From IMG/VR virus record IMGVR_UViG_3300031784_000002: a DNA stretch of 64,000 nucleotides; one strand, written 5' to 3'. Below are positions 1 to 64,000 of this stretch, piece after piece. Position 1 is the stretch's first letter; the number at the start of each line of letters is the position of its first letter. Under the pieces are notes generated by a model. It ran no database searches. It was given only the letters and a program-made list of their open reading frames with translations, and was not told the DNA's origin. The position numbers were made by a program, and so were the translations under genes. This stretch comes from a virus. Taxonomy: Duplodnaviria; Caudoviricetes.

Positions 1-1
1 A

Positions 2-193
2 ATTCCTTTTACATTTGATGATATTCCTTTAATTATGCAACAAGATCCTTACATTCAAATGGAAGCCGAAGACCATGAATCATATTCATCCGAAGACATG
101 TACAGGTGGTCAAATTACTTAATTGACGAAATGTGTCACCCTCTTTTGTTTGAGTTACAGATCGAAAACCCCGAAGAAATGCCTAAAGACTAG
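2..193 (+). CDS. 3' part of hypothetical protein (truncated by window start)
   Basis: Open frame IPFTFDDIPL...EEMPKD ending TAG at 191-193, upstream of gp32. Confidence 0.65.
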   Translation: MPFTFDDIPLIMQQDPYIQMEAEDHESYSSEDMYRWSNYLIDEMCHPLLFELQIENPEEMPKD

Positions 194-196
194 GGC

Positions 197-225
197 TTGA
201 CAACCCTTCTGCCCTGCGGTAAGAT
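197..225 (+). promoter_or_regulatory. sigma70-like promoter for gp32
   Basis: TTGACA(197-202)-N17-TAAGAT(220-225); AGGGC...GCCCT inverted repeat encloses the -35. Confidence 0.7.
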
Positions 226-269
226 AAAGTCGTCCCAAAGGCCAAATACACTCAATACGGAGAATACAA

Positions 270-1193
270 ATGTCTTTTGCTGATCTCAAGAAACAGTCCC
301 GTGCTGGTTCACTGACTGAAAAACTGATCAAACAAGTTGAAAAACTGAATAGTGGAGAATCTGGTGGCGATGATCGTTTCTGGAAACCAGAAGTAGACAA
401 AGCCGGAAATGGTTATGCAGTAATCCGATTCCTCCCCGCACCTGAAGGATGTGAACTTCCTTGGGCCCAAGTCTGGAGTCACGCTTTCCAAGGCCCTGGT
501 GGTTGGTATATTGAAAATAGTCTGACGACTATGGGACAAAAAGATCCTGTTTCTGAACACAATCGTGTTCTGTGGAACTCTGGGTCTGATCGTGACAAGG
601 AGATTGCTCGGAAACAGAAACGCAAACTCTCTTACTACGCTAACATTTATGTGGTGAGTGATCCTGCACACCCCGAGAACGAAGGTCGTGTGTTCCTCTA
701 CAAGTTCGGTAAGAAGATCTATGACAAGATTACCGAAGCGATGCAACCTCAGTTTGCAGATGAGGAAGCCATTAATCCTTTTGACTTCTGGAGTGGTGCA
801 AACTTCAAACTGAAGATTCGTAAGGTTGAAGGTTACTGGAACTACGATAAGTCGGAGTTTGATAAGCCTTCCGCACTTCTAGATGATGATGACAAACTGG
901 AACGCATCTACAAGAACCTGAACGATCTCAATGAGTTCAGTGCCGCAAGTAACTTCAAGTCTTATGAAGATTTGAAGAAGCGTCTTGACTATGTTCTGGG
1001 TGCAAAAGCTCCTGCACGTCAAGATCCTGAGACTGTTGAAGAGGATGAACAGTGGGAAGCCGAACGTCGCGGTGAGTCTGCACCGAAGCGTTCAACTCCT
1101 TCCTTTGAGATTGCTCGTCCTGCAGTCCAAGAAGAGGATGATGAAGATGCAGATGATGCTCTGAGTTACTTCCAGAAACTCGCTGAGTCCTGA
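270..1193 (+). CDS. gp32: T4-like single-stranded DNA-binding protein
   Basis: DDRFWKP, GNGYAVIRFLP, WYIENSLTT, FDFWSGANFKLKI, NYDKSEF motifs; acidic C-terminal tail. Confidence 0.97.
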   Translation: MSFADLKKQSRAGSLTEKLIKQVEKLNSGESGGDDRFWKPEVDKAGNGYAVIRFLPAPEGCELPWAQVWSHAFQGPGGWYIENSLTTMGQKDPVSEHNRVLWNSGSDRDKEIARKQKRKLSYYANIYVVSDPAHPENEGRVFLYKFGKKIYDKITEAMQPQFADEEAINPFDFWSGANFKLKIRKVEGYWNYDKSEFDKPSALLDDDDKLERIYKNLNDLNEFSAASNFKSYEDLKKRLDYVLGAKAPARQDPETVEEDEQWEAERRGESAPKRSTPSFEIARPAVQEEDDEDADDALSYFQKLAES

Positions 1194-1200
1194 TAGTTCA

Positions 1201-1228
1201 AAGGAGGGGTAAATCCCCTCCTTTTTTT
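1201..1228. terminator. Intrinsic terminator between convergent gp32 and gp53
   Basis: AAGGAGGGG-TAAAT-CCCCTCCTT followed by T-run. Confidence 0.85.
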
Positions 1229-3557
1229 ATATTCTCATAACTTTTTCATTATAAGTTTTCTTAAGTTTTTCATTAATATAGTTTGGATCATCTTCATTAT
1301 ACGTCATAATATTTCTAAATTCATCAATAACTACAGGTAAGTATTCTGGTTTTATAATTATTATTTTTCTTTTTTCTTCGTTCAATCTAGATTCATATTC
1401 ATAATTGGTTATAGGTTTAGAAAGAGAAGATCCGGGAATTCTGATTATAGAACTTGTACTTGGATCAAAATATTGAAACTCTTCTGTAATTTTTTCTTGC
1501 CATTTACTTCCAGTCCATCTCCAAGTTGTTTGATTTTGACTGTAGGTATCATTTGGTTCAATGTTTACAATTTCTTCTGGCAAACTTACAGTAATAGTTG
1601 GACTAGAGACATAATTCAATCCACCATCAGTAACAGTAACTTTTTCTATACTAGTATTTGTTAATTGGAATGAAAATGCCGCTTTTCTTGAAATAGGAGC
1701 CTTTTCAAGGGTAACAGTTGGAGGTACAGTATATCCAAATCCAACATTAGTTATAGAAATAGTGGTAACAATTCCAGTGTTTAAATTTGCTACCCCTGTT
1801 GCTTTAACCGCAGGGTATGGAGATCCAACAGTAATAGTTGGAGCAACAGTATATCCAACTCCAGGATTTGTAATATTGATTCCACTTACAGATCCATTTG
1901 TTATTTCCGTTGTTCCTTTTGCAGTAGAAGTTAAATTATATTCATAAATTTTATCTAATGGACCACCAGCAATTAAAAATTTATCTCTACTTAAACTAAT
2001 TATAATGTCACACGGAGATCCAACCCTGTCTCCAACATAAAAACTATAAGCATAAGTTGCGGTGTTTATTTGCCAAGATTCTAAATTATATTCGTAAATA
2101 CTGGAACTACCTTCACTTGTAGTGAATAATTTAGTACCATCAGAATTAAAACCAAACCCAAGAATAAAATTATCACCAGTACTACTAGTAATATTCAAAC
2201 TGTTTAATGCGGACCCACTCCTCGTAGTGATATTCCAAGGAATCCCAAGAGAATATTCCCTAATTACATCGGGATTGGAAAAGTCTAAAACAAACATTCT
2301 AGTTCCATCTGGTTTGAATCTTATTCCGCCAGGAGAAGCTATTGTGATTTGATTTAACTTAGTTGCGGTCGATAAATCCCACGGAGTAGATAACTCATAA
2401 GCTACAATTTTATAAGATAATCCAACTCCACCAGTTACATACACTATAGTTCCATCTGGTTTAAATTCAACACCAGTTGTATAGTTAAAATCGGCACTTA
2501 CATCTAATTGATAGGTTATTGAAATTGTATCAATATTCCAGGCGGTACTTAAAGTATATTGTTTAATTTGATTTGCACCAGTAAAACTAGCAGTATATAA
2601 GTAATTACCTGCGTCATTTAAGTAAAAACCTTCGAGGTCATTACCAATTGCAATTGCAGATTCTTTGTTATATAATCCAGCAATAACTCGTGGTGACTGG
2701 GAAAATGTTACTATTGGTGCAGTGAGTCCGTAACCTATTCCCCCTACTAAATTTTTAATAGTTGTAACTCTGTCAATATTAATTCCATCACCCAATTCAC
2801 ATTCAGCAGTTGCTTGTACTGATGGAGTAGGATCCGAAAATGTTACTTGCGGAGCATTATTATATCCCTGACCTCCCACTAAATTTACAATTGCAGATAC
2901 TCTAAAGTCGGTAACTAAACAATTCGCTGAAGCATCACTGGTAACTGGTGGATTTGAAATTGTAATTGTTGGAATTTTGGTATAACCTAATCCAGGATTT
3001 GTAATCTCAATTGTTTGTATAGTATTGCCAGCACCAACCACAGGAGTTAATACAGCTTGAGTACCTGGTATGTAAATTGGTGGAAAAGTTATTCCGGGTG
3101 GAGTTTCTTCTACGTCTTTATATTCTGGTGTATTATAAAAAATTTCATCAAGTATTACCCCACTAGGAAAAACTTCTCTACCGAAAGAATCTTTAGTTGA
3201 AATAGATTCATAGTGGTGAATGTTTAAAAAAGCACTTTCGGAACCATATTTTTCCAACATGTACTTATTGAAACTATCGACGTTTAGGGGCCACTCGTCT
3301 TGAATATTGATAATATTATTAGAAATTAATATAACCCAATCTAATCCAGAATCTCCATAGATTCTTTCTGCAATCTGGTCAGGTCGTTCATTTTCAGTAA
3401 TGATATAATACTCAAAAGCCGAGGCTATTGAGATAATATCTTCTCTAAGTTTTGCTCTCTTGAAGATATTCTTAACAATCAGGGTTTCATCATTAGATAC
3501 CTGATTTTTCGTTCTATTAAGAACTTGAATATTTGGTAATTCTTTAAAGTACGACAT
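1227..3557 (-). CDS. gp53: Baseplate wedge subunit gp53 with large internal insertion
   Basis: N-terminus MSYFKELPN...KNIFKRAKL, ERPDQIAERIYG (LysM-like), HHYE; C-terminus TNYEYESRLNEEKRKI..IKPEYL; about 500 aa of repeats in between. Confidence 0.85.
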   Translation of the reverse strand: MSYFKELPNIQVLNRTKNQVSNDETLIVKNIFKRAKLREDIISIASAFEYYIITENERPDQIAERIYGDSGLDWVILISNNIINIQDEWPLNVDSFNKYMLEKYGSESAFLNIHHYESISTKDSFGREVFPSGVILDEIFYNTPEYKDVEETPPGITFPPIYIPGTQAVLTPVVGAGNTIQTIEITNPGLGYTKIPTITISNPPVTSDASANCLVTDFRVSAIVNLVGGQGYNNAPQVTFSDPTPSVQATAECELGDGINIDRVTTIKNLVGGIGYGLTAPIVTFSQSPRVIAGLYNKESAIAIGNDLEGFYLNDAGNYLYTASFTGANQIKQYTLSTAWNIDTISITYQLDVSADFNYTTGVEFKPDGTIVYVTGGVGLSYKIVAYELSTPWDLSTATKLNQITIASPGGIRFKPDGTRMFVLDFSNPDVIREYSLGIPWNITTRSGSALNSLNITSSTGDNFILGFGFNSDGTKLFTTSEGSSSIYEYNLESWQINTATYAYSFYVGDRVGSPCDIIISLSRDKFLIAGGPLDKIYEYNLTSTAKGTTEITNGSVSGINITNPGVGYTVAPTITVGSPYPAVKATGVANLNTGIVTTISITNVGFGYTVPPTVTLEKAPISRKAAFSFQLTNTSIEKVTVTDGGLNYVSSPTITVSLPEEIVNIEPNDTYSQNQTTWRWTGSKWQEKITEEFQYFDPSTSSIIRIPGSSLSKPITNYEYESRLNEEKRKIIIIKPEYLPVVIDEFRNIMTYNEDDPNYINEKLKKTYNEKVMRI

Positions 3558-3558
3558 T

Positions 3559-5157
3559 TTAGTATCCTATTGAGTTCGAACTTACTGAGGATAAATCACC
3601 TCTATTGTCAAAAATATTATTTTCTTGATAATCAGTATCATAAATTGGTTCAAGTTCATTAAAGGTCATTTGCATGATAGTCGAAACTGGTTGACCTTTT
3701 TCATATGCAGCCCACAAACCATCTGGAGTATAATTGCAACTAAAACTTATCAATGCACAAGTTTTAAACTTATTTACACCTGGAATTTCATTTTTTCCTC
3801 CTGTTCTAAATTGCAGTTTAAAAACATTTGGAGTTCCCAAGAAAAATGATGCTTGTCCAGATTTACCTTTCATTTTTTTAACAGCCATTCCCTGTTTGAA
3901 AAATCTTATAATTTTTCTAACCATTGCAGCTTCTTCTGCACTTCTTGGGGATAATCTATAATTAAAACTAAAACTTCTAAGTGTTGGAGAATTGAATAAT
4001 AATTCCAAATTAGAATTAGGCACAATACCTGCACCTCTTGCAAGAATTGATTCCGATTCAACACCCATGCCTTGCATTTTTAATAACTTTGAAGCTCCTT
4101 CGGATCCGACTAACATTGCCAATTCTTCACTCACTTTTCCTTCTTTATATAACTTCATTAAGTTATTTGCTATTAAAGCCTTAGCAGCCAGTCCCTCAAC
4201 TCCAGTAAGTCCACCGAAGGCAGATGCAGCAAGTGCTATTCCCGCTTCTCCTTTAAGATTACCAAGTGTACTTGCAGTTGCTGCAGCTGCTAGGTTTCCC
4301 ATCGAATCTTCACCCCAACTAACGTTATTGCTGTCTGCAATAGTGTTAGGCATTGGCAGAAATACTGTACCAATTATTTCTGATAAATTTGATACAGTTT
4401 GAAGACCCCCAGATAATGCCTGACTAGCGGCTGCAGTTCCCCCAAAGATTGCATCTGCTTTAGATGGTTTATATCTATATTGAGAAATTGCAAAATGGTC
4501 CTGTTGACTTGTCATCAAATCCGCAGGATATTTCATTTCACCACTGAATAATTTCTTTTCGTTTCCAACTCCAAAATTATCCCCATTGACTGCAAAGTTT
4601 TTATAACTTTCTTTGGGGTTTTGTAGAAATGAAAATAAAGATCCGACTCCACCACCCCCACCGACTGCAGCTGTTGCACTACTTGCAGGTGTTGTTCCTG
4701 GAATCGCAGTGGACCCTGGAGTACCGCCAGTAGTTGTTGTAGTTTTAACAACAGTTCCTGCAGACGTAGTAGTTACTGACAGATTTGATCCACCCAATCC
4801 ACCGACTGCTCCAGATACTGGACTTTGGGGAGTAATTGATGATTGTCCAGGAGCTCCAGTAGTAAAATTCTCAGATGCCCATTGTGCTAATTTTGAATTG
4901 GAATTGACTCCCCCAACACTTTTATATGCCGATTGAATTGATATAATTGTTTGAATATGTAATTGATTCTTTTCATTATCCGTAAATCCCAATAATGTTG
5001 AGGATGCGTTCCATTTACCGTCTTGGTAAATTGGCTTTGTTCCTGCAGGAGCATTTTGTTGTATAATTTGAACGTCACCAGTCCCTAGATCATATTGGAG
5101 ATTATATGAAATTCCATTTTTGGTAACTAATGGTGATTTAACGTTTGTATACGCCAC
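3559..5157 (-). CDS. gp48: Baseplate tail tube cap gp48-like
   Basis: LPMPNTIADSNNVSW, NSNLELLFNSPTLRSFSFNY, IIRFFKQGM, FKTCALISFSCNYTP, MTFNELEPIY; position next to gp53. Confidence 0.85.
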   Translation of the reverse strand: MAYTNVKSPLVTKNGISYNLQYDLGTGDVQIIQQNAPAGTKPIYQDGKWNASSTLLGFTDNEKNQLHIQTIISIQSAYKSVGGVNSNSKLAQWASENFTTGAPGQSSITPQSPVSGAVGGLGGSNLSVTTTSAGTVVKTTTTTGGTPGSTAIPGTTPASSATAAVGGGGGVGSLFSFLQNPKESYKNFAVNGDNFGVGNEKKLFSGEMKYPADLMTSQQDHFAISQYRYKPSKADAIFGGTAAASQALSGGLQTVSNLSEIIGTVFLPMPNTIADSNNVSWGEDSMGNLAAAATASTLGNLKGEAGIALAASAFGGLTGVEGLAAKALIANNLMKLYKEGKVSEELAMLVGSEGASKLLKMQGMGVESESILARGAGIVPNSNLELLFNSPTLRSFSFNYRLSPRSAEEAAMVRKIIRFFKQGMAVKKMKGKSGQASFFLGTPNVFKLQFRTGGKNEIPGVNKFKTCALISFSCNYTPDGLWAAYEKGQPVSTIMQMTFNELEPIYDTDYQENNIFDNRGDLSSVSSNSIGY

Positions 5158-5688
5158 TTAAGATTTGCTCCAGGCTTTGTGATTGGGAAAGGGTTGACCT
5201 CTTATATCAACAAATTTTTCAGTGGGTAATATTGCAACGGAGGGCCAATCTTTTTCTGGAACTCTCAAAAATCCCCCAGCAACTCCAGAAAAAAAGTAAC
5301 GATGAATAGTATTACGAGGTATGCCTACTGTATCTGCATTATTTATTAGACCTTTTGCAATTCCTTCACGATATTGTCTCCCAACATAATGCAGGTTAAT
5401 TCCGATAAAATAGTCTTGATTATAATTAATTTCTGTAATATACGTTAATGGTTGTCTGTCAAAAAACGACAACTTAGGAGTATTTGATCCATAAATGAAA
5501 AAATACATTCGTCCAACTTCAATTCCACCAGTATCCGAAAGATTTATATCACTTTGATCCAATTCCCCAAGATATTGTCTAAGTTGCCCAGAAAACCAAT
5601 CCCCACTTTTATTTTTTCCTTTTACTTGTTTAAGTAAGTCATATCCAAAACCTTTACCATTGACATAAGGTTCGTCTTTCCAAGTCAT
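5158..5688 (-). CDS. gp2: DNA end protector protein
   Basis: GRMYFFIY, FFDRQPL, FIGINLHY motifs; synteny with gp4. Confidence 0.8.
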   Translation of the reverse strand: MTWKDEPYVNGKGFGYDLLKQVKGKNKSGDWFSGQLRQYLGELDQSDINLSDTGGIEVGRMYFFIYGSNTPKLSFFDRQPLTYITEINYNQDYFIGINLHYVGRQYREGIAKGLINNADTVGIPRNTIHRYFFSGVAGGFLRVPEKDWPSVAILPTEKFVDIRGQPFPNHKAWSKS

Positions 5689-6122
5689 ATACCTAAATCC
5701 TCCTCAGTCATGATTCGGAATTCATAATTACGATCTGCACAATATTCTCTTGCAGCCTTCCATTTTGCTTGATTTTTTACCCAAGTTTGAACTTTATATG
5801 CCCAGGCCTTTGTTCTTCTTTTTGGATTTTGTTCAGGCATTTCCACTTCTTTTTTTGGTTTGATTTCAATTACAACTGTTCGTGTATTTCCACTTTTGTC
5901 CTTATACTTTACAAAGAAATCCGGAAAGTAACGATGAACTTTATTGTCAAGTGGAGAAAGATACGGAATCCAAAACTCTTCAGACTGCCATTGATTCACA
6001 TTTTCATTTAAGTCACAATAACGCATAAACTTTCTTTCCCATAAAGAACGGTAAACGATATTTGTGGGATCTCCTTTATACTTTTTGGGGTTTTCTGGTC
6101 TGTATTTTCCCTTATAACTCAT
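5685..6122 (-). CDS. gp4: Head completion protein (TnsA-like nuclease fold)
   Basis: YKGKYRPENPKKYKGDPTNIVYRSLWERKF, HRYFPDF, EIKP, NQAKWKAA; probable start MSYKG at 6122. Confidence 0.92.
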   Translation of the reverse strand: MSYKGKYRPENPKKYKGDPTNIVYRSLWERKFMRYCDLNENVNQWQSEEFWIPYLSPLDNKVHRYFPDFFVKYKDKSGNTRTVVIEIKPKKEVEMPEQNPKRRTKAWAYKVQTWVKNQAKWKAAREYCADRNYEFRIMTEEDLGI

Positions 6123-6147
6123 ATACATACTATAGATCCTTAAGTAA

Positions 6148-6155
6148 TATTTATA
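6148..6155 (-). promoter_or_regulatory. T4-type late promoter TATAAATA for gp4-gp2-gp48-gp53
   Basis: TATTTATA on the plus strand = TATAAATA on minus, 26 nt upstream of the gp4 start. Confidence 0.8.
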
Positions 6156-6156
6156 G

Positions 6157-7125
6157 ATGGCTGAGCCATTCAGATCCGATTTTCCAAGTAATCCATATAG
6201 AGTAGACCCCATCTATGCAAGGATGACCTTGCCCAGAAATACAAATGATGGTCGTACTGCTTTACCCGGAGTTAGTGAGTTATTTGGTGAATTATCTGTT
6301 ACAAGTCAATTCAAAGTTACTTTATTTTTAGGTGATACATATCCAATTACAAACTCAGATTCTGATATCAATGCTTGGTTAGTTACTTGCGGGGTCCTGG
6401 GTTCAAATTTATTTAATGGTGGATCTTCATATTTGAATTCTCTACGTTATGAATTTATGTGTAATGAAACTTCTCTTCCAGGAGCTTCGTTTAGTATGAT
6501 TGAAGAGACTGGAAGTAGACAAGGAATTGTCGAGAGATTTCCAAATAGAAGAGACTTTCCAGAAGTTACAATGACTTTCTATGTTGATGCGGAATATGGA
6601 ATTATTCGTCTATTTGAAGAGTGGATGAATTTCATAAATCCCCTTTATAGTACAAGAGGTAGATTGGTTTCAGGTAATCCTAGAGGTGGAGTTGGTCAAT
6701 TTTCAGACGATCAATTTTTCAGATTCAGATATCCAAACACATATAAAAGAGATTTAGCGATAACAAAGTTTGAAAGAGATATTTACGTAGATCCAAACAC
6801 TAGAGATGTAGAAAAAACACCTTCAATGATGACTTATAAATTTATTAATGCATTCCCAACAAATTTAACTGCTCTTCCTGTCACTTATGAAGGTAGTACA
6901 ATCACAAAAACTACAGTGAGTTTTAATTATGATCGATATGTAATATTGAATCACTTCGGTACAGGTCAAAATCAATATTCAAACCAATTTGTAACAGAAA
7001 ATGGAGAGAATATAAGTCTTACACAACCATCCTTCTCTTGGGGTGAGGCTCCAGAATACTTTACAAATCCAACATTTGGAGTTAACTCTGCAATTGATGT
7101 TTCTCCTTCCTTTAAACCACTCTAA
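6157..7125 (+). CDS. gp54: Tail-tube (gp19)-fold protein, probable baseplate tail tube initiator gp54
   Basis: CNETSLPG, VTMTFYVD, FEEWMNFI, FRYPNTY, AFPTNLTALPVTYEGS..VSFNYDRY. Confidence 0.65.
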   Translation: MAEPFRSDFPSNPYRVDPIYARMTLPRNTNDGRTALPGVSELFGELSVTSQFKVTLFLGDTYPITNSDSDINAWLVTCGVLGSNLFNGGSSYLNSLRYEFMCNETSLPGASFSMIEETGSRQGIVERFPNRRDFPEVTMTFYVDAEYGIIRLFEEWMNFINPLYSTRGRLVSGNPRGGVGQFSDDQFFRFRYPNTYKRDLAITKFERDIYVDPNTRDVEKTPSMMTYKFINAFPTNLTALPVTYEGSTITKTTVSFNYDRYVILNHFGTGQNQYSNQFVTENGENISLTQPSFSWGEAPEYFTNPTFGVNSAIDVSPSFKPL

Positions 7126-7151
7126 ATAAATTTAATTGATTACATAATTAT

Positions 7152-7880
7152 ATGCCATTACCTAAGATTGCTACACCAACTTATGAGCTTAAATTACCTT
7201 CTACAGGAAAACCGGTAAAATATAGACCATTTCTAGTAAAAGAAGAAAAAGTTCTAATTTTGGCTCTAGAAAGTCAAGATATTAAACAAATTACCCTGGC
7301 AATTAAATCAGTTTTGAAAGACTGCATTTTAACAAAAGGAATTAAAGTAGAAGAGTTACCATCTTTCGATATCGAATATATTTTCTTGAATGTTCGAGGA
7401 AAATCGGTAGGAGAATCTATAGATTTAATTGTAACTTGTTCAGATGATGGGACAACAGAAGTTCCTGTTAAAATTTTTGTAGATGAAGTTCAAGTCCAAA
7501 AAGACGAAGAACATTCTACAGAAATAAAAATTGATGATAATATCATGATTAAAATGAAGTACCCTTCACTGGATCAATTTATTAAAAACAATTTTGATTT
7601 TACAACTCAGGAATCTGTATCAACTATTGAAAGATCTTTTGATATTATATCCTCATGCATTGAATCTATTTTTACAGAAGAAGAAGCTTGGGCTGCTTCA
7701 GATGTGACTAAGAAAGAGTTGATTGAATTCATTGAAAGTATGAACGCAGATCAATTCAAGAAGATTGAAAAGTTTTTTGAGACAATGCCTAAACTGTCTC
7801 ATACTTTCACCGTTATTAATCCAAATACAAAAGTAGAAAATACAGTAACTCTGGAGGGCCTAACAAGTTTTTTCGGCTAA
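7152..7880 (+). CDS. gp26: Baseplate hub subunit
   Basis: MPLPKIATPTYELKLPSTGK.VKYRPFLVKEEK, FDIEYIFLNVRGKSVGE, FFETMPKL, LEGLTSFF. Confidence 0.92.
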   Translation: MPLPKIATPTYELKLPSTGKPVKYRPFLVKEEKVLILALESQDIKQITLAIKSVLKDCILTKGIKVEELPSFDIEYIFLNVRGKSVGESIDLIVTCSDDGTTEVPVKIFVDEVQVQKDEEHSTEIKIDDNIMIKMKYPSLDQFIKNNFDFTTQESVSTIERSFDIISSCIESIFTEEEAWAASDVTKKELIEFIESMNADQFKKIEKFFETMPKLSHTFTVINPNTKVENTVTLEGLTSFFG

Positions 7881-7882
7881 TT

Positions 7883-8068
7883 ATGGCTCATATTGATCTT
7901 GAGTCATATTTCCGCATTAATTTCGCTCTCATGCAGTTTCATAAATACTCTTTGACAGAGATTGAAAACATGATGCCTTGGGAAAGAGATATCTATCTCG
8001 CCCTGTTGAAACAACACATTGAAGAAGAAAACCTAAAGGCACAACAGGCAGCAAACCGTGGCAGTTAG
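7883..8068 (+). CDS. gp51: Baseplate hub assembly catalyst
   Basis: YFRINFALMQFHKYSLTEIENMMPWERDIY follows gp26. Confidence 0.88.
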   Translation: MAHIDLESYFRINFALMQFHKYSLTEIENMMPWERDIYLALLKQHIEEENLKAQQAANRGS

Positions 8069-9833
8069 TTCACTACTCAATCCATCTAGAATTGTAAGAG
8101 AAAGACAAACGACGGCTGCAGCTGCTCAAAATTTTATCACTGGTGGATCTCCTCTAGGTCAAGGAGTCGTTGCTAGTGCCGCTAATAAAATTGTTGGATT
8201 TCAACGAGGTGCAGCTGCAGTTTCTGCGCGACCACCAGATTTAAATTCCATCATTCAAACATTATCATCAAACATTTTAAATAATGTTGAAAATAGAGTA
8301 CAATCTGTAAATAAAAATGTAACTCAGATAGTTAATCAAAAAATTGATGGATTAGAAAAAAAATATCAAGATAGATTAGGTAAGATTGAAGCTGCAACAC
8401 CAAATTCTATCTTGCAGAATTTCTTAAATCTATACAAAGAAGCATTAGGATATATTCAGTTTCTAGGCAATAGAAAAAACGTAAGAACTCTTGGCGAAAA
8501 TTTAAAAGCACTTCAAAACGTATTTACTGAGACTTTTAATGTTGCAAAGATTATTCGTCAAACTATTATAAACATTGTAAAACAACTTTCAAATCTACCT
8601 ACTGCAAGTGCTGGCGGAGGTGGATTAAATTTAGATATTGACATTCCTGGTGGATCTCTTAGAAGGGGATCTATGGGTGGTCTATCTAGAGCTCTTAGAC
8701 GTGGTGGCAAACCTGCCATGATGTTGGGTGGTGCCGCATTAGCAGGTGGATTAGGTTCCAAAGTAGTAAGTGGAATGATGGATCTTGGTGGGGACGTTCA
8801 AGCTGCGCCCATGTCAGAAGGAGCTATACCAGGAGTTCTATTAGACCGTTTTAACTCAATATTAGATAGATTTTCGGCAGCGATAAATTCATTATCAAGT
8901 ACTAAAAAGTCTCAACCTGCTCCTGGAGGTGCTGCTCCAGCACCACAAAAAGCACCAGGAAAACCACCCGCAAGTGGTGGAGCTCCTACTACACCAGTAA
9001 CTACATCTGCTCCTGGAGATGAAAAGTTAGCTGCATTTGTTGCAACTATGGAAGCATCATCTCCAGAAAATGCTGCTGACGCACTCCAAGTAATGTTAAA
9101 TCGTTCAGCATCTGGAAAATATGGTAAAGGATTGCCTGGCGTCTTATCGGGATATGATCAATTTTCTCCAATTTCTGCAGCAATTTTTGGAAAAAGTAAA
9201 GATCCAGATGCTGCAGCAAAATATGGACCAATTGCGGCTAAACTACCTGGAAATACTCCTCAAGAAAAATTCAAATATTTACAACAAGTTGCCTCTGAAC
9301 CTGATGGATTAAATAAACTTCAACAAATATTTGGTGGAGGTAGTGCTAGTGTTGCTGGAACAATTTTAAATGATCCAAAATATCTGGAGATGTCCAGACA
9401 AAATGTTAAGGGTGCTCAGAATTTTTATGGTGGAAGACAATCACAATCTGGAGATATTCAATTTAGATCTGGAGGTAATTGGTTTTATAATTTTGGTGGA
9501 CCAGTAGGAAAATTAGGAACACAACCAACTGGCACTGTAACTACTCCACCACAAAAACCTTCAGCAGTCGCACCAGCTCCATCACAGGCAACAAATCAAC
9601 AACAACTTGCACAGACCGTATCTAGACCTCCAGTTCAACAAGCTCCTCAAGTCAATATAGCTCCTTTAAATCTCTCCACGCCGCAAGCACAATCTACAAA
9701 AGTGGGAGATACAATTACTCCTCCACCAATAATGAGTAAAGGTGGTGTTACTGTTCCATTCTTATCATCATCAAATTATGATAATTTTCTTACATTATAT
9801 TCCAAAATGGTTTATAACATTGTGGACGGATAA
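8058..9833 (+). CDS. Virion structural / tape-measure-like protein with SleB-like cell-wall hydrolase domain
   Basis: Helical N-terminus; ATMEASS..ADALQVMLNRSAS..GVLSGYDQFS resembles the Hydrolase_2/SleB core; position after gp51. Confidence 0.6.
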   Translation: MAVSSLLNPSRIVRERQTTAAAAQNFITGGSPLGQGVVASAANKIVGFQRGAAAVSARPPDLNSIIQTLSSNILNNVENRVQSVNKNVTQIVNQKIDGLEKKYQDRLGKIEAATPNSILQNFLNLYKEALGYIQFLGNRKNVRTLGENLKALQNVFTETFNVAKIIRQTIINIVKQLSNLPTASAGGGGLNLDIDIPGGSLRRGSMGGLSRALRRGGKPAMMLGGAALAGGLGSKVVSGMMDLGGDVQAAPMSEGAIPGVLLDRFNSILDRFSAAINSLSSTKKSQPAPGGAAPAPQKAPGKPPASGGAPTTPVTTSAPGDEKLAAFVATMEASSPENAADALQVMLNRSASGKYGKGLPGVLSGYDQFSPISAAIFGKSKDPDAAAKYGPIAAKLPGNTPQEKFKYLQQVASEPDGLNKLQQIFGGGSASVAGTILNDPKYLEMSRQNVKGAQNFYGGRQSQSGDIQFRSGGNWFYNFGGPVGKLGTQPTGTVTTPPQKPSAVAPAPSQATNQQQLAQTVSRPPVQQAPQVNIAPLNLSTPQAQSTKVGDTITPPPIMSKGGVTVPFLSSSNYDNFLTLYSKMVYNIVDG

Positions 9834-9836
9834 TAT

Positions 9837-11786
9837 ATGGCACCTCCAAAGAAAGATACTCCATTAAGATCACCATTAGTCTCGGCTTTTAGTAATATTG
9901 TCAATATTAATAGATCTAAATCTCAAATGAAGTCTACACAGGCTTCGTATAGTGAATTTTTGAGATTTATGACTACGGAAGTAAGAAATATTGAAGCAAT
10001 TAAACTTCCAGATGAAAAAAAGATCAAAAGGTTATCAAGTATCAATGTAAGTTCTACATTTGGATCCGCCGGAAGTTTGCTTTCTGGTTTAGCTAGTGGT
10101 GCTTTAGATGCTGCAGGATTGGTTGGTAATTTATTTGGTGGTGGAGGGAAAGGTGGTAAAGGCGGCAAACCTGGTGCAAAACCGAGTCCAAAAGCAGGAA
10201 AACCAATACCAAAAGGTACAAAAATCAGACTTCCTGGTGTTAGAGGATTGCCGATTCTTTCCGCTGCTTTAGCTGGATTAGATTTTGCACAAGGAATATC
10301 CGAAGGAGAATCTGTGGGCAAAGCAGGTGCTGGTGCAGTTGGATCTGCTGCTGGTGCTGCTGGTGGCGCTCTTGCTGGTGCAGCATTAGCGGGAGCTATT
10401 GGTCAGACATTGGTTCCAATTCCTGGATTAGGTTTTGTATTAGGAGCTGCAGTTGGTAGTTTGGGAGGACTTGCTGGAGGTTATTTAGCTGATAGAGCAT
10501 ATGAATCTGCGACTGGGGAAGGAAAAGTAAAAGAAAAACAAAAAGCAAAATTAAAACAACAAGAACAAAAACAAAAACTTGCAGCAACATCAGCTTCCAA
10601 AGTTACATTGCCTCAGGTATTGGATAAATTTGAAAATGTTGTTATTAAATTTGAAAAAGTTTCAATGAATCTTGCCGCGCCACAAGAAGTTGTCCCTCAA
10701 GGATATGATGAAGAACTTGGAGAAGATGAGGCTCCAAAATTACCGGAAGACACAACTCCTGGAGGTGTAGATTCCATCCAATATGGATCAGGAAATGCAG
10801 AATTTGGTGAAACTGGAAATGTAAGTAATGCTCCTGGTTGGGTTCATGGACATTTTCAAGGTGATAGTGCGGGTGCGGTTGTTAAAGATACAACAATGGT
10901 AGTCAAAGCTTTATTGAAACAAGGATCTCCAGTTTACCTGAATCCTGGAGTAGACTTAAATCCATCTAAACAGTACAGCGATGAAGAAATAAGAAGTTAT
11001 GTTGAACAAGCAAGAAGAGCCCATACCCATAGTGGAACAGGAAAATCTATCGATGTTTTTGTAAAAAAAGGTACGAAAATACCAGTCCCTCTTACTAATG
11101 TTGGTCCAACTGGATCTGGTTTTGGTGGTTATGGTAGAGGCGGAATTGCTGGTTATATTCAAGGAACACGTACTTGGATTGGTCACTTGAAACCTGGTTC
11201 TAAATCTGGTTTATCTGAAACCAAAGGAAAAATAGAATCAAAAGGTAAAGAAACTGGAGATATGGAAGATTTAAAACCTGGAGTAGTTCCAGATAAATCA
11301 CAAAATCCTGCTGCACCATCTCCTCCAAGTGCCGAGATGCAACAAAAGTTTCAAATGGCATGGGACAATAGAAGTAATCCTTTTGCAAGAGGAAAAATTG
11401 AATCTGCTTGGACAAATCTGACACCGGAACAACAACAACAAGCTAAAATATGGGCAAAATCAAAAGGATATAATTGGAATGAAATGAAGTTGAAAGAAAA
11501 ACCCATGAATGTTCAAGCTGCCCCAGCAACAGTCACTGCAGTTCCATCAATGCAACAGACTGTACCTCAACAAATAGAACAATATCCAGATTATAACTTA
11601 CCACAATCAAGTATAACGTTAATGCCAATTGTTATGGGTGGTCCTAGTGGATCACAACAACGACCTATGGTTATTGCTGGAGGTAGTGGAGGAGGAGGTA
11701 CAACGATCTTACCTCCAACTCCTGAAGGTCAGGTGTTAAATAGTTTATTCAAGACCATCTTGTTAACGAACTTATCGGGAACGTAA
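9837..11786 (+). CDS. Virion structural / tape-measure-like protein with glycine zipper and M23-like peptidase motifs
   Basis: Long Gly/Ala hydrophobic segment; GETGNVS..HGHF, H..GKSID, GGYG, GHL motifs. Confidence 0.55.
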   Translation: MAPPKKDTPLRSPLVSAFSNIVNINRSKSQMKSTQASYSEFLRFMTTEVRNIEAIKLPDEKKIKRLSSINVSSTFGSAGSLLSGLASGALDAAGLVGNLFGGGGKGGKGGKPGAKPSPKAGKPIPKGTKIRLPGVRGLPILSAALAGLDFAQGISEGESVGKAGAGAVGSAAGAAGGALAGAALAGAIGQTLVPIPGLGFVLGAAVGSLGGLAGGYLADRAYESATGEGKVKEKQKAKLKQQEQKQKLAATSASKVTLPQVLDKFENVVIKFEKVSMNLAAPQEVVPQGYDEELGEDEAPKLPEDTTPGGVDSIQYGSGNAEFGETGNVSNAPGWVHGHFQGDSAGAVVKDTTMVVKALLKQGSPVYLNPGVDLNPSKQYSDEEIRSYVEQARRAHTHSGTGKSIDVFVKKGTKIPVPLTNVGPTGSGFGGYGRGGIAGYIQGTRTWIGHLKPGSKSGLSETKGKIESKGKETGDMEDLKPGVVPDKSQNPAAPSPPSAEMQQKFQMAWDNRSNPFARGKIESAWTNLTPEQQQQAKIWAKSKGYNWNEMKLKEKPMNVQAAPATVTAVPSMQQTVPQQIEQYPDYNLPQSSITLMPIVMGGPSGSQQRPMVIAGGSGGGGTTILPPTPEGQVLNSLFKTILLTNLSGT

Positions 11787-11787
11787 T

Positions 11788-13086
11788 ATGTCTAATGCGT
11801 TAACTACGTTAAAATATAATTCAGTTATAATCGAATCTTCAGAAACAAAGAGAAAAATTGATCTAACCAGTTCTCTCATTTTCTGTGATTATTTTGAAGA
11901 TATATTATCTCCTTGTGTGACGATGACTATGCAGATCGCTGCCACTTATTCAATATTCAATAATCTTCCAATTCGAGGTGGAGAAAAAGTTGTTATTGAT
12001 ATAGAAACTCTAAGTGGAAATTTTAAGTTGGATGGTGATTATGCAATGTATGTTTATAAAGTGGGTGGAATTGTTTCTGATGGTGCAAAAGAATACTTTA
12101 CTCTTCACTTATGTTCTCGTGAGGCATTGACAAATGAGACGGCTAGAGTTCAAAAAAAGTATGATAAAAAACCAATCAATGATCATGTAACTGCAATTCT
12201 CAAAGATGTACTAAAAACTAAAAAATTTAAGAGTGCAAATATCGAGAAAACATCTAATTCTTATAGTTTTATTGGTACTCTAAAAAAACCATTTCACATA
12301 TTAACTTGGTTAGGTCCTAAAGGTATTCCAGCTACTTCATCGTCTGGAAACAGTGGAACAATTGCAAAGGGAGTTGCTGGATTTTTATTCTATGAAAATA
12401 AAGATGGATTTCATTTTAGAAGTATTGATACATTAGTTTCTGCAACAATGTCTCAAACTGGTAGTACATCGAAAGAATCAATACCAAAATATAATTACAA
12501 TCCCGGAATTACGGAGTCTGGAAATTTAAATGCAAATTTCAACATTTTAAATTATAACTTTGAAAAGAATATTGATTTAATGAAATCTCTCCGGGTCGGA
12601 ATGTATGCAAATATCACATATTTTTACGACTTATATGAGAACAAAATTAGTGGGATTACTTATAGTTTAAATTCAGAAATTAAATCTAAACTAGGTAGTA
12701 CTAGTAAATTGGCATACCCAAGAGATTTTGGTAATAGACCATCAAGAATTCTGTTTAGATCTGCAGATGTGGGAATATTAGACAAAACTGGTAGAACTGA
12801 TGATTCTGGTAGGGACAATACTGATATGGCAAAAGCTTTTTCTCGTTATAATTTATTGTTTACTCAGTCGCTAAATATTGTAGTACCTATGAATGTCAAT
12901 TTGAAAGCTGGTAACATACTTTACGCACAATTTCAAAAAATTGATGCAGGACAAACTGCTGAAGTAGATCCTGAACAAAGTGGAAATTATTTGATTAAAG
13001 AAGTTAGACATCATTTCGAAGGCAATCAAATGGTATCATCACTAAAACTCGTCAGAGACTCCTACGGATTATATGGGGCAAAATAA
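11788..13086 (+). CDS. Conserved baseplate hub-like protein (gp27/gpD-type, inferred)
   Basis: YFEDILSP, LPIRGGEKV, GFLFYENKDGFHFRSID, LKAG, SGNYLIKEVRHHF..LKLVRDSYG; upstream of gp5. Confidence 0.55.
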   Translation: MSNALTTLKYNSVIIESSETKRKIDLTSSLIFCDYFEDILSPCVTMTMQIAATYSIFNNLPIRGGEKVVIDIETLSGNFKLDGDYAMYVYKVGGIVSDGAKEYFTLHLCSREALTNETARVQKKYDKKPINDHVTAILKDVLKTKKFKSANIEKTSNSYSFIGTLKKPFHILTWLGPKGIPATSSSGNSGTIAKGVAGFLFYENKDGFHFRSIDTLVSATMSQTGSTSKESIPKYNYNPGITESGNLNANFNILNYNFEKNIDLMKSLRVGMYANITYFYDLYENKISGITYSLNSEIKSKLGSTSKLAYPRDFGNRPSRILFRSADVGILDKTGRTDDSGRDNTDMAKAFSRYNLLFTQSLNIVVPMNVNLKAGNILYAQFQKIDAGQTAEVDPEQSGNYLIKEVRHHFEGNQMVSSLKLVRDSYGLYGAK

Positions 13087-13298
13087 TGAACAACATAGAT
13101 ACCCACATTGCAAAAGATAGAGAAATTCTCGATAACCCTGTCACTTCTCCACAAGCGAGAAGACATACTCAAGAAGAATTAGAAGCTTTAGAAGCTTATA
13201 AGGCTAATCATCCAGAAGATGATCATGATCCAACTCCATTAGAGTTATATTGCGATAGTCATCCAGGTGCCGCAGAATGTAAAATTTACGAAGACTAA
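13086..13298 (+). CDS. cp12: Calvin cycle inhibitor CP12 (cyanophage type)
   Basis: 70 aa, HIAKD, RRH..EEL, HPEDDHDP, C-terminal LELYCDSHPGAAECKIYED (CxxxPxxxxC). Confidence 0.9.
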   Translation: MNNIDTHIAKDREILDNPVTSPQARRHTQEELEALEAYKANHPEDDHDPTPLELYCDSHPGAAECKIYED

Positions 13299-15595
13299 TG
13301 ATAGACGAATCTTTTGTAAAATCAAATTTTTTAGGTAGAGACGGATTCATTTGGTGGATCGGCCAAGTTGCCGATCCTAAAGTATGGCGCACTGAAAAAA
13401 CAAGAATTGATGAAGGCAAATCATCTTGGGGATATAGATGCAAAATACGAATTATTGGATATCATAGTTTTGATAGAAATGAGTTAAAAGATGAAGACCT
13501 TCCTTGGGCTCATGTTCTAACTAGTGCAGCAGATGGAGCTCCAGCTCAAGGTGGTTTTGGTAAATTACCTTTACTTGTTGGAGGAGAGTCTGTATTTGGA
13601 TTCTTTCTGGATGGGGAAGAAGCTCAACAACCTGTCATAATGTCTTGCTTCTATAGAAGCCCAATGGTTGAAAACATACCAAATCCGAATCCATTTGAAC
13701 CATTTGCAGGAGCACCAACAAGTGGACCTCTTGGGGGAGGAGACCCAAAAAGAAGGAGTCAATCTACAAGAAATAAAAGACAAGATGATGGAGTTGCAAA
13801 AGAAATAGATGAAAAAATTGGAGAGGGATCCCAATTTGAAATGTTTGCCAACCCACTCTTCGGAGCAGCTACAACAAAAAGTTTGGATTTAAGTCCCGGA
13901 TTCGCTCCAATTACAACAGATACTAGTAGTAAAGCCGGAGCAATATTTGGAGCTCCAAATATTCCTAGAGATCAGTTATTTTACGATGAAAAAGCAGAAG
14001 TTGCATTTCTATCTGCATTTGATAAAGTAGGTAATGTTGAAACTGATAATGGGTGTGGAAATAATATTTTAAGTCAAATTACAAATACTCTACAAAGTTT
14101 TATCAAAACAGTAAATGGACTTGAAAAAACTGCATTAGGATTCATAGACCCAGTTAGAAATGTTGTTGTAGATGTTCAACAAACTGTTAGGTCTGTAGCT
14201 AGAATTGTTGCATCCATTATGAAGTTTGTGATTAATGGAATGCGTGATAGTATTTTCTGTTTAATTGGAAAATTATTTAAAGTACTATCAATTACATTAC
14301 CATCTTCGATTAAACTTCCCATCTCTGAAGCTGCTAAAAATATATTAAATCTAATATTTTGTCTTTTTGAAAAACTATTTGGTCCTCTTATGGACTTTAT
14401 CAAGGGTCTTTTAAATGGACTTATTGGTAAAAGTCCAAATATACCTTTGTGTGCAATAGAAGAAATTACGAGTGCATTGGTAAATAAGTTGGCAGATATG
14501 GCAGATAATGCTCTATCTGCTATTTTAAGTGGACTAGATTGGTTAGCTAGTGGAATTAGTTCAATTGCTGGTGCTTTAACCAGTGGATTGAACATGATTA
14601 GTCAGATCCTAAGTTTTTTAAGTTGCGATTCCTTAGCTTGTCAAAGTACAACTTCTTGGAATCCTTTTAGTGGAGCATCATTCCCAGCTTTGGATAGTTG
14701 GAATAGTATTATAGGAAACATGGATGTATTGAGTGGACTTGGTGGAGCCAATCAGTCTCTAGGTTATTTGTCTATGTTCGGATCTTCAAATACACCATTC
14801 AGTAAGTGCAGGAAAAAAATTACAAATCCACAAACACAAGATGATCTTGCTCCAATGCCAATTGGTGTCAAATTTTATAACTGTATCCCCCCAGAAATTA
14901 GAATCTATGGAGATGGAGTTGGTGCAAGAGCAAAAGCAGTAGTATCTGAAGTAGATGGATCCATTGTAACATTTTTACTATGCGATCCTGGAAAAGGGTA
15001 TACATATCCACCAGAAATAAGAGTTGTTGATAATTCAAATCATGGAAAAGGTGCTCAAGCTAGAGCAACAGTATCAAATGGAGGAATAGATTCGATCTAT
15101 GTTATTAATCCCGGAACTGGTTATTGTCAAACCAACTTAACCGAAGAGACTGGTGGTGGTGCTGGTACTGCCTCTCTACCACCATGTTTAGATGTGGGAG
15201 ACGGTCAACTTTCTCCAGTTGTTATTGGAATCACTACTAATTTTGTAATAGGAAGTCCCGGAATAGGATATACTTTTGGAGATACTATACAAGTTGGAGA
15301 TGATTTGTTTAAACCAGTGATTACAGATAACGGTTCTATTATTGATGTGGAATACCCAAGTTTTGCGGTTCAACCAACTCAACCAGGTCAAGCGCCCCCT
15401 CCCAATCAAACTACACAAACTGGATCATCTGGTCAAACTTTCAAATCTGTTCCACCAGTGATTATAAATACAAGGACGGGAGAAGGTGCCATCATCTATC
15501 CAGTTCTACAATTCGTACCACAATTTATCACTGATACTCTTGATCAAAATATTGTTGGTATTGGCTCCATCGTAAACGTAGTCGATTGTGTGTAA
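13298..15595 (+). CDS. gp5: Baseplate hub / tail spike gp5-like
   Basis: N-terminal OB-fold GRDGFIWWIGQV, RCKIRIIGYH, LPWA, GESVFGFFLDGEEAQQPVIM; no T4-lysozyme domain recognised. Confidence 0.85.
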   Translation: MIDESFVKSNFLGRDGFIWWIGQVADPKVWRTEKTRIDEGKSSWGYRCKIRIIGYHSFDRNELKDEDLPWAHVLTSAADGAPAQGGFGKLPLLVGGESVFGFFLDGEEAQQPVIMSCFYRSPMVENIPNPNPFEPFAGAPTSGPLGGGDPKRRSQSTRNKRQDDGVAKEIDEKIGEGSQFEMFANPLFGAATTKSLDLSPGFAPITTDTSSKAGAIFGAPNIPRDQLFYDEKAEVAFLSAFDKVGNVETDNGCGNNILSQITNTLQSFIKTVNGLEKTALGFIDPVRNVVVDVQQTVRSVARIVASIMKFVINGMRDSIFCLIGKLFKVLSITLPSSIKLPISEAAKNILNLIFCLFEKLFGPLMDFIKGLLNGLIGKSPNIPLCAIEEITSALVNKLADMADNALSAILSGLDWLASGISSIAGALTSGLNMISQILSFLSCDSLACQSTTSWNPFSGASFPALDSWNSIIGNMDVLSGLGGANQSLGYLSMFGSSNTPFSKCRKKITNPQTQDDLAPMPIGVKFYNCIPPEIRIYGDGVGARAKAVVSEVDGSIVTFLLCDPGKGYTYPPEIRVVDNSNHGKGAQARATVSNGGIDSIYVINPGTGYCQTNLTEETGGGAGTASLPPCLDVGDGQLSPVVIGITTNFVIGSPGIGYTFGDTIQVGDDLFKPVITDNGSIIDVEYPSFAVQPTQPGQAPPPNQTTQTGSSGQTFKSVPPVIINTRTGEGAIIYPVLQFVPQFITDTLDQNIVGIGSIVNVVDCV

Positions 15596-15598
15596 ACC

Positions 15599-16150
15599 AT
15601 GCCCGAACAACCAAAAGAATATTATGAAAAGAAACCAGGCTATATAATTAAGTCTGGAACTGAAGATGCTGTGGGGAGAATAATAGATTATGCGATGTTC
15701 ACGGATAATGGCCAAGGGTTTGAGTACACAACCGATGGTCAATACATGCAACAATGTAATAAAACCTCATATGAACTTTGTGGGGTAGATGGAAAAGATA
15801 AAGAACCTGCTAAAATTATAAGAGCTAGAAAGGGTGATATTATCATCGAAGCAATGGATGGTGATATTATTCTAAGAGGTAAAAATATTAGAGTTGTTGC
15901 TCTAGATGGAACTGGAGAAGTGACTGTAGTTTCAGGAAAACATTTTGCTGTAAATGCTCCTGTACAATCTTTTAAAGGAAGTAACTCCAATACAGTTATG
16001 TCCAACAGTGCATCTATTGGAGCTCAAGCAACAGATACCACTGGAAATATACAAAATAGTCAAACTTCTGGTGCAGAAGATTGTGAAGGGTCAATTTTAA
16101 CTAGACTTTTAAATATTGCTAAGAAATTTGAAAAATGGTTAAGTTGTTGA
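15599..16150 (+). CDS. Conserved hypothetical protein, gp5 C-terminal beta-helix-like
   Basis: GDIIIEAMDGDIILRGKNIRVVA repeats typical of spike beta-helix segments. Confidence 0.55.
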   Translation: MPEQPKEYYEKKPGYIIKSGTEDAVGRIIDYAMFTDNGQGFEYTTDGQYMQQCNKTSYELCGVDGKDKEPAKIIRARKGDIIIEAMDGDIILRGKNIRVVALDGTGEVTVVSGKHFAVNAPVQSFKGSNSNTVMSNSASIGAQATDTTGNIQNSQTSGAEDCEGSILTRLLNIAKKFEKWLSC

Positions 16151-16167
16151 ATACTAGGAGGTGAAAT

Positions 16168-17040
16168 ATGCCTGCAGAACCCGTTAAGTATATTGGTGAT
16201 AAACTCTGTGTAGGTCCTTTAGATTACTCATTTTTACCTGCTGTCCCCGCTATACCTGGAACTTCAGTATTAAATGGACCTGCATGGATTGGTGCAGGTG
16301 GACCCCAAATTCCTACAGCTAATTGTATGATTGGTCCTGGAATTGGAGGTCCAATTTCTTTACAAGTTATTGGTATTGCTAATTTTATTTCTATTACCAA
16401 CCAAATAGGAATTAATAATAGATCTGGTCTTGCAAATATAACTGGATTTACTCAAAAACTTGGTGCAAGTACAAAAGCTGCATTTTCGGCTACCACTGGA
16501 TTTAGTGCAAAATCTACCACACAAACTACAGCTGGACCACAGTATTCTCAAGCATTTGCTGAAACTCCTTTATTAAAGGCTAAAGTAATTCTGGGAAATG
16601 TTTCAGGAACTACAGGAATCAATCCAACTCAAGCTGCAGCATTAGCTACAAAAAAACCATTTGATATTAAACACCCAACCAAAGAAGGTTGGAGACTTAG
16701 ACATGTTTGTGTCGAAGGTCCAACTGCGGATGTTTATGTCAGAGGTGTGATGGAATCCTGCGATACTATTGAACTTCCAGATTACTGGACAGGACTAGTA
16801 GATTCTGAAACAATCACAATTAGTTTAACCGCAGTCGGAGAATATCAAGAACTTTTTGCAAAACTATCGGAGTGTGGTACTAAAGTAAAAGTCTCCAACG
16901 CTTTAGGTGAAGTAAAAAAATATAGTTATTTGATATTCGGTGAAAGAAAAGATGTTGAAAGAAATATTGCAGAATATGAGGGAGAATCGGTAACAGATTA
17001 TCCCGGAGATAATGCACAATACGGATTGTTTACTTTATAA
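16168..17040 (+). CDS. Virion/fibre-associated protein, paralog A
   Basis: C-terminal KPFDIKHPTKEGWRLRHVCVEGP..VYVRG, IELPDYW.GLVD, GERKD domain seen in cyanophage fibre-type proteins. Confidence 0.6.
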   Translation: MPAEPVKYIGDKLCVGPLDYSFLPAVPAIPGTSVLNGPAWIGAGGPQIPTANCMIGPGIGGPISLQVIGIANFISITNQIGINNRSGLANITGFTQKLGASTKAAFSATTGFSAKSTTQTTAGPQYSQAFAETPLLKAKVILGNVSGTTGINPTQAAALATKKPFDIKHPTKEGWRLRHVCVEGPTADVYVRGVMESCDTIELPDYWTGLVDSETITISLTAVGEYQELFAKLSECGTKVKVSNALGEVKKYSYLIFGERKDVERNIAEYEGESVTDYPGDNAQYGLFTL

Positions 17041-17045
17041 TTATT

Positions 17046-17951
17046 ATGCCTGCAGAACCCGTTAAGTATATTGGTGATAAACTCTGTGTAGGTCCAATAG
17101 ATTATTCATTCTTACCTGGATGCGTTCCATCAATTCCAGGAACAACAGTTTTAAATGGGCCTGTGTGGATTGGTGCTGGAGGACCACCAATTCCTACAGC
17201 TAATTGTATGATTGGACCTGGATTGGGGGGACCAATCTCCCTACAAGTTATTGGTATTGCCAATATTCCAGCTATTAATAATCAATCCGGAATCTACAAT
17301 AGATCAGGTCTTGCAAATGTTACTGGATACAGTAACAAAGTTGGTTCCGACGTAAAAGCTGCATTTTCGGCTACAACTGCATATAGTGCAAAAGCCGCAG
17401 TACAAACCACTGCTGGTCCAGATTATTCTCAAGCATTCAGAGAAACGCCATTATTAAGAGCTAGGGTGATTATTGGAAACATGTCCGGAACAAAGGGCAT
17501 GAATACGCAATTCAAAACAAGAGTGCAAGCAAAAAAACCTTTGGGACATCCAAATTTTGACATTAAACATCCCACAAAAAATGGTTGGAGAGTTCGTTAT
17601 GTTTGTACAGAGGGCCCGACTGCCGATGTTTTTATCAAAGGAACTCTTAAAAATAAAAATATTATTGAACTTCCAGATTATTGGGAAGGTTTAGTTGATT
17701 CTGAAACCATAAATGTAATATTAACTTCGATTAATCAACATCAAAAACTCTTTTATAATGTTTCCAAATGTGGAACCAAAATTGAAGTTTTCTCTAACTC
17801 TGATAATTCAATCAATTGTTACTATAAAATATTTGCAGAAAGAAAAGACACTCCTAAAAATATTGTAGAATATAAAGGGTTGAATCATACCGATTATCCT
17901 GGAGATAATAACGAATATAGATTCTGGTTTAGTCCCACAGTGTTCCCATAA
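17046..17951 (+). CDS. Virion/fibre-associated protein, paralog B
   Basis: Co-linear with 16168..17040; first 50 nt identical. Confidence 0.6.
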   Translation: MPAEPVKYIGDKLCVGPIDYSFLPGCVPSIPGTTVLNGPVWIGAGGPPIPTANCMIGPGLGGPISLQVIGIANIPAINNQSGIYNRSGLANVTGYSNKVGSDVKAAFSATTAYSAKAAVQTTAGPDYSQAFRETPLLRARVIIGNMSGTKGMNTQFKTRVQAKKPLGHPNFDIKHPTKNGWRVRYVCTEGPTADVFIKGTLKNKNIIELPDYWEGLVDSETINVILTSINQHQKLFYNVSKCGTKIEVFSNSDNSINCYYKIFAERKDTPKNIVEYKGLNHTDYPGDNNEYRFWFSPTVFP

Positions 17952-17990
17952 ATAATACTAAACAATCTTTGACAATATAATTAACTAATT

Positions 17991-19649
17991 ATGGCCGGTG
18001 TATCTACTCATTTCATTGCAGAATGTAAGGAAGAACTTGAATTTAAAAAGCAAGAAAAAGAACAGTTACTGGAACAACTTGCATTATATGATGTAAGAAT
18101 AGATCGATATGATGCAGTTATTGAAAATATGGACAGGTCATTATTGCCTGGGATAGCAGAAATTAATGCTGGAGCGACTGCTGCAGCTGCAGCATATGAG
18201 TCTAGAGTTTCTACTGGGTGTAAAAGTGATTTAGCTTGGGTTCAAACCGGCCAACGTACTTTTAGAGTCGGTTTTACAAGCGTAGTGACTGAAACAATCT
18301 ATGAAGTCAAAAAAGATTCTTCCACATATACACAGTATGGAAAATGGGGAATAAAATATTACAGAAGACCTAAAAATCAAGATTATGGTTCCAATATTGT
18401 TTCTGAATTTTATGGAGCTATCAGTGCAGGAACTACCAACTTAGCAATTGTTCAAGCTGGTGTTGCTGGAACTGTTGGTATTTTGCCTGGTGATCTTATT
18501 ACGGATGATCTAGAAAATCCTACTGTATTTGGAATAAATAATCTTCCCAATATTGTTGGTTTCGGACAAAGTACCTTAGTAATTGAAACCAAAATTTTTA
18601 ATGGTAAGGTTACAATTGGATCTACTGTTATTGCACAAGCAGGAGTTGGAGATACAACTCAAATTCAAGTAGGTAATAGAATTATTGGAACCAGTGTTTT
18701 ACCTTTTGAAACTACTGTAGTGGCTATTAGTTCTGCTCCAATTGATATTGAAATATGGGATTTTGATTTTGGTGGATTTATTACCACTAGTGTTACTGTT
18801 CCATCTTTGGTCATAAGTAATCCAGCTTTAGGTTCAACTACTATTGACTTTGCAATAGGAATTACAAGTACTTATGATTCATTTTTAATAGATGTCCCTG
18901 CAAGTCAAGATGTTAATCCTAGTGATCCTACGAATTTTACTATAATTAGAACTACGCAATCAGTATTGGATGAATTTGATGCTACAAATAATCCTATAGA
19001 TCCAGTTACTGTGGGGATTATGAATGAAAGCACTGTAGGATTTGGCCATAGTGTTGTGAGAGTTAGTAGTACTGCTCCTCCGGGACCTTTTCAGTGGAGA
19101 GAAGTTCTCGGTGATTTTGATCCAGAACCTGAGTGTGGGGCTGGATTTGTAGATTGGTATGAAGGAACTACTCAATGGCCTGTATTGATTACCAATACAT
19201 TTGATTCTGAAGGAGCCTTAATTAGTTCGAGTAGCGCACATGCGCCAGAAGGAACTACAGTTACATTATCAGTTGGAAGTACTGTTCCACAAAGATATGG
19301 AATAGGATATACTGGAACCAGTTCAAATAATCCATCTTTTTCTGGTTGTGGGGCACAAAATACTGCTATATCAAACGCGGAATCAACAAGAAATTCAAGT
19401 ATTACAAAGTCACAAGCAACAGTGGATGAAACTCTTGCTGCTTCATTAAGACTTAGACAACTTAGAGATAAGTTGGAAGGTCAAGCATTTGTCTTTTTAC
19501 AAGGAAGAGCTGCAGCGGACGCAGAAATAGTTAGATTAACTAAGGCAATTGCAGAGTTGGAAGCGGTAGATTTATCGCAATATGAACCAACAACGAACAT
19601 AAACAAAAATAAATACACAAACAATACGGTCGGGGTGCCAACCACTTAA
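17991..19649 (+). CDS. Hypothetical virion structural protein
   Basis: 552-aa ORF with coiled-coil termini and beta-rich middle; CATAAATA late-like promoter at about 17947. Confidence 0.6.
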   Translation: MAGVSTHFIAECKEELEFKKQEKEQLLEQLALYDVRIDRYDAVIENMDRSLLPGIAEINAGATAAAAAYESRVSTGCKSDLAWVQTGQRTFRVGFTSVVTETIYEVKKDSSTYTQYGKWGIKYYRRPKNQDYGSNIVSEFYGAISAGTTNLAIVQAGVAGTVGILPGDLITDDLENPTVFGINNLPNIVGFGQSTLVIETKIFNGKVTIGSTVIAQAGVGDTTQIQVGNRIIGTSVLPFETTVVAISSAPIDIEIWDFDFGGFITTSVTVPSLVISNPALGSTTIDFAIGITSTYDSFLIDVPASQDVNPSDPTNFTIIRTTQSVLDEFDATNNPIDPVTVGIMNESTVGFGHSVVRVSSTAPPGPFQWREVLGDFDPEPECGAGFVDWYEGTTQWPVLITNTFDSEGALISSSSAHAPEGTTVTLSVGSTVPQRYGIGYTGTSSNNPSFSGCGAQNTAISNAESTRNSSITKSQATVDETLAASLRLRQLRDKLEGQAFVFLQGRAAADAEIVRLTKAIAELEAVDLSQYEPTTNINKNKYTNNTVGVPTT

Positions 19650-19707
19650 AGAACTGTCACACACCCCCTGGACACCCCCCCACACTTCTTGGTATGATAG
19701 CCATGTT
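19635..19707 (+). promoter_or_regulatory. Promoter cassette, divergent copy
   Basis: AACTGTCAC half-site, TGGACA, TATGAT-AGCCATGTT. Confidence 0.6.
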
Positions 19708-19724
19708 AATCCAAACAACCCCTA

Positions 19725-19901
19725 ATGCAAATTGATCGTGATGTTTTGAAGAATCTTCAGGAACTGCAAGAAGATGTTGCAGAGGCCTTTACTGACGAAA
19801 ACTTCCCTATGAGTGGTGAAGTTTATTGGACTGCGGTAGAGTGTCTTGCAACTGCAAAACTCGCAGAACTTCGTGGTGAACTGGTTGCAGATGAAGTATA
19901 A
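19725..19901 (+). CDS. Hypothetical protein (58 aa, not in the ORF track)
   Basis: MQIDRDVLKNLQELQEDV...GELVADEV read manually; downstream of a promoter cassette. Confidence 0.7.
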   Translation: MQIDRDVLKNLQELQEDVAEAFTDENFPMSGEVYWTAVECLATAKLAELRGELVADEV

Positions 19902-20040
19902 AGTCCAGTACTTTAAACCCAAAAAGAAAGGCCTTGCCAAACACGAAGCAGTGTTCTACAATATAGAAGACGCAATGAGGTGGGAGTCTTACGTTAAATA
20001 CGAATTGAACGCACAAAATCTAGAAATAGTTCCAATCTAA
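19891..20040 (+). CDS. Hypothetical protein
   Basis: MKYKVQYFKPKKKG...LEIVPI; overlaps the previous ORF. Confidence 0.65.
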   Translation: MKYKVQYFKPKKKGLAKHEAVFYNIEDAMRWESYVKYELNAQNLEIVPI

Positions 20041-20041
20041 T

Positions 20042-20251
20042 ATGAGTCTACTCAAAATTAACAGAGCATCACTTTACGAATATCCAGTGAAAACAACTCC
20101 TCAAAATGTCAAAGAATCAAACGAAGGACTGTTTCATGCTAAAATGACTCTACCTGCGGCTGCAAAACATTGCGGAATGACACAAAAAGAAATGAAGTTG
20201 ACATTCTTCGAGTTTTTGAAGTATAATCCTCCTACCTACCAACCCGAGTAA
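20042..20251 (+). CDS. Hypothetical protein, possible HTH
   Basis: MTLPAAAKHCGMTQKEMKLTF segment resembles a helix-turn-helix. Confidence 0.55.
   Translation: MSLLKINRASLYEYPVKTTPQNVKESNEGLFHAKMTLPAAAKHCGMTQKEMKLTFFEFLKYNPPTYQPE
20198..20227 (+). promoter_or_regulatory. sigma70-like promoter for the tRNA cluster, inside a CDS
   Basis: TTGACA(20198-20203)-N18-TATAAT(20222-20227), about 33 nt before the first tRNA. Confidence 0.6.
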
Positions 20252-20260
20252 GGTTTTCGA

Positions 20261-20335
20261 GGGACTGTCGCCTATTGGTTAAGGCCCACTGCTTATAACG
20301 GTGTGAACGGAGTTCAATTCTCCGCAGTCCTACCA
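20261..20335 (+). tRNA. trnI: tRNA-Ile (UAU), CCA encoded
   Basis: Acceptor GGGACTG/CAGTCCT, anticodon arm CACTG-CTTATAA-CGGTG, T-loop GTTCAATTC, ends ACCA. Confidence 0.9.
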
Positions 20336-20343
20336 AAATAAAT

Positions 20344-20426
20344 GGGAGCATGGTGGAATCGGTAGACACACCAGACTTAAAATCTGTCGGGCATAGCCTG
20401 TGGGAGTTCAAGTCTCCCTGCTCCTA
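20344..20426 (+). tRNA. trnL: tRNA-Leu (UAA), no intron
   Basis: Acceptor GGGAGCA/TGCTCCT, anticodon loop CTTAAAA, long variable arm, GTTCAAGTC. Confidence 0.93.
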
Positions 20427-20450
20427 TTAGTATACATAGTTATACTATTT

Positions 20451-20522
20451 GCCCTTGTAGCTCAGTGGTAGAGCAACGGTTTTGTAAACCGTTGGTCGCT
20501 GGTTCAAATCCGGTCGGGGGCT
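20451..20522 (+). tRNA. trnT: tRNA-Thr (UGU)
   Basis: Acceptor GCCCTTG/CGGGGGC, anticodon arm ACGGT-TTTGTAA-ACCGT, GTTCAAATC. Confidence 0.93.
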
Positions 20523-20540
20523 TCAGTAATTAAAAGATTC

Positions 20541-20699
20541 ATGATCATCAATCTCTGGTACAATAAAGACATGAATCAATGGAGATGGTCGTTGACTGAT
20601 CCATCCACAATGGAACAACATACAGGAGGACAACCAAATCTTAGAACAGCAATGAATGACATTGCCAATACAGTAGAATTCATTTTAAGTAAAAAATGA
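20541..20699 (+). CDS. Small hypothetical protein (52 aa)
   Basis: MIINLWYNKDMNQWRWSLTD...ANTVEFILSKK read manually. Confidence 0.65.
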   Translation: MIINLWYNKDMNQWRWSLTDPSTMEQHTGGQPNLRTAMNDIANTVEFILSKK

Positions 20700-21262
20700 A
20701 TAATACACATGTGTATTATAAAAAACTAAACGAGAAATCAATATTTTTATATGATTTTTGTAATTCAACAATGAACAATATCCCTGAAGATCAAAGAAAA
20801 AAATTAGTAAATCGTGCAGATTTTAAAGTTGTCAGGATAAACAAAGACCACTTTTTAAAAGAACCTTTAATTAAAAAGATACATGAACAATTTGAGATAA
20901 GTTTTGCTGGTATTTTTATCTTAGAAAAAAATACCGCATGTGAATTTCACATAGATGAGCCAAGAAAAGTAGCCATCAATATGTTGTTATCTTCTGGAAT
21001 AAGTCATAGTATTTTTAAAAAAGAAAATAAAGAATCCGATAACGCATATCAATACGAATTTGAAGAACTGATATTTGAAGAAAAATATTTTTATTTGTAT
21101 AATGTCTCAAAAGAACATAGTGTAATAAACTTCGATAAACCAAGATATATGTTCTCAATCAAATTTAAAGATGGCAAATTGTCTTACGACGAATTATCAA
21201 AGTGGTGTGAAGAAAATAATTTGTTAGAAAACCAAAACAAAATAAGTAATTATACTCAGTGA
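20696..21262 (+). CDS. Cupin / 2OG-Fe(II) oxygenase-like protein
   Basis: FHID (HxD), AINMLL, distal YNVSKEHSVIN..PR. Confidence 0.55.
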   Translation: MNNTHVYYKKLNEKSIFLYDFCNSTMNNIPEDQRKKLVNRADFKVVRINKDHFLKEPLIKKIHEQFEISFAGIFILEKNTACEFHIDEPRKVAINMLLSSGISHSIFKKENKESDNAYQYEFEELIFEEKYFYLYNVSKEHSVINFDKPRYMFSIKFKDGKLSYDELSKWCEENNLLENQNKISNYTQ

Positions 21263-21870
21263 AAAGTCAATTTTACATAGATAAAGTTGGTAAAGATGAA
21301 ATAAAAGAACTTCTTTATACTCATCATTACCTTAAAGACGAATCTAAAGATTTTAAATCTGGGTATAACTATGGACTTTTCAAACATCCTGACTGGGAAT
21401 GTCCCCTTAGAATTAGCAGGTGCCTTGGTGCTTGCATTTTTAGTACACTCCCAGTACCAGAAATCGCCGTAGGAGCTTTTGGTTTAAATCGTAATGAACA
21501 ACAAGGAATTTTTGAACTATCCCGCCTCTGCATCCTCCCAGAAATTCAATCAGATGAATATAATATCACTTCTTGGTTTGTTTCAAGATCGATTAGACAG
21601 TTACGGAAGGATACTAAAGTTAAAGCAATCCTCTCTTACGCTGATAGTAATCGCCATACTGGCACAATCTATCGCGCTTGTAACTTTAAGTATTACGGTC
21701 TCACGGATCGAAAAAAAGATTTCTACTATGCGGATGGAACTAAACACTCTCGTGGAAAAATAAAAGGTGAAAATGGCGAATGGAAAGATCGTAGTAGAAA
21801 ACATAGATACTTAATGATTTTTGATAATTCTTTAAAAGAAAGCCTTGCCTGGAAAGAAGTTAAATGGTAA
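21259..21870 (+). CDS. mom: Mom-like (GNAT-fold) DNA modification protein
   Basis: HHYL, FELSRL, ILSYADS..HTGTIYRACNF.YYG pattern of phage Mom-like proteins. Confidence 0.7.
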   Translation: MKSQFYIDKVGKDEIKELLYTHHYLKDESKDFKSGYNYGLFKHPDWECPLRISRCLGACIFSTLPVPEIAVGAFGLNRNEQQGIFELSRLCILPEIQSDEYNITSWFVSRSIRQLRKDTKVKAILSYADSNRHTGTIYRACNFKYYGLTDRKKDFYYADGTKHSRGKIKGENGEWKDRSRKHRYLMIFDNSLKESLAWKEVKW

Positions 21871-21925
21871 TATATACTTGGTGGTACTAAGACACCAGCG
21901 ACAAAATCCCTTCCGTGTGAACTTT

Positions 21926-21954
21926 AAAACCTCCTCATTGAGAGGAGGTTTTTT
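21926..21954 (+). terminator. Intrinsic terminator
   Basis: AAAACCTCCTC-ATTGA-GAGGAGGTTTT plus further T. Confidence 0.85.
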
Positions 21955-22000
21955 AGTGTCTAAATATAAAAAGAATAATTTGTCACTGTAGGAAAACAAG

Positions 22001-25000
22001 ATGCCGCTAAGTAGATTAGAGAATTTCCTAAAAAATGCTGAGGGTAATATCCTATATGTTAACCCTTCTGATTTTGATGCTACTGATAGTATTGAGAATA
22101 GAGGTAACTCCTTAACTAGACCGTTTAGAACTATCCAGAGAGCTGTTCTGGAAGCGGCAAGATTTTCATATTTGGTAGGAAAGAATAACGATAAAATTGA
22201 TACTACAACTATTCTAGTTTATCCAGGCGTTCACTACATTGATAATAGACCTGGACATTCAATTACAAATCAAAGTGGTACTGCAGAATTTAAAAGATTT
22301 GTAAATGGATCTTGGACTACATCTGGCGCTACATTATCAGAATTCACATTGAATTCTAATTTTGATCTTTTTGATGAAGATAACGATTTATACAAATATA
22401 ATTCTACCGAAGGTGGTGTAATTCTACCTAGAGGTACTTCAATTGTTGGTCTAGATCTTAGAAAGACTAAGATTCGTCCAATGTATGTACCAGATCCACT
22501 GAATGATAATGTAGATCCTACAGCTGTGTTCAGAGTTACTGGTACTTGTTACTTTACGGCATTTAGTATTTTTGATGCTGATCCACAGAGGGCTTGTTAT
22601 AAGGATTCTACATCAAGAAAAGTTGTTCCAAACTATTCGCACCATAAACTAACTTGTTTTGAATATGCTGATGGTGTAAATCAAGTTAAGTTGGGATCTG
22701 AGCATACAGGTCTCACCGACTTGGATATGTATTACTATAAGGTTTCATATGCCTATGGTGATACTTCTGGAAGAGGTATTCCAAATTACCCAGTAAACAA
22801 TAGTTCAGACTTTGAGCCGTCTATTGATGAATATAGAATTGTTGGAGATCTTCGTGCTGATCCTATTGGAATTACGAGTATTAAGTCTGGTAATGGTATT
22901 GTAGCGACTACAACTATTACAGTAACAACTGATGTTCCACATAATTTATTCAAAGATACACCTGTTCTTATTACTGGAATTACAACAAGTGTTGATGAGT
23001 ATAATGGATCTTTCTTAGTTAGTGATGTAACAAGTGCAACAGAATTTAAATATGTTGCTCCATCAACTCCAGTTATAGCTCTACCAACATCAGGACAAAT
23101 TCTTAATGCTAGAGCTATTGTAGAGTCTGACAGCGTTTCTTCAGCTTCTCCATATATTTTCTCTTGTACATTGAGATCCGTTTATGGTATGAACGGACTT
23201 CATGCTGATGGTAACAAGGCAACAGGATTTAAATCCATGTTGACTGCTCAGTTTACTGGAATTTCTCTACAGAAAGATGACAATGCTTTCCTATTGTATG
23301 ATACGGAAACAGGGATATACAATGAAAATTTAACTGTTGACGACGCAGATAAACCACTTCATACAAATTCTAGGGCAATTTATAGACCTGGTTGGGAAAA
23401 CTTCCACATGAAGTGTAGTAATAATTCTATTCTTCAGTGTGTTTCTATTTTCGCAATCGGATTCGCAAGACACTTTGTAGCTGAATCTGGTGGTGACCAA
23501 TCTATTACTAACTCAAACTCAAACTTTGGCGCAGTTTCATTAGAAGCTGTGGGATTCAGACCAGAGTCGTTTGATAGAGACGATGTTGGTTATATTACAC
23601 ACGTAATTCCACCAAGAGACTTAACATTTAGAGAAACTAACGTAACTTGGTTGCCTCTTGATGTCAACAAGATTATTTCAGCTGCTAACACTGCAAGACT
23701 TTACATATCTGGTTATGACAGTTCGGACATTGCTCCACCATCACAGATTGACTCCTATAGAATTGGTGCAAAAGAGAATGAAGAGTTATATCTGTCTGTA
23801 ATCATTGGATCTCAACAAAATAACTTTAAAGCCCCAATTTTGATGCAGGTTCCTAGTGGAATCGGAACTTCGTCTAAAAAAGTATATACAGTTGGTAGAA
23901 ATTCAGGAATCAACAGTATTACCTCAAATATCCTAACTCTCCAGTCAAATCACCAATTTTTCAATGGAGAAAAGGTAAGAATTGTAAGTGACAATGGCGA
24001 TTTACCAGAAAATGTGGCTTCTGATAAAATTTATTATGCTTATACAACAGGATTATCAGCTAATCAAATTAGACTATCCTCCACATTAAATGATGCAAAC
24101 GCTGGAAATACTATCACCGGCATTTCCAATGGTGGTGGAAGACTCGAAGTAATCAGTTATGTTTCAGATAAACGACCAGGAGATGTAGGTCACCCGATAC
24201 AATATGATAGTACAGTAAGTAACTGGTATATTCAAAGTACACCAGTTACCCTATTCAACACCATTTATACTGGTATTGTAGGAATTGGATCAACTACACT
24301 AGGAACTCAAACTGGATCAACATTTATCACTAGAAGAATTGATAACAGAGGTCTAGATGATAGAATTTATAAGTTCCGTTATGTCATTCCAAAAGAATTT
24401 GTAGATGCTAGACCACCGACTGATGGATTTGTTCTTCAAGAATCAAAATCCGTAGGTATCAGTAGTGTATCTTATTTAACATCCGCACTCACAGATGTAA
24501 CTCAATTAAGAAATCCTAGAATAATTAAAACTATCAATTATTCTAGTGGTAGTGCGTTTGTAAAGACCGAATTGCCTCACAATCTTGTCATTGGTGATAC
24601 TGTAAAAATTTCAAACGTAGTAAGTTCAGCTCAAACTGTAGCATCTTATAATGGATCTTTTGAAGTTATTTCAATAACAAATTCAAAAGAGTTTGCCATT
24701 GGTGGTTTCGATGCCAGCCCTGGAACATTTTTAAATCAAACTAACCAAAGATCAACTCAACAACAAATTGAGGCTTTACCAACAATACAAAAGGAAAAGT
24801 CTAGAGACAGTATTTACATCTATAGAAGTCAAGAAATTAAACCATTCATTCCTGGTGCTGGTGGTCAGGATGGAATTTATAACATTATTGCACTATCTGG
24901 TAGTATTAAACCAAATTCTAAGGTTGGATTTGGTTTAAGTAATACCAACTTTAACCAAGACGTAAGAAATCTATATCCACAAATAGACAGAGATAATTAC

Positions 25001-28000
25001 AACTCTGATCCACTACCCACATTAAGTTATGCTGAACTATATCCAACTGGAATCGTCAAAACAAGTGATAAGAAAAACTCTCTTACTAAAGAATCTTTAA
25101 ACCATTTCTTCGATAATAACAGAGTTGGATATGCAATTACTGGAGCAGTAATTACTGGATCTGGAAACACAACTATCACACTCTTTACAGATATTGATCA
25201 TAATCTAAATTCAATTAGATCTCTAACCTTAACAAACGCAGGTTCTGGTTATAACAACAGTGCTGGAGTTACAAGTGCAATTTATTCCGCTGAGTTAATT
25301 AACAATTTCATTACTGGAAAAAATGCTACCGTAAAAGTAACTATTTCAGTTGGAAATACTATTTCATCTGTAGAAATCGTTGATCCCGGTTCAGTATATG
25401 GAATCGGAAATACTATGACCATTTCTGCGGATCCTGCAGGAGCTCCTTCAACTTATGCTGTTGTTCAAGTTGCATCCATTAACAACAATATTGGCGATTC
25501 TCTAGAATTGAGTGGATTCATGGAACCACTCATGAATGGAACATTCAGAATCATAGATGTTCCTTCAACTAAAACTATCGCCTTAATCAGAGAAGGTGGT
25601 CTACCTTCAGCGACTTATCGAACCAGAAATGATGAAAGATTGCCAATTGCATATCTATCCGCAAAAGGAGTTGGAGTAAGTACCATCAGACTTAATGGTA
25701 CAGTTGGAATTACAACAGTAGTTTGTTCGGAAGGTCATGGACTTCTCCCTGGTAATACATTCACTCTTGTTGGGGTAGGAAATACATACTTCTCTAAGAA
25801 ATTCATTGTTAATGAATCTTTAGGTATTACCTCATTCACATTTAGTTCCGGAATTACTACAGTTACTCAAACTTGGAATTTAACTGGAGTAACTGCACAT
25901 AAATCAACTCTTTCTGCAAATGGAAGAGCTCTAGGATCTGGAGAAGAAAATCTTGGTGGAAGAGGTAACTTCTTATACGCTGGAATCACTACTACAATAT
26001 CAACTCCAATCACTTCGACAGACAGTTCTATAACATTAACAAGTGCTAATGGATTTAAGAAGGGTGACTTTATTTCTATAAATTCTGAAATTATTAGACT
26101 TTCAAGTGATCCTGCAGGAAATACATTCAATGTTCTAAGAGGACAATTTTCAACAGTTGCTGGTTCTGGTGGTTCGGGTTCAGTAGTAAGAAAGATCCGT
26201 ATTCTTCCAGTAGAAATTCGTAGACCATCTATTCTTCGTGCATCTGGACATACATTTGAATATCTTGGATACGGTCCTGGTAACTATTCAACAGGTTTAC
26301 CTGTAAAACAAGACAGGATCTTAAGTACAGATGAAAGTCTAGTTTCTCAAGCACGAGAACAGGACGGTGGTACAGTCGTTTATACTGGCATGAACGACAG
26401 AGGTGAATTTTATACTGGTGCTTCAAAAGTTAATGGTGCAACTGGTGAAGAAGAGACTGTTGACGCTCCCGTTGTTTCATTCTTTGGAGATGATTTACTA
26501 ACAGGTACTGAAAAGAGAAACAGTGGTGTTTTTGATGACCTAGTTGTTAAAGAAAGAATCACCGTTGAAGGTGGTGAAAATAACAACCAAACATCTCAGT
26601 TCTACGGACCAGTTAACTTCTCTCAAAAGGTAACTAGCTCTGCTGACGATGGACTTGAGACTAGAGATCTATACATCAAGGGTCTTGCATCTCAACCAAA
26701 GCTTCTAACCGTTGGTATTTCAACTCCAACAGACGCTAAGAAGACTGGAGATATCTCATTCCTAGCTAACCCAGACCCTGCTGGATATATTGGTCACGTT
26801 TATGCTGATGGTGATTGGCGTCGTTGGGGAATGATTTCTCAAGATAAGAATAGAGATTACCTCAAGTTAGATCAGGTTGCTATTGGTCAGTCTGCTGGTG
26901 TTTATAACTTCTCCGACGCACTAGAAGTTAATGGAACGGTTAAGGTTAGAAACCTCTATGTGGGTGGTGCTGTTACATTCGCTGGTGCTCAGGCAATCGG
27001 TAACGCTTCATTTGATAATATTACAGTCAATAATACAACTGTATTCTCTGGAGTTGGAACAAATTATACAATTAGAACAACTAATGCAAATACAATTGCA
27101 CAATTCCAAAACATAGAAGTTATTGGAACTGCTGCAACATTTACAAATGCAACGGTAAGATTTGAGAATTCTTTCAATTCCGTATTCACTGGAGTATCTA
27201 CTGTTGCTGGAACTTTAGTTGTTGGTAATTTGTCTGTGCCAGCTGGAATTATTTCCGCATCAAATATGATTATTGATAATCTAAACGTTAATAGATTATC
27301 AGTATCTACAGAAGCTTCAATACTATCTGGTATTATTACTGCAATTAGAACCAGATATATTGGTGGTGGCATTGGAACATTCCCATCTCTAGCATGTTTT
27401 AATGTTGGTGTTGTTACTTCATTGACTGGCGTTGCTTGTACAATTACTACAATTAATGGTACTAATGCTTTCATTACAGGTATCAGAGCTAATACATCTT
27501 TTGCAACTCCTCTTGCAACAATTAACACTGGTATTATTACAAACTTCGCAAGCACAGTTGCAGGAATTACAAGTGCATATGTAGTTACTGGATTCACAAC
27601 TACTGAAATTATTAGTAATTGGATCGGTGCTCCAACTGCTTATACTAATGTTGGATTTACTACTACTGCCGTTGTTACAGGTTGGATGGGGGCTCCAACT
27701 GCTTACGTCAACAGTGGTATTATCACTACTCTCAGTGGTACAACAGCTACCTACCAAAATGGACAATTTACTGGAGCACTACGATTAAACGGTACTGCAA
27801 CAGGACAGGGTATTTACGCAAATATTGGTATTATTAGTGCCTTTGGACCTGGTGCTACAAATCCAACTGCTGGTAGCATGAATATCAACTGTGGACCTTC
27901 TGGAGATATTACTGGAAGAGTAATCACTTCTACAGTTGCAACTGGAACAGCTCCATTAGTTGTTACATCAACAACGGAGGTAGCAAACTTAAACGCGAGT

Positions 28001-28510
28001 AGAATTGGTGGAAGACTGCCTGCAGGATTCTTAAGAGGTGTTGTTGATGTATGGCAGACATCTGATGACGGTAAGAATAGATTGTATTTTGGAAACAACT
28101 CCAAAACATATTTTGGATCAGCTGGCAGTGGATATGAATTTAGATCCAGTACCGATACCACTATCATCACAATAGACAATAGTGGAAATGCTTCATTTAC
28201 TGGAGAAGTTACCGCAAGTTCTGATGAAAGAATCAAAACCAACATCAAAACTATTGAAAATGGTTTAGATAAGGTTGTTCAACTTCGTGGTGTCGAATAT
28301 GATCGTATTGACATTGAATCTCATCAAATTGGTGTAATTGCACAAGAAGTTGAAAAAGTTCTGCCAAATATTGTTCATACAGATGAAAGGGGAATGAAGT
28401 CAGTTGCTTATGGTAATCTAACTGCAGTTCTAATTGAAGCAATCAAAGAACTTAAAGGCGAGATCTCCGAACTTCGTGCAGAATTGAATGAATTAAAGGG
28501 TACTAAATAA
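22001..28510 (+). CDS. Large virion structural / tail fibre protein with C-terminal S74 intramolecular chaperone
   Basis: MPLSRLENFLKN..GNILYVNPSDFDATDSIEN start typical of cyanomyovirus structural proteins; beta-helix-like repeats; SSDERIKTNI..IGVIAQEVEKVLP..coiled coil. Confidence 0.8.
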   Translation: MPLSRLENFLKNAEGNILYVNPSDFDATDSIENRGNSLTRPFRTIQRAVLEAARFSYLVGKNNDKIDTTTILVYPGVHYIDNRPGHSITNQSGTAEFKRFVNGSWTTSGATLSEFTLNSNFDLFDEDNDLYKYNSTEGGVILPRGTSIVGLDLRKTKIRPMYVPDPLNDNVDPTAVFRVTGTCYFTAFSIFDADPQRACYKDSTSRKVVPNYSHHKLTCFEYADGVNQVKLGSEHTGLTDLDMYYYKVSYAYGDTSGRGIPNYPVNNSSDFEPSIDEYRIVGDLRADPIGITSIKSGNGIVATTTITVTTDVPHNLFKDTPVLITGITTSVDEYNGSFLVSDVTSATEFKYVAPSTPVIALPTSGQILNARAIVESDSVSSASPYIFSCTLRSVYGMNGLHADGNKATGFKSMLTAQFTGISLQKDDNAFLLYDTETGIYNENLTVDDADKPLHTNSRAIYRPGWENFHMKCSNNSILQCVSIFAIGFARHFVAESGGDQSITNSNSNFGAVSLEAVGFRPESFDRDDVGYITHVIPPRDLTFRETNVTWLPLDVNKIISAANTARLYISGYDSSDIAPPSQIDSYRIGAKENEELYLSVIIGSQQNNFKAPILMQVPSGIGTSSKKVYTVGRNSGINSITSNILTLQSNHQFFNGEKVRIVSDNGDLPENVASDKIYYAYTTGLSANQIRLSSTLNDANAGNTITGISNGGGRLEVISYVSDKRPGDVGHPIQYDSTVSNWYIQSTPVTLFNTIYTGIVGIGSTTLGTQTGSTFITRRIDNRGLDDRIYKFRYVIPKEFVDARPPTDGFVLQESKSVGISSVSYLTSALTDVTQLRNPRIIKTINYSSGSAFVKTELPHNLVIGDTVKISNVVSSAQTVASYNGSFEVISITNSKEFAIGGFDASPGTFLNQTNQRSTQQQIEALPTIQKEKSRDSIYIYRSQEIKPFIPGAGGQDGIYNIIALSGSIKPNSKVGFGLSNTNFNQDVRNLYPQIDRDNYNSDPLPTLSYAELYPTGIVKTSDKKNSLTKESLNHFFDNNRVGYAITGAVITGSGNTTITLFTDIDHNLNSIRSLTLTNAGSGYNNSAGVTSAIYSAELINNFITGKNATVKVTISVGNTISSVEIVDPGSVYGIGNTMTISADPAGAPSTYAVVQVASINNNIGDSLELSGFMEPLMNGTFRIIDVPSTKTIALIREGGLPSATYRTRNDERLPIAYLSAKGVGVSTIRLNGTVGITTVVCSEGHGLLPGNTFTLVGVGNTYFSKKFIVNESLGITSFTFSSGITTVTQTWNLTGVTAHKSTLSANGRALGSGEENLGGRGNFLYAGITTTISTPITSTDSSITLTSANGFKKGDFISINSEIIRLSSDPAGNTFNVLRGQFSTVAGSGGSGSVVRKIRILPVEIRRPSILRASGHTFEYLGYGPGNYSTGLPVKQDRILSTDESLVSQAREQDGGTVVYTGMNDRGEFYTGASKVNGATGEEETVDAPVVSFFGDDLLTGTEKRNSGVFDDLVVKERITVEGGENNNQTSQFYGPVNFSQKVTSSADDGLETRDLYIKGLASQPKLLTVGISTPTDAKKTGDISFLANPDPAGYIGHVYADGDWRRWGMISQDKNRDYLKLDQVAIGQSAGVYNFSDALEVNGTVKVRNLYVGGAVTFAGAQAIGNASFDNITVNNTTVFSGVGTNYTIRTTNANTIAQFQNIEVIGTAATFTNATVRFENSFNSVFTGVSTVAGTLVVGNLSVPAGIISASNMIIDNLNVNRLSVSTEASILSGIITAIRTRYIGGGIGTFPSLACFNVGVVTSLTGVACTITTINGTNAFITGIRANTSFATPLATINTGIITNFASTVAGITSAYVVTGFTTTEIISNWIGAPTAYTNVGFTTTAVVTGWMGAPTAYVNSGIITTLSGTTATYQNGQFTGALRLNGTATGQGIYANIGIISAFGPGATNPTAGSMNINCGPSGDITGRVITSTVATGTAPLVVTSTTEVANLNASRIGGRLPAGFLRGVVDVWQTSDDGKNRLYFGNNSKTYFGSAGSGYEFRSSTDTTIITIDNSGNASFTGEVTASSDERIKTNIKTIENGLDKVVQLRGVEYDRIDIESHQIGVIAQEVEKVLPNIVHTDERGMKSVAYGNLTAVLIEAIKELKGEISELRAELNELKGTK

Positions 28511-28539
28511 ATCGTCAGAGTTATTTTGATTTGAAACAC

Positions 28540-28701
28540 ATGGATGATAAAGCGCAACAAATGTCTGCACAACTTACTGAACGTGCTGAAACACTAAGAG
28601 AAGAGCTAATTGAACTTGAAAGACAATTCAACATTAAAAAAGAAGAGTTTTTCAAAGTTCAAGGAGCTCTAGAGGCAATTCAAGCTATGTCTCAGGATTG
28701 A
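28540..28701 (+). CDS. Small coiled-coil protein (possible fibre chaperone)
   Basis: MDDKAQQMSAQLTERAETLREEL...AMSQD read manually; CTAAATA upstream. Confidence 0.6.
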   Translation: MDDKAQQMSAQLTERAETLREELIELERQFNIKKEEFFKVQGALEAIQAMSQD

Positions 28702-28730
28702 AACCTCACAGAGTTATTATAAAAAGAATC

Positions 28731-28776
28731 AAGGGGCTTTGTCAAGATTGACAAATGCCCTTTTTTACTTTATAAC
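28731..28776 (+). promoter_or_regulatory. Terminator hairpin that contains a sigma70 -35 box
   Basis: GGGGCTTTGTCAA-GA-TTGACAAATGCCC-TTTTTT; TTGACA(28748-53)-N17-TATAAC(28771-76). Confidence 0.75.
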
Positions 28777-28794
28777 TAAACTATTTGATTTAAA

Positions 28795-29070
28795 ATGACT
28801 GATAAAACACCAGAATTTATAGATCCAAAACAATATCCAGATTTTTGGGAACAGATGAAAAACTTCAAGGAGTTTGCTAAGTCTGTTGGTCAAGATGCTG
28901 TAGAAGGAGATGGAATTTTTGTCTCGGAAGAAAAAAGAAAAAAAAGAGAAGAGGTTTGTATTAATTGTTCTCAATTTAATCCAGAAAGTAAAAGATGTTA
29001 TCTTTGCGGATGTTATATGGAGGTCAAATGGAAGTTTAAGTCTGCTGACTGTCCGATTAATATGTGGTGA
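28795..29070 (+). CDS. Small Cys-rich (metal-binding) protein
   Basis: CINC...CYLCGC...CP pattern. Confidence 0.7.
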   Translation: MTDKTPEFIDPKQYPDFWEQMKNFKEFAKSVGQDAVEGDGIFVSEEKRKKREEVCINCSQFNPESKRCYLCGCYMEVKWKFKSADCPINMW

Positions 29071-29074
29071 TCGC

Positions 29075-29103
29075 TTGACAAATTCCTAAATATCCAGTAT
29101 TGT
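29075..29103 (+). promoter_or_regulatory. sigma70-like promoter
   Basis: TTGACA(29075-80)-N17-TATTGT(29098-103). Confidence 0.65.
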
Positions 29104-29124
29104 AGACGGACATCATATAAAACC

Positions 29125-29514
29125 ATGAAAAAACTACTACTTTTACCTCTAGTTTTCTCATTGTTCTCAGTGCCTGTAAAGGCTCAACAAGTTAATGACT
29201 ATCAGACCTGCACAAAGTATCGTGAGGTCTATAATCCTGGATATTACGACGCAAATGGAAATTATGTTCAAGGAAATGTTTCTACTCAGTCATACCAAGT
29301 CCCTTGCGGAACTGGACCCATCAATTATCAGCCACGCGGAACTGTTTACAGTCGGGGTTATTATAATCGCGGCGGTTATTGTAATCCTACGCAGAGTGCG
29401 CTAGGCGCACTTCTAGGGGGTGGTGTGGGTGCTGCACTGTCTAGAGGTGATGGAAGATGGTGGGCGGTCCCTGTAGGCGCTGCCGTGGGCGGTGCAATGT
29501 TTGGATGTAACTAA
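29125..29514 (+). CDS. Secreted/membrane glycine-zipper protein
   Basis: Signal peptide MKKLLLLPLVFSLFSVPVKA; GALLGGGVGAAL..GAAVGGAMFG. Confidence 0.75.
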   Translation: MKKLLLLPLVFSLFSVPVKAQQVNDYQTCTKYREVYNPGYYDANGNYVQGNVSTQSYQVPCGTGPINYQPRGTVYSRGYYNRGGYCNPTQSALGALLGGGVGAALSRGDGRWWAVPVGAAVGGAMFGCN

Positions 29515-30130
29515 CATGAATCTCTTCAACTATAAACATCGTGAAGACTTTGGGGATGAGTGGTATATTCAACTTCTGAATACTGGAAGGCATGTTCCAA
29601 AGTTCATGAAGAACTGGTCACTTCTACAAGCATCAGTCAGTTGGAATGACTATCCTGGATGGCCTTATCTTCAAATCACATTTGGATCTAATGGTTTCTT
29701 TAGTATTCTTTTGTGGGTTTATAAGTTTGGATTAGATGTAGATATTCTTTCCCGTACTTGGAGATGGGATCATGTGGAGAACATAGATGAAAACGAAATT
29801 GAACTGGTTTGAGTATTACTTCGGTCATTGTTTCCAGACTGGATGGAGAGAAATCTGGAATAACTTTAAGATGTGGAGAGATCTGATCAGTGGAAACTAT
29901 GATGATTATGCTATACTGAGTCAAGATGATCCATACGAAGAATGTTATAATTGGTTTTGGACAAGTATCAACCTAGATGAAACCTATCCCAAAGAATTTC
30001 TTGAGTATCTGATGGAAATGTGTGATAGAATTGATAGAGGTGAAGAGAAAGTATATCCACTTGATGAAGACTTTTTTGATAGAATAAAAGAACTTACTGA
30101 TGGTGTTGATGTAGATTTGTTTGATGATGA

Positions 30131-30193
30131 GGACACTTGATGAGCTGTCCATTGACCCTTGACTTCTGTGGTCAAGGGTTTTACTATAGCCAT
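30131..30193 (+). promoter_or_regulatory. Promoter cassette copy (with canonical -35)
   Basis: GGACA-N10-TGTCCA; TTGACT-N17-TACTAT-AGCCAT; hairpin CCCTTGAC/GTCAAGGG. Confidence 0.75.
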
Positions 30194-30209
30194 ATAAATC
30201 TCCAGATTC

Positions 30210-30791
30210 ATGACTTACGAAGCCACTCTGAAAGTTAAGTTTGATACCAAATTCGTCAATCATTCCACCTATGGTGTATATGATGATGAGATTCTTCCTG
30301 AAGAACATTATACTTTTGAGATTCCTGTTGACGACATCAATACCATTCAACTCTTTCGTTTCTTTGGAACGATTGCCCGCACGATGGGACATAATGAACT
30401 CGGTATTATGAAAGGTGCTTGTTCACTTGCATTTAATGATATGCGTAGTGAAGAGGACATGAAGAAGATTGCGGAAGAATTTGATCTGAAACTTTCTGAA
30501 GATTATTCTAAAGAACTTTGTGAGAATGAAAAAGAAATTCTCAAACTGAAATTTGAGATCAGTGATTTGAAAGCTAAACTTTCTCGCCTTGAACAACCAG
30601 AGAATCCTCAATATACTGATGAAGAAATAGATGCAATGACAGAGGATCAAATGAAACATTGGAAAGGTCTTGTTCCTGGTAGTTATGCTGCTGTTGAAAA
30701 TGGATGTAAGTGTCCTGTAATGGATAATGAAGAAATGCCTGATGATCGTAAATGGGTGAATGGTGATTGCCCTCTTCATGGTAAAAAGTGA
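30210..30791 (+). CDS. Hypothetical protein with coiled coil and C-terminal Cys/His motif
   Basis: GCKCP...GDCPLHG. Confidence 0.7.
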   Translation: MTYEATLKVKFDTKFVNHSTYGVYDDEILPEEHYTFEIPVDDINTIQLFRFFGTIARTMGHNELGIMKGACSLAFNDMRSEEDMKKIAEEFDLKLSEDYSKELCENEKEILKLKFEISDLKAKLSRLEQPENPQYTDEEIDAMTEDQMKHWKGLVPGSYAAVENGCKCPVMDNEEMPDDRKWVNGDCPLHGKK

Positions 30792-31075
30792 TGAGAACTG
30801 ATCAAGAAATCCTTGATAATGCAGCACTCAAGGTATCACAAATCCTTCGAATCTCTGTAGGAGAGATTGATAAGACCAAGTTCGTGTATTTGTATACTTT
30901 ACTCTACAACATGATGGGTCAGGGCCCAGATGGTCAACCTTGTGAGGAAGGTGATCTAAACATGAGACACTGGTTGAATACTCACAATAGCCACTTGGGA
31001 TTCTGTCCTGCAGCCCGCTTGACGGATGAGGGTTCTATGCGTATGATCATCTCATATCTTGAGAGTTTCCTATGA
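30788..31075 (+). CDS. Protein resembling the MbcA/ParS/Xre antitoxin C-terminal domain (DUF2384)
   Basis: WLNTHNSHLGFCPAARLTDEGSMRMIISYL matches the WLxxxNxxLG..P...L...EG...V...L pattern. Confidence 0.5.
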   Translation: MMRTDQEILDNAALKVSQILRISVGEIDKTKFVYLYTLLYNMMGQGPDGQPCEEGDLNMRHWLNTHNSHLGFCPAARLTDEGSMRMIISYLESFL

Positions 31076-31706
31076 AACCCAACTTCCGTAAAGTTCTAGA
31101 AATGGCACTTGAAGAAGGTGTCCGTTTCGGTTATCATCGTGCCCACAAACATGTAGAGAATCCACACGAAGATGCAGTGGTTGATCTTGTTGTGGAGGGT
31201 GCGATGAACTCTATTTACGAATGGTTTGAATTTGAGGAGAATCATGTCTCTAATTGATACACTAGAATACTTCATTGATGATACCAGAGCACGTTGTTCT
31301 GATATTGAATGGGAGATCCGTGAGGAAGGTAACTATGCTCATGAAGAAGACCATACATCACGATTTGATTACTTCTGTGAAGAGTATGATGAGGCTAAAG
31401 CACGTTTAGATGATCTCATGCAAATCAAATCTATTATTGAGGCACAACAATGAAAATCAAATTTAACGGACACTCTCCCACTGAATGTGAGGTAGAGTTT
31501 GACAAAGACGACCAAGTGCGCCTGTTTGAGATTATGAAACAAGAGTTTATTGAACATATTACTTACTCTAAGTTTAGTAATCTCAGTTATCCTACACACA
31601 CTGAACGACAACTCGAAAACTTCTGTAAAAATTATGGTGTAGACATCGAGTATTCAAAAGACCGTATAGCATTCTTCACTGCCCTTATCAAGGAGATGAA
31701 ATTCCA

Positions 31707-32036
31707 ATGAGCGGAGGACACTTTGGAAACTGCGGTTATGATTACTACAAGGTATCTCAGTTTGCTGATGAGTTGGAAGTAGAAATCCAGGACAAAAAGG
31801 ATGAGTATGGGCATTCCTATAACTTTTCACCAGAAACTATCAACTACTTGAGGAATCAACTTATTCCGATGCGTAAGATGGCAGAGATCATGAGGCACAT
31901 TGATTATCTGTATTCGGGTGATCATGGTGAAGATAGTTTTATGTATCGTGTAAAAGAAGTTGAGAAACACTGGAAAGAGTGTGAAGACCTTGCTACTCGT
32001 ATGGATGAATGGAATGAAACTGGAGACGGCGTATGA
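31707..32036 (+). CDS. Conserved phage hypothetical protein
   Basis: MSGGHF...IDYLYSGDHGEDSF. Confidence 0.7.
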   Translation: MSGGHFGNCGYDYYKVSQFADELEVEIQDKKDEYGHSYNFSPETINYLRNQLIPMRKMAEIMRHIDYLYSGDHGEDSFMYRVKEVEKHWKECEDLATRMDEWNETGDGV

Positions 32037-33154
32037 CCACACGAATTGAACTCAAACCAGTCTGTATTACCTACAGAAAACATGTCATATTCACTCCTAC
32101 AGCAGAAATGTTTGAGGATTGGGATGTAGAACCCACACAGGAAGGATTTGAGGAGTATGTAATTCAAGAGTTTCTAGATGAGATGTGGTGGGAGTTGAGT
32201 AACAAGAGTGCTAACACTCCTATGGACTATGTTGATCTTGATACTCTAGACGAGAACATTGAGTTTGATTGGGGTGAATATGATGAGTGAAGATATGCCT
32301 TGGGTGATTGGATTGTCTGATGAGGAAGTCCAAGAACTTCGTAAGAATAAACAAGAACTCACAGAATACGGAAAGAATAAGATCCGAAAACTTTTGGATG
32401 AATATTCTAAACAAAACAAGAAACCAACTCTATGGGAAATTATGAGAGACCAACTTGGTTTCTCTATAGATATGTGTGATGAAATTGTAGATGCAGTTGA
32501 AGGATGGCTTCCCCCTCAACACGAAACTAACGACTATCAATGGAATAAATGTATTGACTTAATGAAGGAGAAGTTGAGATGACGAATCAAGAAACAATCG
32601 AAGAGAATAGAATAACAGCTGCTCAAAGATACTTTAAAAAAGTAGAAGAGTCTTTGCAACGCAGACGAATTCAAACTGAAATTGAAGAAATTGGTGAATA
32701 CTCCAACTTACTTGCAAAGACTAATGGAGTAAAGTCTATTGCTAAGTTGAAAGAAAAACATAGAGAAAACCTTTCTTCAGTGGGTAAAGTTTATATTGAA
32801 GAATATGAAAAAGAATATGGAAAAATTCCAGAATACGAACGTTGGGTATTCATGGAATCTTCTTATTTTATTCCGGGTGAAGGACACTCGACTTGCCTAT
32901 TAGTGACACAAGCTTTACCATGTGATGAAGATTCCCTTGAAGGGACTAATGAAGTGATCACAACGCAAATTGATCGTGCGGTAAGGGAGTTTTTCAAAGA
33001 GTTCGGTACTATGTCTTTGTATAATCTTGGATTTCATGATCGAGAGGGATTTTTTGAAAAATATTCGATTATGATTCCACATGCAGTAATAAAATTCAAA
33101 GACAAGCCGTGCGATTTCACATTCAAACTAAAGTTTCATTATAATTTTCCCTAA

Positions 33155-33460
33155 ATGACCTACAAACTTGATGAAAATGTCAAAGCATTCTCTTACACCC
33201 GTGAAGAGTTGTTTGATTGTATCATGCGAATCGTAGCACATCCACACACCGCTATCACTCAACACGATAAGGCTCGTGCCATGGCAATCTTCCTCACCTT
33301 TGCTGATTATCTTGGCAATTACACTGAGAGTGACAACAACTTTGGTCATGTCATTTATGAGTCTGACTCTACAGATTTCGAGGGGCATGTATTACAGTTG
33401 TTAGGTAAAAATAAGCCAATGGATTTTTATCGCACTGACGCCGATGAGTTACTGAAATGA
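33155..33460 (+). CDS. Hypothetical protein
   Basis: In-array ORF with ATGA coupling to the next gene. Confidence 0.75.
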   Translation: MTYKLDENVKAFSYTREELFDCIMRIVAHPHTAITQHDKARAMAIFLTFADYLGNYTESDNNFGHVIYESDSTDFEGHVLQLLGKNKPMDFYRTDADELLK

Positions 33461-33648
33461 AAGAATGGATTGAAGATGCTTGGTGGTCTTGGGTCAATTG
33501 CATCAACTTTCGATTTGTGAAGTATGGTGATGATATAGATCGTTTTGCCTTCTTCGAAGAACTAAACAACGGTTGGTATCAGATGTATATCTACCCTTAC
33601 GATGATTGGTATCATCCGACTATCTCAGAAGAACGAAAAAAGTTTCTA

Positions 33649-33706
33649 GGGCCATGATTCAAACTGGCACACAAGGGGCGCTGATGCTCTCGATAGGTTG
33701 TATAAT
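33649..33706 (+). promoter_or_regulatory. Promoter cassette copy
   Basis: GGGCCA-N10-TGGCAC; TATAAT begins 47 nt after the left half-site. Confidence 0.65.
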
Positions 33707-34136
33707 GAAAACAATGAAGGACTGAAACGACTTGCTATGGTTGAAAAAGTAAAGTTTGTAAGTGTCACCCGTGTGATTGATGACCGCAAAGGTATTCATT
33801 ACCTTGATGCTATTGATGAGAATGGGTATCACTGGACTGCTGAAATGGATAACAAACAAGAGAAATGGTTAGTGTATACGAAAGTGTGGACTAAAGACCC
33901 TCAAATGCCGTATGATATATGAAAAACTACCGCATCAAAAAAGTCACAGACGGACACTCAACCAGATACTACCCACAACACAAAAGATTTGGATTGTTCT
34001 GGTATAATCTATTTGTAGACGAATATAGGGATGGTGATTATTCTACATTTGAAGAAGCACAGTGGCACCTTTGTAACTATTTGAGGGAACCTGTGGTAGA
34101 ATACCTTGACTTTGATTGTGATTGTGGAGAACCTCT

Positions 34137-34352
34137 GTGACTGAACCTATCAAACTCTGTAAGGATTGTAAGCACTACAAAAGAGATTGGAATGCTCGTT
34201 TTACTGGATTTGGAGATACTTTTGATTTGTGTCTCCATCCTGCTTTGACTGGAAATCTTGTGACTGCAAAAAATAATGGTCGTTATTGTGATAGTATGAG
34301 AAAGTATCACGAATGTGGGATGGACGGAAAACTTTTTGAGGCACGTAAATGA
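34137..34352 (+). CDS. Small Zn-finger-like protein
   Basis: CKDCKH...CLHP...CDSMRKYHEC. Confidence 0.65.
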   Translation: MTEPIKLCKDCKHYKRDWNARFTGFGDTFDLCLHPALTGNLVTAKNNGRYCDSMRKYHECGMDGKLFEARK

Positions 34353-34777
34353 CTGAAGAATTGTATAAAACACAATACCCAGCACTTCAAATCAACAATC
34401 CAAAGCTATCTAACTGGAATTGTTATATGTTCGGCAATCGTCCTGGTGGTGTTGGAATAATGTATACTCCAGAAGAAGGAAGAGTGCCTAATAGGTTTGT
34501 GAGGTTCATGATGAAGATTTGTTTTGATTGCACTTGGGTGGAGAAGAAGTGAATAAAGAAGAATACTATAAACACATAGAAGAAAACGACACTTACCCAG
34601 AACATTCTCATAAGTGGATTGTGAGAACTTATACTGGTGAGTTGTTCTATCGCAACTTCGGCACATTTGAGACTAAAGAAGAAACAAAAGAGTTTATTGA
34701 GAATTATAAGGTAAAATATACAACCAAAGGATTTATTACAAGATATAGTATTCAAGGAGTTTGTGAGGTATTATGAG

Positions 34778-34834
34778 GGACACTTGAAGAACTGTCACAG
34801 GGACACTCCAAAGCCCCCTGTGATGCCTTATAAT
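34778..34834 (+). promoter_or_regulatory. Promoter cassette copy
   Basis: GGACA-N10-TGTCAC; TATAAT at +47. Confidence 0.7.
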
Positions 34835-37023
34835 ACACTCATAATCAACCAAACCGATGCCTACTCCCAAAGAAACCTACGAATACGTTGAACAACTGAT
34901 TGATGAAGAACTCAACACTTTGATTGATACAGCATATCTCAACAAAGAAGGTGAAGCACTCGTAAGGTTCAAACAAGACTTCAAAGACCTTTACAAACAT
35001 TTGGAGAACATTCAACAAATGAAAAAATCTTATCTTTCAGGACGATGAAACTCTACCAGCACTCCAAACAAACTTATCAGGATGGTGAAGTAGATCACAC
35101 TTGGCAGTTTGGTATCATCAAAAACCGAGCACTACTCTGGGTGAATTTTGAAAGCCCTGGTGGTGTCATTCATTCTTCTGGTGGTATCAACCTCTTGTTT
35201 TCTTTCTTTGGTAATTCTCTTATGAGTGTAGATTTTCAACAACGCAAATTTTGTTTAGCAGTTGCTTTTATTACTGAATACGATGACTGAACGCAATTTC
35301 AAACAAGAACTTGTACACTCCTGTTATTATGACATGGAAGATGGACATGACAGCGAAACAATTGATTATGATTGTTTGATTGGTGTTATCACTGAATTGT
35401 GTGATAGAATAGAACAACTTGAATCTGAAGTCAAGATTCTAAACCGAAAACTTACGGAAGACACATTTGAAGTGATTAAAAATGACTGACCCAACCCACG
35501 AAGAAATGCTTGAAGAAGCAGAACGAAGAGAAGCAGCAAACAAAGCAGCATTAGAATCACTTGGAATTGACTACGAATCTTTCGGACAGAAACCTTGGAA
35601 TGAAGGTCATTTGGATTATGAAGCACCGAATGGTGATTACATCAAAAACTATCCACTCATCAATCGGGTGGAGGTAATTGGACCGAATGGACGAGAGTAT
35701 GTTAATTACGAATGCTCTAACATCCAAGTATCAGAACAAGACAACGGACGCACACTTAAGGTATTTCTATCATGACACGATTTACAGAAAACCCAGACGA
35801 AATCGTGCTGGAAGAAGTGAAGATGTTTCACCTGGAAAGTATGAATGAACGCACCTTATGGGTCGGGGTTTATACTCAAAATGGTAAAACCTATCACTTG
35901 AATATTTCTGCGGATGGTGATAAACTGCGTTATTATTGGAGTGATGAAACCTGTGACTAGGCGTGCTCAATATCTTCTAGATGCTTCAATGGAACTCACA
36001 CTTCGTCCACAGAAAGGTGATCGTCAGAGACTGATTGCGTTTATTCTTCGTGAAGTTGCTGATCGATTTTGTACTGATTGGGGAGAACTTGAACATCCTT
36101 ATGATGTGTTGAATAATATAGCTAATGAAGTAGAGTCACTCTAATGTTTGAAACTGAAAAAACTTGGTATCACGAAAGGGATTGGGATTCGTGTGAAAAA
36201 CTTCGCCACATCCAAGATGCGGAGTATAATACTCTTGTCGCAAAGTCAGAACAGATGCGTGATATTGAAGAGATGAAAAGAGATCTTCGTGATCTTTATG
36301 AACTTGTGAGATATTTGGAAAATAAGTGTGACTTTCTTGAGAGTCAAGTTGAAGAAAACTATTACGACAGATAATCATGATTGATGTAAAAGAAAACAAA
36401 GATGGATCACTTGACATCTCATGGGATGAAAATGATCCTCAAGAAAGTATTTTGAACACTTGGACAGAACAAGACTTTATTAAGGCTATCACTGATCGTT
36501 TAGAGGAATTGAAAGTTGGACTTACCGATGTGGATGAATAAGTGGATCATCGGATTTAAACCGATTAAATATACACCATTCTGGTGGTGGTATCGTCTGA
36601 TATCTCATCAAGGATTTCGCTTTGATGATTATCATATGTGGGGGTCTTTCTGGCATTCACTTAATCATGGATGGGAACATATGGAATATGTTTATAAGTT
36701 TGAAGAGTATTGGGGCAAGGGTTCTTATCCACCAGAACGCATTTTCTTAAAAGAAGGAGATTTTGATGCTCTAGTGGAAAGATTATCACTTCCGAGTGAA
36801 TCAACAATGGAAAGTATTAAGAGAATTATGGACCGTAAAGCACCTTGGGATGAAGAATGAAACGCAACCGTTCTCAAATACCTGAGTTTTACAAAGTCGG
36901 TTATATTTTAGATTATGAACAGAAATGGGCCTGTTACTTTGACTTTAATTGTGCTCAGGAAGCCATGATGAAGATGATTCAACGTGGTATAAATGTCACT
37001 GGAATGGAAACACAAATGATGGT

Positions 37024-37094
37024 GTGACAGTCTTTTGGCTGTCCACTGATCTCGCCGAAGGGGCTCTGATCTTGGTATCTTAGCCATGTTGAGA
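37024..37094 (+). promoter_or_regulatory. Promoter cassette copy
   Basis: GTGACA-N10-TGTCCAC...TCGCCG...TATCTTAGCCATGTTGAGA. Confidence 0.85.
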
Positions 37095-37148
37095 CACGGA
37101 TGTGGTCTTGACGCAACACAAACCCCTCTCAAGTAACTTCAAGACAAC

Positions 37149-37532
37149 ATGGCGACTCGTTCTCGCATCGGTGTTCAACTTAAGAATGGCTCTGTCCTTT
37201 CGGTGTATTGTCACTGGGACGGCTATCCTGAGTGGAATGGTAAGAAACTGAAAGAACACTTCAACACTCGTCAGAAAGCTGCAGAGTTGGTTGATGGTGG
37301 TGACATCAGTTCTCTGTGGACTGATAAAGATTGGGACGGTAAAGAACAGGAGTTTGGTACTCTTTACTACGAAGGCCGTGGTGATGTAGATACCGAACCT
37401 AATCTGGACAACTCTTTCCAAGCTTTCATTGGTTCTGTGAACGATTCTTGGTGTGACTACGCTTACCTGTTTACAAATGGTGAGTGGAAGTGTTATACTA
37501 CTAAAGGTAATGAAGAACAAATCCCTGCGTGA
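37149..37532 (+). CDS. Conserved phage hypothetical protein
   Basis: MATRSRIG...SVYCHWDGYP; first gene after a cassette. Confidence 0.8.
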   Translation: MATRSRIGVQLKNGSVLSVYCHWDGYPEWNGKKLKEHFNTRQKAAELVDGGDISSLWTDKDWDGKEQEFGTLYYEGRGDVDTEPNLDNSFQAFIGSVNDSWCDYAYLFTNGEWKCYTTKGNEEQIPA

Positions 37533-37670
37533 TATGAAAGACCTCATTCAAGTGAAGTATTACTTCAAAGAACATCCGAACACTACTCTTTCCGTCTTTC
37601 TTAAGACTGTAGAACAAGTGGAGGCTTTCAAAGCCAAACATCCTGACTATGTTTATGTTGGAGAAACTAA

Positions 37671-38075
37671 ATGACTCAAGACAACACTATGCGTAACGCC
37701 AGTATCATCGGCGTTTCTTTTCTTCTGTCTCTGTTGATTATCAATGCAGTTGTTGGTCCTCTCTATAATGTGTGGGCCCAATCACTACAAGGTAAAGCAG
37801 AACTGCAAAAGGCAGAGTATACTCGTCAGGTAGCAGTGCTGGAAGCACAAGCAAAGAAAGATTCGGCACAACAACTTGCTGATGCTGAAGTGATCCGTGC
37901 TACTGGTGTCGCTAAGGCAAACCAAATTATTGGTGATAGCCTGAAGGACAACCGTGAGTATCTCCAATACCTGTACATCACTGGTCTTGAAGATGGTAGC
38001 AAGAATGGTAATGTGACCATCTATGTGCCCACCGAAGGTGGAATGCCCGTCCCTACTCTCCAAATGAACAAGTGA
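37671..38075 (+). CDS. Membrane-anchored coiled-coil protein (SPFH/band-7-related, truncated)
   Basis: N-terminal TM helix; AEVIRATGVAKANQIIGDSL..YLQYLYI..IYVPTEGGMP. Confidence 0.65.
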   Translation: MTQDNTMRNASIIGVSFLLSLLIINAVVGPLYNVWAQSLQGKAELQKAEYTRQVAVLEAQAKKDSAQQLADAEVIRATGVAKANQIIGDSLKDNREYLQYLYITGLEDGSKNGNVTIYVPTEGGMPVPTLQMNK

Positions 38076-38458
38076 TTAAATCTCTGTTGATTTTGACTTC
38101 GCTGGTGTTCACTGCACCAGTATTTGCACAGACCACACCACCAAAACCAAAGGTGTATCGTCCATTTGTGTATGAAACTCCATGTGTACTTGAGGCAGGA
38201 CTTCAAACCTATCCAGATACATGTAAAGTTGTAGAAACTCGTGAGACTGGCGGTGCTCTGCGTACTCGTAACATCTTTTCTAACAAGTTTGGCCTTACTA
38301 TTAAGGGTAGATTTGACAAAGAGAAGGGTTATATGACTTGGGATAGTCATAACAAGTATGAGTATAAGTGGGAGTACAAGGTTGGCGGTAATCAAGAGTC
38401 TGGTTCATGGACTTATGTGATGCCTGGCTTCCTTCTACAAAACGTATCTTGGGACTAA
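38072..38458 (+). CDS. Secreted hypothetical protein
   Basis: Signal-peptide-like N-terminus. Confidence 0.7.
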   Translation: MIKSLLILTSLVFTAPVFAQTTPPKPKVYRPFVYETPCVLEAGLQTYPDTCKVVETRETGGALRTRNIFSNKFGLTIKGRFDKEKGYMTWDSHNKYEYKWEYKVGGNQESGSWTYVMPGFLLQNVSWD

Positions 38459-38480
38459 ATACTGAATTTCGGGGACTCAA

Positions 38481-39101
38481 ATGTTCATCAAAAATAATAA
38501 ACCAGTTAAAATAATTGGATTTCCCGAATCTTCAATCACTCAACAATACTTTGAAGTTTTCAATAAGGAAGGATTGAAAGATATTTCTATAATCACTCCC
38601 AAAGACTTCAAAGCTTTAATTTCAAAAGATAACTATCAATACATTATTGCTTTCTATCTTGACATGGATCTTAGAAAAGAGGTCTGTGATTTATTAGATA
38701 ATCTTAATCTAGATTGTTTAACATACATAGATGATTCGGTTTACATGTTCTCCTCTTCCAAAATTGGAAGGGGATCTTTTATTGGTCATTTGTGTGAGAT
38801 TTGTTGGAATGCTTCAGTAGGCGATCATTGTTATTTTGATAACCAATCTGGTATTGGTCATGATGTTATCCTAGGTAGAAATAGTATCATTAGTTCAAGA
38901 GTTTATGTTGGTGGGAGAACAAAAATAGGAGAAAACTGTAAGTTCTTTTTGAATGGAACAGTTATGAATAACTTAAACATTTGTGATAATGTAATTTTAT
39001 GCACACACAGTAACATAACAAAAGACATCACAATTCCTGGGAAGTATGTTGGTAGAAATGCAAGACTTATGAAATCTGAAGAGTCCGATAAGGATCTCTG
39101 A
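38481..39101 (+). CDS. NeuD/PglD-like sugar O-acyltransferase (hexapeptide beta-helix)
   Basis: SKIGRGSFIG, VGDHCYF, IGHDVILG, IGENC, ICDNVIL, ITKDITIPGKYVG. Confidence 0.8.
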   Translation: MFIKNNKPVKIIGFPESSITQQYFEVFNKEGLKDISIITPKDFKALISKDNYQYIIAFYLDMDLRKEVCDLLDNLNLDCLTYIDDSVYMFSSSKIGRGSFIGHLCEICWNASVGDHCYFDNQSGIGHDVILGRNSIISSRVYVGGRTKIGENCKFFLNGTVMNNLNICDNVILCTHSNITKDITIPGKYVGRNARLMKSEESDKDL

Positions 39102-39142
39102 TCGGTCAGCCCCTTGACTCTCCCCCGAATCCACAGTATTTT
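39088..39142 (+). promoter_or_regulatory. sigma70 promoter with upstream 16-bp element (copy 1)
   Basis: ATAAGGATCTCTGATC(39088-103)-N10-TTGACT-N17-TATTTT. Confidence 0.7.
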
Positions 39143-39311
39143 GGCCTTGTTCAACTGATTCACCCATGAACGACGATTTCAACTACGATTCCTTTGATGA
39201 GAACGATCTTTATCAATCCATGATGGAAACTGGTCCTGAAGATTGGCTTCCTGATTCTGGTATTCGAGAGGAGTTTGATCGTGAAACTCTTGCACTTCTA
39301 AAGAACTTCTG

Positions 39312-39818
39312 ATGAAAGAAGTTGTAAGACATTCTTACAAAGATGGAGAAATCTCTGAGACTCGTACTCTGAGGTTTCTCCCGTTTTATTATAACCAAGA
39401 GATTGCGGAGTCAATGATGATGATTATTCGCAATCATCTGACTCCAGATCTTCTCACTAAAAAATATCGGGAAGAAAATGTAAAGAACCCGATGTATGGT
39501 CATTGTTACCATTCAACTCAGGCCCTATTCTATCTCTTGGATCCTCATGATTTGATTCCAATGAGCGGGATAGATTACAGAGGTGATACACATTGGTGGT
39601 TGTATGATGACCGAGGAGTTACCTACGACACCACAGCTGATCAGTATTACTCTGTGGGTCAAGTTCCGCCCTACGATGTAGGTAAGAGAACACAATGGTA
39701 TGGTTGGAAACAACGACCACACCAAAGATCACTGGACTTAATTATGCGAGTCCTTTATGCTTGTAACATTGAGTATTGTTACGAAACCCTCAAACCTCAG
39801 ACAGGGCCCTTGACATAG
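39312..39818 (+). CDS. YunG-like / transglutaminase-like hypothetical protein
   Basis: GHCYHSTQAL, HWWL, YDTTADQY (possible Cys-His-Asp). Confidence 0.5.
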   Translation: MKEVVRHSYKDGEISETRTLRFLPFYYNQEIAESMMMIIRNHLTPDLLTKKYREENVKNPMYGHCYHSTQALFYLLDPHDLIPMSGIDYRGDTHWWLYDDRGVTYDTTADQYYSVGQVPPYDVGKRTQWYGWKQRPHQRSLDLIMRVLYACNIEYCYETLKPQTGPLT

Positions 39819-39838
39819 TTCTTTGTCTGATGTATTCT
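39810..39838 (+). promoter_or_regulatory. sigma70 promoter
   Basis: TTGACA(39810-15)-N17-TATTCT(39833-38). Confidence 0.75.
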
Positions 39839-39908
39839 GGCCTCATGAGATAAATGCCTCTGGCAAACAAAATCTCATCACCAACTGCTCTTAGCAAAAA
39901 CAAACACT

Positions 39909-40997
39909 ATGAAAAAACGCATTATTTTTGGCAAGGAAATTGACCTTGCTGAGTACGAAAAGAATTGGTCTAAAGAAGAGATTGAATCCAAGTTTAATGG
40001 AGAGTTTGTAGACTTCAGCTTCATTAACTTGGCTAAGAAAAACCCAGATGATCCTGAGTTTGCCAATGCTGGTGTTAGGTGTGAACAGAACTCTAACAAT
40101 AGTGTTCTTGACATGCAAGTTTCATACCAACTCCGAGGTTGGGACACTAAGGATCTCCCCCCAGTTGTCCGAGTTACTGACAACGAGTTTGAGGATGGCC
40201 GTACTCGGGCTCTTGCAGCTATGGCTGAGAACGAACCTTTCCTTCCTGTTGTTCGTATCCGACCAAAAGAGAACACCAAAGCTTGCTCTTTTGCTAACGG
40301 ACTTCTGCTGAACAACTTTCCTCCCCGTCGCAAAGTAGTCCAAGAAGACTTCATTGTTGCTGGTGCTGAATTGGTTCGGATTGGTGAACTTCAACGAGAC
40401 ATCACTGCGATTGAAGACTGGCTCATCAAGATGTGCAAAATTGATGAGGTTTATCCTAACAATGCTGGTGGTGCATTTACGAAGATTGTCAACGCAATCT
40501 ATAACCGCACCGAGAATGGTGGTGATCCTATTGTTCGCAAGATGGATCGTGAAGAATGGTTGAAGTGGTTGTCTACTTCTCCCGACATGAAAGATGAGTC
40601 GGGCAATCGTATTGATCCCTTTGTGCAACTGGATCATGACCCAGATTTTGTTCTCTATGATGCTCCGAGTTCCACCAACGAAGCACGACTTCTGAGGAAA
40701 CTTCTTGAGAATGGTTCTAAGGGTCGTCACACTTACATTGTGTTGTATTCTGCAAAAGAAAACACTCATGAGGTTCTGAAACTGGGCTTTAAGTCTTTTG
40801 TTACCACTACCGAAACCCAACATTCTTCTATCATTCGGTATTCTCAGGCATCCATTGGTCTTGATGGTATTGATCTGACTAAGATGCCTAATGAAAAGAT
40901 GTTCACTTTCTTGGGTGTTGTTCCTATCCTGTTTGATGGGAATGGTCACGAAGCTGCTTTTAAAGCTCATCGTATCCTTCCTATTGATAAGTTCTGA
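39909..40997 (+). CDS. Hypothetical protein with ParB/Srx-like N-terminal region
   Basis: PPVVRV....EDGRTRALAA resembles the ParB-N DG.(H/R)R motif. Confidence 0.5.
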   Translation: MKKRIIFGKEIDLAEYEKNWSKEEIESKFNGEFVDFSFINLAKKNPDDPEFANAGVRCEQNSNNSVLDMQVSYQLRGWDTKDLPPVVRVTDNEFEDGRTRALAAMAENEPFLPVVRIRPKENTKACSFANGLLLNNFPPRRKVVQEDFIVAGAELVRIGELQRDITAIEDWLIKMCKIDEVYPNNAGGAFTKIVNAIYNRTENGGDPIVRKMDREEWLKWLSTSPDMKDESGNRIDPFVQLDHDPDFVLYDAPSSTNEARLLRKLLENGSKGRHTYIVLYSAKENTHEVLKLGFKSFVTTTETQHSSIIRYSQASIGLDGIDLTKMPNEKMFTFLGVVPILFDGNGHEAAFKAHRILPIDKF

Positions 40998-41000
40998 CCC

Positions 41001-41055
41001 ATAAGGATCTCTGATCAATGGCCCCATTGCCCTGCGCCGGGTGATGGGGTATTCT
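41001..41055 (+). promoter_or_regulatory. sigma70 promoter with upstream 16-bp element (copy 2)
   Basis: ATAAGGATCTCTGATC(41001-16)-N10-TTGCCC-N17-TATTCT. Confidence 0.7.
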
Positions 41056-41077
41056 AGCTGTATTGAAACGCAATTTG

Positions 41078-42301
41078 ATGATTCTTCGTCCCCACCAACA
41101 ACGCGCAGTTGAGTTAATGCAACTGCATAAACTTGGTCAAATGGTGATGCCTACTGGTGCCGGTAAAACACCTACAATGAGTTTTGATTGTATGCGTCAG
41201 TTTGAGTCTGAAACTCCTCAAACGATTGTTATTGTTGCACCTCGCATTTTGCTTGCAGAACAACTCTGTTCCGAGTTTCTGGAGTTTATCACCAATGCAA
41301 GTGTGATGCACGTTCACAGTGGTGAAACTCATCACTTTTCGACTACCAAACCTCAAGAGATTGTTGACTGGTGGGTGAACACTCGTGGCCATAAACTGAT
41401 CTTCACGACCTACAATTCTCTGGAGCGACTACAACAATCTCGCATCAAGGTTGATACCATTTATTTTGACGAAGCTCACAACTCCGTCAAACGTAACTTC
41501 TTCCCTGCAACTGAATACTTCAGTCAAGAAGCCGACCGTTGTTACTTCTTCACTGCGACTCCCAAACATTCTCTCGCAGTCGGTAAGCCTGGGATGAATG
41601 ATGTAGATGTTTATGGTCAGGTCATTTGTAATGTTCCTGCACCTGAACTTGTGCAAGGTGGTTACATTCTCCCTCCGAAAGTGATTGCAAAACAACTTCC
41701 AATGGTGAAGTCTGGTAAGATTCCTGCGGATCGTGATTGTGAGAATCTGATTGAGACTCTGGATGAATGTGGTAAGGGCAAAGTGTTGATCTGTGCGAAA
41801 GCTACTAAACAGATCTCTGCACTGATGTCTGAGACTGATTTCATCCAACAGTTGCAAGATCGTGGATTCTCTTACCTCTACATCACCGCAAAGACTGGTG
41901 CAATTATTGATGGTAAGAAGGTGAATCGTGAGGTGTTCTTTGAGACCCTAAGTGCATGGGGTAAGGATGACTCTAAGAAGTTCGTTGTGTTGCATCACTC
42001 CATCCTCTCTGAGGGTATCAACGTCTCTGGACTTGAGGGTGTCATCTTTATGCGTTCGATGGACTACATTGGTATCTCCCAAACCATCGGCCGTGTGATT
42101 CGGATGCACCACAATGATGCAGCTCGCATCCGTAGTGGTGAACTGGTTCCTGGTGATGTCAACAACTACACCAAATCTTTCGGTCTAGTTGTTGTTCCCG
42201 TCTTCAACAAAGTTGGGATCTCTACTCACCAGAAGATCCAAGCTGTGGTCGATACTATCTTCCAACAAGGTCAACCTGCAATCTCGGTGGTACGCAAGTG
42301 A
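41078..42301 (+). CDS. SF2 (DEAD/ResIII-like) helicase
   Basis: LRPHQ, PTGAGKT, FDEAH, TATP, ILSEGINV, QTIGRVIR. Confidence 0.92.
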   Translation: MILRPHQQRAVELMQLHKLGQMVMPTGAGKTPTMSFDCMRQFESETPQTIVIVAPRILLAEQLCSEFLEFITNASVMHVHSGETHHFSTTKPQEIVDWWVNTRGHKLIFTTYNSLERLQQSRIKVDTIYFDEAHNSVKRNFFPATEYFSQEADRCYFFTATPKHSLAVGKPGMNDVDVYGQVICNVPAPELVQGGYILPPKVIAKQLPMVKSGKIPADRDCENLIETLDECGKGKVLICAKATKQISALMSETDFIQQLQDRGFSYLYITAKTGAIIDGKKVNREVFFETLSAWGKDDSKKFVVLHHSILSEGINVSGLEGVIFMRSMDYIGISQTIGRVIRMHHNDAARIRSGELVPGDVNNYTKSFGLVVVPVFNKVGISTHQKIQAVVDTIFQQGQPAISVVRK

Positions 42302-42852
42302 TGGAAAAGTGGGAAGTCTACGCTGAAGGCACCTTCAACAACATGAGGGCCAATGCACACAACTGGGCCCGATCTTTTGATGACAAACGAAAGATCTCCC
42401 GTGATTTTTACTACGGGGTTTTTGATGCAGGTAATCCAAATCCTACGAACCTGATTAGTGAGAAAGCTCTGGAGAATCAACTCTCCAAACAGTACAGGCT
42501 AAATACTCTGGATCACTACCATTCCCCGCAATTTGTGGGTCGGATGATTATGTCGAACCAGGAAAAGTATCTAGGGGATTACGAGGAGTTCAAGAAGATC
42601 TTTTTGGTCTGCACACAACAAATTGTTGTGACCAAGAAAGAGAATGAATCTCTGTCATTCTTGACTGCACCTGATAAGGAAGATTACAAGGTTCTTGTAC
42701 CTACCAACCTCAAGTACAACCATCTTGGTATCAATTTGTATCAGAGGCAAGAGGGTAAAGTTAGGTGGAAAAACTCTGATCCGATTGACTCTAACATCTT
42801 GGAAGTTCCTGAAGATCTGTTAGAATACGAGAAAAGATATTTGATCGGCTAA
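42298..42852 (+). CDS. Hypothetical protein
   Basis: 184-aa ORF coupled to the helicase; DHYHSP motif. Confidence 0.7.
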   Translation: MMEKWEVYAEGTFNNMRANAHNWARSFDDKRKISRDFYYGVFDAGNPNPTNLISEKALENQLSKQYRLNTLDHYHSPQFVGRMIMSNQEKYLGDYEEFKKIFLVCTQQIVVTKKENESLSFLTAPDKEDYKVLVPTNLKYNHLGINLYQRQEGKVRWKNSDPIDSNILEVPEDLLEYEKRYLIG

Positions 42853-42880
42853 CTACATACTGTATCTGGATAAATCTTAA

Positions 42881-43924
42881 ATGAAAACAAAATCACTAGA
42901 AAATTATAACTCAAGTGTTGGACTTGAAGTTTATGACATTGATTGGAATTGTGAAGAAGAACTATTGGAACTCGGTAGGCTATGTGCATCTGAGTGTGTT
43001 GTTTTCCTGAATGAAAATATCTCCACTGAGAATCTATTTGATGTGATGAGTAAGTGGGGAGATCCAAGTCGAGCTTTCACCCATGAGTATATCTGTGACA
43101 AGAAACTCACAGGTCGTCACTGGAGAGAGATCCTTGCTAACCTAGGTTACATTAGTAATGCAGCTGGTAACTATTTGAGTCAAGCAGTTGCCTATGTCAG
43201 TTACAAACAGGAAGACAAAGGCCGTCCAGCTGGAATGTTCCAGAATGGGGAACTAAATTGGCACAGCGATCAGTGTGCATTTGAGGATGCACAGAGAGTT
43301 ATTGGTCTTAAGAGTGTCAGTGATTCTGAGAACAGTCAAACGCAGTTCCTATGTACTCATGACGCTTATGAATCTCTGAGTTCAGAGATGAAAAGTATGA
43401 TCAAAGAACTTGTGGTAAAACATAAGTGGATTGACAATGAAATGGCTCCTGTTCTCAACGATGTTCAGTCATCTTTGCTCCGTTACAACATGGTTCCCCT
43501 TGACGGAATGGAGACCTCCCTTTACACTGAGACTGCATCTGGCCTATCTGGAATGAAGATTCCAAGTTGTTCTTTTGATGGATTTGTTGGACTCTCCAGA
43601 GAAGAAAGTAATAAGATCCTGAATGAAATTAAAAAGGTAGTCTTTCAGGACAAATATGTGTACACACAAAACTGGAAAGATGGCCAAGTAGTTTTCATGG
43701 ATCAGGAGATTACTCTACACAAGAGACCAACAAACATCCAAGCCGGAAATAAACGAACAATGGCTAGATCAATCTTTTATGTCAACAAACTGTTCGACAC
43801 AGAAAAAGCTCAAAGGGTTACAACAGTCAAACACAACGGTTCTGTCTACAGTATAGAAGATTTTGTGAAACTTGTTGATGAAGACCGAAAGAAAAACTAC
43901 GAGAAAAAGTATCAACCTGCATGA
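42881..43924 (+). CDS. TauD/TfdA-family 2OG-Fe(II) dioxygenase
   Basis: WHSD, TQFLCTHDAYESLS, W..GQVVFMDQ..TLHKR, R.MAR. Confidence 0.85.
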   Translation: MKTKSLENYNSSVGLEVYDIDWNCEEELLELGRLCASECVVFLNENISTENLFDVMSKWGDPSRAFTHEYICDKKLTGRHWREILANLGYISNAAGNYLSQAVAYVSYKQEDKGRPAGMFQNGELNWHSDQCAFEDAQRVIGLKSVSDSENSQTQFLCTHDAYESLSSEMKSMIKELVVKHKWIDNEMAPVLNDVQSSLLRYNMVPLDGMETSLYTETASGLSGMKIPSCSFDGFVGLSREESNKILNEIKKVVFQDKYVYTQNWKDGQVVFMDQEITLHKRPTNIQAGNKRTMARSIFYVNKLFDTEKAQRVTTVKHNGSVYSIEDFVKLVDEDRKKNYEKKYQPA

Positions 43925-44250
43925 TGTTTCCCAACACAAGTATCCTGGATCCAGACAATGGCCCAACAGGATTTGCTACTGATGACTTCCAATTTGCTGC
44001 TATCCCGTTCGGCAAAAAGTATATGATCATTGCAAATGGTCAACAACTTGAAGTAGTCAAGACCCGACAACTTGCTGAGATTCGGCTTGAACAATTAAAA
44101 AACTCGCATCGGAAACTCAAGAAGGGTACTAAGACTCCTGTGCAACCAAAATCGCAAAAAAAGGCGAAAACGCCTAGTGGCCAACAGGGATCTCAGGGGA
44201 CAAAACCCAAGGCCACCAAGGGTTCCCCCACAAAACCAAAATCCAAGAGT

Positions 44251-44318
44251 GTGACAGTCAAGAAACCGTACACTCTTCATCCAAATCCGCTCCTTGACGC
44301 ATTAAGTTAGCCATGTTG
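44251..44318 (+). promoter_or_regulatory. Promoter cassette copy
   Basis: GTGACA-N10-CGTACAC...TAAGTTAGCCATGTTG. Confidence 0.7.
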
Positions 44319-45370
44319 GTAAAGACTATGACTACGAAAACAAAACGGGTTTCCGTTGTACCACTGTCCAGTAAAGCTAAGAACCGATTCCATAATGTTA
44401 TGGATCAGTTCCACATGTGTACTGTAGAACAGGAAAAGACGATTGATGGTGTACCTCACTTGTTCCTAGTTTCTATGAACAAAATGTACTGTTTCTGGGT
44501 TCCTGTCAAGGGTAACGAACACTGGAAAATTGAACGGTGACGGTAGAACTATTCCATAAAGCCCCAGAGGGTTATCATTATGAACAACAAAAGGATTTCA
44601 AGAGGAACACTACTGCTATTTGGTTGCATCACCATCAGCGGTACGACTATAATCTTGGGAAACCAGTTAAAACCATCTGGGGATTCTACAACACCAAAAC
44701 CAGGCAATTCCACGCCCCAGTTAATAGCCAGACAGTGGGTAATGTAGTTGACATTGAAGAGACAACACCTTATACTGCAATGCCTATCAAACAAACTCCC
44801 CTTGAGGCTGCATTTGGATGATTAAAAATCAAAGAGAACTTATCAAGTATTTGGAAAACTACCACGAGTCAAGGTGTTCTGACCTTGCAGAAGCTGGCAG
44901 GAAAAAAGATGCACAATCCATCTACTATGAGATCGTAGTAGATGAACAAGACCCCAAAGATTACCTATTTGTTTCACTCCACCGCGCACGATGAAGTATA
45001 AAGTAGACTGGACTTCTCCCCGTCAGGGCATCCAATCAACCACTGTTGATGCTCTTGGTCCTATGCAGGCTGAAGAACAAGTCAACTCCATGTATGCACA
45101 TGTTGAGGGATTTAGGTCATTCTGTGTTAGTCCTGTTTTCGATAAAAAAGAATACTCAGAACCACAACAATCTTATAGTTCTAGTTCTGAAAGTTCTGGA
45201 GGATCTGATGACTTTAGCACTATAGTTGGTGGAGGAGCTGTTGCTGCGGGATTCTTCATTGCACTTTTTGGATTGTTCACACTTCCCACTGGTATTGTTG
45301 CTATGGTGATCGGTGGAGCTGTGGGTTGGATTGGTTGGAAAGTGGCCTGCTGGTTGAGTGATCGAGGCTG

Positions 45371-45754
45371 GTGATGGATTATTTGACTCCAACTCATCAA
45401 GAGATTCTCGATGTGTTGAATCAATCTGGTGTTACGGTAATTGTCAACAATCACAAGGTCTGTGAGAGTAGAAAATACGATGGCATGGTGTTGACAAGAA
45501 AAGATCCCAACAATCGGTCGGGTAGGACACAATTAGTCTTGTGTGAGGATGTTGTCCAACAAAACTATCCTGATTGGCAAGGTGAAATGAGTCGTACCAT
45601 AGCTCATGAGTCAGTTCATGTAGCACAAGTCTGCAAAGTTCCCAATGGGTATTTCTATCCATTAGGATTCAAAAATGATGTTGAGAAAGAGGCTTTTGCA
45701 ATTCAGGATCAACCGAGAGAGGTTCTTCGTATTCTGAAAAAGTATTGTCTCTGA
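45371..45754 (+). CDS. Putative zincin metallopeptidase
   Basis: TIAHESVHVAQ (HExxH) and downstream EKEA. Confidence 0.65.
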   Translation: MMDYLTPTHQEILDVLNQSGVTVIVNNHKVCESRKYDGMVLTRKDPNNRSGRTQLVLCEDVVQQNYPDWQGEMSRTIAHESVHVAQVCKVPNGYFYPLGFKNDVEKEAFAIQDQPREVLRILKKYCL

Positions 45755-45755
45755 C

Positions 45756-45784
45756 TTGACAAATTCAAACAAAACATCTACACT
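45756..45784 (+). promoter_or_regulatory. sigma70 promoter
   Basis: TTGACA(45756-61)-N17-TACACT(45779-84). Confidence 0.7.
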
Positions 45785-46398
45785 AAAAGAGTAATTTACA
45801 AACAACAATGAAGTATCTTTATCTGGTTGATTATTGGGTTCCTTTTCCTTCTTCTGAGTATGGTGGCGTTGTAAGTGTCATCGCAGAAAATGACAATGAG
45901 TGTCACGATGTTCTCCTAGATTGGCGGGATGAGTATGAGAATACTCACGATTCTCGAATCATGGAACGTGTGGTAAATGCACACAAGTTTGCTCTTGTTG
46001 ATGAGGAAACATCTCGTGTCGTTGATAGTTTTACAACCTGATGAACTTCAGCGGTCACGAGTGTAGTCTGCTTCATAAAGCTCTGAGGTACTACCAAATT
46101 AACAAAACAATTACAGATAGTAAAGAATACTGGGAATGTGACTTTATCTTGAGAAAGTTGCAACCACATGTTGAGATCAATGGAATAGAACCGATGTTCA
46201 GAACCGATACATAAATTAGAGTTTAATGATACAATGATTGATCCTAACTTTAATGATCCAGAGAAACTTCATAGACTTCATGCACAAAAATTAGAAGCAA
46301 TGAAAACTCTGATGAATGAAATTGTAGCTAATCCTGAAAGTGTAAAAGTAAGTGATATGCAAAAAGTAATAAACTTTTTAGATCAATCTTCAGACAGT

Positions 46399-46465
46399 GT
46401 GACAGATCAATAACTGTCACAGGGGCTCTTCACAGGGCCCTTTTTTCGTGTATTATGGCTATATG
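46399..46465 (+). promoter_or_regulatory. Promoter cassette copy with embedded terminator-like hairpin
   Basis: Perfect GTGACA-N10-TGTCAC; GGGCTCT-TCAC-AGGGCCC-T6; TATTAT at +47. Confidence 0.75.
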
Positions 46466-47377
46466 AAGAACACACATCTCGAACATCCCGAAGATTCTGC
46501 ACTTCTCGGTAAGAAAGCCGTGCAGGATACTATCAATTACCTGCGTAACTGCAAAGGTGATTGTAGTGTGAAATATGATGGTGCTCCTGCTATTGTTTTT
46601 GGGACTAATCCCGAGAATGGTAAGAAGTTTGTAGGTACAAAAAGTGTATTCAATAAGGTCAAAGTTAAGATCAATTATACACACTCCGACATCGAAAAGA
46701 ATCACGGCACGAATCCTAAAGTTGCAGCGATTCTTCATACCTGCCTTTCTCACTTCCCGCAGTTTGATGGGATTTATCAGTGCGATTGGATTGGTTATGG
46801 TGGTGAAACAACTTTTACGCCTAATACTATTACCTACAATTTTGATTCCGTTCCAGGTATTCTGGACGTTGATCTTATTGTCGCTGCTCATACACATTAC
46901 ACTGGAGATTCCATCAAGGAACTGGAGGCACATTTTGGTGTCCCTAACTATCTTTCTGGTCGTTTTCTTGGTATTCATTTTGTAGATGGAAATGCACAAT
47001 TTACCTCCCGTCGTCGTAGGATTGATTACATTCTTGGTCTTGCAAGTGTGGTTAGCAATTTTGTTAGATACCCTGATGAAAAAGAAGTAGCGAACCTTAA
47101 AATTGCAATCAATAAGTGTATCCGAGAGAATCGACCTGTTGATTGTATTGATGGCAATCTCCTCCTGTTGTTCAACCTGTTGACCAAAGCTAAAGAATTG
47201 ATCATGGAAGGAATCTCCGTGACTGGTGATCAGGTTGATGCACGGATTGATATGGGCATTGATTACATTCCTTCTGGCCATGAGGGTTATGTTCACTCCA
47301 ACGATTACGGGACTTTCAAGTTAGTTAATCGTCGTATGTTCTCTTACTACAACTTCACCAAACCTAAAGGTTGGTGA
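46463..47377 (+). CDS. T4-like-phage conserved protein with KxDG (ligase-type nucleotidyltransferase) motif
   Basis: HLEHPED, SVKYDGAPAIVFG, FVGTKSVFN, EGYV, KLVNR..FSYYNF. Confidence 0.65.
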   Translation: MKNTHLEHPEDSALLGKKAVQDTINYLRNCKGDCSVKYDGAPAIVFGTNPENGKKFVGTKSVFNKVKVKINYTHSDIEKNHGTNPKVAAILHTCLSHFPQFDGIYQCDWIGYGGETTFTPNTITYNFDSVPGILDVDLIVAAHTHYTGDSIKELEAHFGVPNYLSGRFLGIHFVDGNAQFTSRRRRIDYILGLASVVSNFVRYPDEKEVANLKIAINKCIRENRPVDCIDGNLLLLFNLLTKAKELIMEGISVTGDQVDARIDMGIDYIPSGHEGYVHSNDYGTFKLVNRRMFSYYNFTKPKGW

Positions 47378-47449
47378 GGACAGTTACGGAACCGTCCACT
47401 AGAGGCGCCAGGCGACTCCCTGGCGATGTATCTTAGCCATGTTGAGAGG
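47378..47449 (+). promoter_or_regulatory. Promoter cassette copy
   Basis: GGACA-N10-CGTCCAC; CGCCAGG/CCTGGCG hairpin; TATCTTAGCCATGTTGAGAGG. Confidence 0.85.
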
Positions 47450-49007
47450 TTCACCCATGAATCGCATTGAGATCCAACGGGCACTGTATGATGCCCGCAA
47501 CAACTACCTCAAAGCGAAAGCTTCGGTAGAGTTCTATCGTAAGGAGATCATGTTCCTCAAGGAATGTGAAGCAAACCTCGACAAACCTGAAAACTGGTTG
47601 TATCAGGAAATGTTCGGAGTTGAAGCATGAAAGTTGATCTTACTGACTATCAAATCAATCTGATTCTCTATTGCCTTGAACAACAGGCTTCTGAGTTCAC
47701 TTGGGATGAAAACCTTGACTATAAAGGCATTCTAAGGGCTGTTGAGTCTGCTGCTAACTTTGAATACGATTTTGGTTACTAAATGACCCGCACTCTTGCT
47801 GAACTCCGTCAAGCTATCAATCAACTGATTGTCCGACAGGGTGAACATGCACCTGTAGCTGCATGGATCTACACTAAAGATGATGTTCTCGATTATCCCG
47901 ATGATGAAGTAACTGTAACCGAAGAAGTTGCAAACAAAGTGATTGAAAATCTAGATCAGTATGATCACATTTACACCGAAATCTTTGATTGTATTGATGA
48001 AGAACTCCGTCAAGTTGAGGTACTAAAATGACTGAGTTTATGCCTTGGAATGAAATGAAAAAGCAGATGACGATTGAAGCCGTTGAATACTACATCTATC
48101 GGATGAAGAAAGACAACGCCAATCAAGCTGCGATTGATGTCTACACTAAGTTTCTGGAGGAACTTGAAGCGGAATGAACTACCTTTGTCTCGTTGATGGT
48201 GTTGTTGAGTACGGCAGCACAAGTCTCTCCGACTTTGCACACTATCAATTAGTGTATGCTGAAGAGCATAGAAATGCTGATGTTCAGTATCTTACTCTAA
48301 CTGACGAAGAATACGACGAAATGTTCCCTTACGAGGAGGATGAATGACTTACACTATTACCAAACACATCAAAATTGAGCACGAAGAAGATGGTTGGAGT
48401 TTTGATTTTACTGCTGATGAGTGTGGAACTGTGAGTGTGGAAGATGGTAATGGACCAGGATTTCAAACCATTCATATTCCTAAAGATTGTATTCAACACT
48501 TCATTGATGTCCTGGGACAATACAAATGACTTACTCTAACCTCTCCAAGATTCGTCCCAAACTGAGAACAACTGGGCGTGTGTCAGGAAACTTCGGACGC
48601 AACAAAGTTGTTAGTGGATCTCCCCTAAATGATGTAGGTATGAGTAACGCAGAAGTCGTAAAGTGTATGAAACAGGATGAATACCTTGCACGGCTTTGGT
48701 ACGCATTTGATAACACTGATGATGACAAACTAAAACAATTCGTTTATACTGAAATTAAAAAGATTCACATTCAACGAGGTACATGGTGATGAGCTACAAC
48801 CGATTCGGTGACAAATCTCTTGCATGGCTTCTTGGAGCCGCTACAGGTATTATTGCAGTTTCATTTCTGTTTCTTTGTTTTGAAGCTTGGTTACTTGGAT
48901 TGATCCTATCCTGGTTCGCAGTTCAACTTACATTCTGGCAATGTTTCGCTATTATCTTCCTCATTCAGGCCCTTCTAGGTGCCGCAAAGAGCAACAAATG
49001 ATCTAGT

Positions 49008-49078
49008 GTGACAGTTGGCGGGCTGGACACCAAACCCGCCAAACCCAGCCAGATCCTGTATCTTGGCCATGTTGAGAG
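49008..49078 (+). promoter_or_regulatory. Promoter cassette copy
   Basis: GTGACA-N10-TGGACAC..CCGCCA..TATCTTGGCCATGTTGAGAG. Confidence 0.85.
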
Positions 49079-49693
49079 ATGAATCAAATGCGAATCGACA
49101 TCCGTTGCCCTGCAGCTCCTTGGGAGAATCACACCACTGATCATGACAAAGCTTATGACATTGCATTTAATTTGAGTGAAGAGTATCAGTGCGATGTTGA
49201 CCTCTTTTACAACTCCACTGGTGGACTTTACTCTGTTGTTTCTGCATACTGATGGACACCAAATACGCACAAGATCGCATCAATTATGTGATCACATCAC
49301 TTGAAGATGCACTTCTAAAGTGTATCTCAGTGGATTTCACTGATGATGCAAAGATGGACCAATCACCCGCTTATGTGATTGGTTACACAAGTTCAATGAT
49401 TAAAAATGCACTGGCAGATCTTAAGGGTGTTGCCAACGATCTAAACTAATGTCTTAAGTTATCGGAGAAAAATTATGTTCACTGCACTGACTGTTGCTGC
49501 TGCATGGTTTTCATTTGGCTATTGCGTTACTGACATTGTATTGAATCGACGTAGTGCTAAACGACTGGATGAGATGTTGAAAGATATTGTAGAAGCTGAA
49601 ACGGACAGATGATTTATTTTGTCATCTATTTGGCCGCAGTTGCCATAGCAGTTGCGATCAATTATGCTCTTTGTTCCGTAAATCCGAGAGACA

Positions 49694-49999
49694 ATGATCC
49701 TAGCTAGTTTGATGTGTGGAATCGCCACATTCTATGGCGTTGGTGATGGATTCCATGGCCAAGTTACTGCAAGTGGCAAGACCTTTAATGCCTACGAATT
49801 AACTGCTGCTCACCCTTATCTTCCAATGGGTAGCAAACTACGCATCACCAATCAAGATAACATGAAGCAGGTGATTGTGCGAGTGAATGATAGAGGTCCG
49901 TACAGCCATGCAGATATTGATTTATCTTATGGGGCTTTCAGAAAGATTGCTCCACCTTCCAATGGTAATGCAACTGTATGTTTTAGGGTGATTGGTTAA
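49694..49999 (+). CDS. rlpA: RlpA-like lytic transglycosylase (DPBB domain)
   Basis: ATFYG, FHGQVTASG, TAAHPYLPMGS, VRVNDRGPY, IDLS. Confidence 0.9.
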   Translation: MILASLMCGIATFYGVGDGFHGQVTASGKTFNAYELTAAHPYLPMGSKLRITNQDNMKQVIVRVNDRGPYSHADIDLSYGAFRKIAPPSNGNATVCFRVIG

Positions 50000-50182
50000 T
50001 TAACAACAATTGATTTTTGATGAATCTGATTGCAGGGGATGACCTAATCCCCTACTGGGGTAAAATTGCAGAAAAATCATTGTTTGCTCAAACTCAAATC
50101 CCTTGCCACGACAGGGATCTTAAAGTGAGAACCATGCGACGATTTGAGGGTTGGACGGATCAGAGACAAACCGAGCCAGAGT

Positions 50183-50253
50183 GTGACAATCCGCAAACCG
50201 CACACCAATTCAACCAAAGGTGGCCATGAGGATGTATCTTAGCTATGTTGAGA
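50183..50253 (+). promoter_or_regulatory. Promoter cassette copy
   Basis: GTGACA-N10-CGCACAC...TATCTTAGCTATGTTGAGA. Confidence 0.8.
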
Positions 50254-50903
50254 CAAACACACAAACCCCATGACTTTCGTTGACGCACTGATCGCATCTG
50301 GTTATGTCTTTGATGATGAGAATTATGATGGTTGTTATGTGAAACAAGACTCAGAGGGTTTCATTCACTGTTATCAGGAAAATGTGGATGATGACACTGA
50401 CACTCTCTGGAATTATGTCAAAATGACTGAGGATTTTGATGTGATTCATGAGGTTACTTTTGATCCCAATGTTGATACTATTGTTGAGTGAATCAATGAA
50501 CTTCACTCATAAAGTTAGAAGTTGGTCTGTAACTCTTCCAAGAGAGTTAGAAGAAGAGAAGAAATGGTGGAGGAGAAAACCAGGAAAACCCAGAAAGATG
50601 GGTGATCCGTTACCACCACCAAAGGGTAAATTACCCAAGAAAAATAGTGACAAACGCATGTTGCAAGGTTACTATTTGTTGAAGAGAAGTGGTCAACCTG
50701 TTGATGCACTTGAATCTCTGATTGCACACCTTCTGTGACACAAATCATGAACGACAAAACTAAACTCATTTTCGCATTGATGCAGATTGATAACATCACC
50801 AACCTGATGAAAGAGAATGAGTATGAGCACTTTATGGTGTCACACTTAATTCCACTTCAGGTAGAGATTCAACGACAACTGAGCAACATAAACCATAGGG
50901 AGT

Positions 50904-50976
50904 GTGCCAGTCTGCAGACCGTCCACTAAACCTGCCGAAGGGGGCCGTGGCCTTGTATCTTAGCCATGTTGAGAGG
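50904..50976 (+). promoter_or_regulatory. Promoter cassette copy
   Basis: GTGCCA-N10-CGTCCAC..CTGCCG..TATCTTAGCCATGTTGAGAGG. Confidence 0.85.
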
Positions 50977-51791
50977 AACGCAAATGACCCGCAAGTTTCA
51001 CACCATGAGCATCGAAGATCGTGAAATGTTTGCTTACAATTCTGCCTACCAAAAGCAACAGGCCGAGATGAAGCGTATTCTTGCACAACCCGAGCAACGC
51101 ATTAAGTATGCCTTTGAGTTTCTGAAAGGTTATGTTGCTGATGGTGATCAAATGATGGCAGCAAAGTGTTACAATGCCATCGCAAAGTACAGTGAAATGC
51201 TTGACACTTCTGAGGCCCACTTCTGATGAAAACTAACTACATTCCCAAACAACATTGGGACGATTTATATGATCGTCTCCATGATGCTTATGTTGAGTGC
51301 ATGAAGTATCACAATCCAACTTATGAGCAGAAACTTGCTCAAATCTTGGATCATATGATTATCAACAAACCCCATCTGGCTATCAAATGACTTACAAAGA
51401 ACTCCTGCAACAGCTTCAACAACTCGACGAAGATCAGCTCAATTCTGATGTTGTTATCTATGATGAAGGCATCAATGAGTATTATCAACTCAAAGTTGAG
51501 TTAGTGTTTGCAACTGAGCGATGTCAGGTACTTAATCTAGACCACCCTATCATTCGTTTCTGATGATGTACGCAACCCTAGCTGAGTTTCATAGTTACGT
51601 CTTCAAGTTCTATGGCCGTGGTGGTGTGTATCCTATGGGTGCAACTTTGAAGGAGATTGCATCAGCAACTGAGATTCTGTTGGAGCAACTTACTGCAACA
51701 GATGGTGAGTTTCATGGTGATAGTATGGATCGTGAGCTTGTGCGGGACATTCTCATTTCAGAATACGGCTTAGAGTTTCCCGATTAAGCTT

Positions 51792-51862
51792 GTGACAGTT
51801 GGCGGGCCGTCCACCAAACCCGCCAAAGGGGCCCAGGGCCCTGTATCTTAGCCATGTTGAGA
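51792..51862 (+). promoter_or_regulatory. Promoter cassette copy
   Basis: GTGACA-N10-CGTCCAC..CCGCCA..TATCTTAGCCATGTTGAGA. Confidence 0.85.
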
Positions 51863-52649
51863 CAAACAAACGCAATGCGCTACATCACTATCACCTTCGG
51901 CCCTCGCAACGATGATCCTAGCCAGTTCTACAACGAGCGTACTTGGTGGGATCGTCAGAGTCAAGCTGAGAAGTGGGGGCTTCAGTCTCTCTCAATCGCA
52001 GGTTGTTTCGGTTATGTTGTGATTGAAGAGGGAGAGGATTCGTGGAAGATTGTGGATGAACTTGGTGCTCCTTCTAATGCTGTGAGTGTGTCTGCTGAGT
52101 ATAAAGGTGGAGTCACCTATTCTGTTCAACCTGCACCTAAACTTGTTCTGGTTTGATGAACTACCGAATGAGAATTATGTTGTCTCCAATTATCTCCTGG
52201 CACCGACATGTTACAGGATACTGGGAGAAGAAACTCCCACACATTCCTGGAGCAAACTCTAAACAATTCTGGAACATTATCAACGGAAACTGATGCACAC
52301 TGGTTACACTTTCAACCGAGTTGAGTTCACTCAAGATGAGGAAACTTGTCTCTTGCGTTTGATGTTCCAAGCACGAGATTGTGGGAACTGTAATGTTGAT
52401 GAAGAATGGCTGCCTTTGTGTAATGATCTGATCACAAAGTATTACAACAGCCACATCAAAGAAGCTCAACCTTTCCAAACTCTCTGAAATTATCATGGTC
52501 GTTCACTTCTACGAAGGTCAATCCTACTCCTGGAATTATGCCAACCGCAGCTACGATGATAGTGGTTGCTGGGAAGATTATCTGTCTGGGGATGAGTATG
52601 AAGAGGCTCTAGATCGTAAGCGGTTTGAGCAATCAAATCGGGACTGGTA

Positions 52650-52720
52650 GGCCAATTTACTGGCTGCACACTAAATCCGCCGAGTGCAGCCAGAACCTGT
52701 ATCTTAGCCATGTTGAGAGG
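52650..52720 (+). promoter_or_regulatory. Promoter cassette copy
   Basis: GGCCA-N10-TGCACAC..CCGCCG..TATCTTAGCCATGTTGAGAGG. Confidence 0.8.
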
Positions 52721-53098
52721 AATCGCAATGACCGAGTTCCAAACTATCATCAACGATCTGACTCCCGAAGAGCGTAAAGCTCTAAAAGAAGCAACTGCTC
52801 CCGAATGGGTCAAAGCTATCCGTGAGACTGTCAATGATCCAAACTTTTGGAATGACATGGCTATTGCTTTTGCTCAAGGAGTTATCAACGGATTGAATGA
52901 TGCTCTGGATGACAACAACAATCGCCGTCACCGCTGATGACTGACGCACAAAAGCTTGAGGCACTGACTGACCTTCTCTCCAATGTCATTCACTCTCTGG
53001 AGATGACAAAGTATGAGATTGAAGATGTATCAGAGGCAGCAAATGTGGTTCGTGAGGCAGACCACTATCACCAACAAATGCTAGACATTCTTCATGGT

Positions 53099-53172
53099 GG
53101 CCCAGTTGAAGAACCTGCACAAGCCCCCTAGACTTCTCCAGCCAGATCCTGTATCTTAGCCATGTTGAGAGG
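53099..53172 (+). promoter_or_regulatory. Promoter cassette copy
   Basis: GGCCCA-N10-CTGCAC; TAGACT-N17-TATCTTAGCCATGTTGAGAGG. Confidence 0.8.
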
Positions 53173-54428
53173 AATCGCTCCCCAATGTTTGACGAACTCT
53201 GGTCCGAGATTGCTGACATGCCTGGTGAAATCTTTGACACCACGATGACAGCAGAAGAACGAGCTGAGTTTCAGCGAGTTTGTGAAATGTCTGAAGAAGA
53301 GTATTACTACTACATGGAAGCTGCCTGAAATGATGAACGATCTCCGTCAACGTTGCATGGATCTCGCCGATGAAATGTCGGCCGAGGTGAATGGAAACCT
53401 GTTCTATGTTCCCGATGAAGACATAGAGGATTGTCTGAAAGCTTTGACTGAGGATAACATCCAAGATGTCGCAGCTGAACTTGCAAACTTAGCTCACTGG
53501 TTTAACTGATCATGAACCTGAACACTCTTGAATTGCTCATTGCTGACTGCTTTGAGTACATTTATGACCGCGACGCCAAAGCTGGTGCGTATTGGTGTGA
53601 ACAACTCTTCACCAAGCAAGGTGACATCAAGCGTCACATGATCACTGAGATGACGCTACAACGGCTTGAGAACATCGCCGCTGACCTTTATGATCATCAG
53701 GAAGCCTGAAATGACGAATCAAGAATGGGTTGATGGCTTCAAGATTGTGCTGATCATCCTATTTGTGATTGGTGTGATCATTCTTTATGTTCACAACATC
53801 AAAGTTGAGCATGCTGATTGTATCGCACACGGCGGCCAATGGGTGCATGGACTCAGCTCAGATGGTGGGGCTCAATTCTACTGCATTGAGCCCCCTGGAA
53901 TCTAACACAAACACAACACACAAAACAATGCAAACCACCAAAGCTTTCCCTCCCGCTGACGATCTGATTATGAAACTGCAAGAGATTGACTACATCAAAC
54001 AACTGAACAAATACATGGACATTGTTGAAACTATTGTGGTATGGATTGCCGCAATCGCTACTATCATCTTTGAGAAGTTTCAAACTCTAAAGATCACAAC
54101 TCCTCAAGCTATCTCCGATTACTTCTACTTTAGCTTTAACATGCGCTATGCTCCTGGTGATGAGATTATGGCTCTGAGTGTAGGTAATCTTTACCTCGGT
54201 TTGTATAGCGATTCGCTGAACTGGGGTGTGCTTGACGAGAACGGCTGCCTCTGATTTGATCAAACATCTAATTTGATGCAATTCTGGCTGCATGGGATGA
54301 TCCAATCTACCTGTCAGCCAGTTTTAACGCTTTTTTCGGTTTCTGTCCTAGTGGTGGCCACGAGTCTCACCGCTTCCAACCTGAGACCAGCAGGGGGCTT
54401 CTGCGATCCTGACCAAACCTGGGGGCTT

Positions 54429-54498
54429 GTGACAATTGGCTCCCTGGGCCAGATTCTCGCCAAAGGGCCCCTCGGCCCCATATATTGGCCACATGAGG
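54429..54498 (+). promoter_or_regulatory. Promoter cassette copy (GGCCACATGA subtype)
   Basis: GTGACA...TCGCCA...TATATTGGCCACATGA. Confidence 0.75.
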
Positions 54499-54545
54499 GA
54501 GAGGGAACGACCCCGACCCCGACCAAACCATTCTCTGCTCAAACC

Positions 54546-54860
54546 ATGCGTAAGATCGAAACCCTGATGAACAAAGCTATCCAGCAAGAAATTGACTGGA
54601 AGCTGGACAACACCGAAGTCATCAGCTGCTCCAACGTTTCTGATGTCTACCTGCATGGCAATCTGATTGCTCGCATCGGTGAAACTTGGCTGGAACTGTT
54701 CGACGGTGGTTGGCAGACTGCTACCACGAAGTCCCGTCTGAATGCTATTCTCGCTGCACACGGCTGCCCTGGTGAGCGTGTCTTCCAACAGAAAGGCCAG
54801 TGGTTCATCACTATCAACGGAGCTAAGGTTCCTTTCTTCTCCGGTATGCGCCTGAACTGA
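54546..54860 (+). CDS. Conserved phage hypothetical protein
   Basis: MRKIE...VYLHGNLIA...DGGWQTATTKSRLNAIL; first gene after a cassette. Confidence 0.7.
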   Translation: MRKIETLMNKAIQQEIDWKLDNTEVISCSNVSDVYLHGNLIARIGETWLELFDGGWQTATTKSRLNAILAAHGCPGERVFQQKGQWFITINGAKVPFFSGMRLN

Positions 54861-55513
54861 TGGCTAGAACCAAGACGCTAACATTCAAGTCACCCGACAA
54901 AATGAAAACAATTGGCCTGATCTTTGTGATAGCGTTCTTGTTTTTCCCATCAGTTCGTTACACCACGGGGAGCATGATGCACTCTGCCGCTGATTTCATC
55001 CAATCCACAGCTAACTGATCATGATGACACTTACCGCTCTTAATTTTCAAGAACTCGATACACTTTTGGCTGTTCTTGAGTCTAGCGATTGGTGCTACTT
55101 GACTGAACTTACAGAGACAGACATTCCGGCTCTGTATGATAAACTTTCTGAAATGCGGGACGAAGTGTAATGAAACACACCAACACAGTTCGCATCATCG
55201 ACCGACTTGGCTTGTTCCCTGAGACTAGAGGAAAAGCCCGCTACATCTCGGTCAAAACTTATGCTCATGCAATGGAGATTGTGGATGAGCAGAACAAACT
55301 CGGCAACACAGCTACCCTGATTAACTGGTAACAAATTATGGGACATCATCGCACAATGGTTGAAACTGAACACTACGAGCTTCCGCTTGACTTTTATCTC
55401 AAGTGTGAGTTCATTGCTGCTCAATTAGAGGTCACAGTTGATTACCTTCTCGATGAGTTTTACGATGACGGGGAGCTCATTGTGCCAGACTTTGTGCAAG
55501 AATGAGCAGCGAT

Positions 55514-55586
55514 GTGACAGTCTTCGGACTGTCCACTAAATCCGCCAAACCCCAGCCAGTCTTGGTATCTTAGCCATGTTGAGAGG
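55514..55586 (+). promoter_or_regulatory. Promoter cassette copy
   Basis: GTGACA-N10-TGTCCAC..CCGCCA..TATCTTAGCCATGTTGAGAGG. Confidence 0.85.
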
Positions 55587-56078
55587 TTCACGAATGACCA
55601 ACGCAACCAACTTCATTCCCTGCACTGACATCGAAACCCGTCAAGCTATGTGGGTTGGTATGAAATACGATGAGCAACTTGGTATCTTCAATGCTGTTCA
55701 AGTTGCATCGGCTTTCGCAGATCGTTATGCGGAAGATTACAAGCCTGTGACCTTCTGTGACTGAATCCAACTCTACATCTTCCAAACAAATGTTCACAAT
55801 CACCTATCAAGTTCCTTACAACAACTGTGAGTGGAGGACTCAAAGCTTCAAGACTCTTGAAGAAGCACAACGGATGATAGATTTCTACCGTTCTTGTGGT
55901 TCACCTTGCAAACTTGTTTGAGTAATTTAATCATGCGAATCGCTCTTCTGATTGCTACTCTTGCTCTTGGACTGAAGACTGGTCTTGCTGCTCATGCTAC
56001 GGTGAATGCCTATCAAGAAGCACAAGCCGAACGGCTGTGCCAGATTGATCCAAGCTACTGCGGACTGAAGCAAAAGTA

Positions 56079-56145
56079 GGACAGTCTGATGGCTGTCCAC
56101 CAAATCCGCCGAACCGACCCGTTTGGCCCTATATTGGCCACATGA
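56079..56145 (+). promoter_or_regulatory. Promoter cassette copy (GGCCACATGA subtype)
   Basis: GGACA-N10-TGTCCAC..CCGCCG..TATATTGGCCACATGA. Confidence 0.8.
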
Positions 56146-56941
56146 AGAACAACACCACTCAAATGTCACTTTTCTCCCAAGGCTGGAAAGCTGAAGAATA
56201 CTTCGGTAGCGAGCTGACTGCTCATCACATGAACACTCGTTCGGTGTATCGTTTCAAGGAGAATGCCAATGTGAGCATCACTCACTCCGGAAAGTATGCT
56301 GAAGATGGAACTGTTGATGTGTTCACAGTTTCTGTTCGTGAGGAGATCAATCCTCGCCACTCGGTTACTCAAACTGTTGAGACCTTTGCTAACTTTTTGG
56401 ACGCATACTACTGCGGTGTGCAGTGTGTCAACAATCTGAATCTTGATCTCATCACTATTAACTGAATCAATTTACTGAGCAACTATCATGAACATTTTTG
56501 ACCTGCAACGTGATCTCCAGAAGGAAAAGCTTTCTCTGGAAGAATTGCTGACTGAAGTGAAGGCTTCACTGGTGACGATCAACGAAAACCTAGAAGCTGT
56601 TGATCGAGTTGCCAAGATGTTTGGTGGAAAAGCCACATCGCCCGAACACAATCAAGAGTTCATGGCTAAACTACGTTCGCTGCTCTCTCAGAAGTTCAGC
56701 CAGAGGGAAGTTGATGAACTCATTGAAATTATTGAGCAAGATGATGTGCGGAGGCTGAACGGCAAACTGAATAAGAACCCTGCAAGCTACACTCACCAAG
56801 TTCTCGCATTGTGCTATCAGATGCGAATTGTGAATGGTAACATTCAAGATCACATGAAGGATGCGATTAAGCGTCTGCGTGAAGCTGGCCACATTTCAGT
56901 GGAGCAATCTAAGTGGTTTGTTTCACAAGGTTTCTAATCAT

Positions 56942-57013
56942 GTGACAGCCATGCGGCTGTCCACCAAATCCGCCGAGACCCGCCATCTGATGTATTCTAG
57001 CCATGTTGAGAGG
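56942..57013 (+). promoter_or_regulatory. Promoter cassette copy
   Basis: GTGACA-N10-TGTCCAC..CCGCCG..TATTCTAGCCATGTTGAGAGG. Confidence 0.85.
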
Positions 57014-57657
57014 AATCGGAACCCAAATGAAAGTCTACGCTGTGATCGGTGGTTGGGATTATGAAGGCGAAGACTTTCAATCCCTGCGCCTGTTTGATTG
57101 TTTCTCTGCTGCTGATGCGTACCTGAAGCAACTTGATGAAGAATACGATTATGCTAAGATGGACACCCGCGAGGTGTGCATGGAATCTGCAATCGCTGCT
57201 TGATCATGAAAAACTATCGCGTTCGTGTTGAAACTAACGATGGCTGTGTCACGATTTGGTATGAGAAATCAAACGCAAAACGTGCTTGTGATCTTATCAA
57301 CAATCGGGTCTACAATCAGCTCTGTGGGTTGAACATCAAGGAAGTTGAAGTAACTCCTTCCGTCTGAACTTTTCTTCTTAATTAACACAAACACAAACTC
57401 ATGACTAACACTTTCGACCGCGCACAACTCGTTGAAGATTACATTCAACAACTGATTGAGGGAATGGACTATAAAACAATGGAGTGCTTTGTTTATGATA
57501 CTATGAAAGAGAATCTTTCTAGTTATACTGATGAAGAATTGATTACAGAGGTTCAAGACTACTATCCTGAGCTGATTGAAGGCTGATTCGCCATTTGCGA
57601 ATAGAGAATGAGATGCGCTCTAAAGACACTCACATTCCCAAACACTTTGCTACTCTC

Positions 57658-57783
57658 ATGATTCAAACTCGTAAAGACTTCTTCATTCAAGTTCTCGATC
57701 AGTTTGCTACTAATGGTAACGAACTTCTGCAGATTCTGGATGACATCGAATCTGGCGAATGTGAATGCTTTCTCGAAGATTGA
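57658..57783 (+). CDS. Small acidic protein with NGxEhLxhLD motif
   Basis: MIQTRKDFFIQVLDQFATNGNELLQILDDIESG. Confidence 0.6.
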   Translation: MIQTRKDFFIQVLDQFATNGNELLQILDDIESGECECFLED

Positions 57784-57829
57784 GCTCTAATTCTTTACAC
57801 TTTTCCCAAACACTTTTCTTCTTTTTCTC

Positions 57830-57988
57830 ATGACTCTTCAAACTGCAATCTCCATGCTTCAGAGTGCTCGCAACGGCGCCGAAATGCTTGAGGTTCTTGA
57901 TAGTCTCGCAGGTGGCTATGAGTACATCGAGTCCCCCATGATTGCTCAGGTGCTCGGAGTGCCCACGCTTGAACCAATGGAGTTCTGA
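57830..57988 (+). CDS. Small acidic protein with NGxEhLxhLD motif (paralog)
   Basis: MTLQTAISMLQSARNGAEMLEVLDSLAGG read manually. Confidence 0.6.
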   Translation: MTLQTAISMLQSARNGAEMLEVLDSLAGGYEYIESPMIAQVLGVPTLEPMEF

Positions 57989-57999
57989 TGATAGAATAG

Positions 58000-58024
58000 A
58001 GGGGGCTGAATAAGTCCCCTTTTG
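58000..58024 (+). terminator. Probable intrinsic terminator
   Basis: AGGGGGCT-GAATA-AGTCCCCT-TTT. Confidence 0.6.
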
Positions 58025-58784
58025 TGTCAACTTAACCCCGTAAATTGACTTCAATTCGTCACAACTTACGACATGAAGAAACGCTACCTGATTGCTGCAT
58101 CAATTCTGCCATTGACTCTGCTTGTGTTCGCAACAGTTCGGGACAGTTGTGCTAATCCCAGCTATGCCCAATACTTTACAGAATCATGCCAGACAAAATG
58201 ACACAATCAAATTGGGCTGAGAATCTAACACCTGAAGAGCAACAACAAACTTACAACGAGATCGTCAATTATCTCAAAGAAGAAGTGCTTTCACAGGTGT
58301 CAGAAAAGTATGACAAACCCATTGCCTATAAGTACAGAAACGTATAAAATAGTAACGTACCTTCAACCACATTCAAGGACACACACTCATGCAAACCATC
58401 AACAACAAAGTTACACGCTATCGAGTTACGTTAGACTTTACAGTTGATACATCTAACTGTGTAAGTCCTAAGGAATGGAACTGGGCTCAACTTCTCGAAC
58501 TTGGTAACAGCGAATCAGTCAATGAGGTTTATGTAGAGAATCTCGGAGAATATAACATTCGTAGGAGCAAGTGAAGATGGGAGAAGATCAAGAGTTTTTT
58601 TACAACGAAATGATCGAACAAAGTTACTACGAAGAGGGAACGATTGACTGGGATGATTGCTCTCAAGGTGCGACTGAAGTAGAGTCTTATGATCCATAAG
58701 CTTTCAACGGAGACAACAGCAAAGGAGGAGTGGAGTTACATTGCTTTAGTCCTCAAAGAGTTGTTATCAATGAGTTATGAAAGC

Positions 58785-59113
58785 TTTTCCACAAGGCTGT
58801 TGAAAAAGCTGTGGAAAAATGGCTTTAAAATAAATGGCTAAAAAAACATGGCTTGTGTGAAAGCTTTCTCGTTTATGTTCTCTCTGTGGCCCCTCTGATG
58901 GCTTATAAAAAAGCCTCTGAGCCTTATGCTTATGTCCTCTAGAAAGCCTCTGAGACCTTGTGATCTAAGCGTGCAGGCTATCACACGACCGCATAAATGT
59001 CAAGAGGCACCTCACATAAGTCTCCGGGACCACACAATTTGAGCAACTTACCCCCCTCACAGTTCTTATAGTTTTCCACAGCACTTGTGGAAAAAGTCTA
59101 TAAGTTTTCCACA
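58785..59113. repeat. Cluster of five perfect TTTTCCACA (DnaA-box consensus) 9-mers in a gene-free interval
   Basis: Plus strand at 58785, 59072 and 59105; minus strand at 58810 and 59086; one-mismatch copy at 58798. Confidence 0.85.
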
Positions 59114-59300
59114 GCCTTATGAGCACTCTAAGTCCCCCACATCTCGGAGCTTGACATAAGCCCTCTGAAAGCCTTATAATAACTCTGTGGGAGTGCATAA
59201 AGGGGCTGAGTGCTTAAGCCTAAGCTAAAGGACTTATGTAAAGCTCAAGCCACAGAGACTTATGAGCCTACCATAGATTGCTGAGATCCAGAGACACAAT

Positions 59301-59371
59301 GGACACTTATCTAACTGGCCACAGAATGTGCCAGAGGGAGCCAGATCCCGTATATTAGCCATGTTGAGAGG
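59301..59371 (+). promoter_or_regulatory. Promoter cassette copy
   Basis: GGACA-N10-TGGCCAC...TATATTAGCCATGTTGAGAGG. Confidence 0.8.
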
Positions 59372-59378
59372 AACACAC

Positions 59379-59624
59379 ATGAGCACCACCCAAACCACTC
59401 AAGCTACCTACAACGGTTACGCTAACTACGAGACCTGGAATGCTGCTCTGTGGATTGGTAATGATTACGGTCTGTATAAGCTTGCTCTTCAGTGTCGTGA
59501 TTATGCCGAGTTCCAAGAGCTTATGATTGACGACCTCGGTATGAGCTGCACTCCTGATGGTGTACTCTGGAACGACTCTGAGCTGAACCACGATGAGCTT
59601 GATGAGGTGATCAAAGAACTCTGA
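59379..59624 (+). CDS. Conserved phage hypothetical protein
   Basis: YNGYANYETWNAALWIGND...TPDGV.W. Confidence 0.75.
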   Translation: MSTTQTTQATYNGYANYETWNAALWIGNDYGLYKLALQCRDYAEFQELMIDDLGMSCTPDGVLWNDSELNHDELDEVIKEL

Positions 59625-59881
59625 GCTTCATTAACACTTTTCTCACTTAAGATTCATGATGATCACTAACACTGAGACCCGTCCATTCTTCGTTCAACAA
59701 GCAAAGTCTGGCAGGTGGAATGTATGGGTCTTTCAGAGAGAAACTGAGGACGGTTACAAGTATGCCGTCAAGCAAACATTCAAAGATCCTGATGTTGCTC
59801 ATGACTGGGGCTTGAACTACATCAACCACGTCATTCGTTACTGATTCGTTTACTCTAACTCACCCACACACACTAACACTC

Positions 59882-60124
59882 ATGACTCTGAACATCGCCA
59901 CCGCAACTAAGCTCGACCTGTTGATTGCTGATATCCAAGGAGAGATTAAGTACACTGTGCTCCCCACCCGTAAGGCTCGGAAATCTGAACTGCTCATGAG
60001 CCGCACGAATGGCCCTCGGACTAACACTAACCGTCGTGGTCAAGCATACAGCGGACATGCCACACATGCACAGAATGCTGTGATTCAGGGCAATGATGCT
60101 GCATACTTCAAGACCAGCGGCTGA
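59882..60124 (+). CDS. Hypothetical protein, last gene of the early array
   Basis: Basic ORF with CA-rich leader. Confidence 0.7.
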   Translation: MTLNIATATKLDLLIADIQGEIKYTVLPTRKARKSELLMSRTNGPRTNTNRRGQAYSGHATHAQNAVIQGNDAAYFKTSG

Positions 60125-60362
60125 TGGGTTGAGTGTATGTCCCCTCTGAAGGCTTATGAGCACTTGGAGGGGACACGAATACGACTAGGAGGAGCAGCAG
60201 TCTTCGTGTACTTATGACAGTTTGAGCAGTTGTTTGTGCGCCCGTTGTTGTTAGCGCGGGGCGCGGTGGCCCCCGTATATAAAAACGCTAAACTACCCTA
60301 ATCTATAACGACCCCAAAAAGCGCTCGAAAAGCCTTCCGCATTCAAAAAATTTTTTGGTGGC

Positions 60363-60370
60363 TATAAATA
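60363..60370 (+). promoter_or_regulatory. T4-type late promoter
   Basis: TATAAATA, 24 nt before the ATG at 60395. Confidence 0.8.
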
Positions 60371-60394
60371 CTCAAAAGACGTTTTAAAATATTC

Positions 60395-61519
60395 ATGGAA
60401 GTCAAAACACTATCTTTTTATCCTGGAGTACCTTTCAATGATGCGATTGAAAGTTTCTTGGATGCATATGAGCTCGGAGAAGATATCGAGTGTTATCAAT
60501 TAATTTTTTGTCCTTATGGGCGTCATACATCCTTTGGTGACTTATATAATATTGAATTTAAGAGTAGAGTTGTAATTTTAAATGTCATTGATTTTATCAT
60601 TGATGGATTGGATAATATTGCAACTGAAGAAATTAAACAATTCTGCGAGGATCACCCTGAACAAAATTTTATTATATTCAATTACAACATAGGTCTCGGA
60701 GACAAACTGAATGTTCCGAACTTACATTGGGATACAATTTTTTCAGGAACTTTAACAGAGAGATTAACTCACTGTGAAAAGAAAAATCTAACCAATAAAT
60801 GGTTATCATTGAATGCAGATACAAAGTTACACAGAGTCATGGCGGTGTGTTACTTGTTATCAAAAGACTATCATGAGAATGGTTATATTACTTTCAACAT
60901 GAACGCTGGTCCACTTGCAAGTCATGATAGTTATCGTAATTTTACCAAGATCTCATCGTATCAATTAAAAAGTAGTTTTGCGAAGGGATACGTCAAGTTT
61001 AAGTCAAAAGATTTTAGACGATTGAAAATAAAAAATTTCAGTTCAATTGAAGATAGAGTATCAACTAATTACAATAATAATTTAATGCCAATCTACGAAA
61101 GAATTGGTGTAGAGATTATTACTGGAACAATGTTCTTTGAGAATGTTCCAAGTTTAAGTGAGAAAGAAGTTCAATCTGTATATGCCAAAAATTTTCCAAT
61201 TTATATTAATGGAATTGGAATGGCAAGAGAAATTAAAAAGCTTTTTGATATTGATATCTTTGAAGATATTGTAGATCATAGTTATGATGAAATTGAAGAT
61301 CATTTTGAGAGACTTGCAGCAGCAATTGATAGGAATCAACATTTGTTAGATGGCTCTACCAATATCCATGAATTGTGGTATGATAATCAAAAGAGATTTG
61401 AGGATAACTGTGAAAAGATGGATCAAATTATTTTTGATTCAAAGTATCAACAGAGCATAAACTATAAAAAGATAGAAAATGCTTTGTCTAAGTTTGGAGT
61501 CTCTTTTTCAAAAAAATAA
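60395..61519 (+). CDS. AT-rich hypothetical protein, possibly sugar/glycosylation related
   Basis: 374-aa ORF; WLSLN...HR, IEIITGT, LSEK, FDIDIFEDIVDHSYDEI pattern. Confidence 0.6.
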   Translation: MEVKTLSFYPGVPFNDAIESFLDAYELGEDIECYQLIFCPYGRHTSFGDLYNIEFKSRVVILNVIDFIIDGLDNIATEEIKQFCEDHPEQNFIIFNYNIGLGDKLNVPNLHWDTIFSGTLTERLTHCEKKNLTNKWLSLNADTKLHRVMAVCYLLSKDYHENGYITFNMNAGPLASHDSYRNFTKISSYQLKSSFAKGYVKFKSKDFRRLKIKNFSSIEDRVSTNYNNNLMPIYERIGVEIITGTMFFENVPSLSEKEVQSVYAKNFPIYINGIGMAREIKKLFDIDIFEDIVDHSYDEIEDHFERLAAAIDRNQHLLDGSTNIHELWYDNQKRFEDNCEKMDQIIFDSKYQQSINYKKIENALSKFGVSFSKK

Positions 61520-61787
61520 AATCATATATAATGTTTGAAATGAACTTAAAGGAATATATGGAACTTAAGTTGGATTACCAGGAAAAAGATCTACTCATTG
61601 ATTGCATTCAACATCGATTAGATACGGATAAAATTTTAGTCATCAATGATTCTCTCAAGAATGAAATTGAAGATTTATTGGTCAAAATTGAAGAAGAATG
61701 TGTTTGATTTGACATTCTAAATAAACCAGAAACCATTGCATGAATTGACTTGTGGTGGTAGAATGATAACGTTGCAATTCTAATTTT

Positions 61788-62540
61788 ATGTCTAAAGGAT
61801 TTACAATTAAAGCTACAGCACCAACTCCAAAAAAGAATGAGGATGATTTTGATATCGATGCTGCAAAAGAAGCGATTCGTGGTAAATCAATTATCTTCTG
61901 TCTCCCTGGTCGTGGATGTTCCTATATCTTCCTGAAGAATTTTGTTCAACTTTGTTTTGATCTAGTCCAGAATGGTGCATCCATTCAAATTTCTCAGGAC
62001 TATTCTTCCATGGTTAACTTTGCACGTTGCAAGGTTCTTGGTGCAAACGTTCTGCGTGGACCAAAACAGATTCCCTGGGATGGTAAACTGAAGTATGATT
62101 ACCAACTCTGGATCGATAACGATATTGTGTTTGATACTGAGAAGTTCTATCGTCTCGTTGCAATGGATCGTGACATTGCGGCTGGTTGGTATATGACCGA
62201 AGATGGTCAAACGACTTCTGTTGCTCATTGGCTTGAAGAAGATGACTTTAAGAACAATGGTGGAGTCATGAACCATGAGACCGGAGAGACCATGAGTAAG
62301 CGCCGGAAACCCTTTACGGTGGACTATACTGGGTTTGGATGGGTTCTTATCAAGCATGGTGTCTTCGAGTCTCTAGAGTACCCCTGGTTCGCTCCTAAGA
62401 TGCAAGTATTCGACTCTGGAGAAGTTCAAGATATGTGTGGAGAAGACGTTTCGTTCTGTCTCGATGCAATTAAAGCGGGCTTTGAGATCTGGTGTGATCC
62501 GAAGATCCGTGTGGGTCACGAAAAGACTCGTATTATCTGA
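61788..62540 (+). CDS. GT2-like glycosyltransferase (conserved in cyanomyoviruses)
   Basis: IIFCLPG, QLWIDNDIVF (DxD), VDYTGFGWVLIK, GEDVSFC, DPKIRVGHEK. Confidence 0.85.
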   Translation: MSKGFTIKATAPTPKKNEDDFDIDAAKEAIRGKSIIFCLPGRGCSYIFLKNFVQLCFDLVQNGASIQISQDYSSMVNFARCKVLGANVLRGPKQIPWDGKLKYDYQLWIDNDIVFDTEKFYRLVAMDRDIAAGWYMTEDGQTTSVAHWLEEDDFKNNGGVMNHETGETMSKRRKPFTVDYTGFGWVLIKHGVFESLEYPWFAPKMQVFDSGEVQDMCGEDVSFCLDAIKAGFEIWCDPKIRVGHEKTRII

Positions 62541-62601
62541 TTTCTGGCGCGTTTGAATTGAATTTCGGCGCGCAAATAAACCAACTTTGAGGTATTAAAA
62601 A

Positions 62602-62754
62602 ATGGCAGTAAAAGCAAAAGGTGGATTGAATAAGAATACTGGTTATATGCCAGGAAAACCCAAACTGACCCTTCAAGGAAGGGGAAAGGGAACTAAATAT
62701 GCTGCAACTAGTCGTAATAAGGCTAGGAAACCATATCGCGGCCAGGGTAAATGA
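62602..62754 (+). CDS. Small basic protein (50 aa)
   Basis: MAVKAKGG...TLQGRGKGTKYAATSRN...PYRGQGK read manually. Confidence 0.7.
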   Translation: MAVKAKGGLNKNTGYMPGKPKLTLQGRGKGTKYAATSRNKARKPYRGQGK

Positions 62755-62879
62755 CTCGTTGGATTCATAAAGAAGGTTATTCTAGACCAGATAAACGTTG
62801 CAAAGGGATTAAGACCCAAGCAAAAGCAAATAAAAGTAAAGGAAAAAAGTCTAAATAATTTAAAATAGTAATTAAACAG

Positions 62880-63035
62880 ATGTCCGATACAACACCAAAA
62901 GTAGGTCCAACTGAAGCAGATGCTCCAGCACCAACACCAGAAACTGCAAAAGTTTTTGACTATAATGTAGCTGCAAATGCAGGAACAGTTGCACCTTCCA
63001 GACCAAATCCTGCTTCACCACTCGCTGCAGGATGA
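62880..63035 (+). CDS. Small Pro/Ala-rich protein
   Basis: MSDTTPKVGP...YNVAANAG; CTAAATA upstream. Confidence 0.6.
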   Translation: MSDTTPKVGPTEADAPAPTPETAKVFDYNVAANAGTVAPSRPNPASPLAAG

Positions 63036-63036
63036 T

Positions 63037-63504
63037 ATGTCTGAAAAAGAAGCATATATTCGCAAATGGATTGGAGAAGTCTCCGAGAATAGACCTGAAT
63101 TAGGTGGATTTGCGGTTTGTCCATATGCTCAAAATTCAAAAACTTTAATTGTAGAGACTACTATTGATGACATTGTGCCTGAACCAGGTCATGATGTCAT
63201 CATTTTTATTATTGAAGACTTCTGGAGACCAGATCAGGTCATGAAATGGGTATCACACTACAATGAAAAGTTCCAATATTACAAATTTTTTGAAGATTTA
63301 TCCTCCAGAGATACTTTTATAGGAGGAGTAAAGACGAATAATGAGAAATATAACCTAATTTTGTGTCAATCTAAGAAAAAATTGAGTACTATTCGTAAAA
63401 AATTGTTGCAAACCGACTATTATACCTACTGGACAGAAGATTATCTCAAAGAAATCCTTGGGGATGACTTCCAATACGCAGAAAAAATCACTGACGAAGA
63501 ATAA
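63037..63504 (+). CDS. Conserved hypothetical protein (DUF1415-like)
   Basis: ELGGFAVCPYA; YYTYWTEDYL. Confidence 0.65.
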   Translation: MSEKEAYIRKWIGEVSENRPELGGFAVCPYAQNSKTLIVETTIDDIVPEPGHDVIIFIIEDFWRPDQVMKWVSHYNEKFQYYKFFEDLSSRDTFIGGVKTNNEKYNLILCQSKKKLSTIRKKLLQTDYYTYWTEDYLKEILGDDFQYAEKITDEE

Positions 63505-63576
63505 AATCAATAATCTTTGACATTTCGGGATAGCAACCCCGTAAAAAGTTCTGATTTTTTCAAATCAGGAGCTAAA

Positions 63577-63816
63577 ATGTCAAACTTATTCGTAGATAGA
63601 GACCCAAATTACATGCGTGAAAAGTGGGGAACCACAAAGTTGGTTACAGATTATGGTGCAAGTCCTCAAAAAAGAGTAATTCAAGAGGTTATGCACGACT
63701 CAGCACCTCACCATGATTTAAAGAAACAAACCGACCTTCATGAGAAGATTCGTAATGATGAAGATTACGATGATTGGGAGTATGGCACTGAGCCAACCTA
63801 TGGTAAAAAGTGGTAA
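63577..63816 (+). CDS. Conserved hypothetical protein
   Basis: GGAG RBS; HEKIRNDEDYDDWEYGTEP. Confidence 0.7.
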   Translation: MSNLFVDRDPNYMREKWGTTKLVTDYGASPQKRVIQEVMHDSAPHHDLKKQTDLHEKIRNDEDYDDWEYGTEPTYGKKW

Positions 63817-63856
63817 AAATGTCTTATACATATAATAAATACCCTTAGTTTGAGTA

Positions 63857-64000
63857 ATGACTACGATTTCTCGCAGATTTAAAGACATAAGTCTCTCGTT
63901 TGTGAGAAATCCTGTAACTAATGATATTTTACCTATTAACAATGAGGATGCGATTAAAAAATCTGTTATCAATCTAGTGAGAACTAGAATGGGTGAAAGA
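63857..64000 (+). CDS. gp25: Baseplate wedge subunit gp25 (5' part, truncated)
   Basis: SRRFKDISLSF.RNPVTND...NEDAIKKSVINLVRTRMGER. Confidence 0.9.
   Translation, partial: MTTISRRFKDISLSFVRNPVTNDILPINNEDAIKKSVINLVRTRMGER

Follow-up and report, generated by a model that had tools for sequence, protein, structure and literature searches.

Repeated cassettes in the accessory region

The window analysed here is a stretch of 64,000 nt from the IMG/VR record IMGVR_UViG_3300031784_000002, the whole of which is 124 kb and comes from an uncultured cyanophage of a lake. The part of the window from 30 to 59 kb contains about 18 same-strand copies of a composite cassette (11 strong, 3 clear and 4 loose), with an odd additional copy at 19635 (Table 1), which makes the total of about 19 given in an earlier note on this DNA a fair one. 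All copies are on the coding strand within larger intergenic gaps, each ahead of 1–8 tightly coupled small ORFs, and a cassette fills the gap between successive short operons, from stop codon to start codon. As had been noticed earlier, upstream ORFs end within cassettes, with stops at 33657, 44310, 46413, 50929 and 53131.

A scan of the window for the core GCYATGTTGAGA, with up to one mismatch allowed, gave 11 matches (37083, 47436, 49066, 50242, 50963, 51851, 52707, 53159, 55573, 57000 and 59358), all of them exact and on the + strand. Shuffled sequences contained a mean of 0.67 matches and reached 11 in none of 100 trials, so that the 11 near-identical blocks of the earlier note are far above the chance level. 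When the whole 124-kb record was searched with an nhmmer profile of the 11 copies, these and three more, at 56075, 44246 and 54426, were recovered with E<1e-3, whereas matches at 19688, 30130, 34775 and 46396 were marginal; nhmmer found no further comparable cassette in other regions or on the − strand of the record. With a 25-nt-wide weight matrix covering only the dyad described below, 13 sites on the + strand scored at least 18 bits, and all 13 were cassettes. The − strand matches of this matrix were mirror images of + strand sites, and the single stray match scored 9.5 bits.

Table 1. Cassettes of the window and the gene block flanked by two of them
Feature	Coordinates	Strand	Remarks
Strong cassette	37024..37094	+	dyad GTGACAGTCTTTTGGCTGTCCAC, CTCGCCG at −35, −10 TATCTT, leader GCCATGTTGAGA; nhmmer 61.8 bits, dyad 32.6 bits
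Strong cassette	47377..47447	+	dyad AGGACAGTTACGGAACCGTCCAC; 7-bp hairpin CGCCAGG/CCTGGCG in spacer
Strong cassette	49008..49077	+	dyad 32.9 bits
Strong cassette	50183..50253	+	leader variant GCTATG
Strong cassette	50904..50974	+	upstream ORF stop (50929) within dyad
Strong cassette	51792..51862	+	dyad 33.5 bits
Strong cassette	52649..52718	+	left partner in cassette-to-cassette indel
Two-ORF block (75 aa + 64 aa)	52710..53131	+	cassettes on both sides; missing from loci L023, L047 and two more related loci
Cassette, degenerate dyad	53099..53170	+	overlaps end of upstream ORF (stop 53131); right partner in indel; nhmmer 44.7 bits
Strong cassette	55514..55584	+	dyad GTGACAGTCTTCGGACTGTCCAC, best consensus match (33.9 bits)
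Strong cassette	56942..57011	+	−10 TATTCT, as in Syn9 gp63 and gp78
Strong cassette	59300..59369	+	dyad TGGACACTTATCTAACTGGCCAC
Cassette, full dyad and CCGCCG box	56078..56147	+	−10 TATATT, alternative leader GGCCACATGAAGAAC; nhmmer E 5.7e-10, dyad 30.9 bits
Looser cassette	44251..44320	+	−10 TAAGTT, leader AGCCATGTTGGT; in last 60 nt of upstream ORF; dyad 24.4 bits
Looser cassette	54429..54498	+	dyad GTGACAATTGGCTCCCTGGGCCAG, −10 TATATT; nhmmer E 8e-4
Loose copy	46399..46468	+	near-perfect dyad GTGACAGATCAATAACTGTCAC, terminator-like stem and T-run in spacer, −10 TATTAT
Loose copy	34778..34846	+	GGACACTTGAAGAACTGTCAC, −10 TATAAT; dyad through −10 nearly identical to S-SRM01 L070:1484 (likeness of cassette sequence only)
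Loose copy	33649..33718	+	GGGCCATGATTCAAACTGGCAC, −10 TATAAT
Loose copy	30131..30199	+	dyad GGACACTTGATGAGCTGTCCA (18.1 bits), terminator-like hairpin CCCTTGAC/GTCAAGGG and TTTT in spacer, −10 TACTAT, leader AGCCATAT
Outlier copy	19635..19710	+	dyad-like GTGCCAAC..CTGTCAC, 58-nt spacing, −10 TATGAT, leader AGCCATGTTAAT

An alignment of 115 unique copies from this window and its IMG/VR relatives gives the organization of the cassette, with promoter coordinates that assume a transcription start 7 nt past the −10 box. An imperfect dyad of 23 bp, GTGACAGTY-N4-6-RRCTGTC(C)AC, at about −64 to −42 is followed by a lineage-specific CCGCCR box in the usual −35 place, a variable, G+C-rich spacer, the −10 sequence G-TATCTT, and a conserved leader, GCCATGTTGAGA(GG), that provides a ribosome-binding site 5–10 nt 5′ of the ATG. 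The dyad arms, the CGCC box, G-TATCTT and the leader have a high information content; the dyad loop and the spacer carry almost none. The −10 starts 51–53 nt after the dyad start in 111 of the 115 copies and in every window copy except 19635; the 46–48 nt given in the earlier note is the same distance, counted from where the left hexamer ends. Its YCGCCR in place of TTGACA holds across the alignment, where C, G, C and C occur at the −35 position in 89, 86, 108 and 107 of the 115 copies, followed by A (76) or G (39). Only 3 cassettes passed a loose sigma-70 consensus scan. The proposed promoter-like nature of the unit is borne out, with the conserved dyad taking the place of the −35/UP region.

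The dyad as a DNA site

The arms of the dyad could pair over 7–9 bp around a loop of 4 nt (GACAGTC-TTCG-GACTGTC at 55514, for instance), and the dyad sits right 3′ of stop codons. One could envision that it acts as an RNA (or single-stranded DNA) hairpin, a PeSL-like terminator, attenuator or 3′-end stabilizer for the upstream operon, in which case only the −10 part would be the promoter. Two loose copies, 30131 and 46399, do contain a terminator-like stem with a T-run, although in the spacer and not in the dyad. However, none of the 10 candidate stem positions had more paired copies among the 115 than expected for independence: at A22/T40, 45 copies were paired compared with 52.3 expected, and at 24/37 there were 17 uncompensated A·C combinations. 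Because compensatory change is missing at every stem position, the dyad is conserved as a DNA sequence and not as an RNA hairpin, in agreement with the sequence-specific operator that had been suggested. Furthermore, no T-run follows the dyad, and the arm sequence itself, rather than mere pairing, is kept in freshwater phages, in the marine phage Syn9 and in host yfr2 promoters. The arms of the host promoters lie upstream of the transcription start, and those of Syn9 gp63 keep the consensus with inner positions that are unable to pair. We think that a hairpin function is highly improbable.

Cyanobacterial promoters often consist of a −10 box only, and this, together with the rigid spacing between dyad and −10, which would suit direct contact, is consistent with another scenario, in which no dedicated factor takes part and the dyad is an UP-like or sigma/alpha-contact element used by the unaided host RNA polymerase, which might carry an alternative group-2 sigma factor. 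Against this, the two-fold symmetry of the dyad points to a dimeric protein, the dyad is G+C-rich whereas UP elements are A/T-rich, and pull-down and EMSA experiments have shown binding of a GntR-family regulator to a host element that shares its half-site (PMC6191309). Recognition by polymerase alone thus seems improbable. The middle promoters of T4, which depend on a MotA box and on sigma appropriation by AsiA, share with the cassettes a −10-only promoter and an activator site in place of the −35. Neither motA nor asiA was found in the analysed genome fragment, in agreement with the suggested MotA-independent regulon. Moreover, unlike T4 middle promoters, the cassettes lack a MotA box, have a dyad near −53 rather than a single box at −30, and would serve a putative early, not middle, class of genes.

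Recombination between cassettes

The cassettes resemble the PeSLs of RB49/phi1, T4/PST and KVP40/nt-1 in that they are repeated composite cassettes in a hyperplastic, ORFan-rich early region, in gene direction, in having an inverted repeat 5′ of an early promoter, and in at least one indel generated by recombination of two copies. PeSLs, however, contain a consensus sigma-70 promoter, an A/T-rich UP region and a GGGG...CCCC stem-loop that has been shown to terminate transcription (Arbiol 2010, PMC2839356; Comeau 2014, PMC4122927), whereas the cassettes described here have no −35, a repeat without T-run or covariation, and a conserved protein-type site.

The earlier note proposed that the cassettes are also a gene-shuffling unit, and one could go further and suppose that they are mainly recombination substrates, PeSL-like portable junctions whose conservation reflects copying and gene conversion instead of regulation. 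Four related loci have a single hybrid cassette in place of a block of 413 bp (52726 to 53139), which carries two ORFs between two cassettes; the crossover lies inside a shared 31-nt −10/leader block. In a second event, cassettes 47378 and 50183 have been joined (locus L060), and unrelated genes adjoin identical spacer and leader variants. Homology breakpoints, however, were just 1.5-fold commoner at cassette junctions (4.6 versus 3.0 ends per junction, p=0.054). Of the homologous cassette pairs, 32% kept both flanks together, compared with 28% at cassette-free, translationally coupled junctions; neither homology breakpoints nor flank linkage showed the cassettes to be more prone to rearrangement than other junctions. 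ATGA junctions that have no cassette are the site of many single-gene indels, and the pattern of conserved and free columns indicates selection on particular bases. Gene shuffling via cassettes is therefore weakly supported and not borne out as it had been stated, one clean cassette-to-cassette indel notwithstanding, and a mainly recombinational role is the least probable of the explanations considered here. Recombination would instead be a side effect of the promoter function: because the copies share about 30–70 nt of identity in direct orientation, they may now and then recombine, with gain or loss of the genes between them.

The cyanophage early-gene element and a candidate host factor

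A "novel early-gene regulatory element" was reportedly described in T4-like cyanophages (Syn9, P-TIM40) by Doron et al. in 2016, and we take the cassette dyad to be that motif. The freshwater dyad matrix matched Syn9 with 18–21 bits at 43113 (gp55), 44774 (gp61), 47204 (gp68) and 49078 (gp75), with a TAnnnT box 52–55 nt past each of the four sites. The sequence in front of these genes, GTGNCAS-N8-9-STGTCCAC, is the same dyad as that of the cassette, and the Syn9 genes that it precedes are presumably early. The dyad is also present, with the same −10 distance, in the cultured freshwater phage S-SRM01. Since Syn9 and S-SRM01 share both the dyad and its distance from the −10, the cassette matches the early-gene control element of T4-like cyanophages and is not new in kind; the caveat of the earlier note, that related motifs might already be found in cyanophage transcriptome papers, was right in that dyad and geometry precede small genes of Syn9. 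Here, as in Syn9, the phage is a T4-like cyanophage, small genes are clustered downstream and no canonical −35 is present, and canonical TTGACA-N17-TATAAT "host-like" promoters are interleaved with the cassettes, like the Syn9 scheme. The freshwater lineage differs in its own CCGCCR box, −10 TATCTT and 12-nt leader GCCATGTTGAGA, where Syn9 has ATAAGAGTCAAAGG after the −10, and in a cassette density, about 14 in 16 kb, far above that of the Syn9-type element.

The CGRE1 element of the yfr2 sRNA promoters of picocyanobacteria is a palindrome of 21 or 22 nt with GTTG or GTTA flanks, whose repeat is perfect in the SS120 yfr2c promoter (PMC6191309), and pull-down and EMSA showed that it is bound by PMM1637, a GntR-family homologue of PlmA (PMC6191309, Lambrecht et al. 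2018). For the host comparison, we used yfr2 (Rfam Cyano-1) promoters from picocyanobacterium-sized genomes. Those of a Prochlorococcus-sized genome of 1,751,080 bases (CAACTGTCAC-T-GTGACAGTTG) and a genome of 1.67 Mb (CAACTGTCAC-AT-GTGACAGTAA) fit the published description of CGRE1 (PMC6191309). Of 32 unique yfr2 upstream regions, 23 have their best match to the phage matrix at −66 to −58 (binomial p = 3e-16), and in most a (T/A)AnnnT box lies 51–55 nt 3′ of the G, as in the phage. The phage arms, GTGACAGTY and RCTGTC(C)AC, correspond to the CGRE1 half-site, with identity over 9 nt; the two elements share the half-site GTGACAGTT(R) and a palindrome of 21–23 nt, and the promoter-distal phage arm is as far from the −10 as the promoter-nearest CGRE1 half-site, the shared half-site beginning 52–54 nt ahead of the −10 start. 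Their arrangement differs. In the EMSA-tested Prochlorococcus CGRE1 the half-sites abut (AACTGTCAC-(A)T-GTGACAGTT, about −77 to −56), in the opposite relative order and with one half-site further upstream, whereas the phage dyad reads GTGACAGTT-N4-6-AACTGTC(C)AC at about −64 to −42 and has an extra conserved C in its right arm; one fixed dimer could not bind both alike. The head-to-head arrangement of the phage is found in the yfr2 promoters of several Synechococcus-sized genomes (2.3–2.7 Mb), such as GTGACGGCTGTGGAACTGACAC and GTGCCGCTTGAGAAAGTGTCAT. The centre of the dyad, at about −53, is at neither a classic class I nor a classic class II activator position.

On balance, we favour the interpretation that the cassettes are early-gene promoters of a freshwater T4-like (Kyanoviridae-type) cyanophage, with host PlmA as the candidate factor. 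The −10 box would be read by host RNA polymerase carrying the primary sigma factor, and a protein on the dyad, which by its sequence consists of two copies of the CGRE1 half-site, would substitute for the absent −35 contact. Because the arms have the CGRE1 half-site at the same distance from the −10, the host's own PlmA would be the best candidate for this activator, its binding to the dyad being predicted; PlmA is universal in cyanobacteria and would be in place before infection, as an early promoter requires. Neither the complete Syn9 and S-SRM01 genomes nor this fragment encodes a GntR domain, which argues for a host rather than a phage factor, and the literature searched contained no link of CGRE1 or PlmA to cyanophages. 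The dimeric factor of the earlier note thus retains its conserved DNA site but need not stay "unidentified".

Alternatively, the dyad might be bound by a phage protein, either an activator delivered with the virion or an early-made repressor that shuts early promoters at the onset of middle transcription, and the likeness to CGRE1 might be convergent or irrelevant. The early transcription of T4-like cyanophages is transient (PMC5082946, Table 1), so that some shut-off is needed; the half-site arrangement and the extra C are unlike those of the EMSA-tested CGRE1; and the same region of S-SRM01 encodes annotated small DNA-binding proteins, of the AbrB/MazE type and a "DNA-binding domain" protein. 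However, the 9-nt identity with the host half-site at an equal −10 distance speaks against a phage protein, the yfr2 promoters of Synechococcus-sized genomes share the arrangement although the phage is absent, and whatever acts at the very first promoters has to be present ahead of all phage gene expression. We consider a phage-encoded factor rather unlikely. Host PlmA is the most likely candidate for the putative activator at the dyad, and the half-site shared with PlmA-bound yfr2 promoters names a host factor that can be tested.

Structure and occurrence of the cassettes

The 12-mer GCYATGTTGAGA occurs 11 times between 37 and 59 kb of the window, each time exactly and on the + strand, against 0.67 copies expected by chance. 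The 90 nt upstream of each of these 11 cores contain a common unit that begins at its 5' end with the dyad tGTGACAGT-N6-RCTGTCCAC, followed by yAAAyCCGCCrA. The 3' end of the unit consists of about 16 variable G+C-rich bases, G-TATCTT-A and then GCCATGTTGAGA, after which GGAA mostly follows and the ATG of a small ORF lies 5-10 nt further on. A search of the whole 124-kb record with a profile of the 11 copies recovered all 11 together with clear looser copies at 56075, 44246 and 54426 and marginal matches at 19688, 30130, 34775 and 46396, with no match elsewhere in the record. In the looser copies the leaders differ, but the dyad and a TAnnnT box are retained with unchanged spacing. The list of cassettes compiled by eye in the earlier note is therefore correct. 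The cassettes precede runs of ORFs of 40-100 aa; the larger genes and other located features of the region are listed in the table.

Features located in the window
Feature	Position	Remark
Hexapeptide-repeat transferase	38481-39101	among small ORFs
ResIII/DEAD helicase	41063-42301	as Syn9 gp75, which follows a dyad cassette
TauD-type dioxygenase	42881-43924	among small ORFs
DUF6267 protein	46448-47377	among small ORFs
Three consecutive tRNA genes, Ile-TAT, Leu-TAA, Thr-TGT	20261-20522	
Canonical TTGACA/TATAAT-type promoters	59151-59180, 44748-44776, 45756-45784, 29071-29100, 39112-39140, 28745-28785	

The gp32-type ssDNA-binding protein gene at the start of the window matches Synechococcus myophages, and the other genes include those for a helicase, a TauD-type dioxygenase, a DUF6267 protein and members of cyanophage PHROG families. 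Relatives are S-SRM01, S-CREM1 and DSL-LC02, and approximately 19 metagenome runs of lake or freshwater origin, belonging to 15 studies, contain the window sequence.

Among IMG/VR contigs, 69 stretches contain the pattern TATCTTRGCCATGTTGAGA. An nhmmer search over these stretches and the window identified 211 cassette copies, 145 of them unique, and 115 full-length copies were aligned. The left-arm consensus in the 115 copies is G81 T76 G108 A75 C114 A108 G87 T100 T67/C47. Information content is near 2 bits at alignment columns G21, C23, A24 and T26 of the left arm, at C36, T37, G39 and C43-A44-C45 of the right arm, at C54-C55 in the -35 region, at G76 and TATCTT, and in the leader; it is about 0.1 bit in four loop bases and in most of the spacer. 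In 100 of the 115 copies the dyad spans 23 nt, and in 111 the -10 box begins 51-53 nt after the start of the dyad. If transcription is assumed to start 7 nt past the -10 box, the dyad extends from about -64 to -42 and CCGCCR from about -36 to -31.

The GCCATGTTGAGA leader contains an ATG. Of 91 unique copies (cores at 37086, 47439 and elsewhere in the window, and the related IMG/VR loci L001-L069), 55 have this ATG open and in frame with the gene that follows, with a spacing of mostly 18 or 21 nt. Because in 35 of the 91 the ATG is out of frame and its reading frame is stopped, we rejected it as a general (leaderless) start codon: it is in frame too often for chance and too seldom for that role. 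The in-frame copies possibly stem from the copying of a few leader variants, or some copies may have dual or leaderless starts. The helicase gene has upstream of it, at 41020-41070, a cassette-like -10 box and leader (GGGGTATTCTAGCTGTATTGAAACG) with no dyad, preceded by a hairpin, CCCCATTGCC...GGTGATGGGG; the Syn9 helicase gene has the full dyad.

Recombination at the cassettes

The earlier note also suggested that recombination from cassette to cassette swaps gene blocks. Compared with 69 related loci, the accessory region of the window proved mosaic, and 158 distinct colinear gaps were counted. Between 44 and 60 kb, homology ended 4.6 times per junction at cassettes versus 3.0 times at other gene junctions, a 1.5-fold difference (Mann-Whitney p=0.054), and many precise single-gene indels were found at ATGA-type junctions that have no cassette. 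Among cassette pairs sharing at least one homologous flank, both flanks were homologous in 135 of 423 (32%); the control, 401 cassette-free translationally coupled junctions, gave 204 of 734 (28%). The cassettes thus do not appear to be special recombination seams, and the gene-shuffling claim overreaches.

Recombination between cassette copies does occur, and two such events were found. A 413-bp block with two ORFs (52726-53139), which lies between cassettes 52650 and 53099, is absent from four related loci, each of which has a single hybrid cassette, its left part being that of 52650 and its right part that of 53099. The switch falls within the shared 31-nt sequence CCTGTATCTTRGCCATGTTGAGAGGAATCGC. 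The second event joins cassettes 47378 and 50183. The PeSL (promoter-early stem-loop) cassettes of T4-type phages are characterized as sites at which close relatives preferentially gain, lose or replace genes; on this point the window cassettes offer these two events, a breakpoint ratio at p=0.054 and a flank linkage close to that of the control. Measured against ordinary gene junctions, the window cassettes do not bear out the popular view of repeated promoters as gene-shuffling seams.

Promoter class and nature of the dyad

A scan of the 44-60 kb region for consensus sigma-70 promoters found 32 sites versus 28.1 expected, which is no enrichment, and by the 9-of-12 criterion only cassettes 46399, 54429 and 59301 count as sigma-70 promoters. 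Therefore, the cassettes are not ordinary -35/-10 promoters. They differ from PeSL cassettes, which have a consensus sigma-70 promoter (-35 TTGACA, -10 TATAAT and an A/T-rich UP element), in that CCGCCR occupies the -35 position. They likewise differ from T4 middle promoters, in which a MotA box near -30 is accompanied by phage motA and asiA genes: MotA_activ had no match in the window's record, an IMG/VR virus contig that is 58% complete according to CheckV. The sole AsiA-like match (14 bits, in sequence G000) has three stop codons inside and was dismissed as noise. NtcA promoters carry GTA-N8-TAC centred at -41.5, whereas the GTG...CAC arms of the cassettes are 17-18 nt apart and centred near -53. 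The suggestion in the earlier note that the cassettes are MotA-independent promoters in which an activator or operator dyad replaces the -35 element is right in outline.

The dyad could act in the DNA or in the RNA. Its arms can pair to form a stem of 7-9 bp with a tetraloop, as expected of an RNA hairpin, but at all ten candidate stem positions the number of paired copies among the 115 was no higher than expected from independence. At A22/T40, 45 copies were paired versus 52.3 expected, at 27/32 the numbers were 97 and 98.5, and at 24/37 there were 17 uncompensated A·C combinations. For this lack of covariation the hairpin reading was rejected. No T-run follows the dyad on its 3' side, and no Rfam family was found on the cassettes; terminator-like stems occur only in the spacers of cassettes 30131, 46399 and 47378. 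The stem-loop of PeSL cassettes is a stable one that terminates transcription. What is conserved in the dyad is the sequence of the arms and not their pairing, which points to a site for a sequence-specific, probably dimeric, DNA-binding protein. X20, the sole RNA run found to contain the region (7-9% of words), yielded 16 low-depth contigs over 44000-60500, some of them spanning cassettes, for which DNA carry-over is possible.

A second class of promoters, of the canonical form TTGACA-N17/18-TATAAT, is interleaved with the cassettes, and the one at 59151-59180 matches at 12 of 12 positions. Some members of this class lie directly 3' of a terminator-like hairpin with a T-run (28745-28785). The segment 58835-59300, directly before cassette 59301, is free of genes and contains repeated TTTTCCACA, AGCCTCTGAG and CTTATG/CATAAG words, as well as a perfect sigma-70 promoter.

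Relation to cyanophage early genes and to host yfr2 promoters

The same dyad-plus--10 units are present in S-SRM01, a cultured freshwater phage of the Kyanoviridae (240 kb), where one of them (L070:1484) is nearly identical, in the cassette sequence alone, to window cassette 34778. In Syn9, the intergenic regions before gp55, gp63, gp68, gp75 and gp78 contain GTG(A/C)CA(G/C)-N8-9-(A)GTGTCCAC, and TATAGT, TATTCT, TACTAT or TATACT is found about 28 nt past these dyads. A matrix made solely from freshwater dyads scored 18-21 bits at Syn9 positions 43113, 44774, 47204 and 49078, each with TAnnnT 52-55 nt further on. A 2016 study by Doron et al. reportedly described a novel regulatory element that controls the early genes of Syn9 and P-TIM40, with host-like promoters driving the middle genes; both elements are said to be conserved among T4-like cyanophages, whose early genes have since then reportedly been regarded as driven from a non-sigma-70 element. 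To our knowledge, these phages have neither MotA nor AsiA, and we know of no factor named for the early element. The papers citing that study give no motif sequence for it, and we take the Syn9 dyad sites found here to be, very likely, the published early motif. Like that element, the window cassettes are found in a T4-like cyanophage and head clustered small genes of the early region, and they share dyad motif and geometry with the early-region genes of Syn9. The cassette thus belongs to a known class, of which it represents a lineage-specific form. The canonical promoters of the window, in turn, fit the middle-gene part of the Syn9 scheme.

A host promoter element offers a candidate for a protein that would bind the dyad. 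PMM1637, a PlmA homologue, was shown by pull-down and EMSA to bind CGRE1, a palindrome in the promoters of yfr2 sRNAs, and published binding by the PlmA family, which is universal in cyanobacteria, covers only the yfr2-family promoters of MED4 (PMC6191309). CGRE1 lies 55-57 nt upstream of the start, with GTTG or GTTA at its flanks; its length is 22 nt in high-light strains but 21 nt in marine Synechococcus and low-light Prochlorococcus, and the SS120 yfr2c promoter has it as a perfect repeat (PMC6191309). Using Rfam Cyano-1, we identified yfr2 genes in 151 cyanobacterial genomes, which were grouped by size, and inspected the sequences upstream of these genes. The yfr2 promoter of a 1,751,080-base genome (Prochlorococcus-sized) has CAACTGTCAC-T-GTGACAGTTG and that of a 1.67-Mb genome has CAACTGTCAC-AT-GTGACAGTAA; host promoters read GTGACAGTTG/A at the half-site, and many others (genomes of 1.6-1.9 Mb) retain at least tGTGACAGTT. 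These promoters show the CGRE1 half-site to be GTGACAGTT(R). The same sequence forms the left arm of the phage dyad, and the right arm is its inverse with one extra C. Another form of CGRE1, GTTG-N3-GTGWCAC-N3-CAAC, which would not match the phage dyad, is wrong according to the real yfr2 promoters.

The likeness extends to position. Of 32 unique yfr2 upstream regions, 23 have their best match to the phage matrix at -66 to -58 (p = 3e-16 versus uniform position), and most of them have a (T/A)AnnnT box 51-55 nt after the G of GTGACAG, compared with 51-53 nt in the phage. The phage dyad thus shares with CGRE1 a fixed position upstream of the -10 box and transcription start. The arrangement of half-sites differs: in Prochlorococcus CGRE1 they abut, as AACTGTCAC-(A)T-GTGACAGTT, and the second is distal, whereas in the phage the second is proximal, 4-6 nt away, in reverse relative order and with the extra C. 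The phage arrangement does occur in yfr2 promoters of several Synechococcus-sized genomes (2.3-2.7 Mb), among them GTGACGGCTGTGGAACTGACAC, GTGCCGCTTGAGAAAGTGTCAT and AGGACAGTTGAATGAGCGACAAC. With the phage matrix, one promoter (2.7 Mb genome) reaches 15.5 bits; about 15 bits is the most that host sites attain, far under genome-wide significance. When GTGACAG-N7-9-CTGTCCAC was sought in all prokaryote genomes, the matches listed came from various unrelated phyla, the pattern that chance alone would give with 15 fixed bases in 596 Gb. In the yfr2 promoters L238, L239 and L240, from Prochlorococcus-sized genomes (1.6-1.7 Mb), a third, weaker half-site, AACATTCC, lies 4 nt downstream of GTGACAGTT at the position of the phage right arm, with the published 22-nt palindrome also present. 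The host element may therefore comprise three half-sites. The phage leader has TGAGAGGA 7-8 nt past the -10 box, and host yfr2 RNAs (L202, L234 and L243) start with (G)TGAGGAG at the same distance. The resemblance may be no more than that of Shine-Dalgarno sequences, or it may hint that the cassette derives from a captured yfr2 promoter and 5' end; the Syn9 leaders (AAGAGTCAAAGG) lack it.

No GntR domain is encoded in complete Syn9, complete S-SRM01 or this fragment, and our literature search found no link between CGRE1 or PlmA and cyanophages. The factor acting at an early promoter has to be present in the cell beforehand, and PlmA is universal in cyanobacteria (PMC6191309), which on sequence evidence makes host PlmA the best candidate for the phage dyad. 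PlmA is a partner of the PII-PipX nitrogen/energy signalling complex. One could envision, although we advance this tentatively and with somewhat more doubt than conviction, that T4-like cyanophages copy the architecture of the host yfr2 promoter to start infection and that host PlmA switches on their early genes. If this is true, then early phage transcription would be wired to the carbon, nitrogen and light status of the host, and PlmA-driven early promoters would work in any cyanobacterium. The latter would fit the observation that even in resistant strains the early genes of generalist cyanophages are expressed (PMC6708340).

The window holds an unusually dense and uniform set of early elements, and more than 100 relatives define which of their bases matter. 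The added value lies in this sharp definition of the cassette, in the case made against an RNA hairpin and in the likeness to yfr2/CGRE1 promoters of the host, which was tested here. The yfr2 comparison supplies one named, purifiable candidate factor, PlmA, and the cultured systems S-SRM01 and Syn9 are at hand. If confirmed, the role of PlmA would account for the ability of these abundant phages to initiate transcription in widely different hosts, and would link infection to host nutrient signalling.

Follow-up and report, generated by a model that had tools for sequence, protein, structure and literature searches.

Host-type DnaA boxes around two divergent promoters in a T4-like cyanophage: a candidate DnaA-assisted replication origin

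Why would a T4-like phage carry clustered recognition sites for the replication initiator of its host? An earlier note on virus record IMGVR_UViG_3300031784_000002 raised this question for positions 58700-59300 of a 64,000-nt stretch of its DNA (hereafter the window), and proposed that the interval serves as a phage origin, as a sink for DnaA or as a DnaA-responsive promoter control. The five exact copies of TTTTCCACA and the one-mismatch copy that it listed were all recovered (Table 1), as were the inverted pairs, the A/T stretch and the twice-repeated AAAGCCTCTGAG. Its observation that the window holds no further copy likewise stands: a 9-mer scan extended to the whole 123,864-bp contig returned the same five exact sites only, all of them inside 329 bp. 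Among contig 9-mers, TTTTCCACA ranked top for clustering, and boxes with at most one mismatch occurred at 10 per kb in 58700-59300 versus 0.49 per kb elsewhere. The chance expectation for TTTTCCACA is 1.47 copies per 64 kb, and 1 of 100 shuffles reached five copies anywhere in the window; the clustering of the motif is a stronger point than its copy number. Cluster 2 packs three boxes into 42 bp. The degenerate box at 58854-58862 lies within a 17-nt inverted repeat whose other arm is 58779-58795.

Table 1. Sequence features of the box interval and the adjacent operon (window positions).
Feature	Position	Strand	Remarks
DnaA box, exact TTTTCCACA, cluster 1	58785-58793	+	position kept in relatives L128, L130 and L149
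DnaA box, one mismatch, TTTTCAACA	58798-58806	-	tandem with the 58810 box, 12 bp start to start
DnaA box, exact, cluster 1	58810-58818	-	invariant in 7/7 aligned box-bearing relatives
A/T-rich tract, candidate unwinding element	58819-58850		~+118 to +149 relative to the predicted P_L start
Degenerate DnaA box, TGTGTGAAA, 2 mismatches	58854-58862	-	far side of the A/T tract
Dyad TGTGAT-N15-ATCACA	58959-58985		spans the P_L -10 and start region
P_L, sigma70-type promoter (predicted), backward-facing	58975-59003	-	TTGACA 59003-58998; TAGCCT 58980-58975
DnaA box, exact, cluster 2 box 1	59072-59080	+	invariant in relatives
DnaA box, exact, cluster 2 box 2	59086-59094	-	convergent with box 1, 5-nt spacer
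DnaA box, exact, cluster 2 box 3	59105-59113	+	ends 38 bp upstream of the P_R -35
P_R, forward promoter (predicted), TTGACA-N18-TATAAT	59151-59180	+	12/12 consensus; predicted start ~59188
Long 5' leader of the DUF7249 operon (predicted)	59188-59378	+	last 78 nt (59301-59378) are the repeated pre-gene element
First downstream gene, 81-aa DUF7249 protein (phrog_871)	59379-59624	+	family match

The phage is T4-like, as had been supposed: it has baseplate genes, gp32 at 270-1190 of the window and gp59 immediately outside its left end. It is a freshwater virus resembling S-SCSM2R and S-SRM01, and the contig, in which we found no psbA or psbD, amounts to 58% of a complete phage genome. The earlier note's description of the interval as gene-free was also borne out. 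Its short ORFs are not the same in length or location from relative to relative, any reading frame is disrupted in one relative by a pair of compensating 1-nt indels, and searches of Pfam and PHROGs gave no match for any interval ORF. A tRNA scan detected no tRNA in the box interval, and Rfam returned no match in 56-62 kb at E up to 1. A 77-aa minus-strand ORF that overlaps cluster 2 could in principle represent a hidden gene, yet the ORFs are neither conserved nor matched to a family, and a protein-coding interval was rejected on these grounds. In S-PM2, RefSeq tRNA features overlap the boxes; ARAGORN did not reproduce them.

Syntenic conservation of the boxes, which the earlier note had set as a test of its proposal, was found in many relatives. 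Across seven relatives, identity was 91-99% for the cluster-2 segment (59066-59135) and 70-90% for cluster 1 together with the A/T tract; the stretches between these segments showed 20-75% identity and the adjacent protein 45-50%. By these alignments the boxes stand out as conserved islands within non-coding DNA. The box at 58798 is exact in six of seven box-bearing relatives, the seventh (L149) having the one-mismatch form of the window, and the degenerate box at 58854 takes its exact form in L149. At least three exact boxes were present at the locus in 10/50 and 10/37 sampled loci of T4-like cyanophages (roughly a fifth to a quarter). Measured from the downstream gene, box positions were identical to the base in 10 loci and block-shifted in others. 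From two (Syn9) to eight perfect boxes occupy the same genomic place in S-PM2, Syn9 and five further loci (L013, L076, L055, L091 and L010), the flanks of which are otherwise unalignable by eye. Downstream control DNA contained 3 boxes in 442 kb. S-SCSM2R, the nearest cultured relative, has both promoters and the A/T tract and no boxes, and neither P-SSM2 nor P-SSM4 has a box cluster; DnaA is therefore not essential to the role of the core element.

These observations bear on whether the boxes might be accidental, a piece of captured host origin DNA that survives as a neutral relic, or part of the hidden gene considered above. Despite the single shuffle that gave five copies somewhere in the window, the clustering, the conservation of the footprint and its recurrence in divergent lineages argue against chance. 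A search for the exact triple layout in 185,579 species genomes returned 42 matches from diverse bacteria, two of them cyanobacteria by title and none titled Synechococcus, Cyanobium or Prochlorococcus, which argues against a recent copy of a host oriC. We regard this whole group of explanations as extremely unlikely.

The 9-mer TTTTCCACA is the cyanobacteria-specific DnaA box and binds DnaA in vitro (PMC4674748), so that its assignment by the earlier note, within TT(A/T)TNCACA, holds. In cyanobacterial genomes G002 and G069, clusters of TTTTCCACA lie directly upstream of dnaN. In 453 phage contexts the base preceding the box was G in 60% of cases and A in 4%, compared with 54% and 6% in cellular clusters, while the base following it was G in 56%, A in 34% and C in 5% of phage boxes, compared with 40%, 35% and 7% of cellular boxes; G or A thus follows the box in 90% versus 75%. 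Tandem boxes were spaced at ~11-12, 21-22 and 42-44 bp in phage and cellular sets alike, a comparison that applies to tandem boxes only, as the search patterns themselves bias the spacing of convergent and divergent boxes. The shared flanks and helical phasing suggest that phage boxes are read by the same protein as host boxes, and the presence of boxes on both strands fits a protein that binds duplex DNA rather than an RNA motif. Convergent box pairs were found in 24 of 151 sampled cyanobacterial genomes, none of them below 3 Mb, and the phage boxes are at least as good as the boxes at some sampled small-genome cyanobacterial origins.

It might be argued that the 9-mers are instead sites for another phage or host protein whose target resembles a DnaA box, and a contig covering 58% of the genome leaves room for an unseen DNA-binding protein. 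However, hundreds of copies match the host DnaA consensus at each of the nine positions, their flank preference and helical phasing are those of chromosomal boxes, and no DnaA domain IV was found in the 124 kb contig. We therefore consider another protein highly unlikely.

Is the interval simply an oriC? It shares with the bacterial origins of G002 and G069 the same 9-mer, its flanking bases, its tandem phasing and an A/T tract beside the boxes. The G002 oriC reads box-box-GGC, then CTA repeats, then an A/T tract, and that of G069 is its mirror image. In contrast, neither DnaA-trios nor a GC cluster was found beside the phage boxes (no TAG or CTA run adjoins a box of the window), the tandem boxes at 58798 and 58810 face away from the A/T tract, neither dnaN nor dnaA adjoins the module, and a promoter occupies the centre. 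The module was accordingly rejected as a copy of oriC, given the lack of DnaA-trios and an A/T tract that is ordinary for so A/T-rich a genome.

The two promoters that the boxes accompany are predicted from sequence. P_L has a 17-nt spacer ending in TGn, an extended -10, and would initiate leftward at ~58968. A consensus promoter scan missed it because its -10, weak in the present lineage, fits at only three of six positions. The core pattern of P_L was nevertheless found in 34 distinct cyanomyovirus contexts, 21 of which have boxes, and identity across the P_L segment is 84-93% for box-bearing relatives and 69% for S-SCSM2R. Inspection by eye of the promoters in the 34-context set showed no link between -10 strength and the presence of boxes. 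A conserved GATC (58962-58965) lies within the dyad that covers the -10 and the start, and the downstream arm of the dyad, AGATCAC, is retained in most of the 34 contexts. In the 21 contexts with boxes, these are placed upstream (-27 to -240) and/or downstream (+77 to +263) of P_L, the downstream boxes usually forming a convergent pair. P_R is kept in relatives and in S-SCSM2R. Cluster 2 lies between the divergent promoters, 69-110 bp upstream of the P_L -35, and its sequence places boxes close upstream of both (38 bp for P_R, 69 bp for P_L), as is expected of DnaA-regulated promoters.

The earlier note had placed the adjacent promoter at 59301. That position proved to be the start of one copy of a ~80-nt repeated pre-gene element, and the relevant promoters are instead P_R and P_L. 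The element occurs in nine copies, for which RNAalifold gave a weak consensus hairpin only. Metatranscriptome contigs from two runs of one freshwater study were 100% identical to 58833-59073, 58907-59114, 59196-59445 and 59218-59419, although these contigs are strandless, have a depth of 3-6 and may reflect DNA carry-over. They run across P_L rather than starting there; at P_R they leave the promoter itself (59115-59195) uncovered and begin at 59196 and 59218, a weak hint that P_R is in use.

The promoter arrangement raises the main rival to an origin, namely that the interval is a DnaA-responsive transcriptional switch. DnaA at cluster 2 would activate or repress the divergent early promoters P_L and P_R, DnaA at cluster 1 would block or terminate the leftward antisense transcript, and the DUF7249 operon, together with an antisense RNA to the upstream small genes, would track the replication and energy state of the host. 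The position of cluster 2 between the promoters supports this proposal, as do box positions that are base-fixed to the downstream gene in one set of loci and shifted as a block elsewhere, and the occurrence of the core promoters without boxes in other phages suits an accessory regulator. Besides initiating replication, DnaA is known to regulate transcription (PMC11317965), dnaA autoregulation is known (PMC5835720), and the weak evidence for an unwinding element is also compatible with a switch. In contrast, a switch leaves unexplained the boxes that flank the A/T tract 120-210 bp downstream of P_L, gives no reason for the wide conservation of a backward promoter with its dyad and GATC where the regional genes all face the opposite way, and does not account for the iteron-like array beside the module in S-PM2, which is the most clustered 9-mer of that genome and lies 280 bp from the box triple. 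We view a switch in place of an origin as possible though doubtful; the two readings are not mutually exclusive.

Does the interval have the makings of an origin? In T4, oriF (uvsY) and oriG (gene 34) are R-loop origins, in which a promoter is followed by a downstream unwinding element and the transcript serves as primer (Kreuzer and Brister 2010, PMC3016281). The phage module resembles them by sequence in being ~100-250 bp of non-coding DNA with a promoter and then an A/T-rich tract, in a genome with gp32, gp59 and a T4-type replisome, where a transcript is a candidate primer for the leading strand. The order of P_L followed by the tract (58850-58819) fits the oriF/oriG layout, although the promoter is not MotA-dependent and the unwinding element is weak. 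oriF and oriG use MotA-dependent middle promoters and no host initiator, and T4 ignores DnaA; the phage module differs in its sigma70 promoter with extended -10, its dyad, its flanking DnaA boxes, and a short A/T tract ~120 nt downstream of the promoter. The core of the tract (~58825-58848) holds a 14-15-bp repeat, AAATGGCT(T/A)AAAA. The tract is kept in relatives, and at the corresponding position S-SCSM2R and S-PM2 share an A/T tract of their own that is near-identical between the two. Genome-wide, 12.8% of 30-bp windows are at least as unstable as the least stable one here (58815), while within the GC-richer 47-60.3 kb region the tract falls in the top 0.5%. The tract is thus short, and ordinary in stability for such an A/T-rich genome. 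The GC-skew check suggested in the earlier note spoke neither for nor against an origin: cumulative skew rose monotonically with no turning point at the module, as it also did in Syn9 and S-PM2.

Weighing these features, we favor, with a probability of roughly 0.4, a DnaA-assisted, transcription-activated origin resembling T4 oriF/oriG with host DnaA boxes added. The interval would be a cis-acting control module that recruits host DnaA, in which two box clusters bracket P_L, and P_L would transcribe ~120 nt into a box-flanked A/T tract. Some cyanomyovirus lineages would have added host DnaA boxes to a promoter/R-loop origin in which the R-loop acts as primer. DnaA on the boxes downstream of P_L would halt the transcript and help to hold the A/T tract open, after which phage gp32 and gp59 would load the gp41 helicase, while DnaA at cluster 2 would set the firing rate of both P_L and P_R. 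Phage replication start and one early operon would in this manner be coupled to the amount and activity of host DnaA. The analysis shows the identity, clustering and conservation of the motif, together with the promoter sequences and their geometry; DnaA binding, promoter activity, R-loop formation and origin function we infer. The onset or timing of viral replication, and early genes, are probably tied to the host initiator.

There is precedent for host DnaA boxes as accessory elements of a replicon that depends on transcription or on its own factor. In pBR322 the helicase is loaded at an R-loop in a DnaA-dependent manner, P1 oriR is a plasmid/phage replicon with DnaA boxes, and lambda pR is stimulated by DnaA. 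The phage module would be like these systems and ColE1 in this respect. In contrast, they are plasmids or temperate phages of Enterobacteria rather than lytic T4-like phages, and are not known to have a promoter-centred layout of two clusters.

The remaining proposal of the earlier note was a datA-like sink; more broadly, the boxes may act on the DnaA pool of the host as such a sink or in the manner of a DARS. Amplified phage DNA, at hundreds of copies each with five or six boxes, could bind, inactivate or recharge DnaA and so block or redirect initiation at the host chromosome. The boxes are perfect consensus sites, and plasmid-borne box clusters are known to titrate DnaA in E. coli (PMC5835720). 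datA comprises two consensus and four one-misfit boxes, and DARS three boxes in ~70 bp, an element that occurs in promoter regions as well as in the ColE1 origin (PMC5835720); the module is like E. coli datA, DARS1 and DARS2 in being a short cluster of three to six high-affinity boxes outside oriC, and in box number and density it is compatible with both. However, datA and DARS alter the nucleotide state of DnaA in trans, for which they require IHF or Fis sites and boxes in a particular orientation (PMC5835720), and the phage boxes differ in that their placement with respect to promoters is fixed. Such placement is not needed by a pure sink, yet the box geometry around two promoters is fixed across lineages, which favors a cis-acting role over a pure sink; the boxes are, moreover, missing in most relatives. 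T4-like cyanophages are generally regarded as degrading host DNA, which would lower the value of blocking host initiation. We consider modulation of the DnaA pool unlikely. Of the three functions first proposed, a cis-acting role, as origin and/or promoter control, is thus the one favored by the conserved geometry, and a pure sink is disfavored. The choice among origin, sink and promoter control lies beyond sequence analysis.

A stronger form of the preferred reading, the DnaA-assisted origin, is that host DnaA licenses the origin to fire across a large group of lytic T4-like cyanophages, such that the promoter/R-loop origin would work only, or best, with DnaA on the flanking boxes. This we regard as conceivable rather than probable. 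If true, phage replication would be gated by the same DnaA activity as replication of the host chromosome. Cyanobacterial DnaA activity is reported to be light-dependent, and licensing would explain in molecular terms how cyanophage replication comes to depend on light and growth, as well as being the first case of a host-initiator-dependent origin in the T4 superfamily. Even as a promoter switch or sink only, the module would still represent the first lytic T4-type phage to use the recognition code of the host initiator. Literature searches for DnaA boxes in cyanophages returned nothing relevant, and no paper describing the module was found; the sole replication-origin prediction in the searched literature was a single theta origin in Syn9 (cited in PMC2984593).

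T4-like cyanophages rank with the most abundant viruses in lakes and oceans, and for them the module offers a concrete candidate for an origin or replication-timing switch and suggests a route by which phage replication may sense the replication, energy or light state of the host. Cultured stand-ins are S-PM2 and Syn9, in which the module lies near 19.2 kb and near 52.6 kb, respectively, and the box-less S-SCSM2R provides a natural control.

Five exact copies of TTTTCCACA, read by eye in an earlier note, were recovered by scanning, together with the one-mismatch copy claimed beside them, TTTTCAACA (Table). Chance predicts 1.47 copies per 64 kb and five were reached in 1 of 100 shuffles; copy number by itself is just mildly unusual, whereas the clustering is more than that. 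The whole 123,864-bp IMG/VR contig has only these five copies, within 329 bp, and TTTTCCACA ranks first for clustering among all contig 9-mers, the runners-up being coding repeats (tail-fibre genes). Boxes with at most one mismatch occur at 10 per kb in the module (the box-bearing interval, ~58700-59300) versus 0.49 per kb elsewhere in the contig. An additional degenerate box (58854-58862), exact in one relative, lies beyond the A/T tract (58819-58850) from cluster 1, the left-hand three boxes.

Features of the module and its phage (window coordinates; identities are to the window, across seven relatives)
Feature	Position	Strand	Identity	Basis
gp32	270-1190			gene content
gp59	directly left of window			gene content
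DnaA box, exact TTTTCCACA	58785	+		exact-match scan
DnaA box, one mismatch, TTTTCAACA	58798	-		mismatch scan
DnaA box, exact TTTTCCACA	58810	-		exact-match scan
Cluster 1 + A/T tract			70-90%	footprint
Segment	58866-58942		20-44%	footprint
Predicted P_L -10, TAGCCT	58980-58975	-		sequence reading
Predicted P_L -35, TTGACA	59003-58998	-		sequence reading
P_L core			84-93%	footprint
Segment	59011-59065		52-75%	footprint
DnaA box, exact TTTTCCACA	59072	+		exact-match scan
DnaA box, exact TTTTCCACA	59086	-		exact-match scan
DnaA box, exact TTTTCCACA	59105	+		exact-match scan
Cluster 2			91-99%	footprint
Predicted P_R, perfect TTGACA-N18-TATAAT	59151-59180	+		consensus match

Gp32, gp59, baseplate genes and a UvsW-like helicase bear out the assignment to T4-like phages and identify a cyanomyovirus. 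Its closest cultured relatives are S-SCSM2R and S-SRM01 (each ~240 kb), its source is almost exclusively freshwater and lake metagenomes, and the contig is 58% complete (CheckV). The interval is non-coding, as had been proposed: its short ORFs vary in length and position among relatives, one of which carries two compensating 1-nt indels, and they have no match in Pfam or PHROGs. Rfam and tRNA scans of the interval were empty. The small-gene region holding the module (47000-60300) has ~40-52% GC versus ~29-43% (mostly 30-40%) in the rest of the contig, and is followed directly by a 28-34% GC island (60400-61800) with a 374-aa ORF lacking a family match; this contrast suggests mosaic origin or cassette exchange.

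Loci for comparison were collected with the DUF7249 protein, and their choice was therefore independent of the boxes. Both clusters are kept in loci sampled this way, in line with the syntenic conservation that the earlier note had proposed as a check. Relative to the start codon, the +,-,+ triple stands at -307/-293/-274, or block-shifted, in eleven loci, several with merely 45-50% protein identity. A segment-by-segment footprint, with the window as reference and seven relatives compared, gave the identities in the Table, which show constraint concentrated in islands at the boxes and P_L. It is highly improbable that the boxes arose by chance, persist as a neutral remnant or belong to a hidden gene.

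The interval is organised by two predicted promoters. A conserved leader of 190 nt separates P_R from the DUF7249 gene, which starts at 59379. P_L is oriented opposite to every regional gene and has a 17-nt spacer with TGn at its end; its -10 and the region around its start are covered by a dyad, TGTGAT-N15-ATCACA (58959-58985), and a GATC falls where transcription is predicted to begin. The three boxes of cluster 2 occupy 42 bp between P_L and P_R; downstream of P_L, at ~120-210 nt, come the A/T tract and cluster 1. The "cassette promoter" formerly placed at 59301 proved to be the start of one copy of an ~80-nt repeated pre-gene element. The GATC within the dyad (AGATCAC) is conserved, with equivalent sites in 34 loci, and in lineage L010 the dyad arms differ in sequence, yet still flank the -10; the dyad could be an operator for a dimeric regulator or mark a Dam-sensitive promoter. 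Conservation of the P_R leader reaches S-SCSM2R for its initial ~110 nt (59188-59300; 73.5% identity over 59146-59279), and this part has no Rfam match. Relatives differ there by seemingly compensatory changes (GCTTAAGCC.../...GGCTTAAGT variants), which makes a structured leader or a small RNA possible.

TTTTCCACA is the cyanobacterial DnaA box, bound by DnaA in vitro (PMC4674748), and clusters directly upstream of dnaN in two cyanobacterial genomes examined. Across 453 distinct phage contexts, extra information around the box amounts to only one base per side: G, not A, precedes and G or A follows, preferences shared by cellular clusters. Tandem spacing (~11-12, 21-22 and 42-44 bp) is likewise that of cellular boxes, and both orientations are present. 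No DnaA DNA-binding domain was found encoded in the contig (58% complete). The protein reading the boxes is very probably host DnaA, and their being sites for another DNA-binding protein is quite unlikely. Recent capture of a host oriC was rejected because the exact triple layout is in no genome titled Synechococcus, Cyanobium or Prochlorococcus among 185,579 species genomes.

A pattern scan found the convergent box pair in at least 120 IMG/VR contigs. Among the 120 listed, 85 share same-neighbourhood proteins with the window phage, and many hold 5-8 perfect boxes in <800 bp, with flanks that by eye are unalignable with the window. The 35 listed contigs without similarity to the window phage (e.g. 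L016, L094 and L106) include clusters of 5-7 TTTTCCACA boxes in short spans, and one contig has 55% GC; they may represent host DnaA-box clusters in other phage groups, or some may be mis-binned host origins. At least three exact boxes occurred in 10 of 37 DUF7249 loci. In a second sample, 50 loci that were obtained via phrog_1574, a conserved neighbour gene of 250 aa, and had no less than 1.5 kb of upstream sequence, at least three exact boxes within 600 bp occurred in 10, upstream in every case; 442 kb of downstream sequence held three boxes in total. The module thus recurs, with a patchy distribution. Searches for the cluster in P-SSM2, P-SSM4 and S-SCSM2R found none.

In S-PM2 a +,-,- triple (19231-19264) is followed by an A/T tract near-identical to the one that S-SCSM2R has at this place. 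About 280 bp from the triple is an iteron-like array of GATTTCTTAAGATTTAA units (NC_006820 19534-19603; ~3035-3104 of the fetched locus L176), which contains AAATCTTAA, the most clustered 9-mer of the entire S-PM2 genome; ARAGORN did not reproduce the RefSeq tRNA features there. Syn9 has a box pair (52565/52589) between helicase and baseplate genes. The annotated 52-aa ORF gp86 (NC_008296 52477-52635) covers this pair and a one-mismatch box at 52553, and is perhaps an erroneous gene call in what is really non-coding control DNA.

The P_L pattern (TTGACA, 13-15 nt, TGnTAnnnT, and ATCAC within the next 25 nt) occurs in 34 distinct contexts among the fetched cyanomyovirus loci. In 21 of these there are boxes, clustered upstream (-27 to -240), placed downstream (most often as a convergent pair, +77 to +263) or both; the remaining 13, S-SCSM2R among them, lack boxes. 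Thus the backward promoter with its A/T tract appears group-wide and the DnaA boxes an add-on, which by this comparison are younger than the core element and were added in some lineages.

At T4 oriF and oriG, where an unwinding element lies downstream of a promoter, an R-loop formed by a transcript primes replication and gp41 is then loaded by gp59 (PMC3016281). As read from sequence, P_L and the A/T tract match this plan. Given this fit, and with no evident coding role for the backward promoter, we favor the reading of the module as an oriF/oriG-type origin assisted by DnaA (probability roughly 0.4). On this view, DnaA bound at cluster 1 would halt the transcript and help to hold the DNA open, and DnaA bound at cluster 2 would tune both promoters. 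Against an origin, the boxes are absent from most relatives, the A/T tract is of ordinary stability for this genome, and the oriC unwinding signature, plain in the cyanobacterial genomes G002 and G069, is absent from the module. RNA-library contigs, which are unstranded and may include DNA carry-over, also run across P_L with no start there. GC skew, suggested earlier as a check, was silent and lent no support; in the Syn9 record, cumulative skew computed here turns just at the record ends, ~47 kb from the boxes. That the module lacks origin function and is instead a DnaA-responsive switch acting on P_L and P_R is possible if somewhat doubtful. Modulation of the host's DnaA pool in the manner of datA or DARS (compare ColE1 DARS and datA in PMC5835720) is unlikely, and conserved geometry around the promoters speaks against a pure sink.

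The sole origin prediction found was a single theta origin proposed for Syn9 (PMC2984593). In the literature searched, no mention was found of cyanophage DnaA boxes. Replicons of plasmids and temperate phages are known to use host DnaA boxes as accessory elements; to our knowledge, such boxes have not been described in lytic T4-type phages. The analysis contributes estimates of prevalence, a footprint by segment, comparisons of box flanks and phasing with those of cellular boxes, and three negative tests: for the oriC unwinding signature, for duplex stability and for GC skew.

The ~80-nt element occurs nine times within 47378-59388, each copy 5' of a small plus-strand gene (ends at 47452, 50258, 50979, 51867, 52723, 53175, 55589, 57016 and 59374). 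Rfam gave no match for the three copies within the scanned 56-62 kb. Each has a hairpin showing apparent compensatory changes (GACAGTC...GACTGTC, GACAGCC...GGCTGTC), followed by CCAC(C/T)AAA(T/C)CC and another GC hairpin, which is variable; last comes GTATCTTAGCCATGTTGAGAGGAA, almost invariant and reaching into the start codon. The element is similar to the mobile cassettes of promoter and stem-loop that occur in T4-type hyperplastic regions.
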